A stretch of DNA of 64,000 bases from Bugula neritina (Eukaryota > Animalia > Bryozoa): NCBI GenBank assembly GCA_964035545.1, contig OZ037768.1, positions 21,001,700 to 21,065,699 of the forward strand, given 5' to 3'. Below, in pieces: positions 1-64,000 of the stretch (positions are counted from its first letter, which is position 1; each line of letters opens with the position of its first letter). A program made the position numbers and the translations under genes. The notes below the pieces were generated by a model. That model was not told the origin of the DNA. It searched no databases and was given only the letters and a program-made list of their open reading frames with translations.

Positions 1-293
1 ATCCATAATTATATGTTATATTATGGTGTTGTCTACCCGAGTATGGTACATAGCATATTATACTGCAATGCACTTACGCTCCTATTTCCAAATGGCAAAT
101 GACAGCATGTAAGACAAATATTATAGCGAATGCCTCCATTTAAACTAAAATTTAAATGCAAATTTGTAAATGGTGGGCATTATAGGATTTTTTGATACAC
201 AATTATCAAATGTGCAGCCTTATTAGTAAGTATGAATGAGTTAGTTATCAAATAAACTTTATATGTAGTTATAGAATGAGGAGATCTTCTTAC

Positions 294-941
294 ATAAATA
301 ACATCAACAAAACTATAAATCTTTTGTACAAAAACCTAATACAAAGTAACATCATAATGATATTAAACGCTCCATCAATAGAAACATCTAAAAAATTATT
401 ACTTTTAAATAAGCTAAACTTATTGTTTAGCGAATCTCTCAACACACCTACAACTTCCTCTGAAGAAGGGAAATCCTCCGATTCAACAGTCATCTCTTCC
501 AAGTAATCCTCTAATAGACTATAGAGTGTTTTCCTGATCTCTTTCTGCTCAGGTGTCTGAGTCTGCTTCAACTCGCCCCCTGTTTGTATGTAAAATAGAA
601 ACTAAACAACATTTATGCCACATCAAAGGCTGAAGAAGAGTTTATTGATTTATTTATTAATTAAGAAGAATATTATTGAGTAATTGTGTCCTCAGCTAAT
701 CAACTTATCTCTGTTGTTCAAATTTTGAAGTTAACAGAAATTCAAATACAGATTTTAAATTAGTAGCAGTTGAAACATAGACATTTTCTCCAGCAGCCAA
801 ACGTAATTTATCTCACATTACTATTTAATATAAAGTGCATATGCTATTTGCTAGACAACAAGTGCGGCATAATATGTTTCTCATTTTGAATTAATGTAGC
901 ATTTTCTTCTCACCATTATCTCGTGCAGATGGATTTGTCAT
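294..941 (-). CDS. Uncharacterised spliced gene, partial model; hydrophobic stretch near the end of the visible part
   Basis: ATG at 941, exon 941-914 (MTNPSARDN, GTGAG donor), phase-1 join to acceptor at 579 (GGELKQTQTPEQKEIRKTLYSLLEDYLEEM...). Possible GTAAGA donor at 293 and further exon ~143-77. Probable upstream exon ending at 1810, divergent from NDUFB4. No family recognised. Confidence 0.45.
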
Positions 942-1830
942 GCTCAGGAGTCAAAAGCTGTTGAGTTGGGACATCTAACCCTGTATAATAGTAATATGGT
1001 ATCTGAAAGTCAAAGTGTATATTTATATTATAAGAGATTATTTAGTCATAGTGATAGTGTAACAAAATATTATCTCAAATAAAAGAGAAGAGATGAACCT
1101 AAATCAGCTAAATGATGAAAAAATTAAAACCAGGAATTTACCTTTAGTAACTAATTGAGTCACTTAAGTTAATTATTCGCTTAAATTTTACCTAGACTTC
1201 CATAATTCATTTTAATTTTTACTAATGAGTAATAATCAGAGGTAATAACTAAGTCTAAAATCTAAAGACGAAGTAATTAATTGAAATCTACGGCTAAGTG
1301 AAAGTTTAATAAGTAAAACTAAATGTAATGACTAATAACTTAGGTTATCTCAATTTCTCCACCACTGCTCCTAAATAATAAGTAATGACTACCGTCAATG
1401 ACTAATCAGAATCACTAATGACACTAACAGTTTGAGTTTCAATAATAATTATCAAATTTGCACTTTTATAATAATAATTACTATTTTTATTATATTCGTT
1501 ATTAATATTATTATTATCATTTAATTTTATCTTTTTAAGTTTAACTTTATGAGCTTCCAATCCCATACTCATTCTCATAAGTCATACTGATACTCATACT
1601 CATAGTGATAGGGCTAGGAGTAGGCATAAATTTTAAAACAAAGCAAATTTTCAACAGTAAATATTTACATTTAAATTCAGTCCTACATAATGATAGCCAT
1701 AATAGATATTACTTATTAAAATTATATCCATTGGATTTAATTTATTCATATTCACATTGGTCGTTGGATATGGTTATTGCACATTCTTAATAGAGTACAC
1801 GAACAGTACCTGGAAGACCACACACACCAT

Positions 1831-1983
1831 TAGTATCTAATAAACGTTTAAAACTGGACCGCTGAACGGACACAGAGATCCTAAAGGATACACATCCTGA
1901 AAGAAATGAAATGTCTGTTGCACCCGCAAGAAAAGTAAATATTGGTTTAAAGATCTTAGCCTATCTATAAGAGTCGAGCGAAA
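1831..1983. promoter_or_regulatory. Putative bidirectional promoter/5' UTR region between the unknown minus-strand gene and NDUFB4
   Basis: Locally GC-richer segment between a minus-strand donor (1809) and the NDUFB4 ATG (1984), with hexamer-periodic tracts on both sides. Confidence 0.45.
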
Positions 1984-4136
1984 ATGGCCGGTGATGCAGT
2001 CAAGCCAAAACTGGACACCAGTAAAATTTATTATGCTACACGAGAAGAACTCGAGGCAGCAAAAGCTAGAGCTTCCATGAGGCAAAGTGCAAAGGCTGAA
2101 TTTCAAAAGAAATATACAAATCCCTTAAAAGGCACCTCTGGCGGCGGCTATATAGTAAGAAAATCATCATGATTCAATTTGAATTTGAATTCGGATCTTA
2201 TCACATGTCCAACTTTCACTTTCAGACGTGTAATTTTTAGTTACTACTTATTAAAATTATTATTATTACGTAAAATTATGAATGATTGGTTGTGGGATAC
2301 TTTTACTTACCTATAATCATTAGACTTATTCTTAGTCTTACTCAGTTACTGTCATACTGACTAATAGTAATACTGATACTCTAATAGTAATACTAATAGT
2401 AATAGTAATACTATTACTATTAGTAATACTAATAGTAATAGTTACTTAAAGTTAAACTGAGAGTGAAAGTAAACTGTGAACACATTTATTGGTTATTTGC
2501 AAATTTTAAACTTATTTTTTATCTCTGTAGTGATATTAGTAGTAGCAGTCGAAGTAGCAGTAGTAGTAGCTAAACACCAACATACTCTGAAATAGCCGCT
2601 TGTCACTTGTACTATCACGGATTTATTGGTTTATTACATTTTACTCAAAAGTTAGAAAGGTGACAAATTGTGCTAAATAATAGTAAATAGTAGACGTACT
2701 AATTGTTGTGCACTGAAAATACAGACAATGCTCAGTTATTAACAGTAACTTTACCGTACCTTATAGTAATAACTTATTACTTCAGGTACAATAAAGTGAT
2801 ACTCAATAACAATGTATTGAGAATACAATAGGCATAACAATAGCTAGCATCTAACTTTACAATTTTAGTTTGGCTTTTAGTTTTAGATCTAGGTTCATCA
2901 GTTTCACATATATTTACTTAAATGATATTAATTATTAGAGTTGATAGTTATTATAATTGATAGTTCTTATTTTTAGAAACATGTTTATAGTAATGTAAAA
3001 ATGAAATTGTTTTGTTGGTATTTAATGCTACTGAATTGTATATATTAATATTATAATTTAATTTTTTCGTAAAATGAGCATAGTTGGAAGATTAAGCAAT
3101 GATTAAAACTAAATGCAATATAACTAATACTATTTCACAGTATATGTTCATGTTACTGTTTTACTTTTATCAATCCTTCAATATAGGGAATAGGTAATAA
3201 AAATACATGTAGGTATTATAATTATTTATTCATAGATTCACTGATGAAACTGTTTATAATACTTTATGTCTAAACTGAAATTCATAATTTGCAGATGTCA
3301 AGATGTATAATCATAATAATGATATACGAGGCCATAGAATATACACATGTCTAGTAACTTATCACTGTTAGAGTGTACTGCTAATTGATATATTATGATA
3401 AAAGCAACCTATACTAACCATAATTATTATAACATGTTTTTATTTTGTATAAATTTTACATACTGCATTTTAGTTTGATCCGTCGATGCAGAGGTTCATG
3501 TCTATGAAAGTGTCTTTGTATGACAGTCACAGGGCAACTCCTCGCAACACTTGGGCCTTTCTGTGGACCACCGTTATTCCTATATTTGCTATATATAAAT
3601 ATCTAACTCACGAACTGGTAAGTTTGTTGCAAATTAGTGAGCTGGCTCTTGTTGTAGTCTTTTATATATACAAGATATGTTTGATAAATGGCATTACTGA
3701 CTCGTGCTCACTAAAATAAATAAGAGCTGTTTTGATTAAATTATACTGAACTCTATTATTCAGTACCTTAATTACACTGACTTATGGAGAGGTTTATTCC
3801 AAGAGAGTTTTTCTCAATACATCTTTGTTAAGAAAATTAAATTGATAACAAAAATATGATTGATTTATTGTCATTGTGTTTGTACGTGTCAATTTAACTC
3901 TGGAGAGCTTTGAAATTGATATCATAACTTGATCAATCAGATCTCTATCATAATTTATTCTTTAAATTTTGGTCTGCATGCTGAAGCCACCACAAGCAAT
4001 TTTTTTGTTGTTTGTGGAGTTATTTCCTCTATTTTTGGAATTCTCACTATATTATATTGTATTTCAGGACACAAGAGAGAAGGTCTTCCGATCAGGCGCA
4101 GTTCCTTATAAGGAGAGATTGTGGAAGCATGACTAA
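1984..4136 (+). CDS. NDUFB4: NADH dehydrogenase (ubiquinone) 1 beta subcomplex subunit 4, 127 aa, 3 exons (1984-2154, 3474-3617, 4068-4136)
   Basis: Phase-0 GT-AG introns give ...KAEFQKKYTNPLKGTSGGGYI|FDPSMQRFMSMKVSLYDSHRATPRNTWAFLWTTVIPIF...|DTREKVFRSGAVPYKERLWKHD*. The FDP.+QRF, single TM and RSG.V.Y..R pattern is typical of invertebrate NDUFB4. AATAAA at 4368. Confidence 0.9.
2361..2443. repeat. Hexamer-periodic simple repeat (TAGTAA/TACTAA)n in NDUFB4 intron 1
   Basis: ctaatagtaatactgatactctaatagtaatactaatagtaatagtaatactattactattagtaatact... Confidence 0.85.
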
Positions 4137-7064
4137 TGCATTTTCTCCGCTAGCTAGTAGCATCTATATATGTAATATCAGACTTGTATGTGAGCTGACA
4201 TTGTTTAGAGCTGATAGATACCAACTTAATATGTTGAGTGTATTGTTTAAATGATACCTACAATACTAGAAAAATAATTCACGTAACAAAATTTTGATGG
4301 AAATCTAGTTGTATCTGCATACTAAATGCTAATAATTTAATTTTGATATTGAGTTTTGTGGTTTTTCAATAAAGTGTATGTATATTAATATGACTGTATT
4401 GTGATTATTATAATTCTACCGTAAACAAATAATATCTTTGTGTTTATCTCAATTTTGTTATTAATACTTTGTAAAATCTTTAGTTTCAAAGACTAAAATC
4501 AAGTGCTCACTGCTTCATTGGTTATTTTGGCTTAGTATTTTGGTTGCAAAAAACTTATTTGAGAGCTATTTTGCTTGGTCCTAGTAGTAAAGTTGTGTTC
4601 TCAATCTTTCATGTGTTGCAACACATTGCTAAAGGTTTTATATAAACATGATTGTACTGATTAGTAGATTCGAAATATATTTTTAGGTTAAATGTGAAAT
4701 GAAGATATTACACATTACCTAGTTGAGCTAAAGAACTTCTGTGGTAAATATTTTACCAATAGCAATTCTACATTAAATTTAAAAAATTTAGACCAGCTTT
4801 AATATGTGAACTACTCTATCTAATAAACAATAAATAGTTATACCCAACATACTATGCAAGGTTTATAAACATGTTATCTTTGAGAAGTTTTAGCTAATTC
4901 TGACTTAGAACATTGTTTGTTTTTTCTAAAAATTCATCTTCATGCTATTTAAATATTGGCCATCAATATGCAGTTTCAATGCAGCAATGTGCTTTTGAAG
5001 ACTTCTTTAAACCATGCAAAAACAAGAAGTTGCAAAGGTTTTCGAAGAAACGTTAGTTTTGTTAGCATACATTTAACTAAAAGGCCATGAAATACTTTGG
5101 GATAGTGTGTTTATAAAAACATTTTTCAGATTTAAAAACAATTTTTGCTAAATTAACATTACAACACTTTGCTGAAGTATATAAAAGTGTTCTTAATTAA
5201 ATGAGAATGCATGGTCATGCATCACATAGTTGATCAAAGCAATGTAAAATATGCCAACATTCAGTTCCAGGCAGTAAAATTGTATTAACAGAGTATTGAG
5301 AATTAATTGTACAAAAAGTTTCATGCTGACAATTTGCCAGTACCATTATACCATTACCACTTCACACTTTGTGAAGTAATTGTTTCCCACACTAAGCAAA
5401 AGGCATGCAACTCCAAAAGTGGCCAAGCCAAACCCATACGTTCTGAATACCATACAACAATTTTGTTCTGCATCTATTTGAATTGTACTATTTTATATGC
5501 TTCAAAGGTGTTGAAATATGAAGGATTGTTGATCTAGGGTATTTTCCTTTACGGCTTAGTAAATTCAGATAAAAGATGCATTCTCCATCAACAATGGCTG
5601 GCATATAGGATAAAATAACAGTGGGTAAAATAGCTTTACACGTATGCTATTTAAGAAAACAATTCATTGTGAGGATCAATATTGTATCATTTTGTTAGAC
5701 GAAACAATGTTTACAAGTTACTATGTTTTTATTCTTTTATTCAATTCTTGATATATTCATCATCATAATTAGTCTAAATGGTTTCAGTCTCAAGAGTGTA
5801 TGACTGAGCAATATGATCAATTGGAATAACTGAGGATACAGAATAACCTACTTTTTAGAGAGAGCTTACAAGGTATCTTTTTTGTACTTATGGTAACATG
5901 AATTCTTGACATACTCTAATTACTAGCAAAATATGCATGAGATACAATTAAAGCTTATAGCTGTAGCGAAGATTGGCTTATTGATTTGTGTTAGTCTAGA
6001 CTCTACGTAGAAACACAAGCTGGTGTCTGCTAAAATAATTATTAGCTACATGTATATTATAAATGTAAACTAATCAGATTTCACTAGGCAATCAGTTATA
6101 ATATTTAAATATGAATCTAAAGATTTATAAGCAGAAAATCTTTATTGAGATTTTAATTTGCTCAGGTAGAAGACATTGACTTATAACAAATGAAAATTAT
6201 GTTGATAAGCTTTAGCGCTTGGAATTAGGAATTTCAGTTTTGTCAGTGAACATAAAGCATATTATAATTGTTGATATAAATTATCGTAATCACATGAAAT
6301 CCCATTTATATTATATGTAGACAGTATCAAAACGCACTGATTTATACACAAGCATTTCTTGTGCCAGGATTGAGGTGTAATCAAATACACAAACTGCATA
6401 CGTATTGTTGATAAAACTGAGCAGTTTGCTGAAAGTAAAGTAATTTTTTTTATAATGATGTTGAAAACCAAATTTTTATAAACTGAAGAGTTTATCAACA
6501 AAAGCTTACTCTCCAGATTCTAGGTAGTGAGGTACAGAGTTAGAAAGTAAATTTATACTTGCATGATAATTAGTTGTATCATTATAATACTGCTTTATAT
6601 TATGGTTTCATTTAGTAATCAGTATACATACATGCTAGTTTACTGAGTAAAATCACAAACTAAAAAGATGTTACTGACTAATTATTATAAGTGCTGCTAT
6701 ATATTTCGAAATAATTGTTGCTAAAAGTGACAATTTGGCTACAATAAATTTTTATTAAAGGGATTTTAACATTCATTTATTGGCTTTTGTATAACATGAA
6801 CTTGTTGAGTGTGTTGGAGTGCAACTATAATAGCCAATTTTCTGTGTTGTGCATGTGCATTATGCTAGACACAATTTACTGTCCAATATAAGTGTATCGC
6901 TTTCAAATACATGCATGACATTGTATTATATTTGATTACATATCAATATCATATATGTGTCATCTACCTCTCTATCTTTGTAGATGGATTTACTAAAGTA
7001 GATTTACACAGGTCGCTGTGCTGACTATTATTTAAGATAATACACGTGTACTATTTCAGTGGAC

Positions 7065-10000
7065 ATGTCATCAACCCAGCCCAGGGAAGCCTACTATTCC
7101 CATTCCTTGCCGCGCAGCGCTCATGGGAACAGTGCTCATTCAGCGACCTTGGCACACTACAGCCAAGGTGGAATATCTACAGGCAGTTTGCGTAAACCTA
7201 TACAAAGCAATCAGTTTATATTGACAGGCAGCAAACGTCCTTCATCTGCCGGAAATCAACAACCTGTCGTAACGAGACACAATTTACCTGCAGAAAACGA
7301 CGGATTTGCTACTGCAAGAAATGCTCATCACGTTGAATATTCTCATAGACCTTACAAGGAGCATAACGGCTATCAAACAGCATCACAACAATCTCAAACA
7401 GGAAATGGAAGCTATACGGCCACAGAGCACAATCGTAATATACCAATGATGAGTCACCATCACATATCTGAGAGAAATGGTCAGAACGACCAGTCTAGTC
7501 CAGAAACGTATGCTTCGCCAGTGAACCACCCTGGCTCAATAGAAAACAGACAGAATATGGTAGTAGAAAATGGATACCATACACCTACATCTCAAAACGC
7601 AGCTCAAATAACCAACAAAAACAGTATTCATACAGAATATAAGCACAATGAGAACAAGGGAAATTTGAGACAGCTTTTGAGCGGTTCGTCTCCAAAGGAT
7701 AGAACGTGCATCTTAGCTGTGGTTCTTGAAGATTTTACTGCACATGGTCCCACTGAGATCAGCGTAAGTTTCTAATACTTACTCGGTGTATGCTACAGTA
7801 AAATTAGGAATAGTTTCACAAAACCAAAATTCTTAAAAGTTTTGAATCATTTACAAAACTATCACATTCTAGCTGTATCTAGAAAGTTTATTTAGTTTGA
7901 TGCAACGCAAGATAAATTTACTGAGTACAGTAGAGATAAAGAACTGTACTGATTTAATGCATATTTATATATTAGAAAAGAGAGCTCAAGTTATGTAAGA
8001 TGAACCAGTTTGATCATAATAAATTATCCTAATACAATGGATATATAATATCTTCAGAAGTTATGAAAATTTGTAATTTGATATAACTTAATGCCTAAAG
8101 CCCACAGGAATTTCATAGTTACTGTAGCATAACTGATGGTTAACATACATGTTAAAACTGTGTAAATACTCGTACATTAAACTGCAGTATTCAACTCTAC
8201 CATGTAGTATATGTATTCTTTGTATAAACTCACTCATGTCAATGCAATACACGTCAGTAATGTGACATTCATCCTATATTAATGTCTATTCCAGCAAATT
8301 AATTGTAGGTTAATTTTAAAACATTGTATGCATTATAATACAATGTTTATATATGGTCCTTAAGTGATTATGCTACACACTTTCCAAGACATCTTTATCC
8401 TACATTAATAAGCAGTGTTCAAATTATAAATTATATACAACTTTTCTTTTTCCTGTAAGAATAATTTTTTATACTTCAGGGAATTTGCATTCTTAATTTC
8501 TTCTAAATTTGAATAAGTAAAGTTCAAATAGTTTACGAAATAAATTCAACTCATTTGAAACCTTAACTGGCAGATTGAATTAACTGACAATTAAAACAGA
8601 TTAAAGTTTTTAGTGAAATACAGCACTTATTTGCGCACAGAGTATTATATAATATTAGTTAAATGTGACAAACAACATGGTGTGTGAATTTTAGGTGAAG
8701 AAAGGTGATGAGATTTACATCATGTTTCAACTGAATGATTGGGCATACGTGGCATGTTTGTCTGACCCAGGTTTAAAAGGCTACATCCCATTGGACTATT
8801 GCCTGCAAATAGAGAACTTTTACACAGGAGCTACAGGGAGCTTACCTCGACCAAAGTGAGTGATTTATAATGAATGTTCCAGCTAACTACTAGGTATAAG
8901 GCCCAAGTGAAATTTATATTTGAATGACTAACTTAGATTTTCATATTAATAAACTCACTTCCTGTTACTTTTGGCGGGATTCTGAACCATGCTACTGTAG
9001 AATTTAAATTTGCATGGAAAGGCAGCAAATTAACCTTATACCTAAACACTGCTGACATATTGCTGCCTGCATAAACTAATAAAACTGAGAAGAATTGGAG
9101 AATGCAACATTGGTTTGAGATTATACATTTGCTATCGGATGTAGAAATAAGAAAATGAAACAGCAAATATGGCTGACTTCAGATGGCAAACAAACTTGAA
9201 ATGTACAATTGGGTAAATATATGCATAAATGCATCAAAGTCCCAGACAGCAAACAGTACTAAACAGCTCTTTGATCTTTTGCAGGAATACATCTGATAGA
9301 AATGGTCTGGGTAGGAGCAACAGCAGCGTGCAAGTTCGGCCGACTACTTCAGCGAAGAGAGTCCTATTCTCAGATAGCAACTGGCAACACAGCGGAGTAA
9401 ATCGAAATAACACATTCCCTAGAAAAGCTAACACTGAAAGAAATTTGTCTGGTTCAAACAAAGTAGAAACATATAGTTCTTTGCCTTTAACAACTGAGCT
9501 GGTTAAAAACCAGAATTATCATGATGTTTCCCAAATTAGCAGCAAATCCTTGCCACGACCACCGCCATTGGGCCAAGTCAGTGAACATGCCAACAGCAAC
9601 AGAAACATTTCTAGAGCTTTTGCTAAAAGCAATGCTGCTATTTTAGACCAAAACTCTAAACTCAATTCATCTGCCAATAGTACAAGCTCTTTGGAAAAAG
9701 GTAAAGTTTCTACACACAACACAACACTGAATCTAGATGCACAAGTTAAACTGACCATGGAAAGAAACACTCCCACTTATCCCACACTTTTCAATGCATC
9801 TAATAACAGGGAGCTCCATAACCAATTGTTAACTAAACAAAATTCACAGTCAATAGCTTCCCTTACAGAAAATGCACCAAATGTAAGAGCATATTCAAAG
9901 CCAAATGACAGTATGACACCACAATCTAAAGTTATGCTACAACCAAACAAAACTGCTTCTGCCAAACCAGCAAAGCCATCTATTATGCAGTCTCTTGGAA

Positions 10001-12171
10001 AGTTACTAAAATCAAAAGGTGAGATGTTGAGCAAAAATAGGTCTAGCAGTAAATCTAGAGAACGTTACCATTCAGATATATCTGATCTGAATAGAATACT
10101 TAGTCTATCTCTTGAAACCCTGCATGAGACGAGTGAATTAGAAGAGCCGTTGCTTTCTCACAGAACTGATTGTTCTGCCAGCTTTACCATATCGGATCCT
10201 GATTTTTCACCAGATACTGTTCAGCCCGACAAGCAAAAACTTGCCTCTAAACTTCAGAGTACAAGTGAAGCAAGTTCAAATGACTCTTCTCGACAGAAAC
10301 AAAGTGGTGCGCCATCTATTGCAAGCAGCATCAGTGAAGACAATGATAGTGTGTTCATAGAAAATGAACATACGACCAAAGAAGCTGGTCCAAATGCAGT
10401 CATTTCTAGCAAGCATACTTTTTCTAAACCCTGTCCTTCTCCAGAAGGGATTTATGTGGCCCGACCAATAGTTCTCACAGACAATGATGCTTCAGACAAG
10501 AGATTAGATGAAGTATTAACTAAGGAGCAGCCATTGATTAATGTCGAGGATAAAAGGTTGTTACATCTACCACCCACCGCATCACAGGGCGTCATTAATA
10601 AATGTTCCAGAGAAATATCAAGTGCGTCTGAAGAGTTCAGATCTATTGATGAGGCTGATCTGCTACCAACAAAGATACAGTTCCGTCAAATGCTAAAGGA
10701 ACTCAGTCTCATTTCAGAATCAGGGCCTTTATTGTTACCTCCACCTGAGGAATTCAGTTCAGAAGCTACAAAACTCCCTCCAACTAGCGATGGAGAGTCA
10801 AATGAATCAGAAGACAAGGATTGCTACGTATCTATCAGCAAGTGTCCGTATTGTGTGGAGCGACACCAGCAACATACTAAGGGCACCCAGAGCTCACTAA
10901 ACCCTACAGATGTTCGTAATGAAACCACCAGTGAGGAAAAAAGGTAAGAACGTGTTTGTTTCGTTAACAAAAAATACAAAATTTTAATTGAATGGTTTAT
11001 TAAAGATTGTACAAAATAACACATTTATAAATACAACATATGAGTAATACAAAGTTACAATGTTTGTGTATACAAGAGTACATATGCTTGGTGAGTATTT
11101 TTATTGAAATTGCATTCTGTAAGTAACTGGAAATATTGTAGAGGCCACAGCAGTGTGAGTTCAAGTTCCACACAGACAGACTCTACAGATACTAGCTCTA
11201 AAACTACATTCTCCATTGTAAGTTTAATGGGAACTTTATATTTATTGCAAAATCATGATGGAATTACTTTAGGTAATGAGAACTTTCAATACAATATAGA
11301 TTCTAGAGTTATAACTTAGTATAAATATAAATAAATTTGAACTGTCTACTGAAATTCAAAGTGTTCAACTATCAACAGAACAACCAATAAGAATGTCTTA
11401 ACTATCATAATAATGTACATGATAGACAATGCATTTGCATTCTACTTCAAAGACATGCTGTATTGTTTGAAGATCCAGAAATATAGATTTTCTTTTGTCA
11501 TACATCATTGTTTGTTTTCTTTCAAACTTCTTTTTGTTTGTCTGGCCCTAGTCTAAAATAATTTGTAAAAACACTTATATACCCTGCATTTTCCAGCTTC
11601 TAATTAAGAATGAATTTTTCATTCCATGTTTGGAAACAGTTGCATCGAATGAAACCACAGCCATAAGTTCATGCAAACTACAACCACAAATTCATCCTAC
11701 AGCATCCATAATGCAGAGGCATGGAAACGCAGTGATATATAGAATACGCTAGTGATATGAATCAAATAAATAGCTTAACTGAATTTTTAAGATTACTAAA
11801 AATCAAAAATACCTAAAATGCTTCAAATCTGCAGTCTATAACTTATAATTTACTAATGAAAACTTTTATTTTAGAGTATAGATGAGTGTAGAGGTGTTGG
11901 CAAAGGTGTCAAGGTGAAAAGAAGTAGAAGTGATGTTGGATCATTTAGTAGACTTAGTAAACATAGACAGTCTTCTTTGTGCCCAAATACTGAGGACTCA
12001 CTACGACCTTCTGATTTTTCTGGGCACTCAAACTCTATAAACCACGGTCACACACCACAAACACCAATCTCAGAGGCACATCAAAAAAGCACACCAAAGT
12101 CCACAATGACTCTAAACTCATGTTCCACTACATCCTCCCGCCATACAGTAAATGAAATAGTTTTATTATGA
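7065..12171 (+). CDS. Single-SH3-domain, largely disordered Ser-rich protein, ~963 aa; exons 7065-7763, 8695-8855, 9285-10943, 11142-11217, 11875-12171
   Basis: All junctions are GT-AG and phase-compatible. SH3 is split by intron 1: AVVLEDFTAHGPTEIS|VKKGDEIYIMFQLNDWAYVACLSDPGLKGYIPLDYC. The true start may lie in an upstream exon (acceptor at 7059). Confidence 0.8.
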
Positions 12172-12912
12172 GTCACGTGAACAGTGCCATTTAAAAAAAA
12201 CGGTTCTCCATATTTGATATGTTTTAGCCCATGACTGAAAAGTCTGTCCGTCCACTTGATATTATGCAATGGCGTTGAAAATGCTAGCACAATCTTTTAA
12301 AATTGTATATTATTGTTGCACTTTACTTCTATATATGCACTTGCTCATCTGCTGTTACACATACACTGTACGTTTGTGTCTACAGTTTTATCATATGCCT
12401 AGCATTTTTTACATTTTGAAATACAACTTAACCACCCAAAATAATCTAATATCACATACAGCTAAGCTGTTCTTTACCCATTGTAATACATATTCATTTC
12501 TTGCTTTTGTACTCATTACATTATGCTTGAATGACTTTAAATGAGAGATGACAACTTACAAACTTTTGGAGTTGCCTTGAAACGTATTCTGCAGCAATAA
12601 ATGTAATGACTCATAAAGCAATAATGAAATTATAAACTAAAAAAATCAATGCTAATTCTTGAATTTCTAAAACCGTAATTTTGGATGAGCAGTTTTTGTG
12701 AAAACTTGCAGCTAAAAGGTTGGTGTGTTTTCATTAATTGCAAAATAAAGCTGTACCAAGAAGTTAACAGTAAGACAGCAGTCTAGTTGAATTGTTGTAA
12801 TAGCTCGTTAAATTGATACCCTCTGGTTGACTAGAAGATTTAGACACTAGTTTTATCAAAAGTCGTCATTTATATCTAATCATTAAACTTACTTAGTGAA
12901 TACTTGAGTGAG

Positions 12913-14709
12913 TTATGTGACAGATTGATCTTGCTCAACATCATCATCTGGTGGAGTCCATGATACTTCACAAGCTAAGAGTATATCATAATAATATTAT
13001 TGTTACAACTTGATGCTAATTGCTTGCCTAATTAGGCAAATGTTTTGATTTGAAACAGCCACTAAACTAAGTAATTTTTTGAAATCCGAAACTTTCCAAA
13101 TGGCAGCCATGAATTTTGTATAGAAATCTCGCAAGCTGAAAGGCCTGTAAATCTACTAGCTAATATATTGCAAAACTACCCACCTTGATAAGCCTCTGGG
13201 TATCTTGTTTTTATAGTTTGCCTTAATAATCTGAAAAATAAAGTTACGGAGATATATATTTACAGATATTTTTATTGATATTAATATTAATAGCTATTTT
13301 TAGGGATGACAAATGAGAACAAAAATCCACATAAAACGCATATATTCAGTAAACTGAGAAAAGTTATTGCGCCATAGCATATGGATAATAAATAATTCAC
13401 AAAGTAAAATTTTAAAAAACTCGTGCATTTACTTAAAATTTGCAAAAGGAAACTTTTAAAATAACCTAGAATTCACGTTACATGTTTGAAAAAACAAGCT
13501 TCCGAACCTCTTTGATAACTCATGCACTATTATTAACCTTATTTTTGAGAACAAATGATGAACAATGAACAATAAACTTCTCTACTACGCTCAGTCCAGA
13601 AACAATCATACTCAAACGTCATCTAAAATACCACAATTTACTCCAGTAGAGCACAAAATTGCAAAAACTACTTTAATACTAATTTTTAAATAGACAAACC
13701 TTATCCGCCTGAAGACAGAGTCTAGGCCTTGCTTCATTTCTTGCAGCATTACAATGTGTTTTCTGAAGTCACTATTGATAGCTTCATACCTCACTTCACA
13801 CAAAGCACTCACTCTTGAGAGAGTTTCATTGGTTTTCTCAAACCTAGAGAGGCTGCAATGCAACAAATACTAACAAATAATTTCAGACCACTGCAAGGAG
13901 CGAAATTGTGAAATGAAATTTAGGGAAAAGTATTTAAAATTTTAAAGTGCACTAAAAGAAAATTAAAATGAATAAAAAACCAAAGAAGATTACATTCATG
14001 AGCTAAACTAATTTTCTGACATGTTCCAACTAGTACTTATAGTAGAAGTAGTTAGCTGCCAGTCAAATAAAACAATTGAGTCACTGTAACTGTGAATGTT
14101 GGTACTATTATTGCAATTGAATTGCTACTAGTACTACTGTTGGTACTAGTAGCACTAATTGAAGCTAATAAAACAATTAATATATTATTATATTTAATTT
14201 TATTACATCTACCTCGAGTCACTATGACTATTGGGTGCATGTCATTTCGCACACAAGTTGTTTCGTACTCACTTTTTCAGGTCCCCCAAACCTATTGCAA
14301 TAATAGCTAATACTAATTAGCTTTATTAAGTAGTATTAATAAATTTATTTAATTAATTATTAATTTAATACTTAATTAATATATTTAATTAACTATTATT
14401 AATTTAATATCTAATACTATTACTATTACTATTACTATTAGTATTACTATTAGTATTACTATTAGTATTACTATTAGATATTAAATTTAATCATTAATCA
14501 TTAATGATTATTAAATTAAATCATGAGTATAACTATAAATAAGCAATTGCTTACATAAAATTTTGCGTTTCGATAACTTCTTGAAGATCTCTAGAATTTA
14601 TCAAATCCTTTAAATAACCCGAAATAACATCTGCAGCAGGTTGCTTATTGTTTACTTCTGATGGTTGTTCTTTACATTCACCAAATTCAATCTTTTCATT
14701 GTTCGCCAT
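12913..14709 (-). CDS. KXD1: KxDL motif-containing protein 1 (BORC subunit 4), 138 aa; exons 14709-14555, 13852-13700, 13230-13184, 12974-12913
   Basis: Spliced product ...LINSRDLQEVIETQNFI|LSRFEKTNETL...FRKHIVMLQEMKQGLDSVFRRIR|LLRQTIKTRYPEAYQ matches the family signatures RFEKTNE.L, EMK.DLD.+FRRIR and YPEA. Confidence 0.92.
14411..14478. repeat. Hexamer-periodic simple repeat in KXD1 intron 1; reads (TAGTAATACTAA)n on the KXD1 sense strand
   Basis: ctaatactattactattactattactattagtattactattagtattactattagtattactattag. Confidence 0.85.
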
Positions 14710-14869
14710 AGTTGTATCATGTGACCTTAGCAGGTGTTCCTTTCACTATTGAATTTCAATACATCCTGCTTTCTTTTCAGAAAAAGCAAATACCACCCGC
14801 TTCATTGAATAACCTTAGCCTATAGAACTTGATTTCACCTTGAGCAATGATCTTAATCTGTTAAATGTT
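14710..14869. promoter_or_regulatory. Bidirectional promoter and 5' UTRs shared by KXD1 and DENND6
   Basis: Start codons are head-to-head, 160 bp apart (14709 on minus, 14870 on plus). Confidence 0.7.
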
Positions 14870-17800
14870 ATGGAACCCGAAGATGGTGAGAGTCAGAAGG
14901 TTTTCGAACCACCAGCATCATTTTGTTCCTCTCTTCAAGGTTCTTTAGAAGGGCTAGATGATAATCTTAAATTAAATCCTAATAAGCATTCTTTGTTACC
15001 ATGGGACCGGTTCTCACACTGGATACATTGCATATGCATAGTTACTTTTGATTTAGAAGTTGGACAGGCAATTGAGGTAATAATTAGTATTACTATTACT
15101 ATAAGTATAACTGTAAGTATTAGTATAACTGTAACATTATAGAATATTGACAATAACACTCATGTTACTAAACACCAAACAGTGGCAGTAGTTGCAACAT
15201 TTTAATTTTTAATTTCAGTCAAAGCCCACTAAACAAAATTTACAATAACAATGTAATTAAAATTGAATTAACATATGTAATACTAATTGTATGCAACTTT
15301 GCAACATGAATATTGATATTCATAATCATAATGATAATGATCATCACAATGATAATCATAACTATATTCAATATCAATATTGTTATCACTTCATGGTCAT
15401 ATTGGTGTTCATAATATTACTTATAATATTGATAATATGAATGGAAATATTGTTGAATTTAGTATTATAATTGATAATTATAATATTTATATTTATCTTA
15501 TAATTATGCTAACAATAACATTAAATTTAGTATCATTAATATATTGAATAATAATAATAAAGTTTAAATTTTCAACTAAATTAATATTGCATATATTATT
15601 CATAATTATAATATAGGCTATTTATTTAATGACATTTACTGATTACATATTAGTGATTTAATTTTATTATTATTTGGTATAGTTTTTTATTATTTGTTAG
15701 TAGTCGCCATGTGATGTGGATTTCACAGTAATAGTCCAGTCTTCTCTCATCAATAAATTTTCTTATATAATAATGCACTTACATTCATACAAATTCATAA
15801 TGGTCAGGCAGAGTGTATTGTCACATGTGTTTGGTTAAGTTTTGAGATAGAGATCATGCTTTTGATGTTAGCAATGAATAGGGAATTAATGTACAATAAT
15901 GATGTAATATAATATTATAATATGATATTTATTGATGTGTCTATTTGTCATGTGCTTTTAGCATTTTGTGGTTTCACACTATGTTGTGATGTTTTGTTCT
16001 CAATTTTTTTTCAATTTTGCAGCTGATATATCCCAGACATGTAGCCCTAACAGACACAGAGGTAAGGATATGAATAAACAGAACTTATTTTATCTTTGTA
16101 ATCAAATTTTACTAGTTGTATTTGGTAGAAATTTCAGTTTTGTATAATCTTGATAGTTTCACAAGTTTCTCTTATTATTTGTGTGTTTTTAAATCACTAT
16201 GTCAAAACCTCTATAGGCAAGCTATAGATACTGTATAAAGGTGGTTAAATTTCAGAACTGTTGAATTTACATATAATACAGCTTCTCCTTCTAGAATCTG
16301 TATTTATAGCTTAGGGTTTTTCCAGCTGTATGTATGTCAACATTTGTAGCCTTGGGTTTCTGTTTTAGAGAGCAAATGTTTGTTATCTCGCCTTTCCAGA
16401 CTCCAACTCAGGTAATGTTATAGATTGTGAGATTCTGGTGTCTCCTGTGGGTAGACTTGACTTACATGCATGTACTTGTGTTTATTTATAGACCAAATAA
16501 CATCAACCCTAAGTTACCACCATAAATGTATTATTTTTTGGTCCCTATGTCAAAATATGTTTTTATATCATGAGGCAGTGCATTGTGCTAGTACAGAAAA
16601 TTAGTGTGCTAAATAAATCAGTCAGTTGACATTGCCAGCCATCTTGGACGACTTTGTCAAGGGCGGCTGAAGATAGCAAATCTTGTCCTGTTGTAAAAAG
16701 CAGATCCAACTGTAAATCAATTTAACTGCATCCTCAAACTACGTCTCAGATATTGTTATAAAATCTAATTATTGACATACTGTAGCTCTGCTTATGCAGT
16801 GATTAGTTTTGGTAACTTCATTATCTAGCATGGCTTAAGTTATTTGACACAAAAATGTCTAATAGCCACTTTAAATACCCACTGTTGTGATTAGCTTATT
16901 TTATGTAATCATTGTAATTAACAAAGATTTTGTTCAGCAATAACACAAAATAATATTTCACTTGTAGCTATTCAATTTATTAATTATTTTAAACTTTTGT
17001 AGATTAACTGTTGTATTATGACGTTTGTGAGCTAAAAGATAATTTTTATTTTTAACTTGTTTTCAAATTACTTTCAACAAATTATTTTATGTTTTTGGAT
17101 ACGTCTGCAGGATGTATGGGAGATACGTGTTATCACTTTCGCATACGTCAATGTTTGAAGACGAGGTCAGCTGCAGAAAGAAATTGCACGGAGATGAGAG
17201 CATACAATGAGCAAGCTGCAGTTGCTCTGCAGGTAACACTTCTTGTTAATATTCTGTATCTAGTCTTTATTATTACATACTTTTCACTGTTGTGTAAAGT
17301 TTTGGCCGTTGTCTTTCTTAACAGAGTATATCGAAGTAGTAGTAAAAGTGGCACTGATTATTGGTTACTGTTGATGAAGTTATCTTACTTTTTTAAAATT
17401 ATTTATATTTAATTCTCTTTTAATATGTAGCATTATATGAAAAACTCGTGTGGGTTAATAGTAGATGTCCTTGCTAGAACCCTTTTTAAGTAGGCTAATG
17501 ACTTGTGTTCTATTGTGGTTAAGGAACCATTATGCTTGAATGCCCTTCCTAACATCACCTATGGCTTTTATTGGATTCGAATCATTGACCTTGTGTTTAT
17601 TAAGTCAATGTTCTACATACTAGACCACTCCTGCTCTCTAAACTTATACATCTACTGGTTTAACGATTAATGCAGTTTGTTCTACTTTGATTCCACCTCT
17701 AGCCATTTCCTTTTTTTATTTCTGTTGGCTCTGAACTGAATTGTGGGTCACATGTGCAAGTTAATTTTTCTCAGTGCCATTTGTTTACTCTAAAGCCTCA

Positions 17801-20800
17801 CCATCCTGAGTTGTATTTGTAATAAACACCAGTAATTGTTACCTGTACTTGGTGATGATAAATGCAGTCTCAGCGAGAGAAGATAACTGTTAATTGATGT
17901 AATAGTACAATATATTTTATTGTAGGTGGAGAAAGGACATTATTTTGGATATGTATACTTCAGACAGATGAAAGACAAATCTATTCGAAGGGGTTATTTT
18001 CAAAAGGTGATTTTATTAATCTTTAATCAAAATTTTTATATTTTGAATGCAGAATTTATAATAAAAAATCTGCTATTGTAAAGTGTCGAATGTAAAAACA
18101 AAGAAGGATGTACATAATTACTACTAAAACTATGTTGAAAAATTTATAAATTGGTATTGGCTGTAAACGCTTGGAAGTAAAGTTTATGAATTTAAATTAA
18201 CTTTAAAATTAAATTTTCTCCACTTGTTAACAACTTGTTTGCATGTCAGATGTCCTTTAATTTGTGCAGCTGTACTTGTTTTAGTCTGTGGTCATACTCA
18301 CAAGATTACCCTTTGTCAACCTTTTCACCAAGGTAGTCAATATAATAGCCCCAGAATTCTTTGAAAACGGAGAGCCCGGGCTAGAGGCAGGTAAGGGAAT
18401 TTCATAAGACGTTATCATACAGCTCATTGTTTAACTATTCAGTTAGAAATATCTTGCAGTCTAAATGTGTTATTTTAGCTTGTCATGACATAGACCAGTG
18501 GCCCGTAGTTTCGGCAGGGGAGGAGCTGAACCTGCCCGTAATGGGAACAGTTATACAGACTAGGATACCATGCTGCACTGATAAACTTACTGGCCCAACC
18601 TACCTATCACCGAGGCAACCCTTTCCGGTAAATAAAATTTCTCTTTAGTACCTGCTTTGTTGTACACTTTATGTTGTGTGCTATGATTGGACAGATGCCA
18701 AGATTACTTAGCGTAATTGGGCAGATGCTATGCGTAGGAGTTATTCTAATCTAGTGTGGGCGTTTTAATGTATTTTAACTGCATTTTATCCCAAATTCTT
18801 TCAATGGCTATGTGAATTTGGGTTTGGGATGGGTTTCAGGTTTTGCAAAAAAGTTTTTTTTTGAACCAAGTTATAGAACCCCTGCTTTATGAAGTATAGT
18901 TGGTGCTGTGCCAACTGTTGAAGACTTACAGGTTATTAAGCTGTATTGTAGATGGACAATGTCACGCACAACGTTCTTCCTAATGTACACGAAGTTGATG
19001 TCTACTCCACGTTTCATTCTATTCTTCCACATATACAGCTGCTATGGGAACTAGTACTCTGTTCAGAGGTAAACCATTCTTTCTACATGCAGTTCTATTA
19101 GATTGTGATACTCTATTTCATATCATAGTTATAATTTACAAGTTTATTTGCTATGCATTTGCAAACTATGTAGGTGTATATTTTCATATTATTGTGTAAA
19201 GAGTTCCTATCACAAGTTGCTGTTAACCAGTTGTTGTAAAATAAATAATGTTTTGTATGTTCAGCCTATCGCTGTCATGGCTGCCTCCCCAAATGTTTCC
19301 TCTCAAGCTGTGCAAGCTTTAGTCGGGTGAGTTTATTGTATGATGAAATATTTAGCATTGCTTGCTACTACAGTAGATCGTACTATTACTACTACTGCTG
19401 CTGCTGCTGCCGCAGATATTATAATTTTATGTGATTTTTAGTTTAATTTGGCCGTTGAAATTTAGCACAGACTATCGGCCATTCTTTACAATACATGACA
19501 GCGATTTCAAAGAATACACCACCAGGACTCAATCAGCGTATGTTACTCAGTATATGTTACTTACTCAGTATATGTTACTTACTCAGTATATGTTACTTAC
19601 TCAGTATATGTTACTTACTCAGTATATGTTACTTACTCAGTATATGTTACTTACTCAGTATATGTTACTTACTCATTATATGTTACTTACTCATTATATG
19701 TTATTTTTATGTTTACTTACTTTACATGTGCTGTTTTTTACTTTGACTTACTATGTATTTACAATGAGTCTACAGTGTGTAAATACGAATATATAGTGTT
19801 AACTTATACTTTAATTATGTAGTAATGCTGTGTTACTGTACATGGACCAACTTTCCTAGATATACTATACTGTGTGCTTGCATTGTTAAATCAGTTGTAG
19901 TATTTGTACCAGGCCTCCAGTTATCCTTGGAGTTACGAACCCCTTCTTTGCTAAAACACTTCAGCACTGGCCGCATATTGTCAGACTCGGTGATAACTTA
20001 GACAGCAAGAAAATCAAAGTGCGAAAAGCTGGTAACTTGAAGACTCTGGACTCCAAACCAGGTGCAGCATTCGACTATTTATAGTAACGTTATAATTTAT
20101 ATGCTATTTATAGTAACACTATACTTTATGTTATATTTATAGTAATTTTATACTGTATGACATATTTAGGGTAAGAAGTTTTTGCCACCATGTCACTCTA
20201 AATTAAATACAACTAAACACACTGAGAGTTATCTTTCCAGTAGCTCAGTCGTACTGATAGATTTTATAGACGGCAGGAAATGTCTCTAGCCCTGTAATAT
20301 CATTTGAAAATTGTTCGCTTTTCAAGCTAAACAAGTATAGTCTATACTATTTATATTGTAGGTGTATATACTATGTATTATACTGTGTATTGTAGGTGAA
20401 TATACTATGTATTATACTGTGTATTGTAGATGTATATACTATGTATTATACTGTATGTTGTAGGTGAATATACTATGTATTATACTGTATGTTGTAGATG
20501 TATATACTATGTATTATACTGTATGTTGTAGGTGTATATACTATGTATTATACTGTATGTTGTAGGTGTATATACTATGTATAAACCTTTTCTGAACAAA
20601 GACAAATCATTACTAAAGAAACTGGAACAGGTACGAAGCTAATCGTATATTAAATTCTAATGGTTTATCTCATGGTTGTGTAACGAATAATATATAGAAC
20701 TGGTACACCTCTAGAATCTAGATAGATGAAAGTTTACAGGCTAGAACTAATACTGATATGACTTGGTATATAGACGTTGAGTAAGTTGAAACCGCTAAAA

Positions 20801-23800
20801 GAAATAATAATAGTTATTATTTACAATTCAAATCTCTGATAGGTCTATATATTTAAAAATGAAATCTGGTACTTTATCCCATCTAGTCAGATCTTGTGAT
20901 GAAAATGAAGAATTAAATTCCAATTATCTGCATCGCTGTAGTTATGTGTTTAGACATAGAAGTCGTGTTAACATGTTAGCATGGACTGATAATAGAAAAG
21001 TTAAACTATGTGTGTATAGTTTGTGTATAGTATGTGTATAATTCATATTGAAATTCATTTTCTACTATAAGTGCCATCAGTGCAAATATTTGGGGAAAGC
21101 AGATAATTATTTTTTTTTGCTGTAGAAGATCAAGAGATAGAACTTTGCTATAAACTTGTTTTAAAAACATATTTTTTTATGCGTCCTGTTTTCCAGTGTG
21201 AACACATGCATTGTAAGCTGTTAGTTTTCTCTTTCATATTCCTTTGCGGTGTGATAACTTCTTATTTGCTGATTATATTCAAGATACAGACCAGTCAGGT
21301 ATACTGCCCCTAATTATCTCTTCTGCTAGTATTTATACTGTTACTTCATTGAATAATATTGACGGATAGACATCAACCGCACTGATTTCTGCTAGTTTCT
21401 GCTTTTAAACTTGGGCTACAGTTTACTCTTCAATCTTTAGCTAGTTTCTTAGAATCTCTCTGACTATCAGTAAGGAGCGGGTATGTGGTCTTCCCACTAC
21501 TTCATTGCACAGTTTATGTTTATTGGTATTAATGCATGGAGGTGATTGTTTTCCATATATTTATTTGGTTAGTTTTTGTAACTTTGCAAACGGATAAAAG
21601 AAAATTTAAGCATTGCTGCACAAAAATCTGTGCTGTATAAATTTATAAATGTATCATATGTTACATTAATTTGAAAAAGTGAGCTATTTTCAATATTATC
21701 AATGTTATATATATTTGGTTTTTGTATAAACTTTTTCAGATTCCAGATTTACAATTCACATAATATTACTACATTAAGCTAACCACTGCAACTTTTATAG
21801 ACACTAATTTTGTTCTGGAAAAGTTTATGGGAGTTATTTTTTCTTTAAGGGACAAAATTATACTACAAAAAACCTTCAATTTAAGTTTTTGTTACGTCAA
21901 GTTTTAGTCTGGAGTAACCAACATATGGATGGCATTTTTGTTTGTTAAATTTTATATGTGGGCATAGCTAAACATTTGCCCTCAGTTTTTTAAAGCAATC
22001 GATTTTGCTCAGCTGAGAGCGAGAACATCCTTTATTTTAAATATATTTTTTCATTAGTTTATTAATAATGATTACAGGATAAATTTTTAGCTTTTCAGTT
22101 ATAGCTTTAGATATACATTTACAACCTCAAATAATTATTTTTAAAGTAATTTTTATTAAATTTTATATTATGACTCTGCGGTAATTTGGTGATGTTATTC
22201 ACCATAACGTGTTAGTAGTTTATACTTTTGTATAAAGTAGAATTGACAAAACGCTCGAAATTTTGATTTGCATGCAAATTAGCATCAGTTGTTATATTCA
22301 TATTGTCACATGATTTATTTGTAGTGCTTTTATTTAATTGTATTGAGCAGAAAATTTCAATTTCTATATATACTATTAGGTTTAATCTACTTTTTATTGA
22401 TGAAAACTTCATTTTTATGTTTAAGTACTCTGCTTGCAACCTTGGAATATTGGCACTAAGTTTTTATTATATATATTCCTATGTAATATGCTAGTATATT
22501 ATATTATAATTATCCCTTGAAAATGTTTAGGAAGAATATAGCTTAGATTGTCACCGCTAAGTTACTTACCATTAATTTTCTTTCATTTTCATCTAAAAAC
22601 CCACTCTGCTAACTTTCTTACAGATGTCTGCTACAGTGTAGTTGGTAGATCACATTATGTGTCATCTTGTTGTACTTAGCATTATGTTCACAGGGTGAGT
22701 CATCCAACCGACCAGTGGAAGTGCAGAACATGATGCTAAAGAAGTTCTTCGCTGAGTTGACTCATGCATTTATTCTACCTCTAGTATGTATTTCCCACTT
22801 CCTACTCTCAATATTATGTATTTAATATCTCATCAAATAATTTGTCACTCTAATATGTGTCTTTTTTAAATTTGTTGAGTTGTTTTATTACAAGCAGATG
22901 CAATAATGCAGACATTTTATAGATATATGTGTTCTGTGTGAAAAAATGGTAAAAAATAATATACTTTTAAAATATTTTCTACTCGCAGTCCAAACCAAAA
23001 TTTATCTAGACATTTAAAGAATTTGGAATGGCTTTTGTTACTGTACCTAATGGTTCAGATGTAATTTTCATATACATTCAGTTGTCTTACCCTGCCCTAT
23101 ATGGAGTTGTCCCCTTCCTGAATGTTTTGCTTCTATTAAAATGACTATTTCTGTGTAGGAAAGATATTTAACATCATTGATGCCCTTACAGAAAAGTATT
23201 AGCCCATATAAGGTAACTATTTCATACTATCACAGTATATGTTGGGGTCATTTTGTATATTTATTAGCAAGCTGCAAATTAAACTTGATCTTATGTTACA
23301 GAATATTGCTTTTTACCGGAGAATATAACACTCAGACGATTCCAAATTTTTCTATGTTTTCAAATGATTTGCTTTAACTTTTATTTGAAGACATACTGTG
23401 TTTACATAGTAAAAAATGTTTGCTACTTTCTGTTTTTACTTTCTCTGGTCTCATAGCTGCCACCATTTGTGTTCATCTTTCGTATGTAGCAGTTGGTAAA
23501 TAGCCTTGTAGTTCATCTAAAATATATTAAGTATCATAATTCTATTTTCTCAAACTCTGGTATTATATTAAAATATATGTGGTTAATGGTGTAAATATCA
23601 ATGATGTAATGATATTGTCATGTTATTCTAATGTTTACTCACTCTTGCCATACTAATTTATTTTCCAGGGAACTCCAGTGTTGGCCGAATTCAATACAGA
23701 AGAATTCATTCAGTCTTTAGATTCTTCATTGATAACCTGTGAAGTCAAAGGTGATTGGAGTGGACTATATAGGTCAGTACTAGTTATATAGGTTAGTGTT

Positions 23801-26800
23801 CATTATATAGGTCAGTGCTATAAGTTATATAGGTCAGTGCTGGTTATATAGGTCAGTGCTAGTTATATAGGTCAGTGTTGATTATATTGGTCAGATTATT
23901 ATAATATCAATGAGGTACTGTTACTGTACGTATTCAAAGCTCTAAAAAGACAGTTGAAACATTCTTCTATCCTCCTTGATGGATATGATGTTTGTGTGTT
24001 GTGTAAGGATTTTCTAACTGGTTTTAGATTTCTGGAATTTAAATTTTAAGCTTTCAGAGGACTCTAAGAATAAATATTGGATGTTTTCGCCCCAATAATT
24101 GGTTTTTGAACTGTCTAAAAATTAGGTGTTTGAAATAAGAGGTACTGATATTATTATTATTTTTAGTAAGTACTGTCTGTGACTTACATGTACCACATGT
24201 AACACAATATCGATGTGATTCTCTATTAAATTCCTTAAAACTTTTAGAGTTGTCTTGTCTAATTAAAAAGATAAGACAACCTCTAATCTGTGCAGTAAAA
24301 TTTGTAAAGCGTTATTTTAAGTGTACGATTGAATGAGGTGTGTCACAACTTGAATACTTTGCTATAATTCTATTCAAGCAAACTTTTTAGTCTACCATAA
24401 AGTTAATTTTCTTTCCATAACATACGCATTCATTTTGAGGTAGGTACAGTAATGGAGAAATTGAGGAAAAGCTGTGTCCTAGATTAAAAATGTAGCATAA
24501 GACGTTGGAAGTTAGAATTACAACCTGCTCCCTATACTAGAATTTAATATGAAAGTTGAAGAACTTGAGTTATCTAAATTTCTTCATAACTGCTCCTAAA
24601 TTTACATTTTAATAACATTTTCCTTGTACTCTCGCAGGCGTTTTTGTCAGACTGCGAATTTCCAAGGCTGGTATAATCAGAAGAGACAGGAGGCTAACAG
24701 CATTCTCCAAGAGTTGCATATCAAAACACTGTGCGACACTGATTGGCTGGATTGGTGTCAAGGTCGGCCGGAGGTCGAAGTTGTAGATCAGCTAATCAGA
24801 ATGCACGACAAACAGGTTTGTGCTGTACTGAATACAGTGCTCCCTCCGTATCTCACTTAGCTGCGGTTCCCGACATCTCACTTTGTGATATACTTTAATA
24901 CTGGAATTAACTCACGGATCTGTTGAATTCAGCCATTTTATCCCTATACACATGCCTAAGCCAATAAACTGGGGTCTAAGACTTTCTCGTGACTTATAGA
25001 ATTTTGTGAGAAATAGATCCGTGAGGTATGGACAGAGCATTGAATATATTGTAGTTTGATATTCTCATATTCCATTTCGCTTCATTCTCAGTATAGGCTC
25101 ATTTTTATTTGGTTCTGTAATTATTTGTCTGGGTTTGTGATATGTAAGGGAACAAATTTAAGAAAGGGCAAAACAACTTTACATGAATTAGCTACTTGTT
25201 GGAATACTAGCTGAAATTGTTTTCTCTCTTTCTCTGTTCTAGCTGATGCATCACCTTGTACTATTTCATCACATTGTTTCTCTTTTCAGTACTGTACGTA
25301 TACTGTTTACACAAGCTGCTTGGTATATATATGCATGTACATGTAGCGTAAGGTCACCGTGTGCATATACAGTCATTATATACTGTGAAGCAAATGATAG
25401 AAGGAATGGGGCAGAAATTTGGTGATGTGGCAACTATTTGACCATTGACCTACTGTTTTTTTATAGTGGAGGTCATGTATTGTTTCATGGTAAAAGACTG
25501 ATAACACTATGGGTGGTCCATTTTAATCATGACTCATCTATAGTTTAGTTGTTTAATGATTCAATTTTTATCTGATATTTTAGTTCAAAATACAATTGTT
25601 GAGCTTTGATTATTTTGAGTAACCACAAGATGGAGGATGTATGGGAAGGAACAGGGAAGAAAGGGAATAGTATCAGTTCTGGTAGAAAGAATAGGAGAAT
25701 GTTATTAGCATTCTGATAGGGTCATTAGTTTAGTAATATAAACAAAGATATCAGTTTCCATCTTCTGACTCTTTCATGTGATAATTGTGGGTTTGTTTAT
25801 TGGAAGTTTAAATTTCACTTGTAAATGATATGCAATGCGGTAGTTGAAGTTCTAGTGGAGAATTTTCAGTGCCTGGACTCAAATTTATAGCAATAATCAA
25901 TGAATTCATTCAACTACATTGTAATATCAACATAAAATTTGATTTAGAAATAATAGCGTTTATTCATATTGTAGAATCTTGATGCTCTTTTACAGTTAAT
26001 TTTTTGCAATACTGTGTGAAAGTTGCCTTTTCTTGTCATTGAAACAGCCACAAGGTATAACAACTCCTATTTTTCAATGGAAAACCACAACCCCAGTCTT
26101 GTTGACATTCTATGTGAGCAATTGTAGGTTGTAATGCTTTATGCAATTAATGAATAACCACTTATGGAGAAATAATAAGAAAATCTTTAATTTAAGTTAA
26201 TTCAATGGGTCCTCCAAGTTCAATGAAGCGACTGCGTTATTCAAAGTGTCTTCAGTTGTTATGTTTGTCACACACAGGTGTCTTGGAGTGTTGTCTCTTA
26301 TCTCTTGTGTTTGGAGAGTTAATATATTTAGCCTTTCTACTAATATAACTAAATTCACACGAAAGTGTTTCTAATCGCATGCAATATTTATTAGATTCAT
26401 TGATTTCCCAGTCAGTGTAGAAGCGACCTACAGTGGCCCTAGTACTAGGGAAATGAAGATGTCAAGTCTCCATTTGCAAATTCCATGACATAAAAAATGA
26501 AGCAGTCTTTAATCCTGATGTAAAACGTTAGACTTTACATGGTAGAGTTTATCTCATTTTTGATTAGGTGTAGCTAGTGTTGGCTATTCACATGCTTCTC
26601 TTATCTTTTTACAAACCATTAGTGTATCACAGCACCCTGTTTATTACCAAAACGTTTGCCTCTATCTCTTTTGTGTTTGAGATAAATTGACTGGTCTACC
26701 ATAACTATTCAAGTATCTATACAAACTGTTATTTACTCTAGGTATTTTTGAGTATAGAAAACTTTCAGATGTGTTATTCCTGTAAACATTTCAATGAAAT

Positions 26801-29800
26801 GAAATGAAATTGCCGGAGCAACTGGGCCCTGGAGTTTTGAATTAGGTTGTTCCACTAGCAGCATGGGATGGCTAATTCATATGGAATATACAATTTTTGG
26901 CATTAGAATTATTACTATATCTACTTCTATCTACTTGGATACAGTAATAATTTTACTGTCAGTTTTGGGTTCCTAAAAATAACAGCTGTATTGAAGGCTG
27001 TTGAATGAATTGATATGCAATATGTAATGAAGTTCACAAGTTTTTTCATATTTTCAGTTCAACAATACACAAGCTGCTCATACACTCTCTGTTGTCACTA
27101 CTAGCCACACCTTGTTAGTCCACATGTTTACATACCAATTATAACAGCAAGTCTAAAATTTCATAAAATCAATATGGATTGTTAGCAGTTCAAACTATTG
27201 CATTTCCTATGTGTAAAGCAGGCATCGCTGCCAAGTTCATGCTTCTACGTTATTAGTAGAAGCTTGTTTTGTGTACAACTTGGTGTGATTTAGTGCATGC
27301 TGGAGATGTATATTCAAATAGACAATAATATATTCTGAACAATTATTTCAAACAAAACAAACATTAAATCACTCCAATATTAGTCATCCAGTGCATTAGC
27401 TTCCTGTCCATTAACTCACTTAGTTTTTTACAAATCAAAACCTCAGATGTGGGGTTCGATTTTTCTTTCAATAAATACTCTGTGCTGATATTTGCTGCCA
27501 AAGTCAGTTTTCTGTATTCTTCATGTAAAGCTTTCTAGTATCTTAAGTTCTTCAGCGTTACTTGATTTTTTAAAATATTGGTTTCATGCTGTCATTTGAC
27601 AATTAACTTAGTTGTACAGAATTTGAGGGGCTAATTTAAGCAGATCTTTGCAAATTCCAAAATATCGTATATGGGTCCTTAGAGTTCAACCACTTTCCCA
27701 TCCATGGAAGGGTGGGTCAACTAATCTCCAAAATTACCTGTCAAAATAGACTGAGATGATCAACACTAAATGTTTAATTTTTGTTTTACCAATTAGAAGC
27801 TGAATCCTATGAAATCAAGGTTAGACTTAAGCACCTCCTGACGCCTTAAACTGGCAGAGTTATAAAATGATTAAGAAAATAGTGTGGCCTATACTAGTAT
27901 TTGTGTATACAAAACCTTTTCAAAGTGATTTATGGCGTGCAATAAAGTATGCTCATTATTCCCTTTTTTCAACCGGCTTGTTATGTTTTCTCCTCAGGCG
28001 TAAAACAAGTTACACAACGTCTGGGCGAAGTAATTGCTAGGGCTTGAAACAATTGGCTTTAAATAGTTACGAAATATGACTGTTGGAAATTTTAGGGAAT
28101 GTACGGATTTTGGTTCAAAGTTGAATTGCAGCTTTAGAAGGAGTTGTACCGACAATTAAATTTTGCAATTTTAAATTTAAATAGTGATAAATATAATTCG
28201 TAGCCATTACCAGCAGATAAAAAACAACAGGGGGGGGGGGGCTAATTTAATTTTGGTAAATGATTTTGATATCCATGCCCAGCTTCCCTTCTTTAGATTT
28301 TAGATGCTAAGTTAAGACTGATAAATAAATTGAACTTTTAAATTATGTCACCTAATGTAATGGTGTGTAACTGATTCAATCTAACCACCATAGTTGCAAA
28401 GGCCACATTTTCTCCATTTCTTGATTGTGTGGGTGAACAGGGTTATGTTCTATCTTTTTCTTTCCATTGTGTTTAACTTCTTTGATGACTAAGACTTGAT
28501 GGTAAAATAGTTTGACGATCTATATAAATGTTAGAAACTTGAGACGGTATAGGCTGTTAAGGCATGGAGTTTGACAGGCTATAACTCGTTCGCTTTTTCA
28601 ATTTAACCAGAGGCCATTATTGTAAACAATAATTGAAGCAGATTGATTGACGGTTCAATGGGGGCTCACTTTACTATTGTGATTATATATTCAAGTTTTT
28701 TTTTGTTAGAAGGAGCTTGAACTTTGGTTTAGACTGTGTAGTCTGAATAGGGCAATCAATTCATTAGTTTATCCCATTATTGCTTTTTTTCTACGCATCC
28801 TTATCGATATCTCACGTTTCAACTAGTACAGGTCCTACCTTCCCAATGCCGCATTGCCTTGCTGCGACAGTTTATTGGCCTGTCAACTGTGAAGTTTAAA
28901 AACCTTTAAATTCTGGAAAGTTCTCTGAGAAATGCAGTCGGTAAAACCTGCCACCTACGTATTTGTACCTGCGTTTTTTTCAGGAAGTTTTGTAAAGCTT
29001 GTATAGCTAACATATTATAGGAGCAAATAAAAGCTATCTTCTAGACTACCAGCTATTGGCTTATTGACTGCTTAGCCTATCCAGAGAAACTGTTTAACTG
29101 TTTTAAGCTTTGCCGGTATTGCACCGGTGTCTTAAGAGTGAGCGAACTTTTGCCAAAGACGATAAGTTGAATGATCAAGCTGCTAGTTCACGTAATTGAT
29201 TATCAGTTTTTTAATGTTGAAAAGCAAACATTCAGCCTGCATTTTCGTCCAACATACATTCAAGGGTTTGAAATTGCGTAGTAAGCTAATATCATCAGAT
29301 CCTGTTCGACAGTAGTTAAAGTTTGCTGTGATGCAGACTATATTCCGCAAGTGAACAGCTCTAACTCATGAGGCCTTTAATATAATGCTTATGTTAAAAA
29401 TGACGATTTTAAAACTCAGAAGCAACAAAATTTAATCTTCAGCTATAGCTAAAACTGGTAATGATGAAGAAAGCTGAAATAATTAGCAATTTGAGTCTTT
29501 TTAGGAACTGGGATTTATTATTCAAAACTGTTATCAAAGGATGCTTTGATGATAATAGATAATACAGGTTTTATTTGATGCAAATAAAATTATGTAAGAT
29601 AGAGTTTGAATGTATTATGGTATTCATTATTTCTATTTGGTAAAGTTGGTATTGTCAGAGCCCATATTGGTAAAATGACAATAATTAGTGTTTTGTTTAT
29701 AATTTTAGATGTCTCTAAAGGAGACCCAGGGTCTTCACAGCAAGTATAGAACTGGTTTAGCTAAACACATTGAGAATATAATATCAACCTTGCCACCTGA

Positions 29801-29849
29801 CCTTAGCTCAGTTCTTGTCAATTTGAGACCCAGTGAGGCTGGCTCCTAA
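14870..29849 (+). CDS. DENND6: DENN domain-containing protein 6 (FAM116 family Rab GEF); 17 coding exons: 14870-15076, 16023-16061, 16369-16411, 17111-17232, 17926-18006, 18285-18390, 18479-18627, 18952-19068, 19265-19326, 19442-19537, 19913-20061, 20566-20630, 22694-22783, 23159-23212, 23669-23772, 24638-24815, 29709-29849
   Basis: Conserved motifs in order: [138 protein letters not shown]. All introns are GT-AG and in phase. Confidence 0.95.
19533..19704 (+). repeat. 18-bp minisatellite (TCAGTATATGTTACTTAC, ~9 copies) starting at the DENND6 exon 10 donor
   Basis: The first unit is the real junction tcagc|gtatgttac. The array appears as (LLTQYM)n in the ORF track. Confidence 0.9.
20343..20582 (+). 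repeat. 34-bp minisatellite (~7 copies), each copy containing the DENND6 exon 12 acceptor TTGTAG
   Basis: Unit tatactatgtattatactgtatgttgtaggtgta. AG ends at 20361, 20395, 20429, 20463, 20497, 20531 and 20565. Confidence 0.9.
23764..23895 (+). repeat. ~19-22-bp minisatellite (~7 copies) repeating the DENND6 exon 15 donor TATATAG|GTCAGT
   Basis: actatataggtcagtactagttatataggttagtgttcattatataggtcagtgcta... Confidence 0.85.
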
Positions 29850-30812
29850 GACTTCCCAGAAGCTTGGCATGACTCATTCGCTGTATATTCAAGTCTACAT
29901 TTTCTCAGCTTTTCATTCTTACCAAGTCTCATGTTATTTCTATGAACATTTTGTATTAAATTGTTGATAAAAATTTAGTCTACGCATTTAGCATGTGCAA
30001 ATACAAATTTGTAGTCGCGACTTAGAAAGTATCTCTTTTATACTTTTGTAATGAAACATTAGGGAATTGTATAGCTTTTAAATAATTTTAATTTATTATG
30101 ATTCAACTAGTAATACTCAAAAGCTGACTTAGATTTAGTGAAGATTTGACGTAATTCATTGTTTGTGCTGTAAATTATGCTAACTGTCAAACACAATAAT
30201 TAGTAAAACTGGAAGAAGTATCTTTTACTATCTTGCCAAGAATTAATAAACATTTGCATATAGTAACTGTGCCGGTATCATTTCAATGTATATATCACGT
30301 TTCAAGCATTACAACGCATCCAATATAAACATGTAAAGTTGGTATTCCTCTAAGATTTTGTACGAGCATCAAGTATAACACTCAACACTTTTCTAGCCAA
30401 TTACGTGGGTTACTTTTCACTTAACTAGATATCTTGGGTTACCTATTAGTCAACTAGCTACAGATTCTACTAAATGGTTATTGATCTTCTTTAGCAAATT
30501 TATTACTTATCTACCAGCTAGCTTCACTGTGCAGCTTGAATTTAGCAGGTGATTTTAGGGCGGGTTTGATAGAGTTCAGTATTTATAGTATAAAGACTAT
30601 TATTCTTTCAACGTTTGTCTTTTGATTGGCTGTTGTTTTGTTACCATTGTTCCATCTATTTGTCCTCAAAGCTTTATTCTTCAGTCAAGTGTAACTGAAT
30701 ACCAATTTGCACTTATCACTCGAGCAGTCATAGTCGGCATATTTGCTTAGCGGCCAGGTTTAAACTGGACTATTACTTTAGAGTGGGATAGTGTCTACAC
30801 AACTGTGAGAAA

Positions 30813-33264
30813 ATGTCTTTTACTACCAAATCTTTCCTTCTGATTATCATTTCTTCTGCAATATTCAATTTGGGTAAGTATTATACTAAAGTTAGTGTTA
30901 GTATTACTATTATGCTATTCTTAGTCTATGATTAGTTGATATTTCAACACATAGCAAAACTTTTCATCGCCTGAACTTCACCTTTCTACGATTTTAGCCC
31001 TACATTCTCCTCTTTCAACAGAAGTACAGGCAAATAATCTTCTGATTTTATGTTTCTTTATATATTTGGGTTATTTGCCATTTATTTATAAGTAGCTGAT
31101 ATATATTACAGCGTAAGTTGTAGTCTATCAAGATTACTTTTTTGCTATAACTGTTACTTCCAAGTATTCATTCAACTGAATTGGTGTAATATCCCATCTA
31201 GTTAGATAAAAGTTTGAAGTGTTGGCTTACATTTTTACCTGTATAACTTGTTGATACATTAAGGGTTTCAATATGGCCTTCTTAGATTATGTACTTAGCT
31301 TCAACTGTAATTTATTACAAAATACAAGTTCACCATTGAATAGCATAGTTATGGTGGAGTTGGGTTTACAGATGTAAGGTGTATTTCTGGTTACATTTAT
31401 ATGGCTAATTATAGGTATTGTAAATTACTACTGAATACACTTCAGGGTAGAGAAATCTGCTCGATCATCAGCTAACAACTACTTTATGTTAGAATAATAG
31501 GTACTTATAAACTTGTCAATAGTGGGTTTGCATCTGTGTGGGCCACAAACCAGAAGATTATACCAATTACTATTCTCTAGCTACTGTATCACTCCCCTGC
31601 TAGCTGTAGGAACTGCTGCTATTATTAGTTGCTACTTAGTATGAGCTATTCTAGTAATTGTAGCTATTCCGTTACTTTCACACCCAGTAACAATGGTGAA
31701 CACTGGCTAGCTAAAATTTTAAAGATTCCTATGATTATTATTATGATTTTGATAATGGTTATCATTGCAGAGAAAATGTCGATGCTGGAATGTTTTCGGT
31801 TGTAATTCTTTGTACTCACTGTATACTATATAACTCATGCTGTAACTCTGCACTCACTGTATACTATATAACTGTGTGTAGCTGCTATACTGTAACTATG
31901 TTTAACTCACTATTAGTAGCATCTTTAAATTTATACTGCAATTTATTATTTGACTAACCCCATACTACTTTACATGCTATAACTGATTACTATAGTACTA
32001 TGTAACTAGTACTAGTTCACTCACAATAAATATAACTATCTATCTAGTACTACTGTAACACTGATGCCTATTTTTTCTAGAAACTACCGAAGCATCCCTA
32101 CATTTAACAGCTGAAGTTGATCAACTCAACTACAATGTAGGTGACGGTGCAACTTTTACCTGTACAATAAACAGCGACGAATTCATTGCGTTTGGACTCG
32201 AGATAGAATGGTGAGTGAACTACTGTAGTATACTAGATTAATCTGAGGATTAACTTAGATCCATTCCCCATTTGTATGTACTTTTTTGTACAGCTTATTA
32301 CAGTCCAGTTTGAGTGGTATTGCATTCTGAGAGATATTAGTTTTGGTAGTTGTCTCTCCTGAAATAAAAATTATTTCAAACAAATGCTCAAAGATTAAAC
32401 ATGAAAGTGAGTGTCTTCACAGTTAGTGCATGAAAGTGTGAGTGTTGCATCTCGTAAATTCTCTTTAGTAGGCAAACCAAATAGAAAATTCCTTTATTTT
32501 GAGTTAAAATTATTACTGAAAATATTGAAATTAAAGCCATAATATTCCATTTAACTCTCCATGACTGCTTAACGTTATTAGCTTTGCTCTGAAAATATGA
32601 ATGTGCAATTTTTTGTGCAAACATAAAAACACTCTTACAATAAATATAAAACTTCCGATGTGCTTCTTTTTGCTGCTCTGCTATCAATGATGATGTCATC
32701 ACTTTTAGAAAAATGTAGTTTTAGTTCTAAAAGCATTTATTATAATCAGTGGTACAGAGTATACCTTGTAATGAACTTATCACATTGCAGGTATTTGAAG
32801 TCTACTAGGACCTTGTAACTTGTCTCTATATGAACAAGACACTGTTCAAATATTATCTTAGTTATAGTTGAATCTTGGGTATAGGTTTATCATGTTCACA
32901 CACACTTATACAGTAAATATACTGGTCTAGCTGCAGCTCTGTTGGCCCATAGAGCCCGGTCATTAACATTTTTTTTCTTGTTCAGTTATATACGTATTTT
33001 TTCTTTTACTTTTTGAGTAAGCATAGCAAAACGAATGCTGCATTTTAGAGCTGATTTGCAGCATGTTTTTCAAAGCAAAAGCTGGTCATTATAATTTGAA
33101 ACTGTAACAAAATTCACAGCTCAGCATCGTTTCATAGTTAAAAGAAGATAACTTAGTAAGATTTTATTACCATGAATAATCTTGACTCAACTTACATTAC
33201 CCCGATGAGTCACAAGATTTGTAGGTGAGGCATTTTAAATCAATGTCACAGTCACTTTAACCTA

Positions 33265-33348
<84 letters not shown>

Positions 33349-36300
33349 CTTGTAAAGTAAGAACTAGTCTACTACATACTACAATACTTAACTATACAAA
33401 GCTAGAAATATGATATAAGAACAACAATTAACCGCTATTTGCCTGAACAATCAACATTAAAGAAACACATTCAATAACAGCTCTAAAAATTCTTTTCTAT
33501 TGTTCAACTAAAACGAAAGTAAGCTGATGCTTTCTACAGTTATTTATTGGCTTGCAGTCTCTTAAATGACTTCTAATAAAGCATTTATTGTTAACTCTAC
33601 GAAATTAAAATTTCACTCTGGTATAAATTTAAAATTCAACTATTGATAAAAAGCATATGTAAGGCCTGAAATACCTTGTATTAGTAGATAATGTAGGTGC
33701 TGTAGAGAGCTAGTGGTAGTGGTCATTGTTTAAACATGTCATCTAAATTCTGAAGGATTGACTTTGCTGTGTAAATATGCCAATGCATTAGTTCTCACAT
33801 TTTTCAAGGTCTACGCATTATTACCTATAACATGTGAACATTGTGTATATATGTGTAGTGAGTCAACCTTTAATATGCAGCATGACACATATTATAAGCA
33901 ATATAATTTGCAAAGTTGTGCTGGTCTTTGTATTGCTGGCAAGTAAATTAGATATTACATCATAGGTAGGTTCCCTGTTATCAGCATTCTACCCGGTATA
34001 ACAGACTATCACATGCTAAGTAAACATTAACCTGGCTGTGAATTTACTGCCACTGTTTAGTTCACGCATACCAGTAGCTTACACACAAGTATGATGTACC
34101 TCTAAATATAACACTTCTAGATAATATTATCACAATGGGAGATAATTTGTGTATTTTGAACAGGCATTGTTGCCCCTTTACCTTTGTCACTGGTTCACAA
34201 TACTATGTATTATGTCATCTGAACCTTCATTAGTCACCTCTATTCATATATCACCTGACAGATATGTGGTTTCAAATAGCTTTCACTTTTAAGTTCTATA
34301 GTTTAATATATAGTTTAATATAGTCAAAAGTATCTAAATATAGCTAATATCTAAAGGGATATATTAATAGTGAACATATAAATATACCTGTAAAGTACCA
34401 AGCTTGAACTTATTATTGGTGCTAAAAGTTTATTGAGCCTGTTTATTGTTTTCACTTTTTTGAATATTAAATATTGCCAAAAGTAGAAAAATAATATGCT
34501 TTTATGTCATCTGTAGAAGGAACTGATTTAGTGTCAAAAAATAGACTCATATACTTAAACTTAGTTATACTTCAGCTTGCAAAACCAGTTTCATTCATAT
34601 AGTTTCTAACTATGCTGATTCTCTGATACATGTAGGTTAAAACTTGGGCTAGAGAGTTTGAGGCCTAAAGCTTGTGGATTTCCTTAAAAAAATCTGATTA
34701 GAAACAAACCAATTGGACTCACTACATGACCAATGCATTTTACACCAAATCAGTTTCTTTCAACCAATATGTGTTAAATATATTTAATAATTGTAGGTAT
34801 AAGCAGCAAGATGATGAGTTTGTGTTAGTGGGAAGATACCAGAACACGATATTACCGCCATTTGAAGACACCAAATATATCCTTTCCGCTCCTTCTCATC
34901 CCCCCAGGACCAAAAAAATCTCCTTCATCCTACAAATAGCAAGTCTGTACTTCTTATAACATATTGCATGTTAAAATATAGTATTACTACAAATCTATGC
35001 TAATTTCCAATTGCGTTTTCGATATAGTCAACACTAAGTTTTCCTGTACATTGTAACGTTTAGAGTTTTTTCTCCTTCATGTAATTATAGTAGGTGCTCT
35101 TAATTTGAGGAACTGCAGCAATGTAGAGTTTTTTTACTAGCTGGTCATGACATATAAGTTTGAGAAATCTAGCATTGTAAATTATGCAATACTTTGTCTT
35201 GAATTGGATAGTAGAATAATGGGTCAAGATCATTTATTATATAATTTACTGCTGAACTATTTAATAGGATTCTTTAAGCTATACTTTTGATTTGTGTTCT
35301 TATATAATGTCCATTCACCAGGTTTGTATGCTACAATCCCCTGTAGTACACATGTGCTGCATAGACTACATGGTGTATATTATATGTTCTGCAGATGTCG
35401 AAGCTGTCGATGTCGGAGACTATAAATGTGCTTCCGGATATACTGGAGAGGCTAAGAATGACTCAAACACAGTAGAGCTCCTTGTGAACCCCGGTAAGCT
35501 AGAGTACCCACATCTGTACCCACAGTACTATACCCACAGCTGTACCTACAGCTGTGCCCACATTAGCACCCACAGCATTAGTACCCACTAATTTTAAAAT
35601 GGATGTGTTGCCATACAACTTAATAACGAGTTCTCAACTTATAAAAACAAACATTCAGTTCTTGACTCGACATTACTAACCCGACTTTTGTAACTACCTA
35701 TTTAAATAGTTGTAGATATTTTAAGCAAATTATGTAATAAAACAGTTGCTGATGGTCAAAAATTATTTAAACTTGTTTGTAATTGATGAGAAGAATATTG
35801 CAGCACCCTATTTTTACCCAATGAATTTAGTTTGTTGGTTCAAAAGAAGATAACCCATAATGCCCAATATTAATTTATAATAAAGTCATATCAGATCGTC
35901 AATAAAAATACTATATAAAGTATGTAAAGAAGTTAATGTTAAACATTTCGGGTGCATGTGAACATATTATATTTCTGTTAAATTATTGGGTGATTTTGAG
36001 AGTCTTATATTTTACAGTTCAGATTATTAACTACAGCTGACTTATTGGATTATCAATTCATTTAAATAAGTGCTGTAGTACCATCAATTCTAGAGTTTTA
36101 ATATAATAATTTATCTAAAATTATGTCTCATTATTTAGAATTTTATTGTTGGTAGATAAAGCTAATTGAAACTTTTGCCTTTCTAATTGATGGTAAAGTA
36201 TTGAAACTGTGATGAATATATTCTATGATTAATGAAAAGGCAGTATTAATTTTAATACACTATTTGACAGCCCGCAAATTGTATTTGTTTGATTTTTATG

Positions 36301-38738
36301 TTATTTAGATATGCAATCCACTAGCTTGGATTTAACCACAACAGCACCAAAAGTAGACGACTCCTACTTGTTTAACTCGTCGTACAGCATAATGTGCGAA
36401 GGAGTTGCCCCCTCTACTAGCACCACATTGGGTCTGACTGTTCGGACGCAAGACGTGAGTACTGGTTCACTTGTTTTTTTTTTATTGTATCTGCATTTTA
36501 TTTAAATGAATTTTCTTGTAAATTATTGTTTAATTACAAACTGTTATTAGTATTTTTACAATGATATGATTGCATGTCTCCAAATTATATAACTTATAAT
36601 TTTATTGAAGTTGTTTATTTTAGTTATATAACAATTGTATATGAATTTTTATCAAGCATTATGGTAACATTGTTTGTACATTTGACCTTGTTTCCTTGCT
36701 TTTACAGGATACTGAAATAACCCAAGACTTTGAACTCACAGTAAATAAGGAATGGGTGGGTAACGTGGAAGGACTGAAATCTCCACTAGTTACCTATAAA
36801 CTACAGGCTATGGATTGGAGCCTAGAAACATCGAAAAGTGATGAAATATTTTGTTATTTCCAAGATGGTGATAGGCTGCTGCATAGCAAATCTATTAAAG
36901 TTTATAAAATGGGTAGGTTTTAAGTTCACATATTCTAGATAAATAGTTACACATTGTAAAATAGCCTTTCCCTATTAACATTCATATGTAAATAATATTT
37001 TGACACTTATGGCTTTAAAATAACAACGTTTAAAAATGTTTCTGTTAAAATTTAGTGTATTTTTAATATTTTCTTAAGTAAAACACACACAAGCATGGAT
37101 TATGTTCCTTACTCATTCTTTAAATTTTAGATTGTTGCTAGATGTTTTTTCTAAGATCTTGCAAGAATTATTACACCAATTGCTCTGCATTTGCCATAAA
37201 GTTGACCAGTGATTAAAAGTATTTTGCAGTTGTTTTTTCTCTCAAAGAAACTGTGAAATGTTTAAATAAATTTACTAATTGCTAATTTACAGCATCTAAA
37301 CTGTCTGTAAAGCCATACAAATGCTCTATTCCCCCCCCCCCCGCATGTTTTTTCTTTTAACTTTTTTAAAATGTCAAAACTATGTTTACACTTACCAGAA
37401 TTTGTATAATTCTCTAAAATTGATTGCCCTTCATGTAGAAGATGAGCCTGTCATAAACTGCACCAGTAACTACAAGCAGCGAGCTGTCAAAGCAGACGAT
37501 GAGGATGTGTACATTACCTGCAGAGTGTATAAGTACACCGGATCTCTGGAGAATACAGAGCTTAGCTGGAACTTTGTTAACGAGGAGACAGGCCAGAACT
37601 CTACTCTGGTGGCTGGAGACTCTACTGACCCGCAGAGAATAGTTAAAGCCGTAAGTGTGAGCACACTTACCGGTCACTAGTTGCTAGTCATAAGTCATCA
37701 GTTATTAGTCAGCAGTTATTAGTCATCAGTTATGAGTTAACAGTTATTTGTTAACAGTAACTAGTCATCAGTCATAATTACTAATTAGTCATTATTCACT
37801 AGTGATTTATATAGTTATCATGAGTCACAACTCATAAGTGATCAGTTTTCAATGTTAGAATCAGTAATTATGGGAAGTGATAAATCGAGCATTTTAAAAA
37901 GCAAATGAAAATTAAAATAGAATTGTAAAAATGAAAAGAATTGTGTACATTTTCAACACGATGTATATTGCCAACCACTATTTGCATCTAATAAATATTG
38001 GCAGTAAGTATAGACTCAATGTTTTACTTTTAGAAAAATGGCGAATACATCCTGGTAATCCCTCGAGTTTCAGATCAAATGGTTTCAACGGGTAAAGTTT
38101 TCCCCTACACTGTGAAATTCTATACTATCAACGAGGACAAGAGTATCACAGATATAGCTTCTACCCAATATAACCTAATGCAAGATGGTAAGGGCATGTG
38201 TGATGTCTGTGTAACATGAGAAATGTTTCTGTTCGTTTATTCGATTGTTACACTTGTTGGGCTTGGTATTTTTGTTTCTAGAAGTAATACAATTCACTTA
38301 AGACCAATTTTAAAACCACTACTACACTATTGATTTATTACGCAGCAACATATTATATGCAGCTGGTATTATGCTTGAATCTCATTAAGTTCACTTATAT
38401 TTTGTCCCACAATTTACAGAAAACAAGCTGTATTTTTAAGCAAATATTTTATATTTTTGCAAATAACTTGTGAACTGCATTCTATAAAATTTTATTTTAC
38501 AATATGGACAAACTCAGAATACTTATACTGCATATACTTACTACTCTATGCCCATATATAGCAGTACTTATATTGTATAAAATACTCCCAAACTATGTAG
38601 AGTTGTCTACCCATCTATGTATATTTTATTTTTACAGGAACTAGACCTTATACAGGTAACCATGGAAACCGCTACTCAATTTCAGCTTGTCTTCAGGTTC
38701 TAATTCTAGCTGTTTTTATCTTCAACTTCCAAGTGTAA
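30813..38738 (+). CDS. Cell-surface immunoglobulin-superfamily protein, ~417 aa, three Ig-like domains, probable GPI anchor; exons 30813-30873, 32081-32210, 34797-34942, 35395-35493, 36309-36454, 36708-36912, 37439-37650, 38034-38187, 38638-38738
   Basis: Signal peptide MSFTTKSFLLIIISSAIFNL; V-type domain GDGATFTC...IEWYK...LQIANVEAVDVGDYKC; two further Ig-like units (SIMC...IFC; YITC...LSW); terminal hydrophobic tail ACLQVLILAVFIFNFQV* with no cytoplasmic part. Exon lengths sum to 1254 nt, in frame. Confidence 0.85.
33270..33345. repeat. (TA)n microsatellite
   Basis: Perfect TA run in intron 2 of the Ig gene. Confidence 0.95.
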
Positions 38739-41700
38739 CTTTAGACTATTTTACAAGACAATTAGACAGGAAACAGCATGTTTCATGTTATATAGGTAAA
38801 TTTAGACACTAATAGCAGCTACGCAGACTTTCTATCAACTAACACTATATGATACAGTGTATATAACAACTTTATGCGTTATATTAACATTTTCAAGACA
38901 TATAGGCATGCTTTAGCATTAAGTGCTGGTGTTTAATTCTTTAAATAAAGGACTGTAGGCTGTGTTTGTGTTGCTTCTAGTAAGTATAGAGTCTTGATAA
39001 TAAACCATATTAAGAACTGTTTGCATATTAGAATGTATTGCAATTCATTGTTTTTTCTCTTTGTTTACCAGTTAGTTGCTTCTGATATAAAACAGCAATT
39101 CTCTACGACAACCATAGATTATATAGATAATTCATTCAGGTTATTGTAAATTTATTACAAATAATTTAAAAACGTAATTGACATATATAATTTGTTTTAA
39201 TAACATTTGCTGACAATCTTCATGTAATGGAATTTTAGCTTTCTAAATGCAAAATAGTAGACATTGTGAAAAGTAGTTTACAATTCCAATATTTCACATT
39301 CTACAGAATGTATGCATAGATTTTTCAAAGTGAAAGTAGTTTAGCTTTAACTGAGTGATATGGTGTTATACAATCAATTCATATGTATTTTTAACTTTTG
39401 TTAAAGTTTGAGGTGATTTATTTTACAATTTTTAGTTTTACGTGAAGGATATTATTATTGTTTACATAAATTTAGACAAGTTGCATTAACAATGTATACT
39501 GTAAGTATTTCATCAATAAAGACAAAAAACTTTCTGCTGCCTTGTATTACAGCAGTAATATATTTTAGCTTTCTATTTGTGCATTTGAACTAACTTTTAG
39601 TCTAAATGAGTTCATAGATACGCAATATCTCAAACTCTACAATGAGTATAAGCCTAATTGAAACTGTAGACAACAAAAATTAATAAACACACATATAATC
39701 TCATGCATAATAAGTTTCAGAATGTAGAAACAAATATTATAAATGTTTTGAATTCTACTTTTTCATATAGTAACTGTGACAGCCAGACACCTAATGCTCA
39801 AGGAACAGATGCTTGCATGCAAGCTAACTCAAATTATTGCTTATTGTCAACAGTCTATACTCTATAATATTTCCATATACAAGAATATCATTCATAAAGT
39901 ATGAAAGATCTAGAAGTTAGGTTTACACTCAATAATAACAGGTAGTACTTAATGAACTTCTGATATAAAGAAAACAAAAAATAACATAACCTTCACATTT
40001 ATTTTGTGAATATGCTATGAGCAGCTTCAAACAAAGGGACAGCCATGAGAAAAGTGAGTACAACCAACTTTCTTCCGGCTCTTCGTTAACTGAATTGACT
40101 CAAGTCATAATAGAAAGGTAGTTAATTTAGTTAACAATCTATTGGCAAACCCATTTCACATAAAAAAATGTTTCACAAAAAGATGTTGTTGAGAAGCTTT
40201 CGCAAAAAGCTTTTATTTTAATCATTAAACCAACAAGCTGCTGTTACAGTATTCATAAAAGCTATTAACATATATTATTTACAATCAACATTATATTCTA
40301 GTTGTCTTTCTTAGGGAAGTTTGTTTTTGGTGTCTTTTTTAGGAAAGATTGCAATATTTGCCTTATTACTATAGAAGAATTGCCATATTTTCTCTAACAT
40401 GTCTACAGTGTCTATTGCTGATAGCTGCGTATCCTAACTTCTGCAAAATACGCAACGGGGTAAAAAGCAACTGTTATAACAATTTAACACAAAATAATAG
40501 TGGATATATAAGCAACTAATTCATCGTTAGTATATTTGTTATCTGCGTGTAAAACTATTTTCTAAATTATTACTTTAAAGTAAGCTGAAGTAAGTGAAAC
40601 AATCTGCAAAATGTATTTAACAGTAGAAGTAGATTTGAAACTAAATCATGAAGTGTGTTTTGTTACCTCACCTTCTCTGCTTAGTAGACTGTGATGTGAC
40701 TGAGCTATATGGCTGTGCTATTGTTTTACATATAACTAACAAACATTAGTTTACATTCTCCTGTGGTGCATGTGCCTAACATACCATATTGTAATAATCT
40801 CAATGTATTGCTATTGTCAATGTGTATTTTATATAACAATGCTCATGTGAAACAGAAAAGCAGTAAAATGTAAACAGAATTGTTAACTCAACATATAGAC
40901 GCAGCATATATGTAATCAATTTCCCAGCACAAGTTCCTATGTAACAACCGAGATGTTAGTAAAATATTACATAATTATACATTGTCTATAGGACTAGAAA
41001 TTTTGTATTTTGTATGTTAAACGGTTCTTTACAGCTGAATTATAACAATGTATTTTGCTTGTTTGTTTACAATTTTTATTATATATAATTTTCAACTACA
41101 ATCAAAGTACAAGCATATTACTTTCAGATATGTATTCTATACTCTTGTAGTTGTAGAAGTTAGATACACTGGGTCTACAAACAAGGTCCTTGACTTACAG
41201 CCATTCCAAATCTTTTTATATACAGTAGGACATTTTGTTCAGAAAAACAATTTATATGATCCCATTCACTCATTTCATGCTGTCAGTAAACATGGCTAGA
41301 TGCAACTGGTATTCAATAGAATATTTTGATCCCTGAAACAACTATCATGTGACACGTTTAACTGCAGAAATTTATGATAGGAGTTTGAATTGTATTTCAT
41401 GGGTTTTACTTTAACCTATAAGTTAATACTGAAATTATTAACTCTACTATTAATATTATTAGTATTAAATGTATTGCTTTATTCACAGTAAATATACCAT
41501 GTTACCGTGCAATATCTACTCTACAAAAAATTTAAATGCTGTGTATTCCTTGACCTGACATTAATATAATATCCTATAGCACCAAGTGCCATCTCTTAAG
41601 GTTAAAGGTCAGTGCGAAATTATTTTGTAGTGAAGTGTCGAAAGCACCACGTGTTGACTGTGTGAGGCAATGTTGCTAGAAGCAGCACTAAGCTATAGAT

Positions 41701-41829
41701 AACTGAGCACATTATTTGTAAACACGTCGGGGGGGGGGGGGGGGGTTTAAACTGCTTTTGAAACTTGAGTCAATGCACTTAGTGACCATCGACTTGGTGC
41801 TGCTTCAAACAATCTACAAGCTGCACGCT

Positions 41830-44092
41830 GCATTGCGCCCATCGGCATCATTTTCAGTGTTCGCGCTAGGAGGTAAACACTAGTTTAACGATTTCTCCAT
41901 GAGTGGACCTGCCTCAAAAAGTGGTCGGCTAATTCAAATCTCATCCGGTAATTTCTAAGAATATTGCTACTGAACTAATAATAATTTAGATAGATATAGC
42001 TATACTAATACTGAGTATTACTAATACTAATAGTAATAGTAATACTAATAGTAATACTCTTTCTAATCCTCATACTCATAGTCATAGTCATAGTGTCATA
42101 CCGATACTGATAGTGATACTCATTTCTGATTTCATAATCATTAGACTTAGTGATTAGTCATTTCAGTATTTCAATATTTTCTTTTAGTTTTATTAATATT
42201 GTCGATGCAATCACGAATTTGAAGCTTCAAGTAAATGTTATCAGTAAATGACTAAATCACCATGACCATCAGCCTCAGGCATCACCGTCGTTATATTGAT
42301 ATTCAATAGTTATATTCAATAATTTATCGTATTTGTTGGCTTTCCAATGTTACATAATCAATATTATTATGTTCATATTGATATTCACATTGACATTCCG
42401 ATTCTAAGCTCTTGCATGTACTTGTAGTTTTACTGTTTTGATATATTTTCTTCTACTCATCTACTTCTAGTTTGAGCCAATGATGTTCAAGTAAAAAACG
42501 TTATCGTTTTACTTTTAGTTGATAAGGTTATCTTTCTGTGGAGCTCTTTGACAACAGAGGAATTTGGCTAACTGAACCCAGCATTACAGTGTGATTACAC
42601 ATTTCAGACCAATATCTGCATATCTGATAGTTGAAGGTATAAGCAGGCAGATGAAATCATCAGTCTCATCGTCAATGAGATGAAATTACCTGTGGAGCTG
42701 CTCAGGTGCTGCTGAGGTGCTGCTGAGGAGTGTTGGTAAGTGTGGATATGCTGACACCCTGCATAGTGCCCAACATTTAATTATACTTACAACATATTTG
42801 TTTAAATCATTTTTTTTTATATAATCTTTATTGCTGAAAATTACTACATTGCGTCAAATGCTATATTATATTCGACAATTCTATTGCATTGGTAGAGCTG
42901 CTGTACAGCTCTTTTAATTCTCTTCCAGGCAATTCAATCACTTGGTAAAGATCTTTTCATTATTACGCCATTGTTCACTGAATTTCTAAATCTGCCTGGT
43001 ACCACTGAAATATAAGTTATTTCTGCTCCCTAATTAGGTCATGAGTATTATGAAGGCTAAACCACAGAGCTATCAAATCATAATTATAACCATTCAACTG
43101 GGATTTTGTTGTTGCAGTCTGCCTTTGTCATTGTTAGTAAAGTGTAGCAGTAACTTCCCAGTGCTGGCATTGGCATGGTATTTATTATAGCCAGGATTTA
43201 AAGGGCTATTTAAGCAGGCTTACTGTTTAAGCTGTTTTAAGCTATTTCAAGTTGAAAGTTCTCCGGTACTGTATTCAAATTAGGGTGGCAATTGACCACC
43301 ATCCCATTGGCTAATTAGTATTCCAAATGCAAGTAGATTACGTAATTGGCATTTCAGTGCATCTAGCTTTGTGAAAATTTAGGGCATAGCTTAGGTGGTG
43401 GCTAGCTCATACCTTTTAGTAGGCCAACTAGAAGCTGTAGCTCTTGATGAATTTAAATGTATATTTGATGGTCTCAATCTGTTACAGTGACCTGTAAGAA
43501 TTAAAGAATGTGGAGACAAAAAAGAAACAGGTAAACTCGGTACTCTCACTTGTTTTAGATGAATTTGCTTTAATTATCATTTTTATCACCATAATAATTG
43601 GTAATTTACGTGATATTTTCATATTATTAAAAAAAAAAATTATTGGTGATTTAAGATGACTAGTCATAAAGGATACATAACAATTATGAATGTGTCATTT
43701 ACTCGAATCTGATGCTATTAAAATCACTACTGTAACAGTCTTTAGTGTATAGTACTGGCTAGTATCGTACTGATGCTAAGTGTGTAGAAATATAATTGCT
43801 TTAATGTAATCATATAACATCACCAATGACTTTTGTCTGGGCTGCTATAACTTTTTATAATTTTAATCCAGCAGTAGCCATGATATTGTAAATACATTAT
43901 TTACTTACTTTACCTGTGACCTCCTATTTACTAGGCAAAAGATCTAACACCTGCCACTGCTGCTCCCTGTATTTTAAACTATATATTCTATTTATATTTA
44001 GAAGGTGGGTGGCCTGTCTCATCTCTTTATGGCGGACAAAGCTGGTTGACTAAAGCCTAAAGTGAAGGTTGGTGAATTCTAGTGGCAAGCTG
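41830..44092 (+). ncRNA. Candidate spliced non-coding transcript (exon 1 ending 41947; exons 42519-42735 and 44002-44092) pointing into the transposon cluster
   Basis: GC-richer promoter-like segment at 41.6-41.95 kb; donor ccg|gtaatt followed by the hexamer island seen after other first exons; acceptors ttttag and atttag; donors g|gtaagt (twice). The ATG at 41899 gives only 33 aa after splicing, and exon 44002-44092 has stops in all three frames. Start coordinate approximate. Confidence 0.45.
42001..42125. repeat. Hexamer-periodic simple repeat (TAGTAA/TACTAA/CATACT/CATAGT)
   Basis: tatactaatactgagtattactaatactaatagtaatagtaatactaatagtaatact...catactcatagtcatagtcat. Confidence 0.85.
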
Positions 44093-45299
44093 GTAAGTGC
44101 AATAAGAAGTTACTAAAAACAACATATATAATACAATATAATAATTTCTAGCCTCTAGTTCTGTATTATATAACATCAAGTTGAGTGATATTTTGAATAG
44201 AGTTGAGTAGTTATATAAAACTTCTAGAAGAATGGACACAATCCCCATTCCTTAGTAATTTTTCTCCAAAATATTCTAGATTGTTCTGTAAGTGTATAAA
44301 TTGTGTTTCAAGTAAGTTTATATTTGATATTTAAAATAATATAAGACACATTTTTAAATATTAAAAAGTGCTAAACTACAGATGTTTTTGTAAAAGTTGA
44401 TATATCTTTTCATTGAATAGCATACATTAGGCAAGTCCTTTTCAGGGCCAGCCTTATAATACTCTAAAGCCGGCTGGCCAAATGTCATAATTTTTTGAAA
44501 ATATTTAGCTTTTTATGTAAAACTTCATATTCACTAATAATAGCCAGGCTGATTGTTGTGCTGCAAATTTTTTTCACACAACGTGACGCCTGAATAGACA
44601 TTTGGGGACTACTGTTAAATTTTTAAGCATTTTAAACTCGCCTTTGCATTGTAGCTTTTTACCATCTCAAATTTTAGATCCATCCTATTTTTCTCATTTT
44701 TTATTCTGCTTCGCCATGCCTTCAATTGCATGCATAGATTGGCAATATAGCTAGATATTTTTGGTTTGATTGGTTTTTATCAAGAAAATAGCAGCACAAG
44801 TGTTAAAATGTGAAAGCACATAGTTTTCGAGTGCAAATTTTATTTTCTTTCTCATTTTTTAAGTTTGTTTTATTCAACTTATAACATTTATTGAAAGTTT
44901 ATTTCTTCCTAGTTCGAATCTACTTGAAGCAGTGGTGGTGTTGGTGGTACTGCTATTAGTTATTGCAGTTGTTATGCCATGTAAAATTTGTGTGCATTGT
45001 ATTTCATTCAACTTGTGCTCCAGCTAATTTTTTTGAGCTTTCAATTGAGGACAGGGGCAATGATAGTACAGCGCTACCGGTGGTGGCAGCTGTAAATTAC
45101 CTTAGTATGCTTATACTCGAAAGTTACTAGTTTGTTGACCCCTAGGGTGCGTGTGACTTTGGGACTCTCTGTCCATCTGCTAGGAAAACCCCAGAGAATA
45201 AGAAAATATTGAACTATGGATGGCTATCCTTGTCCTTACTCCAAAATGGCCCTTGATCGCTGAAGTATTCACATTTGTGTACTGGTTCTGGATATTTCC

Positions 45300-45535
45300 G
45301 AACTGAAAATCTCTCCATGATGGATTAATTCTAGAAACCGGGGATAAAACAGTTCATTCACATCAAAAATATGCCCAGTAAAACAGTGCATTGTGCGCTG
45401 GTGTCTCAAGATATAATCTCGGTGGTAACTGTACTCCCCGCAGGGACAGAATGTCATGAAGAAATGCTGCGGTATGTGGACCCGCAATGTGCGGGGAGTA
45501 GTGAAGTGCATTTGGCACAAGTAACAGGTGGTATT
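45300..45535 (-). mobile_element. Fragment of an atypical double zinc-finger ORF (C2H2 plus CxC...H...C), probably transposon-borne
   Basis: CYLCQMHFTTPRTLRVHIPQHFFMTFCPCGEYSYHRDYILRHQRTMHC; paralogous to the copies at 53.9, 57.2 and 58.7 kb. Confidence 0.6.
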
Positions 45536-46209
45536 TTTTAAGCATTTTAAATTCACCTTTGCATTTTAGCTTTTTACTATCTCAAATTTTAGATACATCT
45601 TATTTTACTCATTTTTTATACTGCTTCGCCATCCCTTCAATTGCATGCATAGACTCGCAATATAGCTAGATATTTGAGGTTTGATCGGTTTTTATCGAGA
45701 AAATAGCAGCAATTGATTTTTTATTAAACTTTTTTCATCACTCTTCTGATCTACAAGTTGGAATTCTAAGGGAAGGTTTTAGATCTAGTGGTTATTTTTT
45801 AGCACATATTCTATTGCAAGTGAACTGAGCTAATGCACAAGTGTTAACATGTGAAAGGATGTGGTGTTTGTTTCATTTTGTCGAATGCGGAAAAAATACA
45901 TACAGTTGAGGAAAATAAACAAAATGACAAGGCCTATGGGGCAATAGCACTGCAGCTAGTCGAGGCACCGTGTTAGAGTGAAGGTTTTATTTCAGTTTTC
46001 ATTTTCTAAGTTTGTCTTATTCAACTTATAACATTCAATTTTTGCTCCAGCTAGCTTCTTCGTGCTTTCAAAGCCAAACTGTAGAATTTCAGTATTTTAA
46101 CTTTCACTCCATATTTGCTGCAGCTAAAGGCTTAGTTTCTAATTTTGAAAAACAGGTCTGCTTTTTGACGGCTCCTCATTTTGATTATGCTGCAGCCAAA
46201 ATGCTGGGC

Positions 46210-46325
46210 TGAATTCCAGGAAACAGCGGTTGAAGGTGTCCTGCGACATAGAGAACTTTTGCTCTTTTTGAGGATCGACCCTGACAGTCGTAAAAGCCAT
46301 GTGATGCACTGATACAAACATCACC
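46210..46325 (-). mobile_element. Short fragment resembling the N-terminal (CxC-adjacent) region of animal KDZ-type transposases
   Basis: VHHMAFTTV...KFSMSQDTFNRCFLEF resembles the remembered S..AF...D.F.R.FLE[WFY] motif. The fragment is short, so the call is tentative. Confidence 0.4.
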
Positions 46326-46517
46326 CCTAAGTAATTTTTCTCCAAAATATTCTAGATTGTTACGCAAGTGTATAAAATGTGTTTCAAATAAGTTTATATT
46401 TGATATTAATTTAAATTATTTAAGACACATTTTTAAACATTAAAAAGTGCTAAATGACAGTTATTTTTGTAAAAGTTGATATATCTTTTCATTGAATAGC
46501 ATACATTAGACAAGTCC

Positions 46518-46789
46518 TGTAGTGAACTAGGCTTTGAGTTGAGCATTAACTCTTCACTGATGTCCTTTATTTTGTTTTATTCAACATACATTAGTTGATC
46601 TCATTGACTTCTATTTACATCCTATCGACACCGTCAAGATTATTTTGCTCTCTTAAAATTACACCAGTTCACTAACACCAACAATTGCCAAGTGCCAGAG
46701 TTAGCACTGGCTGTGCTGTAGAAAGCTTTTCTTAGTGCGTTGTTCATATAGCTAAAATAGCTTAGCAAAGTAGCGCTAATTTCACTACA
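46518..46789 (-). mobile_element. Solo LTR, 272 bp, with 5-bp target-site duplication
   Basis: Termini TGTAGTGAA...TTCACTACA; TSD AGTCC at 46513-46517 and 46790-46794. The empty site caagtccttttcaggg is present in the paralogous module near 44432. Orientation inferred from AATAAA motifs on the minus strand (~46565-46580). Confidence 0.9.
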
Positions 46790-46942
46790 AGTCCTTTTCA
46801 GGGCCAGCCTTATAGTACTTTAAAACGGGCTGGCCCAACGACATAATTTTGTTAAAGTATTTAGCTTTTTATGTGAACCTTCATCACTAATAATAGCCAG
46901 GCTGATTTTTGTGCAGCACATTTTTTCACACAATGTGACACC

Positions 46943-48031
46943 TGTAGCGTCGCCACTAACTATAGATGAGTTGTACTGGTGTTGGTTTTCGTAACTTTAT
47001 TTTTACGTATTCCAACTGCCGTAAGAAACTGTAAAAGTAGGTTATTAATATATGCAACTATAACAGGTTTTTAAAATAAAACAAACCGAAATTATTTATG
47101 TAATTGTAAAATATTCAAACATATATACAAATCTTGAATTAATCACCTCTTGCCTTCTTTTAGTGGCTAGCTAGGTTAAGTTTGTTTCTATGAAACGGTA
47201 TTACAGGTCTACTAAAAAATATCAAACTATAATAAAAATGACATTAAGTGATAACTGCAATTAGACAAATGTTAAGACAATTAGTAAGAATGAATGTATA
47301 GCCCATAGACAGGGATTGAAACTTATATTCAATGTTCACTTAAATTAGTAGCTGCATTAAACTACTGTAAGTGTAAAAATAAGGTTTTAACTGCCAATTA
47401 GAATACTAGCCAGTGATAAACTAATCAATCACTGGAGAGCTTGCCTTAAGAATTTGTAATTTTGTGAGAAATCTATTATGAAGTAAACACATAGCCATAA
47501 ATTCTATCATGCACTGACCACACTGGCATTCTAAAAATTGTCAAACTTATAAACATGTTAAATAAACCAAATAGTTATTCTTATAGTTGAAATAGATAAA
47601 AATACTTAAGGAAAGCTTCAAATTATTACAAATACTGAAGAACAAAACTAACCTGTGCCTCTTTAAGTTAATTCCAATTTAAATTCATTTGTATTTTATT
47701 AATTATATCATTTAAAACTGATGTTATTGATGTAATAAGCTTGCATCGCTAGCGCGCTACTATTCCACTAACTGTAGGGTCAACGTCTGCACTCAAACAT
47801 CCGGGCTGCCTAAGCGTAACGCCACAGCCAATGAGCGAGAGCGTGCTGTTATCTAATTAATGAATTTACAACTAGTAGTCGTTGCGTAGGCGATAATCAC
47901 GTGATGCGATAACCTATTTGAGTGGAACGTTGTGCTAAACTCAACGCTGAATGCTAGATTAACTATTATGTATTCATTACACTACATTACTTTTACTGCT
48001 TGAATTAATTATGTTCATTGCTAACTTTACA
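46943..48031 (-). mobile_element. 3' LTR (~1.09 kb) of the BEL/Pao element
   Basis: On minus it begins TGTAAAG immediately after the polypurine tract AAAGGGGGAG (48041-48032) and ends GCTACA at 46943, where similarity to the host module (44250-44592) stops. Confidence 0.8.
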
Positions 48032-48069
48032 CTCCCCCTTTGATTCGCTTTAGATTGCCGAATCAAAAC

Positions 48070-49930
48070 TTAATACTGCGCCCTCTGAATTACTACTATG
48101 GATTGAATCGGTCTCTCTAGGTAGCTAAAGTCAGATCTCCGTTTCCCATTTCTATCAAGACTGCTATCAGCTAAGAGTAGTTTTACCTTGCGGACCTTGC
48201 CATCGCTGCTTGGTATAGCTTCCACTACCCGAGCCAGCGGCCAACTGTTGCGTACCGACTGGTCATCCTTCACCACAACTATATCGTCTTTTTTTTCCAT
48301 TAGGCTGTGAGCCTTCCCATTTCTGTCTAACCTGTAGAGATTGCAGGTATTCAAATCGCCATCGTGACCAAAATGTGTTGGCCAGACCTTGTACCTGGCG
48401 CCATCGTTTTCTGGAATAAACATCGTGGTCATCAAATTCTCCTGGTGGAGGTTGCGCAACCTTTGTTTTCATTGTCAGCAACTGGTTTGGTGTCAATGGT
48501 GTGCAGTCATCATTTACAGCCAGAGGCCTGGAATTTACTATTGCCATAACCTCAAACAGGAGGGTCCGAAGAGTGCTAGTGTTAAATCTCATCTTGTGCT
48601 GTGCAAGCATAGAATTCAAGATGTTGCGTACTGAACGGATCTGGCGCTCCCAGACGCCACCCATGTGGCTTGAGTTAGGTGGATTAAACACAAAATCAAA
48701 GTTGTTCCGCAGTGCAAAGTTGTCCAGCTTTCTAGCGCTTTCTGTCAAAGCTTTGTGAAATTCGTTTGCTGCCCCTATAAAGTTTGTTCCTCTGTCTGAT
48801 CTTAGCTGCCTTATTGGTCCTCGCATAGCTATGAAGCATCTTGATGAGTTTATAAATGCGTCAGTACTCATATCATCTAATAGTTCGAGGTGCACGGCTC
48901 TTGATGCCATACACGTAAATATAAGGCCATATCGTTTTTGCTCTTTTCGGCCTTCTTTCACATAGAATGGGCCAAAGCAGTCACAGCCAACATACGTAAA
49001 TGGTGGACCAGGTGTTGTTCGTTCTACAGGGAGGCTAGCCATCTTTTGCGTCTCTGTAGGTCGTCTCTGTCGTCTACATTTTACACAGTGGTGAATGCAT
49101 GTGTTTACCAAATGAGTGCAGCCTATTATCCAATAGCCTGATGCCCTAATTTCTGCTATTGTAGCATTTTTGCCCTGATGGGCTGTTCTTTCATGACAGT
49201 GTCTTACTAGTAATTGAGTGATGTGTGATTGGCGAGGCAGAATTATTGGATTCGTCTCTTTATATGGAAGCTCAGTAGATTGCAGTCGTCCACCAACTCT
49301 CACCAATCCAAACTTATCCATAATCGGATCCAGTTTCCTTAATGAACTCTTTTTGTCTAGTGTGCCGTTTTTGACTTTGTTGTAGTCAGGTAAACCTTGT
49401 TGTTGGGCCCATTTGAAAAATAAAAACTTTGTCTCTTCGTTATCTTGTACGGTTGCCTGGGGGGCTTTTATGAAACTTTTGTTTTGGCAGGCTTTGCGGA
49501 GTGTTGTTACTGCTCGTATAGCTGTATTCAGATCTGAAAACTTCAATAGCCTGTCAACCCAGCTACTGGTGGAGTTAGAAGTTTGCGTTCGATGACAAGT
49601 TTTTATTTTTGGATCACTGTCTCTTGTAAGAAAACTCTCTTGACACGCTGAAAAATCAGGCAGGTTTTCACTCCAAAGGAAGTCTGGTCCTTTTAGCCAT
49701 TTAGAATCTGATAACTTAGAGGCTGAGGTGCCCCTTGATGCCAAGCCTGCTGGATTTTCCATAGTATTGATGTAGTGCCACTGTTTAGGATTTTTAGTCT
49801 CTCTAATCTTCTGTACTCTGTTGGCAACATATACGTGGAATCGTTTTGTTTCGTTGTTGACATAGCCTAGAACGATTTTCGAATCTGTCCAATAATGTTG
49901 TTCCACAGTTTCTAATCTGAGTTCTTTTGT
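48070..49930 (-). mobile_element. BEL/Pao LTR retrotransposon pol, 3' part (end of RNase H, integrase, C-terminal domain); 5'-truncated, one frameshift in an A-run near 48295
   Basis: WTDSKIVL, FHVYVANRV, HHCC finger (HCHERTAH...CVKC), catalytic CDCFGP / SDRGTNF / GGVWER, then FWSRWRFEYLQSLQVRQKW and NSWPLARV...VRKV...LERPIQSIV. Confidence 0.95.
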
Positions 49931-50569
49931 CGAGTACTGTGCAACAGGGGATAGTGGTGGTTTTGAGAGGAGCTACACGTGCTTTGCCAAGTAGGAGGCT
50001 GCAGTGTACTCTTCCCTAGCTGTTGACTGACTACTGCTAAATTTAAGCATTTTAAACTCACCTTTGCATTGTAGCTTTTTACCATCTCAAATTTTAGATC
50101 CATCTTATTTTTCTCATTTTTTATTCCGCTTTACCATGCCTTCAATTGCATGCAGAGACTTGCCATATAGCTAGATATTTTTGGTTTGATTGGTTTTTAT
50201 CGAGAAAATAGCAGCAATTGACTTTTTAGTAAACTTTTTCATCCCTATTCTGATCTACAAGTTGGAATTCTAAGGAAAGCCTTTAGATCTAGTTAAAGTA
50301 GTTATTTTCACAGGTTTTTAGCAGAGATTCCACTGCAAGTAGAATGAGCTAATGCACATGGTGTTGGAATGCAAATTTTATTTTCTTTCTCATTTTTTAA
50401 GTTTGTCTTCAACTTATAACATATTGAAGCAGTGGTGGTGTTGGTGGTACTGCTATTAGTTATTGCAGTTGTGATGCCATGTAAAATGAGTGTGCATTGT
50501 ATTTCATTCAACTTGTTTAAATGAAACTTCCCAATTCCCAATTCTTTCGTTTAACTTGAGGAAGTTCTC

Positions 50570-50880
50570 TCATTTTTTTCGATTCATCATCCTTATTGAT
50601 TGTCATCCCAACTTTTAGTTTTGCCGGCCGTTTAACATGGTGGGAGATCTGTATAGACATTTGAGCACTTTTGTTTCAAAGTTTTGAGACAGTCATTTTG
50701 TTACCTCATTTTTTCATTACCAGGAAGTTCCAAAAGGAACCACTTTCATTAGAATACAGCTCTTTTAATGTTCAAAGAAACACAGTTTCGTTGTATTTGT
50801 ATTAAAATCAGCTGCTCTTCGATCCTTGTTGGACCCTGTTCTCAAGACTTGACCTTTTCAATAAAAGGCGATATTCCTGA
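50570..50880 (-). mobile_element. Decayed copy of the tyrosine-recombinase-family-like gene fragment
   Basis: Nucleotide similarity to 54150-54430, 57420-57700 and 62240-62520 (e.g. gcagctgattttaatacaaatacaac on minus). Confidence 0.55.
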
Positions 50881-52050
50881 AAGTGCAGAAAATAACTGAC
50901 AAATTAGGAATATCACTCGCATATGACACATCATTTCATTAATAAACTCATAATAGAACTTGTAACTACATTACAGCAATTTTTTTTACTGGCTTAAGAA
51001 ACTATCAGACACATCTTGAATTTTTTGGTTGTTTGGCTCCACTGAAATTAGTTATTTTTGTTTAGTATTTGCAAACTAATTTAAGCCCAATCATAGCCAT
51101 TTTTATACGAGTCGTTTGTAGCGGCTTAAGTCACCCTTTAACTGTTGGGTACCACTTATTCCTTATTTTGCAATAATCATATAGCTTGCTTTATCTCATA
51201 CGGCAAACTTGCTCTTTTATACTTATATCCTCCTAGTTAGTATGGTCACTGCCTCAACAATAGAGGTACTTCTTTCTCTATTTCCATCTCTTTATTTTTT
51301 TTACTTTTCAGCAGAATTTCCAAAAAATAATTAGAAAGTAAAACTTGTGAACGCAGTGAAGTTTTAGATGAGCAATTATTTTAAACTCAACAACTTCAAA
51401 TATGCAATGTTATTTTAACTGCTGATGCAGCCCCGAAGATTTGAAAAGTTTTGACAGATTTTACTTTAATATTATATTATCTTCCAAAATACAGACTTTA
51501 TTGCATGTTTAAATTAGAAAATAAAATAGCCAAACATTATTTGAAACAAATTTATATTAGCAACTGTAAGCTTCAAAACTCCTACATGAAACAAAAAATA
51601 TGCCAACTGTATGTCTTTTCCATAAAAGTAAATTTAGCTTATAGCTTTACCTCTCTAACCTTTTAAATTATTTCTGAAAATCAATCAAAAGTGAAACCAA
51701 TTGCCATGTAAATAAAAGAGCTCAGTTGGAACTTACTGAGTATGCACTTATAAACTGCAGTTCTTTTAAAGACAGGAGAAAAACCGTTTCAATGTGAGAA
51801 GAAGTAAACATGTGAAAGGATGTGGTGTTTGTTTCATTTTGTCGAAGACGGAAAAATTACATACAGCTGAGGAAAATAAACAAAATGACAAGACCTATGG
51901 GGCAATAGCACTGCAGCTAGTCGAGGCACCGTGTTAGAGTGAAGGTTTTATTTCAGTTTTCATTTTCTAAGTTTTTCTTATTCAACTTATAACATCTGCT
52001 TTTTGACAGCTCATCATTTTGATTATGCTGCAGCCAAAATGCTGGGCTGA

Positions 52051-52335
52051 GATAGTCGTTAAAAATCTGGGCAGTTTGATAAACATTGTTTCTGTGAATC
52101 TCAAGTCATGTGTTATGCGTTGAGTTAGACTTCCCCTTACAGTATATACAAAAAAGTCACAATATTTGGCTTTGGTTATTTTAAGCTGACCTTGTACTTG
52201 GCCATAATGTTGGTGTTTCTTTTTGAGAATTGACTTTGTGCCATCGAAAGATTTTTTTAGAAAGGAAGCTGTGTTGAATGATAGGAGATCATCTAAAACC
52301 GGGCACTTAATTTCCAGAATGCCTTTCCGTGACAG
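52051..52335 (-). mobile_element. YqaJ/lambda-type exonuclease fragment (C-terminal half), of the kind carried by Kolobok-type and other DNA transposons; not in the ORF track
   Basis: Hand translation: GILEIKCP...SILKKKHQHYGQVQGQLKITKAKYCDFFVYT...QRITHDLRFTETMFIKL, containing the EIKCP, Y.QVQGQ and CDF.V motifs. Confidence 0.85.
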
Positions 52336-52791
52336 TGTTGTTGACAGAGACAGCAGGTAATATTATCCATATCCCCCCTCTGTCGTAGTATTATCCGCTC
52401 CGTGTCTCCCTAGATTCTTGGAAAGCTTTCTTTTGTAGCATTACTGAGTTCATTCACTGTAAAGGTTAAATCATGTTATTTACTGCTTGATTTTTTACGT
52501 TGTCCCGCAGCAAGCTAAATGAAACAACAATGCTTGTTTGGGTGATAATGGAGAAAAGGTGACACAGATACATTTTACATAATAAACTAAATGCACCGCA
52601 ATAATAAAACATATACACGTAAAACATTGATTCTTACCTTTATCATATTCAACTTTGGAAATAGCTTATTCCAAGGATTTTTATTCTTTTTTTTCATATC
52701 TCCTTTTGTAACTTTACCTCTCTAACCTTAGAAATTATTTCCAAAAAACAATCAAAGTGAAACCAATTGCTATGTAAATAAAAGAGTTTAG

Positions 52792-52980
52792 TTAGAACTT
52801 ACTGAGTATGCACTTATAAACTGCAGTTTTTTTTAAAGACAGCTTTTTATGTCGCTTATGGGCTTTGCCCTTCATGCCTAATAGGCTCCACAGTCCATTA
52901 GTGCCAATTCTTCTCATTGCCCGTTTAACCATATCTGAGCAGCTTTTTCTCCCCAGTTGGAAGAGAAAAGTTGTCCACAA
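52792..52980 (-). mobile_element. DUF4806/BEN-like accessory gene exon of a DNA transposon (copy 1)
   Basis: FLFQLGRKSCSDMVKRAMRRIGTNGLWSLLGMKGK...KLSLKKTAVYKCI matches the L..LGG...D.V.R.M.R+.TN.L......G...K pattern; ends at a GTAAGT donor. Confidence 0.65.
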
Positions 52981-53834
52981 AGTTGAAGTTATCTATCATG
53001 AGTCTGCATGAATACATTTACTGTTATTACAGTTTGAAAAATATTTTTTCCAACAATGAGAAACACTTCATAAGAGAAACGCATTGTAGCTTTAAAACCT
53101 AAAGTTCACTAGAAATATCAGGCACACCAGGACGTTATACATTGCATGTTATACACCGATAGTCTTTAAATTAGCTATGCAATATATTATATAGTAACAC
53201 TATGTACCAGAGCAGATCATTTCTCTTTTGACGATTGAAGAAGCCCTTCAAAAAATTTGAACTCTTGCATTGTTTTTAAAGGCTCCTCCAGGTGCTCGGT
53301 GATAGTTATATTACCCTTGCAACTATAGCTATCACTGATCATAGCCATTATTTTTTGCTGCCCAGCCAGTAACTCTTTTGAGTTGTTTCTTCATGTCTCT
53401 AAAATTCCATACTATATATGACCTTAAACTAAGTTCTAGTTTATAGCTGTCCTATATTAGTATTTAGATTAACTAAAAATGAACACTTATGTAATTTATC
53501 TACGACCAAAGCAAATCCAGCAAGTTACCAAGCTCAAGACTACTGATTCCAAAAGATTCCTTTTGTCCTGAAAACTACACAAGAACATGTAATTGCTACT
53601 CTTTTGCTGAAAACTTGTATAAATACAGAAATTTGATTATAGTACATTAGGCACCTTCTACGTCTTTTTTGAGTTCTCCAGTAAAATCGGCTGGTCCGGA
53701 GCTGTCATCTGCAACTATTTCTTTAGACCAATTTTTGAAAATCTTTTAATTTAGTAGGTAGCCAAAAGCATTGCTAAGAGAAGTGTCCATTACTTCCACA
53801 TCTCCAACACACAAGGGTGCGTCTGCCGAAGTTG

Positions 53835-54090
53835 AAGAATGTTGGGTAGAAGGCCTCGTCTACATCGTATGGATTCCCTTGGAAGCAATTCATTGTCCTT
53901 TGGTGACAGAGTATATAGTCCCTGTGGTAGCTGAACTCCCCACAAGGACAGAAGGTGGTGACAAAGTGCTGTGGGAGATGCACCTGCAGCCTGCGGTGAG
54001 TGGTGAAGTGTTGTTGGCAGAGCCGACAAATAGTACTGTCTTCATCAGCGCGGTATTGGCGAATCTCCCTTTCCGTTGCTGGCGTCGTAC
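53835..54090 (-). mobile_element. Atypical double zinc-finger ORF fragment, fused downstream to a gag zinc-knuckle fragment (LVCWRCGSNGH)
   Basis: CRLCQQHFTTHRRLQVHLPQHFVTTFCPCGEFSYHRDYILCHQRTMNC; duplicated at 57100-57360. Confidence 0.65.
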
Positions 54091-54094
54091 AGCT

Positions 54095-54430
54095 GACCAA
54101 TTGCTCTCGCATAACTGGAGGAAGTTCTTCGAGTTCTTTTGCAATTCCGCATCATCCCTAATGATTGCCATCTCAACCTTTAATGTCACTGGGCGCTTAA
54201 CATAGTGGGAGATCTGTATAAACATTTGAGCACTTTTGTTTCCAAGTTTTGAGACAGCCATTTCAACTGCTTCACATTTTTGTTGTTACTTCCATTAGAG
54301 TACAGCTCTTTCAATAGGCGTTCAAGGAAATACAGTTTTGTTGTATTTGTATTAAAATCAGCTGCTCTTCGATCCTTGTTGGACCCTGTTCTCAAGACTT
54401 GACCTTTTCAATAAAAGACGATATTCCTGA
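54095..54430 (-). mobile_element. Fragment of a putative tyrosine-recombinase-family gene (N-terminal helical region, no catalytic residues); duplicated at 57360-57700
   Basis: AVSKLGNKSAQMFIQISHYVKRPVTLKVEMAIIRDDAELQKNSKNFLQLCESNWSA resembles the remembered +GH.+K+......A+..D......F..L....W...+S..AL motif of animal SET-domain-associated recombinase-like proteins (PANTHER PTHR33480-like). Confidence 0.5.
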
Positions 54431-55319
54431 AAGTACAGAAAATAACTGACAAATTAGGAATATCACTCGCATATGACACATCATTTCATTAATAAACTCA
54501 TTATAGAACTTGTAACTACATTACAGCAATTTTTTTTACTGGCTTAACAAACTATCAGACACATCTTGAATTTTTTGGTTGTTTGGCTCCACTGAAATTA
54601 CTTATTTTTGCTTGGTATTTGCAAACTAATTTAAGCCCAATCATAGCCATTTTATACGATACGTTTGTAACAGCTCAAGTCACCCTTTAACTGTTGGGTA
54701 CCACTTATTCCTTATTTTGCAGTAATCCTATAGCTTGCTTTATCTCATACGGCAAACTTGCCCTTTTATACTTATATCCTCCTAATTAGTATGGGCACTG
54801 CCTCAACAATAGAGATACTTCTTTCTCTATTTCCATCTCTTTATTTTTTTTTTCAGCAGATATGCCAAAAAATAATTAGAAAGTAAAACTTGTGAACGCA
54901 GTGAAATTTTAGATGAGCAATTATTTTAAACTCAACAACTTCAAATATGCAATGTTATTTTAACTGCTGATGCAGCCCCGAAGATTTGAAAAGTTTTGAC
55001 AGATTTTAATTTAATATATTATCTTCCAAAATACAGACTTTATTGCATGTTTAAATTAGAAAATAAAATAGCCAAACATTATTTGAAACAAATTTATATT
55101 AGCAACTGTGAGCTTCAAAACCCCTTCTACATGAAACAAAATTATGCCAACTGTATATCTTTTCCATAAAAGTAAATTTAGCTTATAACTTTACCTCTCT
55201 AACCTTTGAAATTATTTCTGAAAATCAATCAAAAGTGAAACCAATTGCTATGTAAATAAAAGAGCTCAGTTGGAACTTACTGAGTATGCACTTATAAACT
55301 GCAGTTTTTTTAAAGACAG

Positions 55320-55640
55320 GAGTAAAACCGTTTCAATGTGATATATGTGAGAAGAAGTTTATTCAGAAATCAAACCTAAATTATCACATGAGAATTCATA
55401 CCGGGAAAAAACCATTTCAGTGTGGCATTTGTGACAGCAAGTTTTCAAGGAAAGATCAGTTAGATGCTCACATGAGAACTCATACAGGAGAAAAGCCATT
55501 TCAATGGGATATTTGTAACCTTAAATTTGCTCAGAAATATTGTCTAAATTATCACATGAAAAGTCATTCAGGGGAAAAACCATTTCAGTGTGATATTTGT
55601 GACAGTAAATTTGCTCAGAAATCTCATTTAAGTTATCGCA
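55320..55640 (+). pseudogene. Fragment of a tandem C2H2 zinc-finger array (~4 fingers, one Cys to Trp change)
   Basis: HTGEKPFQC linkers; no start context; fused to the antisense 3' end of the DUF4806-like exon. Confidence 0.85.
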
Positions 55641-56061
55641 TGATTTCATCCCGTGTCTCCTGTATCTATACGTGTCTCCCTAGGTTCTTGGAAAGCTTTC
55701 TTTTGTAGCATTACTGAGTTCATTCACTGTAAAGGTTAAATCATGTTATTTACTGCTTGATTTTTTACGTTGTCCCACAGCAAGCTAAATGAAACAACAA
55801 TGCTTGTTTGGGTGATAATGGAGAAAAGGTGACACAGATACATTTTACATAATAAACTAAATGCACCGCAATAATAAAACATATACACGTAAAACATTGA
55901 TTCTTACCTTTATCATATTCAACTTTGGAAATAGCTTATTCCAAGGATTATTATTCTTTTTTTTCATATCTCCTTTTGTAACTTTACCTCTCTAACCTTA
56001 GAAATTATTTCCAAAAAACAATCAAAGTGAAACCAATTGCTATGTAAATAAAAGAGTTTAG

Positions 56062-56250
56062 TTAGAACTTACTGAGTATGCACTTATAAACTGCAGTTTT
56101 TTTTAAAGACAGCTTTTTATGTCGCTTATGGGCTTTGCCCTTCATGCCTAATAGGCTCCACAGTCCATTAGTGCCAATTCTTCTCATTGCCCGTTTAACC
56201 ATATCTGAGCAGCTTTTTCTCCTCAGTTGGAAGAGAAAAGTTGTCCACAA
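56062..56250 (-). mobile_element. DUF4806/BEN-like accessory gene exon (copy 2)
   Basis: Duplicate of 52792-52980. Confidence 0.65.
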
Positions 56251-58309
56251 AATTGATTTTATCTAGCATGAGTCTGCATGAATACATTTACTGTTATTAC
56301 AGTTTGAAAAATATTTTTTCTAATAATGAGAAACACTCCATAAGAGAAACACATTGTAGCTTGAAAACCTAAAGTTCACTAGAAATATCAGGCACACCAG
56401 GATGTTATACATTGCAGGTTATACACCGATAGTCTTTAAATTAGCTATGCAATATATTATATAGTAACACTATGTACCAGAGCAGATCATTTCTCTTTTG
56501 ACGATTGAAGAAGCCCTTCAAAATATTTGAACTCTTGCATTGTTTTTAAAGGCTCCTCCAGGTGCTCGGTGATAGTTATATTACCCTTGCAACTATGGCG
56601 ATCACTGATCATAGCCATTATTTTTTGCTGCTCAACCAGTAACTCTTTGAGTTGTTTCTTCATGTCTGTAAAATTCCATACTATATATGACCTAAAACTA
56701 AGTTTTAGTTTATAGCTGTCCTATATTAGTATTTAGATTAACTAAAAATGAACACTCTTGTAATTTATCTACGACCAAAGCAAATCCAGCAAGTTACCAA
56801 GCTCAAGACTACTGATTCCAAAAGATTCCTTTTGTCCTGATAACTACACAAGAACATGTAATTGCTACTCTTTTGCTGAAAACTTGTATAAATACAGAAA
56901 TTTGATTATAGTACATTAGGCACCTTCTACGTCTTTTTTGAGTTCTCCAGTAAAATCGGCTGGTCCGGAGCTGTCATCTGCAACTATTTCTTTAGACCAA
57001 CTTTTGAAATTCTTTCAATTTAGTAGGTAGCCAAAAGTATTGCTAGGAGAGGTGTCCATTACTTCCACATCTCCAACACACAAGGGTGCGTCTGCCGAAG
57101 TTGAAGAATGTTGGGTAGAAGGCCTCGTCTACATCGTATGGATTCCCTTGGAAGCAATTCATTGTCCTTTGGTGACAGAGTATATAGTCCCTGTGGTAGC
57201 TGAACTCCCCACAAGGACAGAAGGTGGTGACAAAGTGCTGTGGGAGATGCACCTGCAGCCTGCGGTGAGTGGTGAAGTGTTGTTGGCAGAGCCGACAAAT
57301 AGTACTGTCTTCATCAGCGCGGTATTGGCGAATCTCCCTTTCCGTTGCTGGCGTCGTACAGCTGACCAATTGCTCTCGCATAACTTGAGGAAGTTCTTCG
57401 AGTTCTTTTGCAATTCCGCATCATCCCTAATGATTGCCATCTCAACCTTTAGTGTCACTGGGCGTTTAACATAGTGGGAGATCTGTATAAACATTTGTGC
57501 ACTTTTGTTTCCAAGTTTTGAGACAGCCATTTCAACTGCTTCACATTTTTGTTGTTACTTCCATTAGAGTACAGCTCTTTTAATAGGCGTTCAAGGAAAT
57601 ACAGTTTTGTTGTATTTGTCTTAAAATCAGCTGCTCTTCGATCCTTGTTGGACCCTGTTCTCAAGACTTGACCTTTTCAATAAAAGACAATATTCCTGAA
57701 AGTACAGAAAATAACTGACAAATTAGGAATATCACTCGCATATGACACATCATTTCATTAATAAACTCATAATAGAAATTGTAACTACATTACAGCAATT
57801 TTTTTTACTGGCTTAAGAAACTATCAGACACATCTTGAATTTTTTGGTTGTTTGGCTCCACTAAAATTACTTTTTTTTTTGGTTTAGTATTTGCAAACTA
57901 ATTTAAGCCCAATCATAGCCATTTTTATACGAGTCGTTTGTAGCGGCTTAAGTCACCCTTTAACTGTTGGGTACCACTTATTCCTTATTTTGCAGTAATT
58001 ATATAGCTTGCTTTATCTCATACGGCAAACTTGCTCTTTTATACTTATATCCTCCTAGTTAGTATGGTCACTGCCTCAACAATAGAGGTACTTCTTTCTC
58101 TATTTCCATCTCTTTATTTTTTTTACTTTTCAGCAGAATTTCCAAAAAATAATTAGAAAGAAAAACTTGTGAACGCAGTGAAATTTTAGATGAGCAATTA
58201 TTTTAAACTCAACAACTTCAAATATGCAACGTTATTTTAACTGCTGATGCAGCCCTGAAGATTTGAAAAGTTTTGACAGATTTTACTTTAATATTATACT
58301 CGTATTATC

Positions 58310-58555
58310 TACTCAGAAATCAAACCTAAATTATCACATGAAAATTCATACCGGGGAAAAACCATTTCAGTGTGGCATTTGTGACAGCAAGTTTTCAAGG
58401 AAAGATCAGTTAGATGCTCACATGAGAACTCATACAGGAGAAAAGCCATTTCAATGTGATATTTGTAACCTTAAATTTGCTCAGAAATATTGTCTAAATT
58501 ATCACATGAGAAGTCATTCAGGGGAAAAACCATTTCAGTGTGATATTTGTGACAG
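58310..58555 (+). pseudogene. C2H2 zinc-finger array fragment (second copy)
   Basis: HTGEKPFQCGICDSKFSRKDQLDAHMRTHTGEKPFQCDICNLKFAQK... Confidence 0.85.
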
Positions 58556-58634
58556 AGCAGATCATTTCTCTTTTGACGGTTGGAGAAGCCCTTCAAAATA
58601 TTTGAACTCTTGCATTGTTTTTAAAGGCTCCTCC

Positions 58635-59652
58635 AGCACATAGTCTCTCTGGTAAGAGAATTCGCCACACGGGCAAAACACGTTGATGTAGTGCTGTGGG
58701 GCGTGTACACGCAACCGCCGTGCAGAGGAGAACTTCCTCTGGCACTGGTGGCAGATGCGGTTGCCCGGCTCACCGCAAGCTTCACCAATCCTAAGATTGG
58801 TGGGTTCAGTCACCCAATACTGGCGGGCGACCAGGGCCTGAGGCAGGGCCAGTATTGGGGAGTCATCTTCTCCGGCTGCGAGGTGGTCGCCGTGTAGGAT
58901 GCCCTGCTCCTCCCCGGCCGTGAGCTGAAGCTCGACCGGTTTGGGGTCAGGGCCACTAACCATGGCGGAACACACCTCTCTGGAGGAGGTGGCGTCCTGC
59001 TGGCTGTGAGAAGCCGAAGCAGGAGCCGGTGGGAGAGGGGAGTCGGACTGACTGGCCTCCTCAATGTCCATACGCTCCTCTAGAACAGATAGTAGAGGCT
59101 GTGATAAGCCGGTCTCACTATCGCCGAAATTCGGCATAGTTGTGTATGGAGCCAAATTAAAAACTGGGGGCCGAGGGGTATCACAGAAATTGACTGAGCC
59201 CACGTCATGATCCAATAAAGTATCAATGGCAGAGTCATCTCCGAAATCCACCTCGGCCTCCGGTTCTAAGAAATCAGACCCAAGTAAGTCTAATAAAGAC
59301 CAGTCTACACTAGTTTGACTGGATCCTCCGTAACTGGAGGATCTAATCTAAATGAAATACCTGATTGCGTGTCTGGTAAAGTAATTCCCATAGCTGCTGA
59401 TAACGTATGGAGAACAGTATTTAAATCAAACTTGGGGGTATCAGGATCAGAATTCAACTTAAGCTGTAACTGACGTGCTAGCTGCGTGAAATCAGAACTA
59501 GAAATGGCCGAACCTCGTGCTTCAGAAGTATTACCTGCCAAAGCCCGAGTCGCGTGGCCCGTGGGAATTTCCCCCCGGATTTCGAAAAGACAACTCGCGT
59601 GATCGAGTGTCTTCCGAAATTCTCGGCAACAAAGGACACACACACACAACAT
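58635..59652 (-). mobile_element. GC-rich ~1-kb piece of a large ORF (acidic/Pro-rich region followed by the atypical zinc-finger pair), truncated in the second finger
   Basis: ORFs 59305-59652 and 58562-59251; CHQCQRKFSSARRLRVHAPQHYINVFCPCGEFSYQRDYVL; sharp composition change relative to the flanks. Confidence 0.65.
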
Positions 59653-60439
59653 AAATTTACCACAATATTATGGTTACAAAAATATTATGAGTAAAAAGTT
59701 CTTTTTTAGATTACAATCACAGAGTTGAGTTAGGCAGAACAAACTAGAAAACTGTGTGCAATTTCTCATCTTTGGAATCGCTAATAACATTTAATACATG
59801 TTTGATAATAGATTATGTGTATTTTGCCAGTCACACACACACATTGGTAAAAACCAGCTTTACAACTTTCAAAATTATTTTATTCTAAAAACAACTACAA
59901 AAATGCAGCAATAAGTATTTTTGAAAAAAGGATATTTGGTTACTCAAAAGCAGGTTTCATTAGCAACGACAGTACATCATGTGACTAAAAACAACCTGGA
60001 AGAAACTCCAACATATACAGTGTGCAAGCAGCACAATCATAGGTATTTTTAAGCTACACATAAAATTATTATTGAAGAGAGCTAGTTGAAATATTTCCTC
60101 ACTCAGAAAGTGGCTTGAAAAATATAGCCAAAAACTATCAAAAAAGGTTTCAAGAAAAAAGCTTTAGTCCTCGTCAGATGAGTCAGAATAAGTCGGCTGC
60201 AAGTCATCATCATCTATAATTTCTTCTTGATCACACTGGAAACCAAACTGAAGTATTTTTTAATCACCCCATGTTAGCAACTATACAAGTTTTGAATTAG
60301 ATTATGGTACCAAAAATATTATAGTTATACTTCTACTGAAGATTAAAAAACACACATAACAGTTTCAAATAGTGCAACATGTTATTAGTTTATCTTTTAA
60401 AGGATCCCTGGAATGCGGTACTTATGCACTATTAAATAT

Positions 60440-60504
60440 TTATATGTATATACATACATATATATATGTGTATATATTTATATATATGTGTGTATATATT
60501 TATA

Positions 60505-60571
<67 letters not shown>

Positions 60572-60582
60572 GTATGTATATC
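60440..60582. repeat. Imperfect (TA)n microsatellite
   Basis: TA run interrupted by TG/CA. Confidence 0.95.
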
Positions 60583-60710
60583 AATTCAGCACATATATAC
60601 ATAACATTTGTTGTAAAACAGTGTTGAAATATTTTTATATATAATATTAACTTTCATTTACATTTACAGAGATCCTTCAACATATACAAATATAAAAAAA
60701 CTTTACAATC

Positions 60711-61660
60711 TTAGCTAAACATTTGCCAACATTTAGATACAACCTCTTGATCAGTACCAGAGAAGTTGGCATAACAAGACTTGAGAAAGGCTTGTTTAAA
60801 TTGGGTGGAGATGGTGTCATCATTATGGTTACCATCACTTAAGGATGCTGCCATGCATGCTACAAGAAATTTATGGTGGCTACATTGACAGAAAACTGAC
60901 ATAGTGATGACATAAAAAGACAGTTTTGCCACAAGAATAGATAGAATAGTAAATTGAGTTACACATGAAATTACAGAGCAAAAAATTAAAAAAACTGATT
61001 TTGGAAAATGGAAATTTACAACTACTATACCTACATATTCAAGCAATTTTACGCGCTCTGCACCTAATATATTCAATTTTTCCGCTGTTCTATTGTAGAG
61101 ATGGCACGCATTGAACAGCTTCAGTAAATTGGGGGATACAGAGAGCTTGATTTCCGAGCCTGTCCATGGAAAAACCATGAAGGTGGCTAAATCAAAGTCT
61201 GTACGAGACAGGTCCGGGTGATTTCGCACATACTCACCGGCAGCCTTTTGAAGCTTCAAATATGTCGCACGTCGTTTACTCCGCAACCTGTCACGCCCCT
61301 TTGATGAGTCTAAATTATGAAACATATGAATGGTAGTTGCCACTAAACATTTAAACTTTTGAGCAACCGCAAAAAAAAGCAAATTTGACTAAAAATAGGT
61401 ATAGTAATGTGACGGACAACATTTCTTGCTACAGAAAATAGAATGGGTCCATCTCAGATGAAAACTTCCCAGTTGGACGCTATTTTTCATTTTGGTAAAA
61501 AATCAAATAAGATATATACACATGTTGCCTGCATAAAAAATTATCACAACACCGAACTAAAAATTAGAAAAGTTACAAGTTTGACAACCTGCTAACTTGA
61601 GTATGTTTGCATCAAACCGCTGTATAGTGCAAGCTAAATCTTCCAATTTTCTTTGATCTG
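60711..61660 (-). mobile_element. Intron-containing C-terminal part of a KDZ (Kyakuja-Dileera-Zisupton)-type transposase-like gene
   Basis: DSSKGRDRLRSKRRATYLKL...FPW...LYNRTAEKLNILGAERVKLLEY resembles the remembered D.SK.R.R+R.K / [FW]PW / R..EE..I+..E pattern of animal KDZ-like proteins (PTHR33104-like). Small upstream exon ~61657-61590. Confidence 0.55.
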
Positions 61661-62009
61661 CAGTCAAATCTAATAATAAAAATATACAATTTAACGTTTA
61701 TTCTGCTATGTATTGAACTAGCCTTATCATTACACCACATAGACATCTTATGACTTGCCACATTTTACATACTGGGTTAACTCTTATTCTGATGTCTATT
61801 TGCCTAAACTCATTATATACAGTTTTTTGCCATACTAATACATAAGTCAATTAATATTCTGTAATTTTTCATCTACATTTATTTTAATGTCAGTTACCTG
61901 TTAGCTCCAAGACGTTACAGTCATACATTCTACAATCTTAGTTATGTGTATTTAATCTTACTTGTCTAACAATATGGCAGGAGCACAACACAGGTGGTCT
62001 GGAGCTGTC

Positions 62010-62520
62010 ATCTTCAACTATTTCTTGCACTTTTTTGCACTTTAGGCAAGTTTATTATCAGAAGACACTACATCTATAAACTTCCCAAGTTTACCGGCAT
62101 CAGTATCTAGAGTGACTTCATATCTGTTGTTGAGCCTTTGTAATCTCTGTCGTTTAGTCAGTGCGTCACTAATTTTAGCTGACCAATTGCTTTTGTATAA
62201 CTTGAGGAAATTCTTCGAGTTCTTTTGCGATTCCTCATCATCCCTAATGATTGTCATCTCAACTTTTAGTGTGAGATCTGTATAAACATTTGAGCACTTT
62301 TGCTTTCAAGTTTTGAGGCGGCCATTTCAACTGCTTCATATTTTTTTGTTACTTTCATTAGAGTACAGCTCTTTTGATAAGCGTCCAAGGAAACACAGTT
62401 TCTTTCTGTTTATATTTTAAAATGAGCAGCCTTTCGATCCTTGTTTGACCCTGTTCTTAAGACTTGACTTTTGGCAAACTCTTATTAGGCTGTCATTTTT
62501 AATAAAAGGCAATATTCCTG
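62010..62520 (-). mobile_element. Longer, more diverged copy of the tyrosine-recombinase-family-like fragment
   Basis: IIRDDEESQKNSKNFLKLYKSNWSAKISDALTKRQRLQRLNNRYEVTLDTDAGKLGKFI. Confidence 0.55.
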
Positions 62521-63064
62521 AAAGTAAAAAAAATAACCAACAGCTTGGAATTGTTTGTACACAGGTATGCAGAGCAAGCATGGTTAGGCATTGCTGTTTG
62601 ATCTCACATGTTCATCTCCCAATAAACTTGCCCTTAGTAGCTGTCTTAACAAAACTGTCTGACGATTGCTCTGCAAGGTTATGTATGGCTCTTTGATATT
62701 TGATCATATATTTATGGTAATCATCTTCAAAAGAGTATGGTAAGTGATAAGGAAAAGAATAAAAACCAGAAATATTTATTTTTATTTAGGTTTCCGACTC
62801 TCATCTTGTATATAATAACTTATCTTTAGTGGGTATACTGCTACTACATAAAATAAAAGCATCTATCAACTCGAAACAGTAAATTTATCAATGCAGTGAA
62901 ATAACTTTATAGTGAATATCCAGAAATCTTTTATAACATGCATACTACATCATTTAAGTATGCAGACATCATAAACCTTTCTTGTAGAAGGATCGGGGGC
63001 AACATGTTCTTCGACCAGCTTTTGAAAATCTTCCAATTTAGCAAGTGGCCAAAAGCATTGCTAA

Positions 63065-63760
63065 AAGAGAGGTGTCCACCACTTCCACAACCCCAACACA
63101 CAAGGGTGTGTCTGCCAACGGCAGCTGTTGACGACCTAGCAGGTCGATCAACTGCCGACTGTTGTCAGAGGCGCCTGATTTCCAAGCTCGTGGTTAAGTC
63201 GACCGGCTTGTCGGCTGCCGCCGTGGCTACGTGTACAGACGCCGTTGTCGGCTTCTACTTGCTGTACAGCCGTCCCAGGCTGACACTACCATCTGTTTCG
63301 AAATAGGCATTTCCAAGCTGGAGAGCCTTCTCCATCGTCCCAACTTCATTAGCAACTTGCGACAGCCGTTCCACCACGGTCGTGTGTTCTCGCAGAGGAA
63401 GTCCTAGGATGTCTCCTAAGCCCTTGGAGTTAGACACGCGCATCTCGAGCGGTGAGCCCAAACCTGGCTCTCAACGCATCGAAGATGTCGGTAACATCCT
63501 GGCCAATACCATAAAGTTTGGCCGCTCCAGCCAGGCACAACCGCAGCTGGATTAGAGTAACTCCGGCAGGCCAACGACAGATGGCTCCCACATAACATGC
63601 TGAATTCAGCGATAAATTGCTCCACATCTTCTCTTGAGAAGGTAGTAGCCCGCAAATAGTACCTGTCCATATGCAGCGCTGGGCCGCCTATGACATCCTC
63701 TACAGCTGCCCGTTGGATCGGTTCCAGACGTGGAATGTCTTCTTCGTTGTCACTGGTCAT
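63065..63760 (-). mobile_element. Gypsy-type gag, frameshifted and internally deleted, ending in a zinc knuckle
   Basis: ATG 63760; FSREDVEQFIAEF, LIQLRLCLAGAAK...IFDALRARFGLT, LREHTTVVERL; knuckle LVCWGCGSGGHL near 63110-63070. Confidence 0.8.
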
Positions 63761-63801
63761 ACTCTTTTACTCTTTGGCTAAGAGCATTAACTTCTAATTA
63801 T

Positions 63802-64000
63802 ATCCCACTGCTGCCACCACTGTTGTGAAATTGTGCTTCACTTAGTTTGTGGGAATTAGAATTAAAGTAATGCCACTGGCTTAGAGTATGAAAGGGTTTA
63901 TTTATACAAATAATATAAAATTTTCTAACTACACAGAAATACAAGCATTACATAATTATACAATAGCGGAAACACAACCTAGCTAATCCACTGCTGCCAC
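63802..64000 (-). mobile_element. tRNA-Leu primer-binding site (63819-63802) and 3' end of the 5' LTR (63821 onward)
   Basis: Minus strand reads ...CACAACA G TGGTGGCAGCAGTGGGAT, complementary at 17 of 18 nt to the typical metazoan tRNA-Leu 3' end ATCCCACCGCTGCCACCA. AATAAA on minus near 63900. Confidence 0.85.

Follow-up and report, generated by a model that had tools for sequence, protein, structure and literature searches.

A one-strand island of transposon fragments beside a promoter-like region in Bugula neritina, a candidate small unistrand piRNA source

The last third of a 64,000-nucleotide stretch of the Bugula neritina genome (contig OZ037768.1, positions 21,001,700 to 21,065,699; the window) is an island of transposable element (TE) debris whose coding fragments lie almost entirely on the minus strand, antisense to a promoter-like site immediately upstream. 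A piRNA source locus has this layout, and we tentatively propose that the island is a small unistrand piRNA source, a reading that holds the largest single share of the odds and less than half of them. An earlier sequence-only reading had described the structural layout, which proves largely real. Positions are numbered within the window; those past 64 kb are extended coordinates, and 124 kb were examined in all.

Composition and polarity of the island

Between 44.25 kb and the end of the window, 77% or more of the DNA is recognisable transposon debris, in agreement with the earlier description of DNA past 44 kb as almost all transposon debris. About 15.2 of the 19.75 kb can be assigned to identified element families (Table 1), and about 5.4 of the 15.2 kb is LTR-derived. 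TE enrichment and young insertions, the generic marks of piRNA clusters, are thus both present. The minus strand holds the BEL/Pao fragment, two Gypsy-type ORF3 pieces, the Gypsy gag-like piece, the YqaJ fragment and the KDZ-like piece, and likewise the tyrosine-recombinase-like and DUF4806-like elements; the only plus-strand coding pieces in the debris are two C2H2 zinc-finger arrays, as the sequence-only reading had noted. This count takes in only fragments whose coding strand can be set. Between 44 and 64 kb, every match to a tblastn search with 35 natural TE ORFs of this genome was on the minus strand.

Table 1. Features of the promoter-like region and the transposon island (window positions; a dot marks features without strand).
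Feature	Position	Strand	Evidence or remark
CpG-rich promoter-like islet and putative first exon	41600-41947	+	ATG 41900, 16 codons; donor GGTAAT 41947
Degenerate (ANT)n / 6-bp-periodic tract, just 3' of putative exon 1	41960-42160	.	
Exon-like segment 2	42607-42735	+	acceptor cag 42606, donor GGTAAGT 42735; unconfirmed
Exon-like segment 3	44001-44092	+	acceptor tag 44000, donor GGTAAGT 44092; unconfirmed
Older partial unit copy	44250-45016	.	matches 46326-46944 and 50029-50516, self-BLAST 87-93%
Old Gypsy-ORF3-like double zinc-finger fragment	45323-45565	-	tblastn, 45% aa to ORF3 of full-length Gypsy, E 2e-19
3' end fragment of YqaJ-bearing element	46087-46213	-	94% to same genomic copy as the YqaJ fragment; tblastn
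MITE-like 270-bp repeat in local unit	46517-46790	.	>40 genomic copies, both strands, 74-98%
BEL/Pao fragment, 5'-truncated	46943-50024	-	1089-bp 3' LTR and 3' 2 kb of pol
BEL/Pao 3' LTR, 1089 bp	46943-48031	-	genomic copies
BEL/Pao integrase and DUF5641	48073-49972	-	Pfam
Tyrosine-recombinase-like element (Crypton-type lead), copy 1	50538-51039	-	homology to chromosome 1 (C1) element
Recombinase-like element, further copies	54082-54589, 57351-57864, 62069-62532		
DUF4806-like element, copy A	51042-53723	-	split at 51775/52706 by 930-bp insert
DUF4806-like element, copy B	54592-55319, 55976-56992		
DUF4806-like element, copy C	57861-58298		
YqaJ exonuclease-gene fragment	51989-52334	-	93% to genomic copy
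Two 3.27-kb tandem units	52401-58294	.	52401-55017 = 55671-58294, 97%
Old Gypsy-ORF3-like zinc-finger fragment in unit	53828-54124	-	39% aa to Gypsy ORF3, E 6e-18
Second copy of the unit's zinc-finger fragment	57097-57393	-	
Tail of the unit's zinc-finger fragment	63010-63116		
C2H2 zinc-finger array fragments	55298-55705, 58248-58640	+	zf-H2C2_2, E 2e-32 and 2e-30
Young non-autonomous Gypsy derivative (pol end, ORF3, 44 bp of LTR)	58631-59664	-	96% to genomic copy
KDZ-like DNA transposon, 3' 2.3 kb	59665-61992	-	90-92% to five genomic copies
Gypsy gag-like fragment, GC-rich	63397-63766	-	46% aa to full-length Gypsy gag, E 9e-11

The BEL/Pao pol and LTR were found on the minus strand as first described. 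An intact copy at C7:14952499-14961285, with a 1,967-aa ORF, matches the fragment at 97% identity, and the fragment's insertion site has an empty-site paralogue at 44250-45016 (junction alignment); BEL copies and solo LTRs are spread over many chromosomes. The Gypsy derivative has at least 25 genomic copies, and its ORF3 is 90% identical in amino acids to that of a full-length, intact-looking plus-strand Gypsy 57 kb downstream (C4:21117570-21125600). The ORFs at 58565-59667, which had been called gag, are this third ORF of the Gypsy family, so that the gag label falls there; a minus-strand gag-like piece does exist at the far end of the window, with a probable LTR just past it (64068-64966, extended coordinates; 86% identical to a C3 copy). 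The double-zinc-finger ORFs, also correctly placed on the minus strand, are diverged homologues of the same Gypsy ORF3 (39-58% aa). The YqaJ assignment and strand likewise stand: the parent family ORF matches YqaJ with E=1.9e-18 (the fragment alone with E 0.053), and copies occur on six chromosomes.

Among the pieces of DNA-transposon type, the KDZ-like ORFs are 85-94% identical in amino acids to a genomic copy that carries, upstream and in the same orientation, a weak KDZ motif. The minus-strand 3' part is confirmed, and its KDZ identity is weak, since the score in the flank of the genomic copy (E=2.7e-4) is below Pfam's cut-off. A (TA)n microsatellite lies inside this piece (60433-60603). 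The recombinase-like pieces are 73-76% identical in DNA and 42-80% in amino acids to an element on chromosome 1; the element has no Pfam or PHROG match, and its recombinase label is only a lead from a language model, if one with a high score. The DUF4806-like piece is about 80% identical to a composite repeat restricted to chromosome 8, one copy of which adjoins a co-oriented DDE_Tnp_4 transposase ORF (E 1.4e-30); the DUF4806 match itself is weak (E 0.018). Both kinds of piece lie on the minus strand as reported, though by weak homology. A C2H2 array interrupts the DUF4806-like element and is bordered there by duplicated flanks of 137 bp.

Insertions of low divergence include BEL (97% to genomic copies), the Gypsy derivative (96%), the MITE (94%), YqaJ (93%) and the KDZ-like piece (92%); the older debris matches its relatives at 73-80% identity. 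Of the younger insertions, those with an assignable strand (BEL, Gypsy derivative, YqaJ, KDZ-like) share the orientation of the old debris.

Tandem duplication and the number of independent events

About 8 kb of the debris, at 50.5-58.6 kb, consists of three tandem copies of a 3.3-kb mosaic unit. Besides the two closely similar copies listed in Table 1, a third, 91% identical, begins at 50538, and the stretches 44.2-46.9 and 62.1-63.1 kb hold older, incomplete copies. Repeats of 100 bp or longer form 27 pairs within the window, every one of them direct and none inverted (repeat search, self-BLAST). Because the unit is tandemly repeated, the pieces, more than a dozen in number, reduce to about 7-8 independent events. 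The earlier count of eight of nine fragment types on one strand, given there as not fully independent, stands as to polarity. The two-sided chance probability is 0.008 for 8/8, 0.016 for 7/7 and 0.039 for 8/9, values that are post hoc, since this locus was chosen, because of its bias, out of about 3,370 windows of the genome. The three fragments of the ancestral unit (zinc-finger, recombinase-like and DUF4806-like) may have arrived as one block, and p would then be 0.06-0.12 for 4-5 events. The strand-bias statistics alone are not compelling.

The promoter-like region and the downstream DNA

A CpG islet spans 41.6-42.3 kb (o/e 0.8-1.1, versus 0.1-0.3 beside it), with 11-12 CpG per 300 bp and o/e 0.8-0.9 at 41600-41947 and a G17 tract at 41727-41745; together with putative exon 1 it is single-copy in the genome. 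The (ANT)n tract that follows is one of three in 124 kb, and the other two (2.2-2.6 and 14.2-14.6 kb) also adjoin putative plus-strand gene starts, with the same order and orientation of islet and tract. The (ANT)n motif itself is widespread across the genome. Because of the islet and the rare tract, a plus-strand start at 41.6-42.3 kb is plausible, in line with the promoter-like region and first-intron hexamer signature recognised earlier. The exon-like segments had been described as lacking a useful ORF, and indeed reading from putative exon 1 into segment 2 meets a stop after six codons; 41-44.26 kb holds no ORF and no Rfam RNA and is single-copy. The two consensus GGTAAG donors on the plus strand (42735 and 44092; 0.33 expected) are weak evidence of splicing. 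Nothing at the two tandem ROCO paralogues corresponds to the 41-44 kb module, which is therefore not the promoter of the ROCO family.

The island extends over 44.25-65 kb (about 21 kb). Between 65 and 86 kb there are no TE-library matches, and a plus-strand C2H2 coding region is present. The sequence-only reading had proposed strand bias in the next stretch as a check, and the minus polarity goes on there: tblastn found three more families within 37 kb, in DNA outside the original window, namely a retroelement, a mariner and a LINE fragment at 86-101 kb. This retroelement, which has no Pfam or PHROG match, we take to be Penelope-like from its motifs. Verified host coding regions in the 124 kb are all on the plus strand (a ROCO gene with LRR exons at 92-106 kb and a C2H2 region at 80.2-80.9 kb), and the LINE fragments within the ROCO LRR-exon array are antisense to the ROCO gene. 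A candidate exon 1 lies upstream of the island, and plus-strand C2H2 and ROCO coding sequence lies downstream of it. A second CpG islet lies at 67.3-67.6 kb. The island contains 33 plus-strand AATAAA hexamers (obs/exp 1.9); they are not depleted, which gives no hint that read-through has been selected for.

Proposed mechanism and alternative explanations

The sequence shows which families the fragments come from, the strand they lie on, how the unit was duplicated and a promoter-type signature; that the island is transcribed, which way and how far, and that the transcript is spliced and processed into small RNAs, is what we infer. RNA polymerase II would start on the plus strand near 41.8 kb, with no coding potential downstream, and the transcript would run into a trap of about 21 kb (44.25-65 kb) where pieces of LTR retrotransposons and DNA transposons have piled up antisense to it. 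New insertions would have enlarged the trap, and so would tandem duplication of the 3.3-kb mosaic unit. The long transcript would be cut into antisense piRNAs, including ones against the BEL/Pao, Gypsy and KDZ families, which have intact or young copies elsewhere; the intact BEL copy and the intact-looking Gypsy nearby show the targeted families to be recent. Because the promoter signature is of housekeeping type, expression might be broad. The locus would be a small unistrand piRNA source among many in the bryozoan, neither a "master" locus nor a flamenco homologue. At least six Piwi-domain loci (PF02171, of the PIWI or AGO clade) occur in the genome, four of them in tandem on C2. Bryozoa have PIWI1 and PIWI2 (PMC11114477), and piRNA clusters rich in TEs are on record from a second lophotrochozoan phylum (PMC6128900).

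The piRNA-source reading draws on the 7-8 or so co-oriented events, the polarity beyond the window, the promoter signature, the separateness of the families and the Piwi loci. Set against it are the modest post hoc p-values (0.008-0.04), an impression of bias inflated by duplication, the size of about 21 kb, the low LTR share, the AATAAA excess, splice sites known by consensus only and the weakly set orientation of the DUF4806-like and recombinase-like pieces. The island could instead be neutral intergenic debris, neither transcribed as a unit nor functional, a reading that we regard as only a little less likely. Its polarity would then come from a few co-oriented insertions, direct tandem duplication and the selection of the locus, thousands of windows having been screened before it was picked. 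The three full and two partial unit copies with exclusively direct repeats fit such an origin, as do the few independent events and the undepleted AATAAA hexamers, and relatives of the DUF4806-like element on chromosome 8 are co-oriented over 4 Mb through duplication, not through selection on insertions. However, the polarity persists in three further families over 37 kb unused in choosing the locus, younger separate insertions keep the old orientation, and the promoter-type signature faces the expected direction.

Intronic TEs in animals show an established antisense bias, and it is possible, at somewhat lower odds again, that the 41.8-kb promoter belongs to an ordinary plus-strand mRNA gene whose long intron or 5' region is filled with TEs, any piRNAs being incidental. 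Insertions in sense, with polyadenylation and splice signals that would cut the mRNA short, would have been removed and antisense ones left, and the remaining exons would lie past the island, one candidate being the region at 79-81 kb (extended coordinates) that codes for C2H2 zinc fingers. Putative exon 1 does have an ATG and 16 codons, the (ANT)n signature elsewhere marks putative protein-coding gene starts, and the fragments lie antisense to all the verified host coding regions in the neighbourhood, which are on the plus strand, just as the LINE pieces in the ROCO array lie antisense to their host gene. Yet the next 2.3 kb holds no coding exon, the predicted second and third exons run straight into stops, an intron of 21-35 kb would be unusual beside the compact upstream genes, the 41-44 kb module is missing from the tandem ROCO paralogues, and the downstream genes could be served by the CpG islet at 67.3-67.6 kb. 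Moreover, intronic bias is usually partial, a moderate excess, whereas the bias at this locus is total. Far less probable is that the one-strand pieces are genes of a single large composite minus-strand mobile element mistaken for separate fragments, which the sequence-only reading had named among its refuters. The pieces differ from one another in genomic distribution and in divergence (BEL on many chromosomes, the Gypsy derivative in at least 25 copies, YqaJ on six chromosomes, the DUF4806-like element on chromosome 8 only, the recombinase-like element on chromosome 1), the genomic copies examined lack the neighbours and gene order seen here, and BEL was inserted into pre-existing sequence with an empty-site paralogue, so that a single composite transposon is effectively refuted.

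Comparison with known systems

The locus resembles Drosophila flamenco in having a candidate single promoter upstream of truncated, nested and overwhelmingly antisense TE fragments (about 7-8 independent events), in including families with intact copies elsewhere and in that the cluster would begin beside ordinary genes. Flam-like unistrand clusters (PMC10643416; FlaHMM, PMC11400887) are hundreds of kb in size and detectable in 100-kb windows; those of Drosophila measure 227-1085 kb, and only Gypsy elements that carry env drive their bias (PMC10643416). In contrast, the island covers about 21 kb, its bias spans BEL, Gypsy and four DNA-transposon types, LTR elements do not dominate it, its DNA-transposon pieces are equally biased, and much of its length is a tandemly triplicated unit. 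The flamenco type is moreover marked by abundant 1U-biased piRNAs of 23-32 nt from one strand, by a long Pol II precursor with a single upstream promoter and 5'-end splicing, and by synteny conserved among related species, whereas our locus is described from its DNA sequence. Of the earlier label "flamenco-like", what stands is the arrangement of multi-class TE fragments antisense to a plausible plus-strand start, and what falls is the size and the env-Gypsy specificity. Because the phylum differs, the locus is at most an analogue of flamenco, not a homologue.

Mollusc piRNA clusters are typically tens of kb in size, to which the island is similar. The proTRAC clusters of Lymnaea stagnalis and Crassostrea gigas (PMC6128900) were defined by mapped small RNAs, whereas the present locus was delimited on its DNA; they share with it a lophotrochozoan host, enrichment in TEs with Gypsy elements and DNA transposons, and young insertions (PMC6128900). 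Like each of them, the Bugula locus would be one of possibly hundreds per genome.

Composition of the transposon island

The AT-rich assembly of Bugula neritina comprises 216 Mb in 321 contigs (GC about 0.30-0.43), and the analysis covered the 64-kb window together with the following 60 kb (the extended region, numbered onward from 64,001), 124 kb altogether. In the island of transposon debris at 44.25-65 kb, about 15.2 of the 19.75 kb that lie in the window could be assigned: 14.1 kb is coded on the minus strand and 0.7 kb on the plus strand, and 0.3 kb belongs to a MITE without orientation.

Features of the island and of the extended region on contig C4 (OZ037768.1)
Feature	Position	Strand	Basis
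BEL/Pao integrase end, 569-aa open stretch	48266-49972, continued 48073-48468	-	Integrase_H2C2 and DUF5641 (Pfam)
BEL LTR, 1,089 bp	46943-48031	-	adjoins pol fragment
Gypsy third-ORF fragment	58565-59667	-	90% aa identity to ORF3 of full-length Gypsy, extended 115.9-123.9 kb
'Double zinc-finger' ORFs	45323-45565, 53828-54124, 57097-57393	-	39-58% identical to C-terminal part of Gypsy ORF3
Gypsy gag-like piece	63397-63766	-	tblastn
YqaJ piece	51989-52334	-	93% to family whose ORF scores YqaJ, E 1.9e-18
KDZ-like piece	59665-61992	-	90-92% identical to five genomic copies
Recombinase-like pieces (n=4)	50538-51039, 54082-54589, 57351-57864, 62069-62532	-	match chain of same-strand ORFs on chromosome C1
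DUF4806-like pieces (n=3)	51042-53723, 54592-56992, 57861-58298	-	about 80% to chromosome 8 repeat
C2H2 arrays (n=2)	55298-55705, 58248-58640	+	domain search
C2H2 coding region	extended 80.2-80.9 kb	+	domain search
Retroelement	extended 86.7-89.1 kb	-	tblastn; Pfam and PHROGs blank
Mariner	extended 91.2-91.75 kb	-	Transposase_1, E 4e-21
LINE fragments	extended 96.6-97.3, 100.1-100.8 kb	-	tblastn
LRR-Roc-COR (ROCO) exon, 716 aa	extended 104.3-106.4 kb (fetched piece L005:270-2417)	+	domain search
Full-length Gypsy	extended 115.9-123.9 kb (C4:21,117,570-21,125,600)	+	gag, pol, 544-aa third ORF

Pfam returned no domain in the island segments 45272-45565, 53777-54151, 58565-59667, 60714-61388 and 63419-63766. 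Outside the island it was equally blank for the upstream exons, the LINE ORFs and the ORFs of the retroelement at 86.7-89.1 kb, and PHROGs gave no match. These pieces were identified by homology to fuller genomic copies, and the recombinase label comes from weak language-model leads.

The BEL fragment and its LTR are 97% identical to a full BEL/Pao element on C7 (C7:14,951,500-14,961,499), which has two LTRs of 1,089 bp each and a 1,967-aa ORF without interruption. The family of this element looks recently active, because many solo LTRs, 91-98% identical, occur across the genome. Alignment with a local paralogue at 44540-44660, an empty-site copy, shows that the BEL fragment interrupts pre-existing sequence. 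The ORFs at 58565-59667 had been read as gag from sequence alone; they correspond instead to the Gypsy third ORF, and at the DNA level they match, with 96% identity, a short LTR-ORF3-LTR derivative that occurs in at least 25 copies (for example, the copy L011). Given their similarity to Gypsy ORF3, the 'double zinc-finger' ORFs are therefore older relatives of it.

Among the five copies related to the KDZ-like piece, one has a KDZ motif upstream on the same strand, a weak match (E 2.7e-4) below the Pfam cut-off. The last ORF of the C1 chain may encode a tyrosine recombinase, a weak language-model lead. The DUF4806 match is itself weak (E 0.018), and one copy of the chromosome 8 repeat adjoins a co-oriented DDE_Tnp_4 transposase ORF. 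That repeat (C8:272,000-4,450,000) is a composite of at least 2.7 kb consisting of DUF4806-like ORFs and a zinc-knuckle ORF. At least 20 copies, 93-97% identical, are confined to chromosome 8, where they are spread across 4.2 Mb, in one shared orientation in all but two; outside that chromosome, the repeat is related only to the 80% copies of the island. The pattern resembles a large segmental array more than the outcome of free transposition.

Duplication history and strand bias

Separate insertions alone do not account for the island; it grew partly by tandem duplication of a 3.3-kb mosaic unit. The segments 52401-55017 and 55671-58294 are 97% identical, a third copy lies at 50538-51797 (91%), older partial copies are found at 44.2-46.9 and 62.1-63.1 kb, and the 27 repeat pairs that reach 100 bp are direct without exception. 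The ancestral unit already contained zinc-finger, recombinase-like and DUF4806-like pieces, and BEL, the young Gypsy derivative, the KDZ-like piece and the MITE arrived later. The C2H2 array and the YqaJ piece share a breakpoint in the DUF4806-like piece, in different unit copies. Each insert lies between two direct copies of a 137-bp host segment (55183-55319/55976-56112 for the C2H2 array, 51639-51775/52706-52842 for YqaJ), which far exceeds the length of a target-site duplication. In a search for transcript evidence that possibly left out records of this genome, an ORF specific to the unit had no match among encoding contigs.

The strand bias described in the sequence-only reading stands insofar as, within 44-64 kb, every oriented transposable element (TE) piece is on the minus strand and only the C2H2 arrays are on the plus strand, but it comes down to about 7-8 separate events. 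With one count per family, there are 7-8 minus events against 0-1 plus, for which the two-sided binomial p is 0.008 (8/8), 0.016 (7/7) or 0.039 (8/9), values to be read in the light of a locus chosen post hoc for its bias. Because that choice was made among about 3,370 windows, the bias is suggestive, not decisive.

The promoter-like region

Upstream of the island, the sequence from 41 to 44.26 kb is single-copy except for a periodic tract. A CpG islet at 41.6-42.3 kb has an observed/expected (o/e) ratio of 0.8-1.1, against 0.1-0.3 in its flanks, and contains about 17 consecutive G residues at 41727-41745. The periodic (ANT)n pattern reaches the set density in only three places in the 124 kb (2.2-2.6, 14.2-14.6 and 41.9-42.2 kb), all adjoining putative plus-strand gene starts, and the first of these has a CpG islet 0.3 kb before it. 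A plus-strand start near 41.8 kb is plausible from these features. Putative exon 1 offers an ATG and 16 codons, and the next exon-like segment meets a stop at once. Plus-strand GGTAAG donors number 2 against 0.33 expected, a weak excess. Plus-strand AATAAA is absent between 42 and 44.25 kb and occurs 33 times inside the island; strand counts showed no depletion on plus, and they are uninformative because real upstream introns have a similar density.

Rfam detected no snoRNA, miRNA or other RNA family over 38-64 kb (TA-repeat noise only), so that a snoRNA host gene is unsupported, and ARAGORN found no tRNA. The 41.8-kb module was also considered as a ROCO promoter and rejected, as two tandem ROCO copies lack a paralogue of it.

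Across the 124 kb, CpG o/e averages 0.43 and is depleted alike in genes and between them, which suggests widespread germline methylation; depletion spares retroelements that are young and GC-rich, as well as short islets located at putative gene starts. In 2-kb bins the ratio is low throughout (0.2-0.7) and therefore does not separate genic from island DNA.

Sequence beyond the window

When 35 unaltered TE ORFs of this genome were compared with the 124 kb by tblastn, matches within 44-64 kb were on the minus strand only, and none occurred in 1-44 kb or in 65-86 kb. Further minus-strand hits came from a retroelement that we take, from its sequence motifs, to be Penelope-like, from mariner, and from fragments presumed on the same grounds to be LINEs; the polarity thus persists in DNA outside the choice of locus. 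Two small inverted pieces were seen, from the Penelope-like and mariner families. Verified host coding in the neighbourhood is all on plus, and the LINE pieces sit between plus-strand LRR cassette exons of the ROCO gene. Away from obvious genes, nothing keeps a TE off the plus strand. The full-length Gypsy, which is on plus, has a third ORF terminating in a zinc-finger region and 57-60% GC in a genome of 33% GC, with CpG o/e of 0.7-0.9.

The ROCO exon has at least 62 paralogues (44-88% identity, mostly intact frames of about 700 aa), with clusters on C1 (33.8-35.1 Mb) and C6 and a tandem set of three on C4; the family has undergone a large lineage-specific expansion. A tandem duplication of about 6.9 kb (67.66-70.59 and 74.53-77.42 kb) has no recognisable domains. 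A collinear, 77-88% identical paralogue lies at C4:21,186,644-21,198,785, in the interval separating the second ROCO copy from the third; the duplication therefore involved a block of about 60 kb that contains ROCO. Among the LRR cassette exons, an inverted duplication with arms of about 1.4 kb (92.7-94.1 and 95.0-96.4 kb) represents either a foldback-type element or an inversion-duplication of local origin.

Competing readings

The island may be a small unistrand piRNA source, a candidate reading that we hold tentatively and favour because it best explains the total cross-class polarity, the young insertions' agreement in orientation and the ORF-less promoter module. It fits the presence of Piwi-domain genes in the genome and the TE-rich clusters of the superphylum: PIWI1 and PIWI2 have been reported in Bryozoa (PMC11114477), and TE-rich piRNA clusters are known in the same superphylum (PMC6128900). 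Piwi-domain loci number at least six. Four Piwi-domain genes stand in tandem within 43 kb (C2:12,874,000-12,917,200), with more at C2:7.08 Mb, at C4:9.39 Mb and on contig C216.

Neutral debris, whose polarity would stem from tandem duplication of the unit, few independent events and ascertainment of the locus, is a serious if doubtful possibility. A third reading, rather unlikely, makes the island a long intron of an ordinary plus-strand gene; this intron reading draws support from the neighbouring genes on plus and the LINEs antisense within ROCO introns, and it would need a downstream exon. The idea that all pieces are genes of one composite minus-strand element is very improbable and was rejected, as each family is distributed in its own way across the genome and the BEL insertion has an empty-site paralogue. 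The small remainder of probability falls to other readings.

Significance and comparison with known systems

The piRNA-source reading can be extended to a possible but doubtful view in which the locus is one of a genome-wide set of small traps, each with a single promoter that, through antisense capture of pieces of every TE class, would feed a unistrand piRNA pathway. If true, Bryozoa would have its first described piRNA clusters, flamenco-type logic would operate in Lophotrochozoa at a 20-kb scale, and the traps would use housekeeping-type promoters and act against DNA transposons as well as retroelements. Confirmation by small RNAs would provide a sequence-only rule for piRNA sources, namely polarised TE debris downstream of a promoter signature, to serve a phylum without piRNA cluster annotation, and would extend the unistrand 'trap' model to a non-arthropod group and to elements other than retroviral ones. 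Otherwise, the locus would caution that tandem duplication and post hoc selection can mimic flamenco in an ordinary transposon graveyard, and that any judgement of orientation bias has to count independent insertions and compare them with a genome-wide null. Compared with flamenco, the island is too small and is without Gypsy specificity (PMC10643416). If the reading is true, the locus is one of many piRNA clusters of this genome, the phylum is new for such clusters, and the kind of system is already known.
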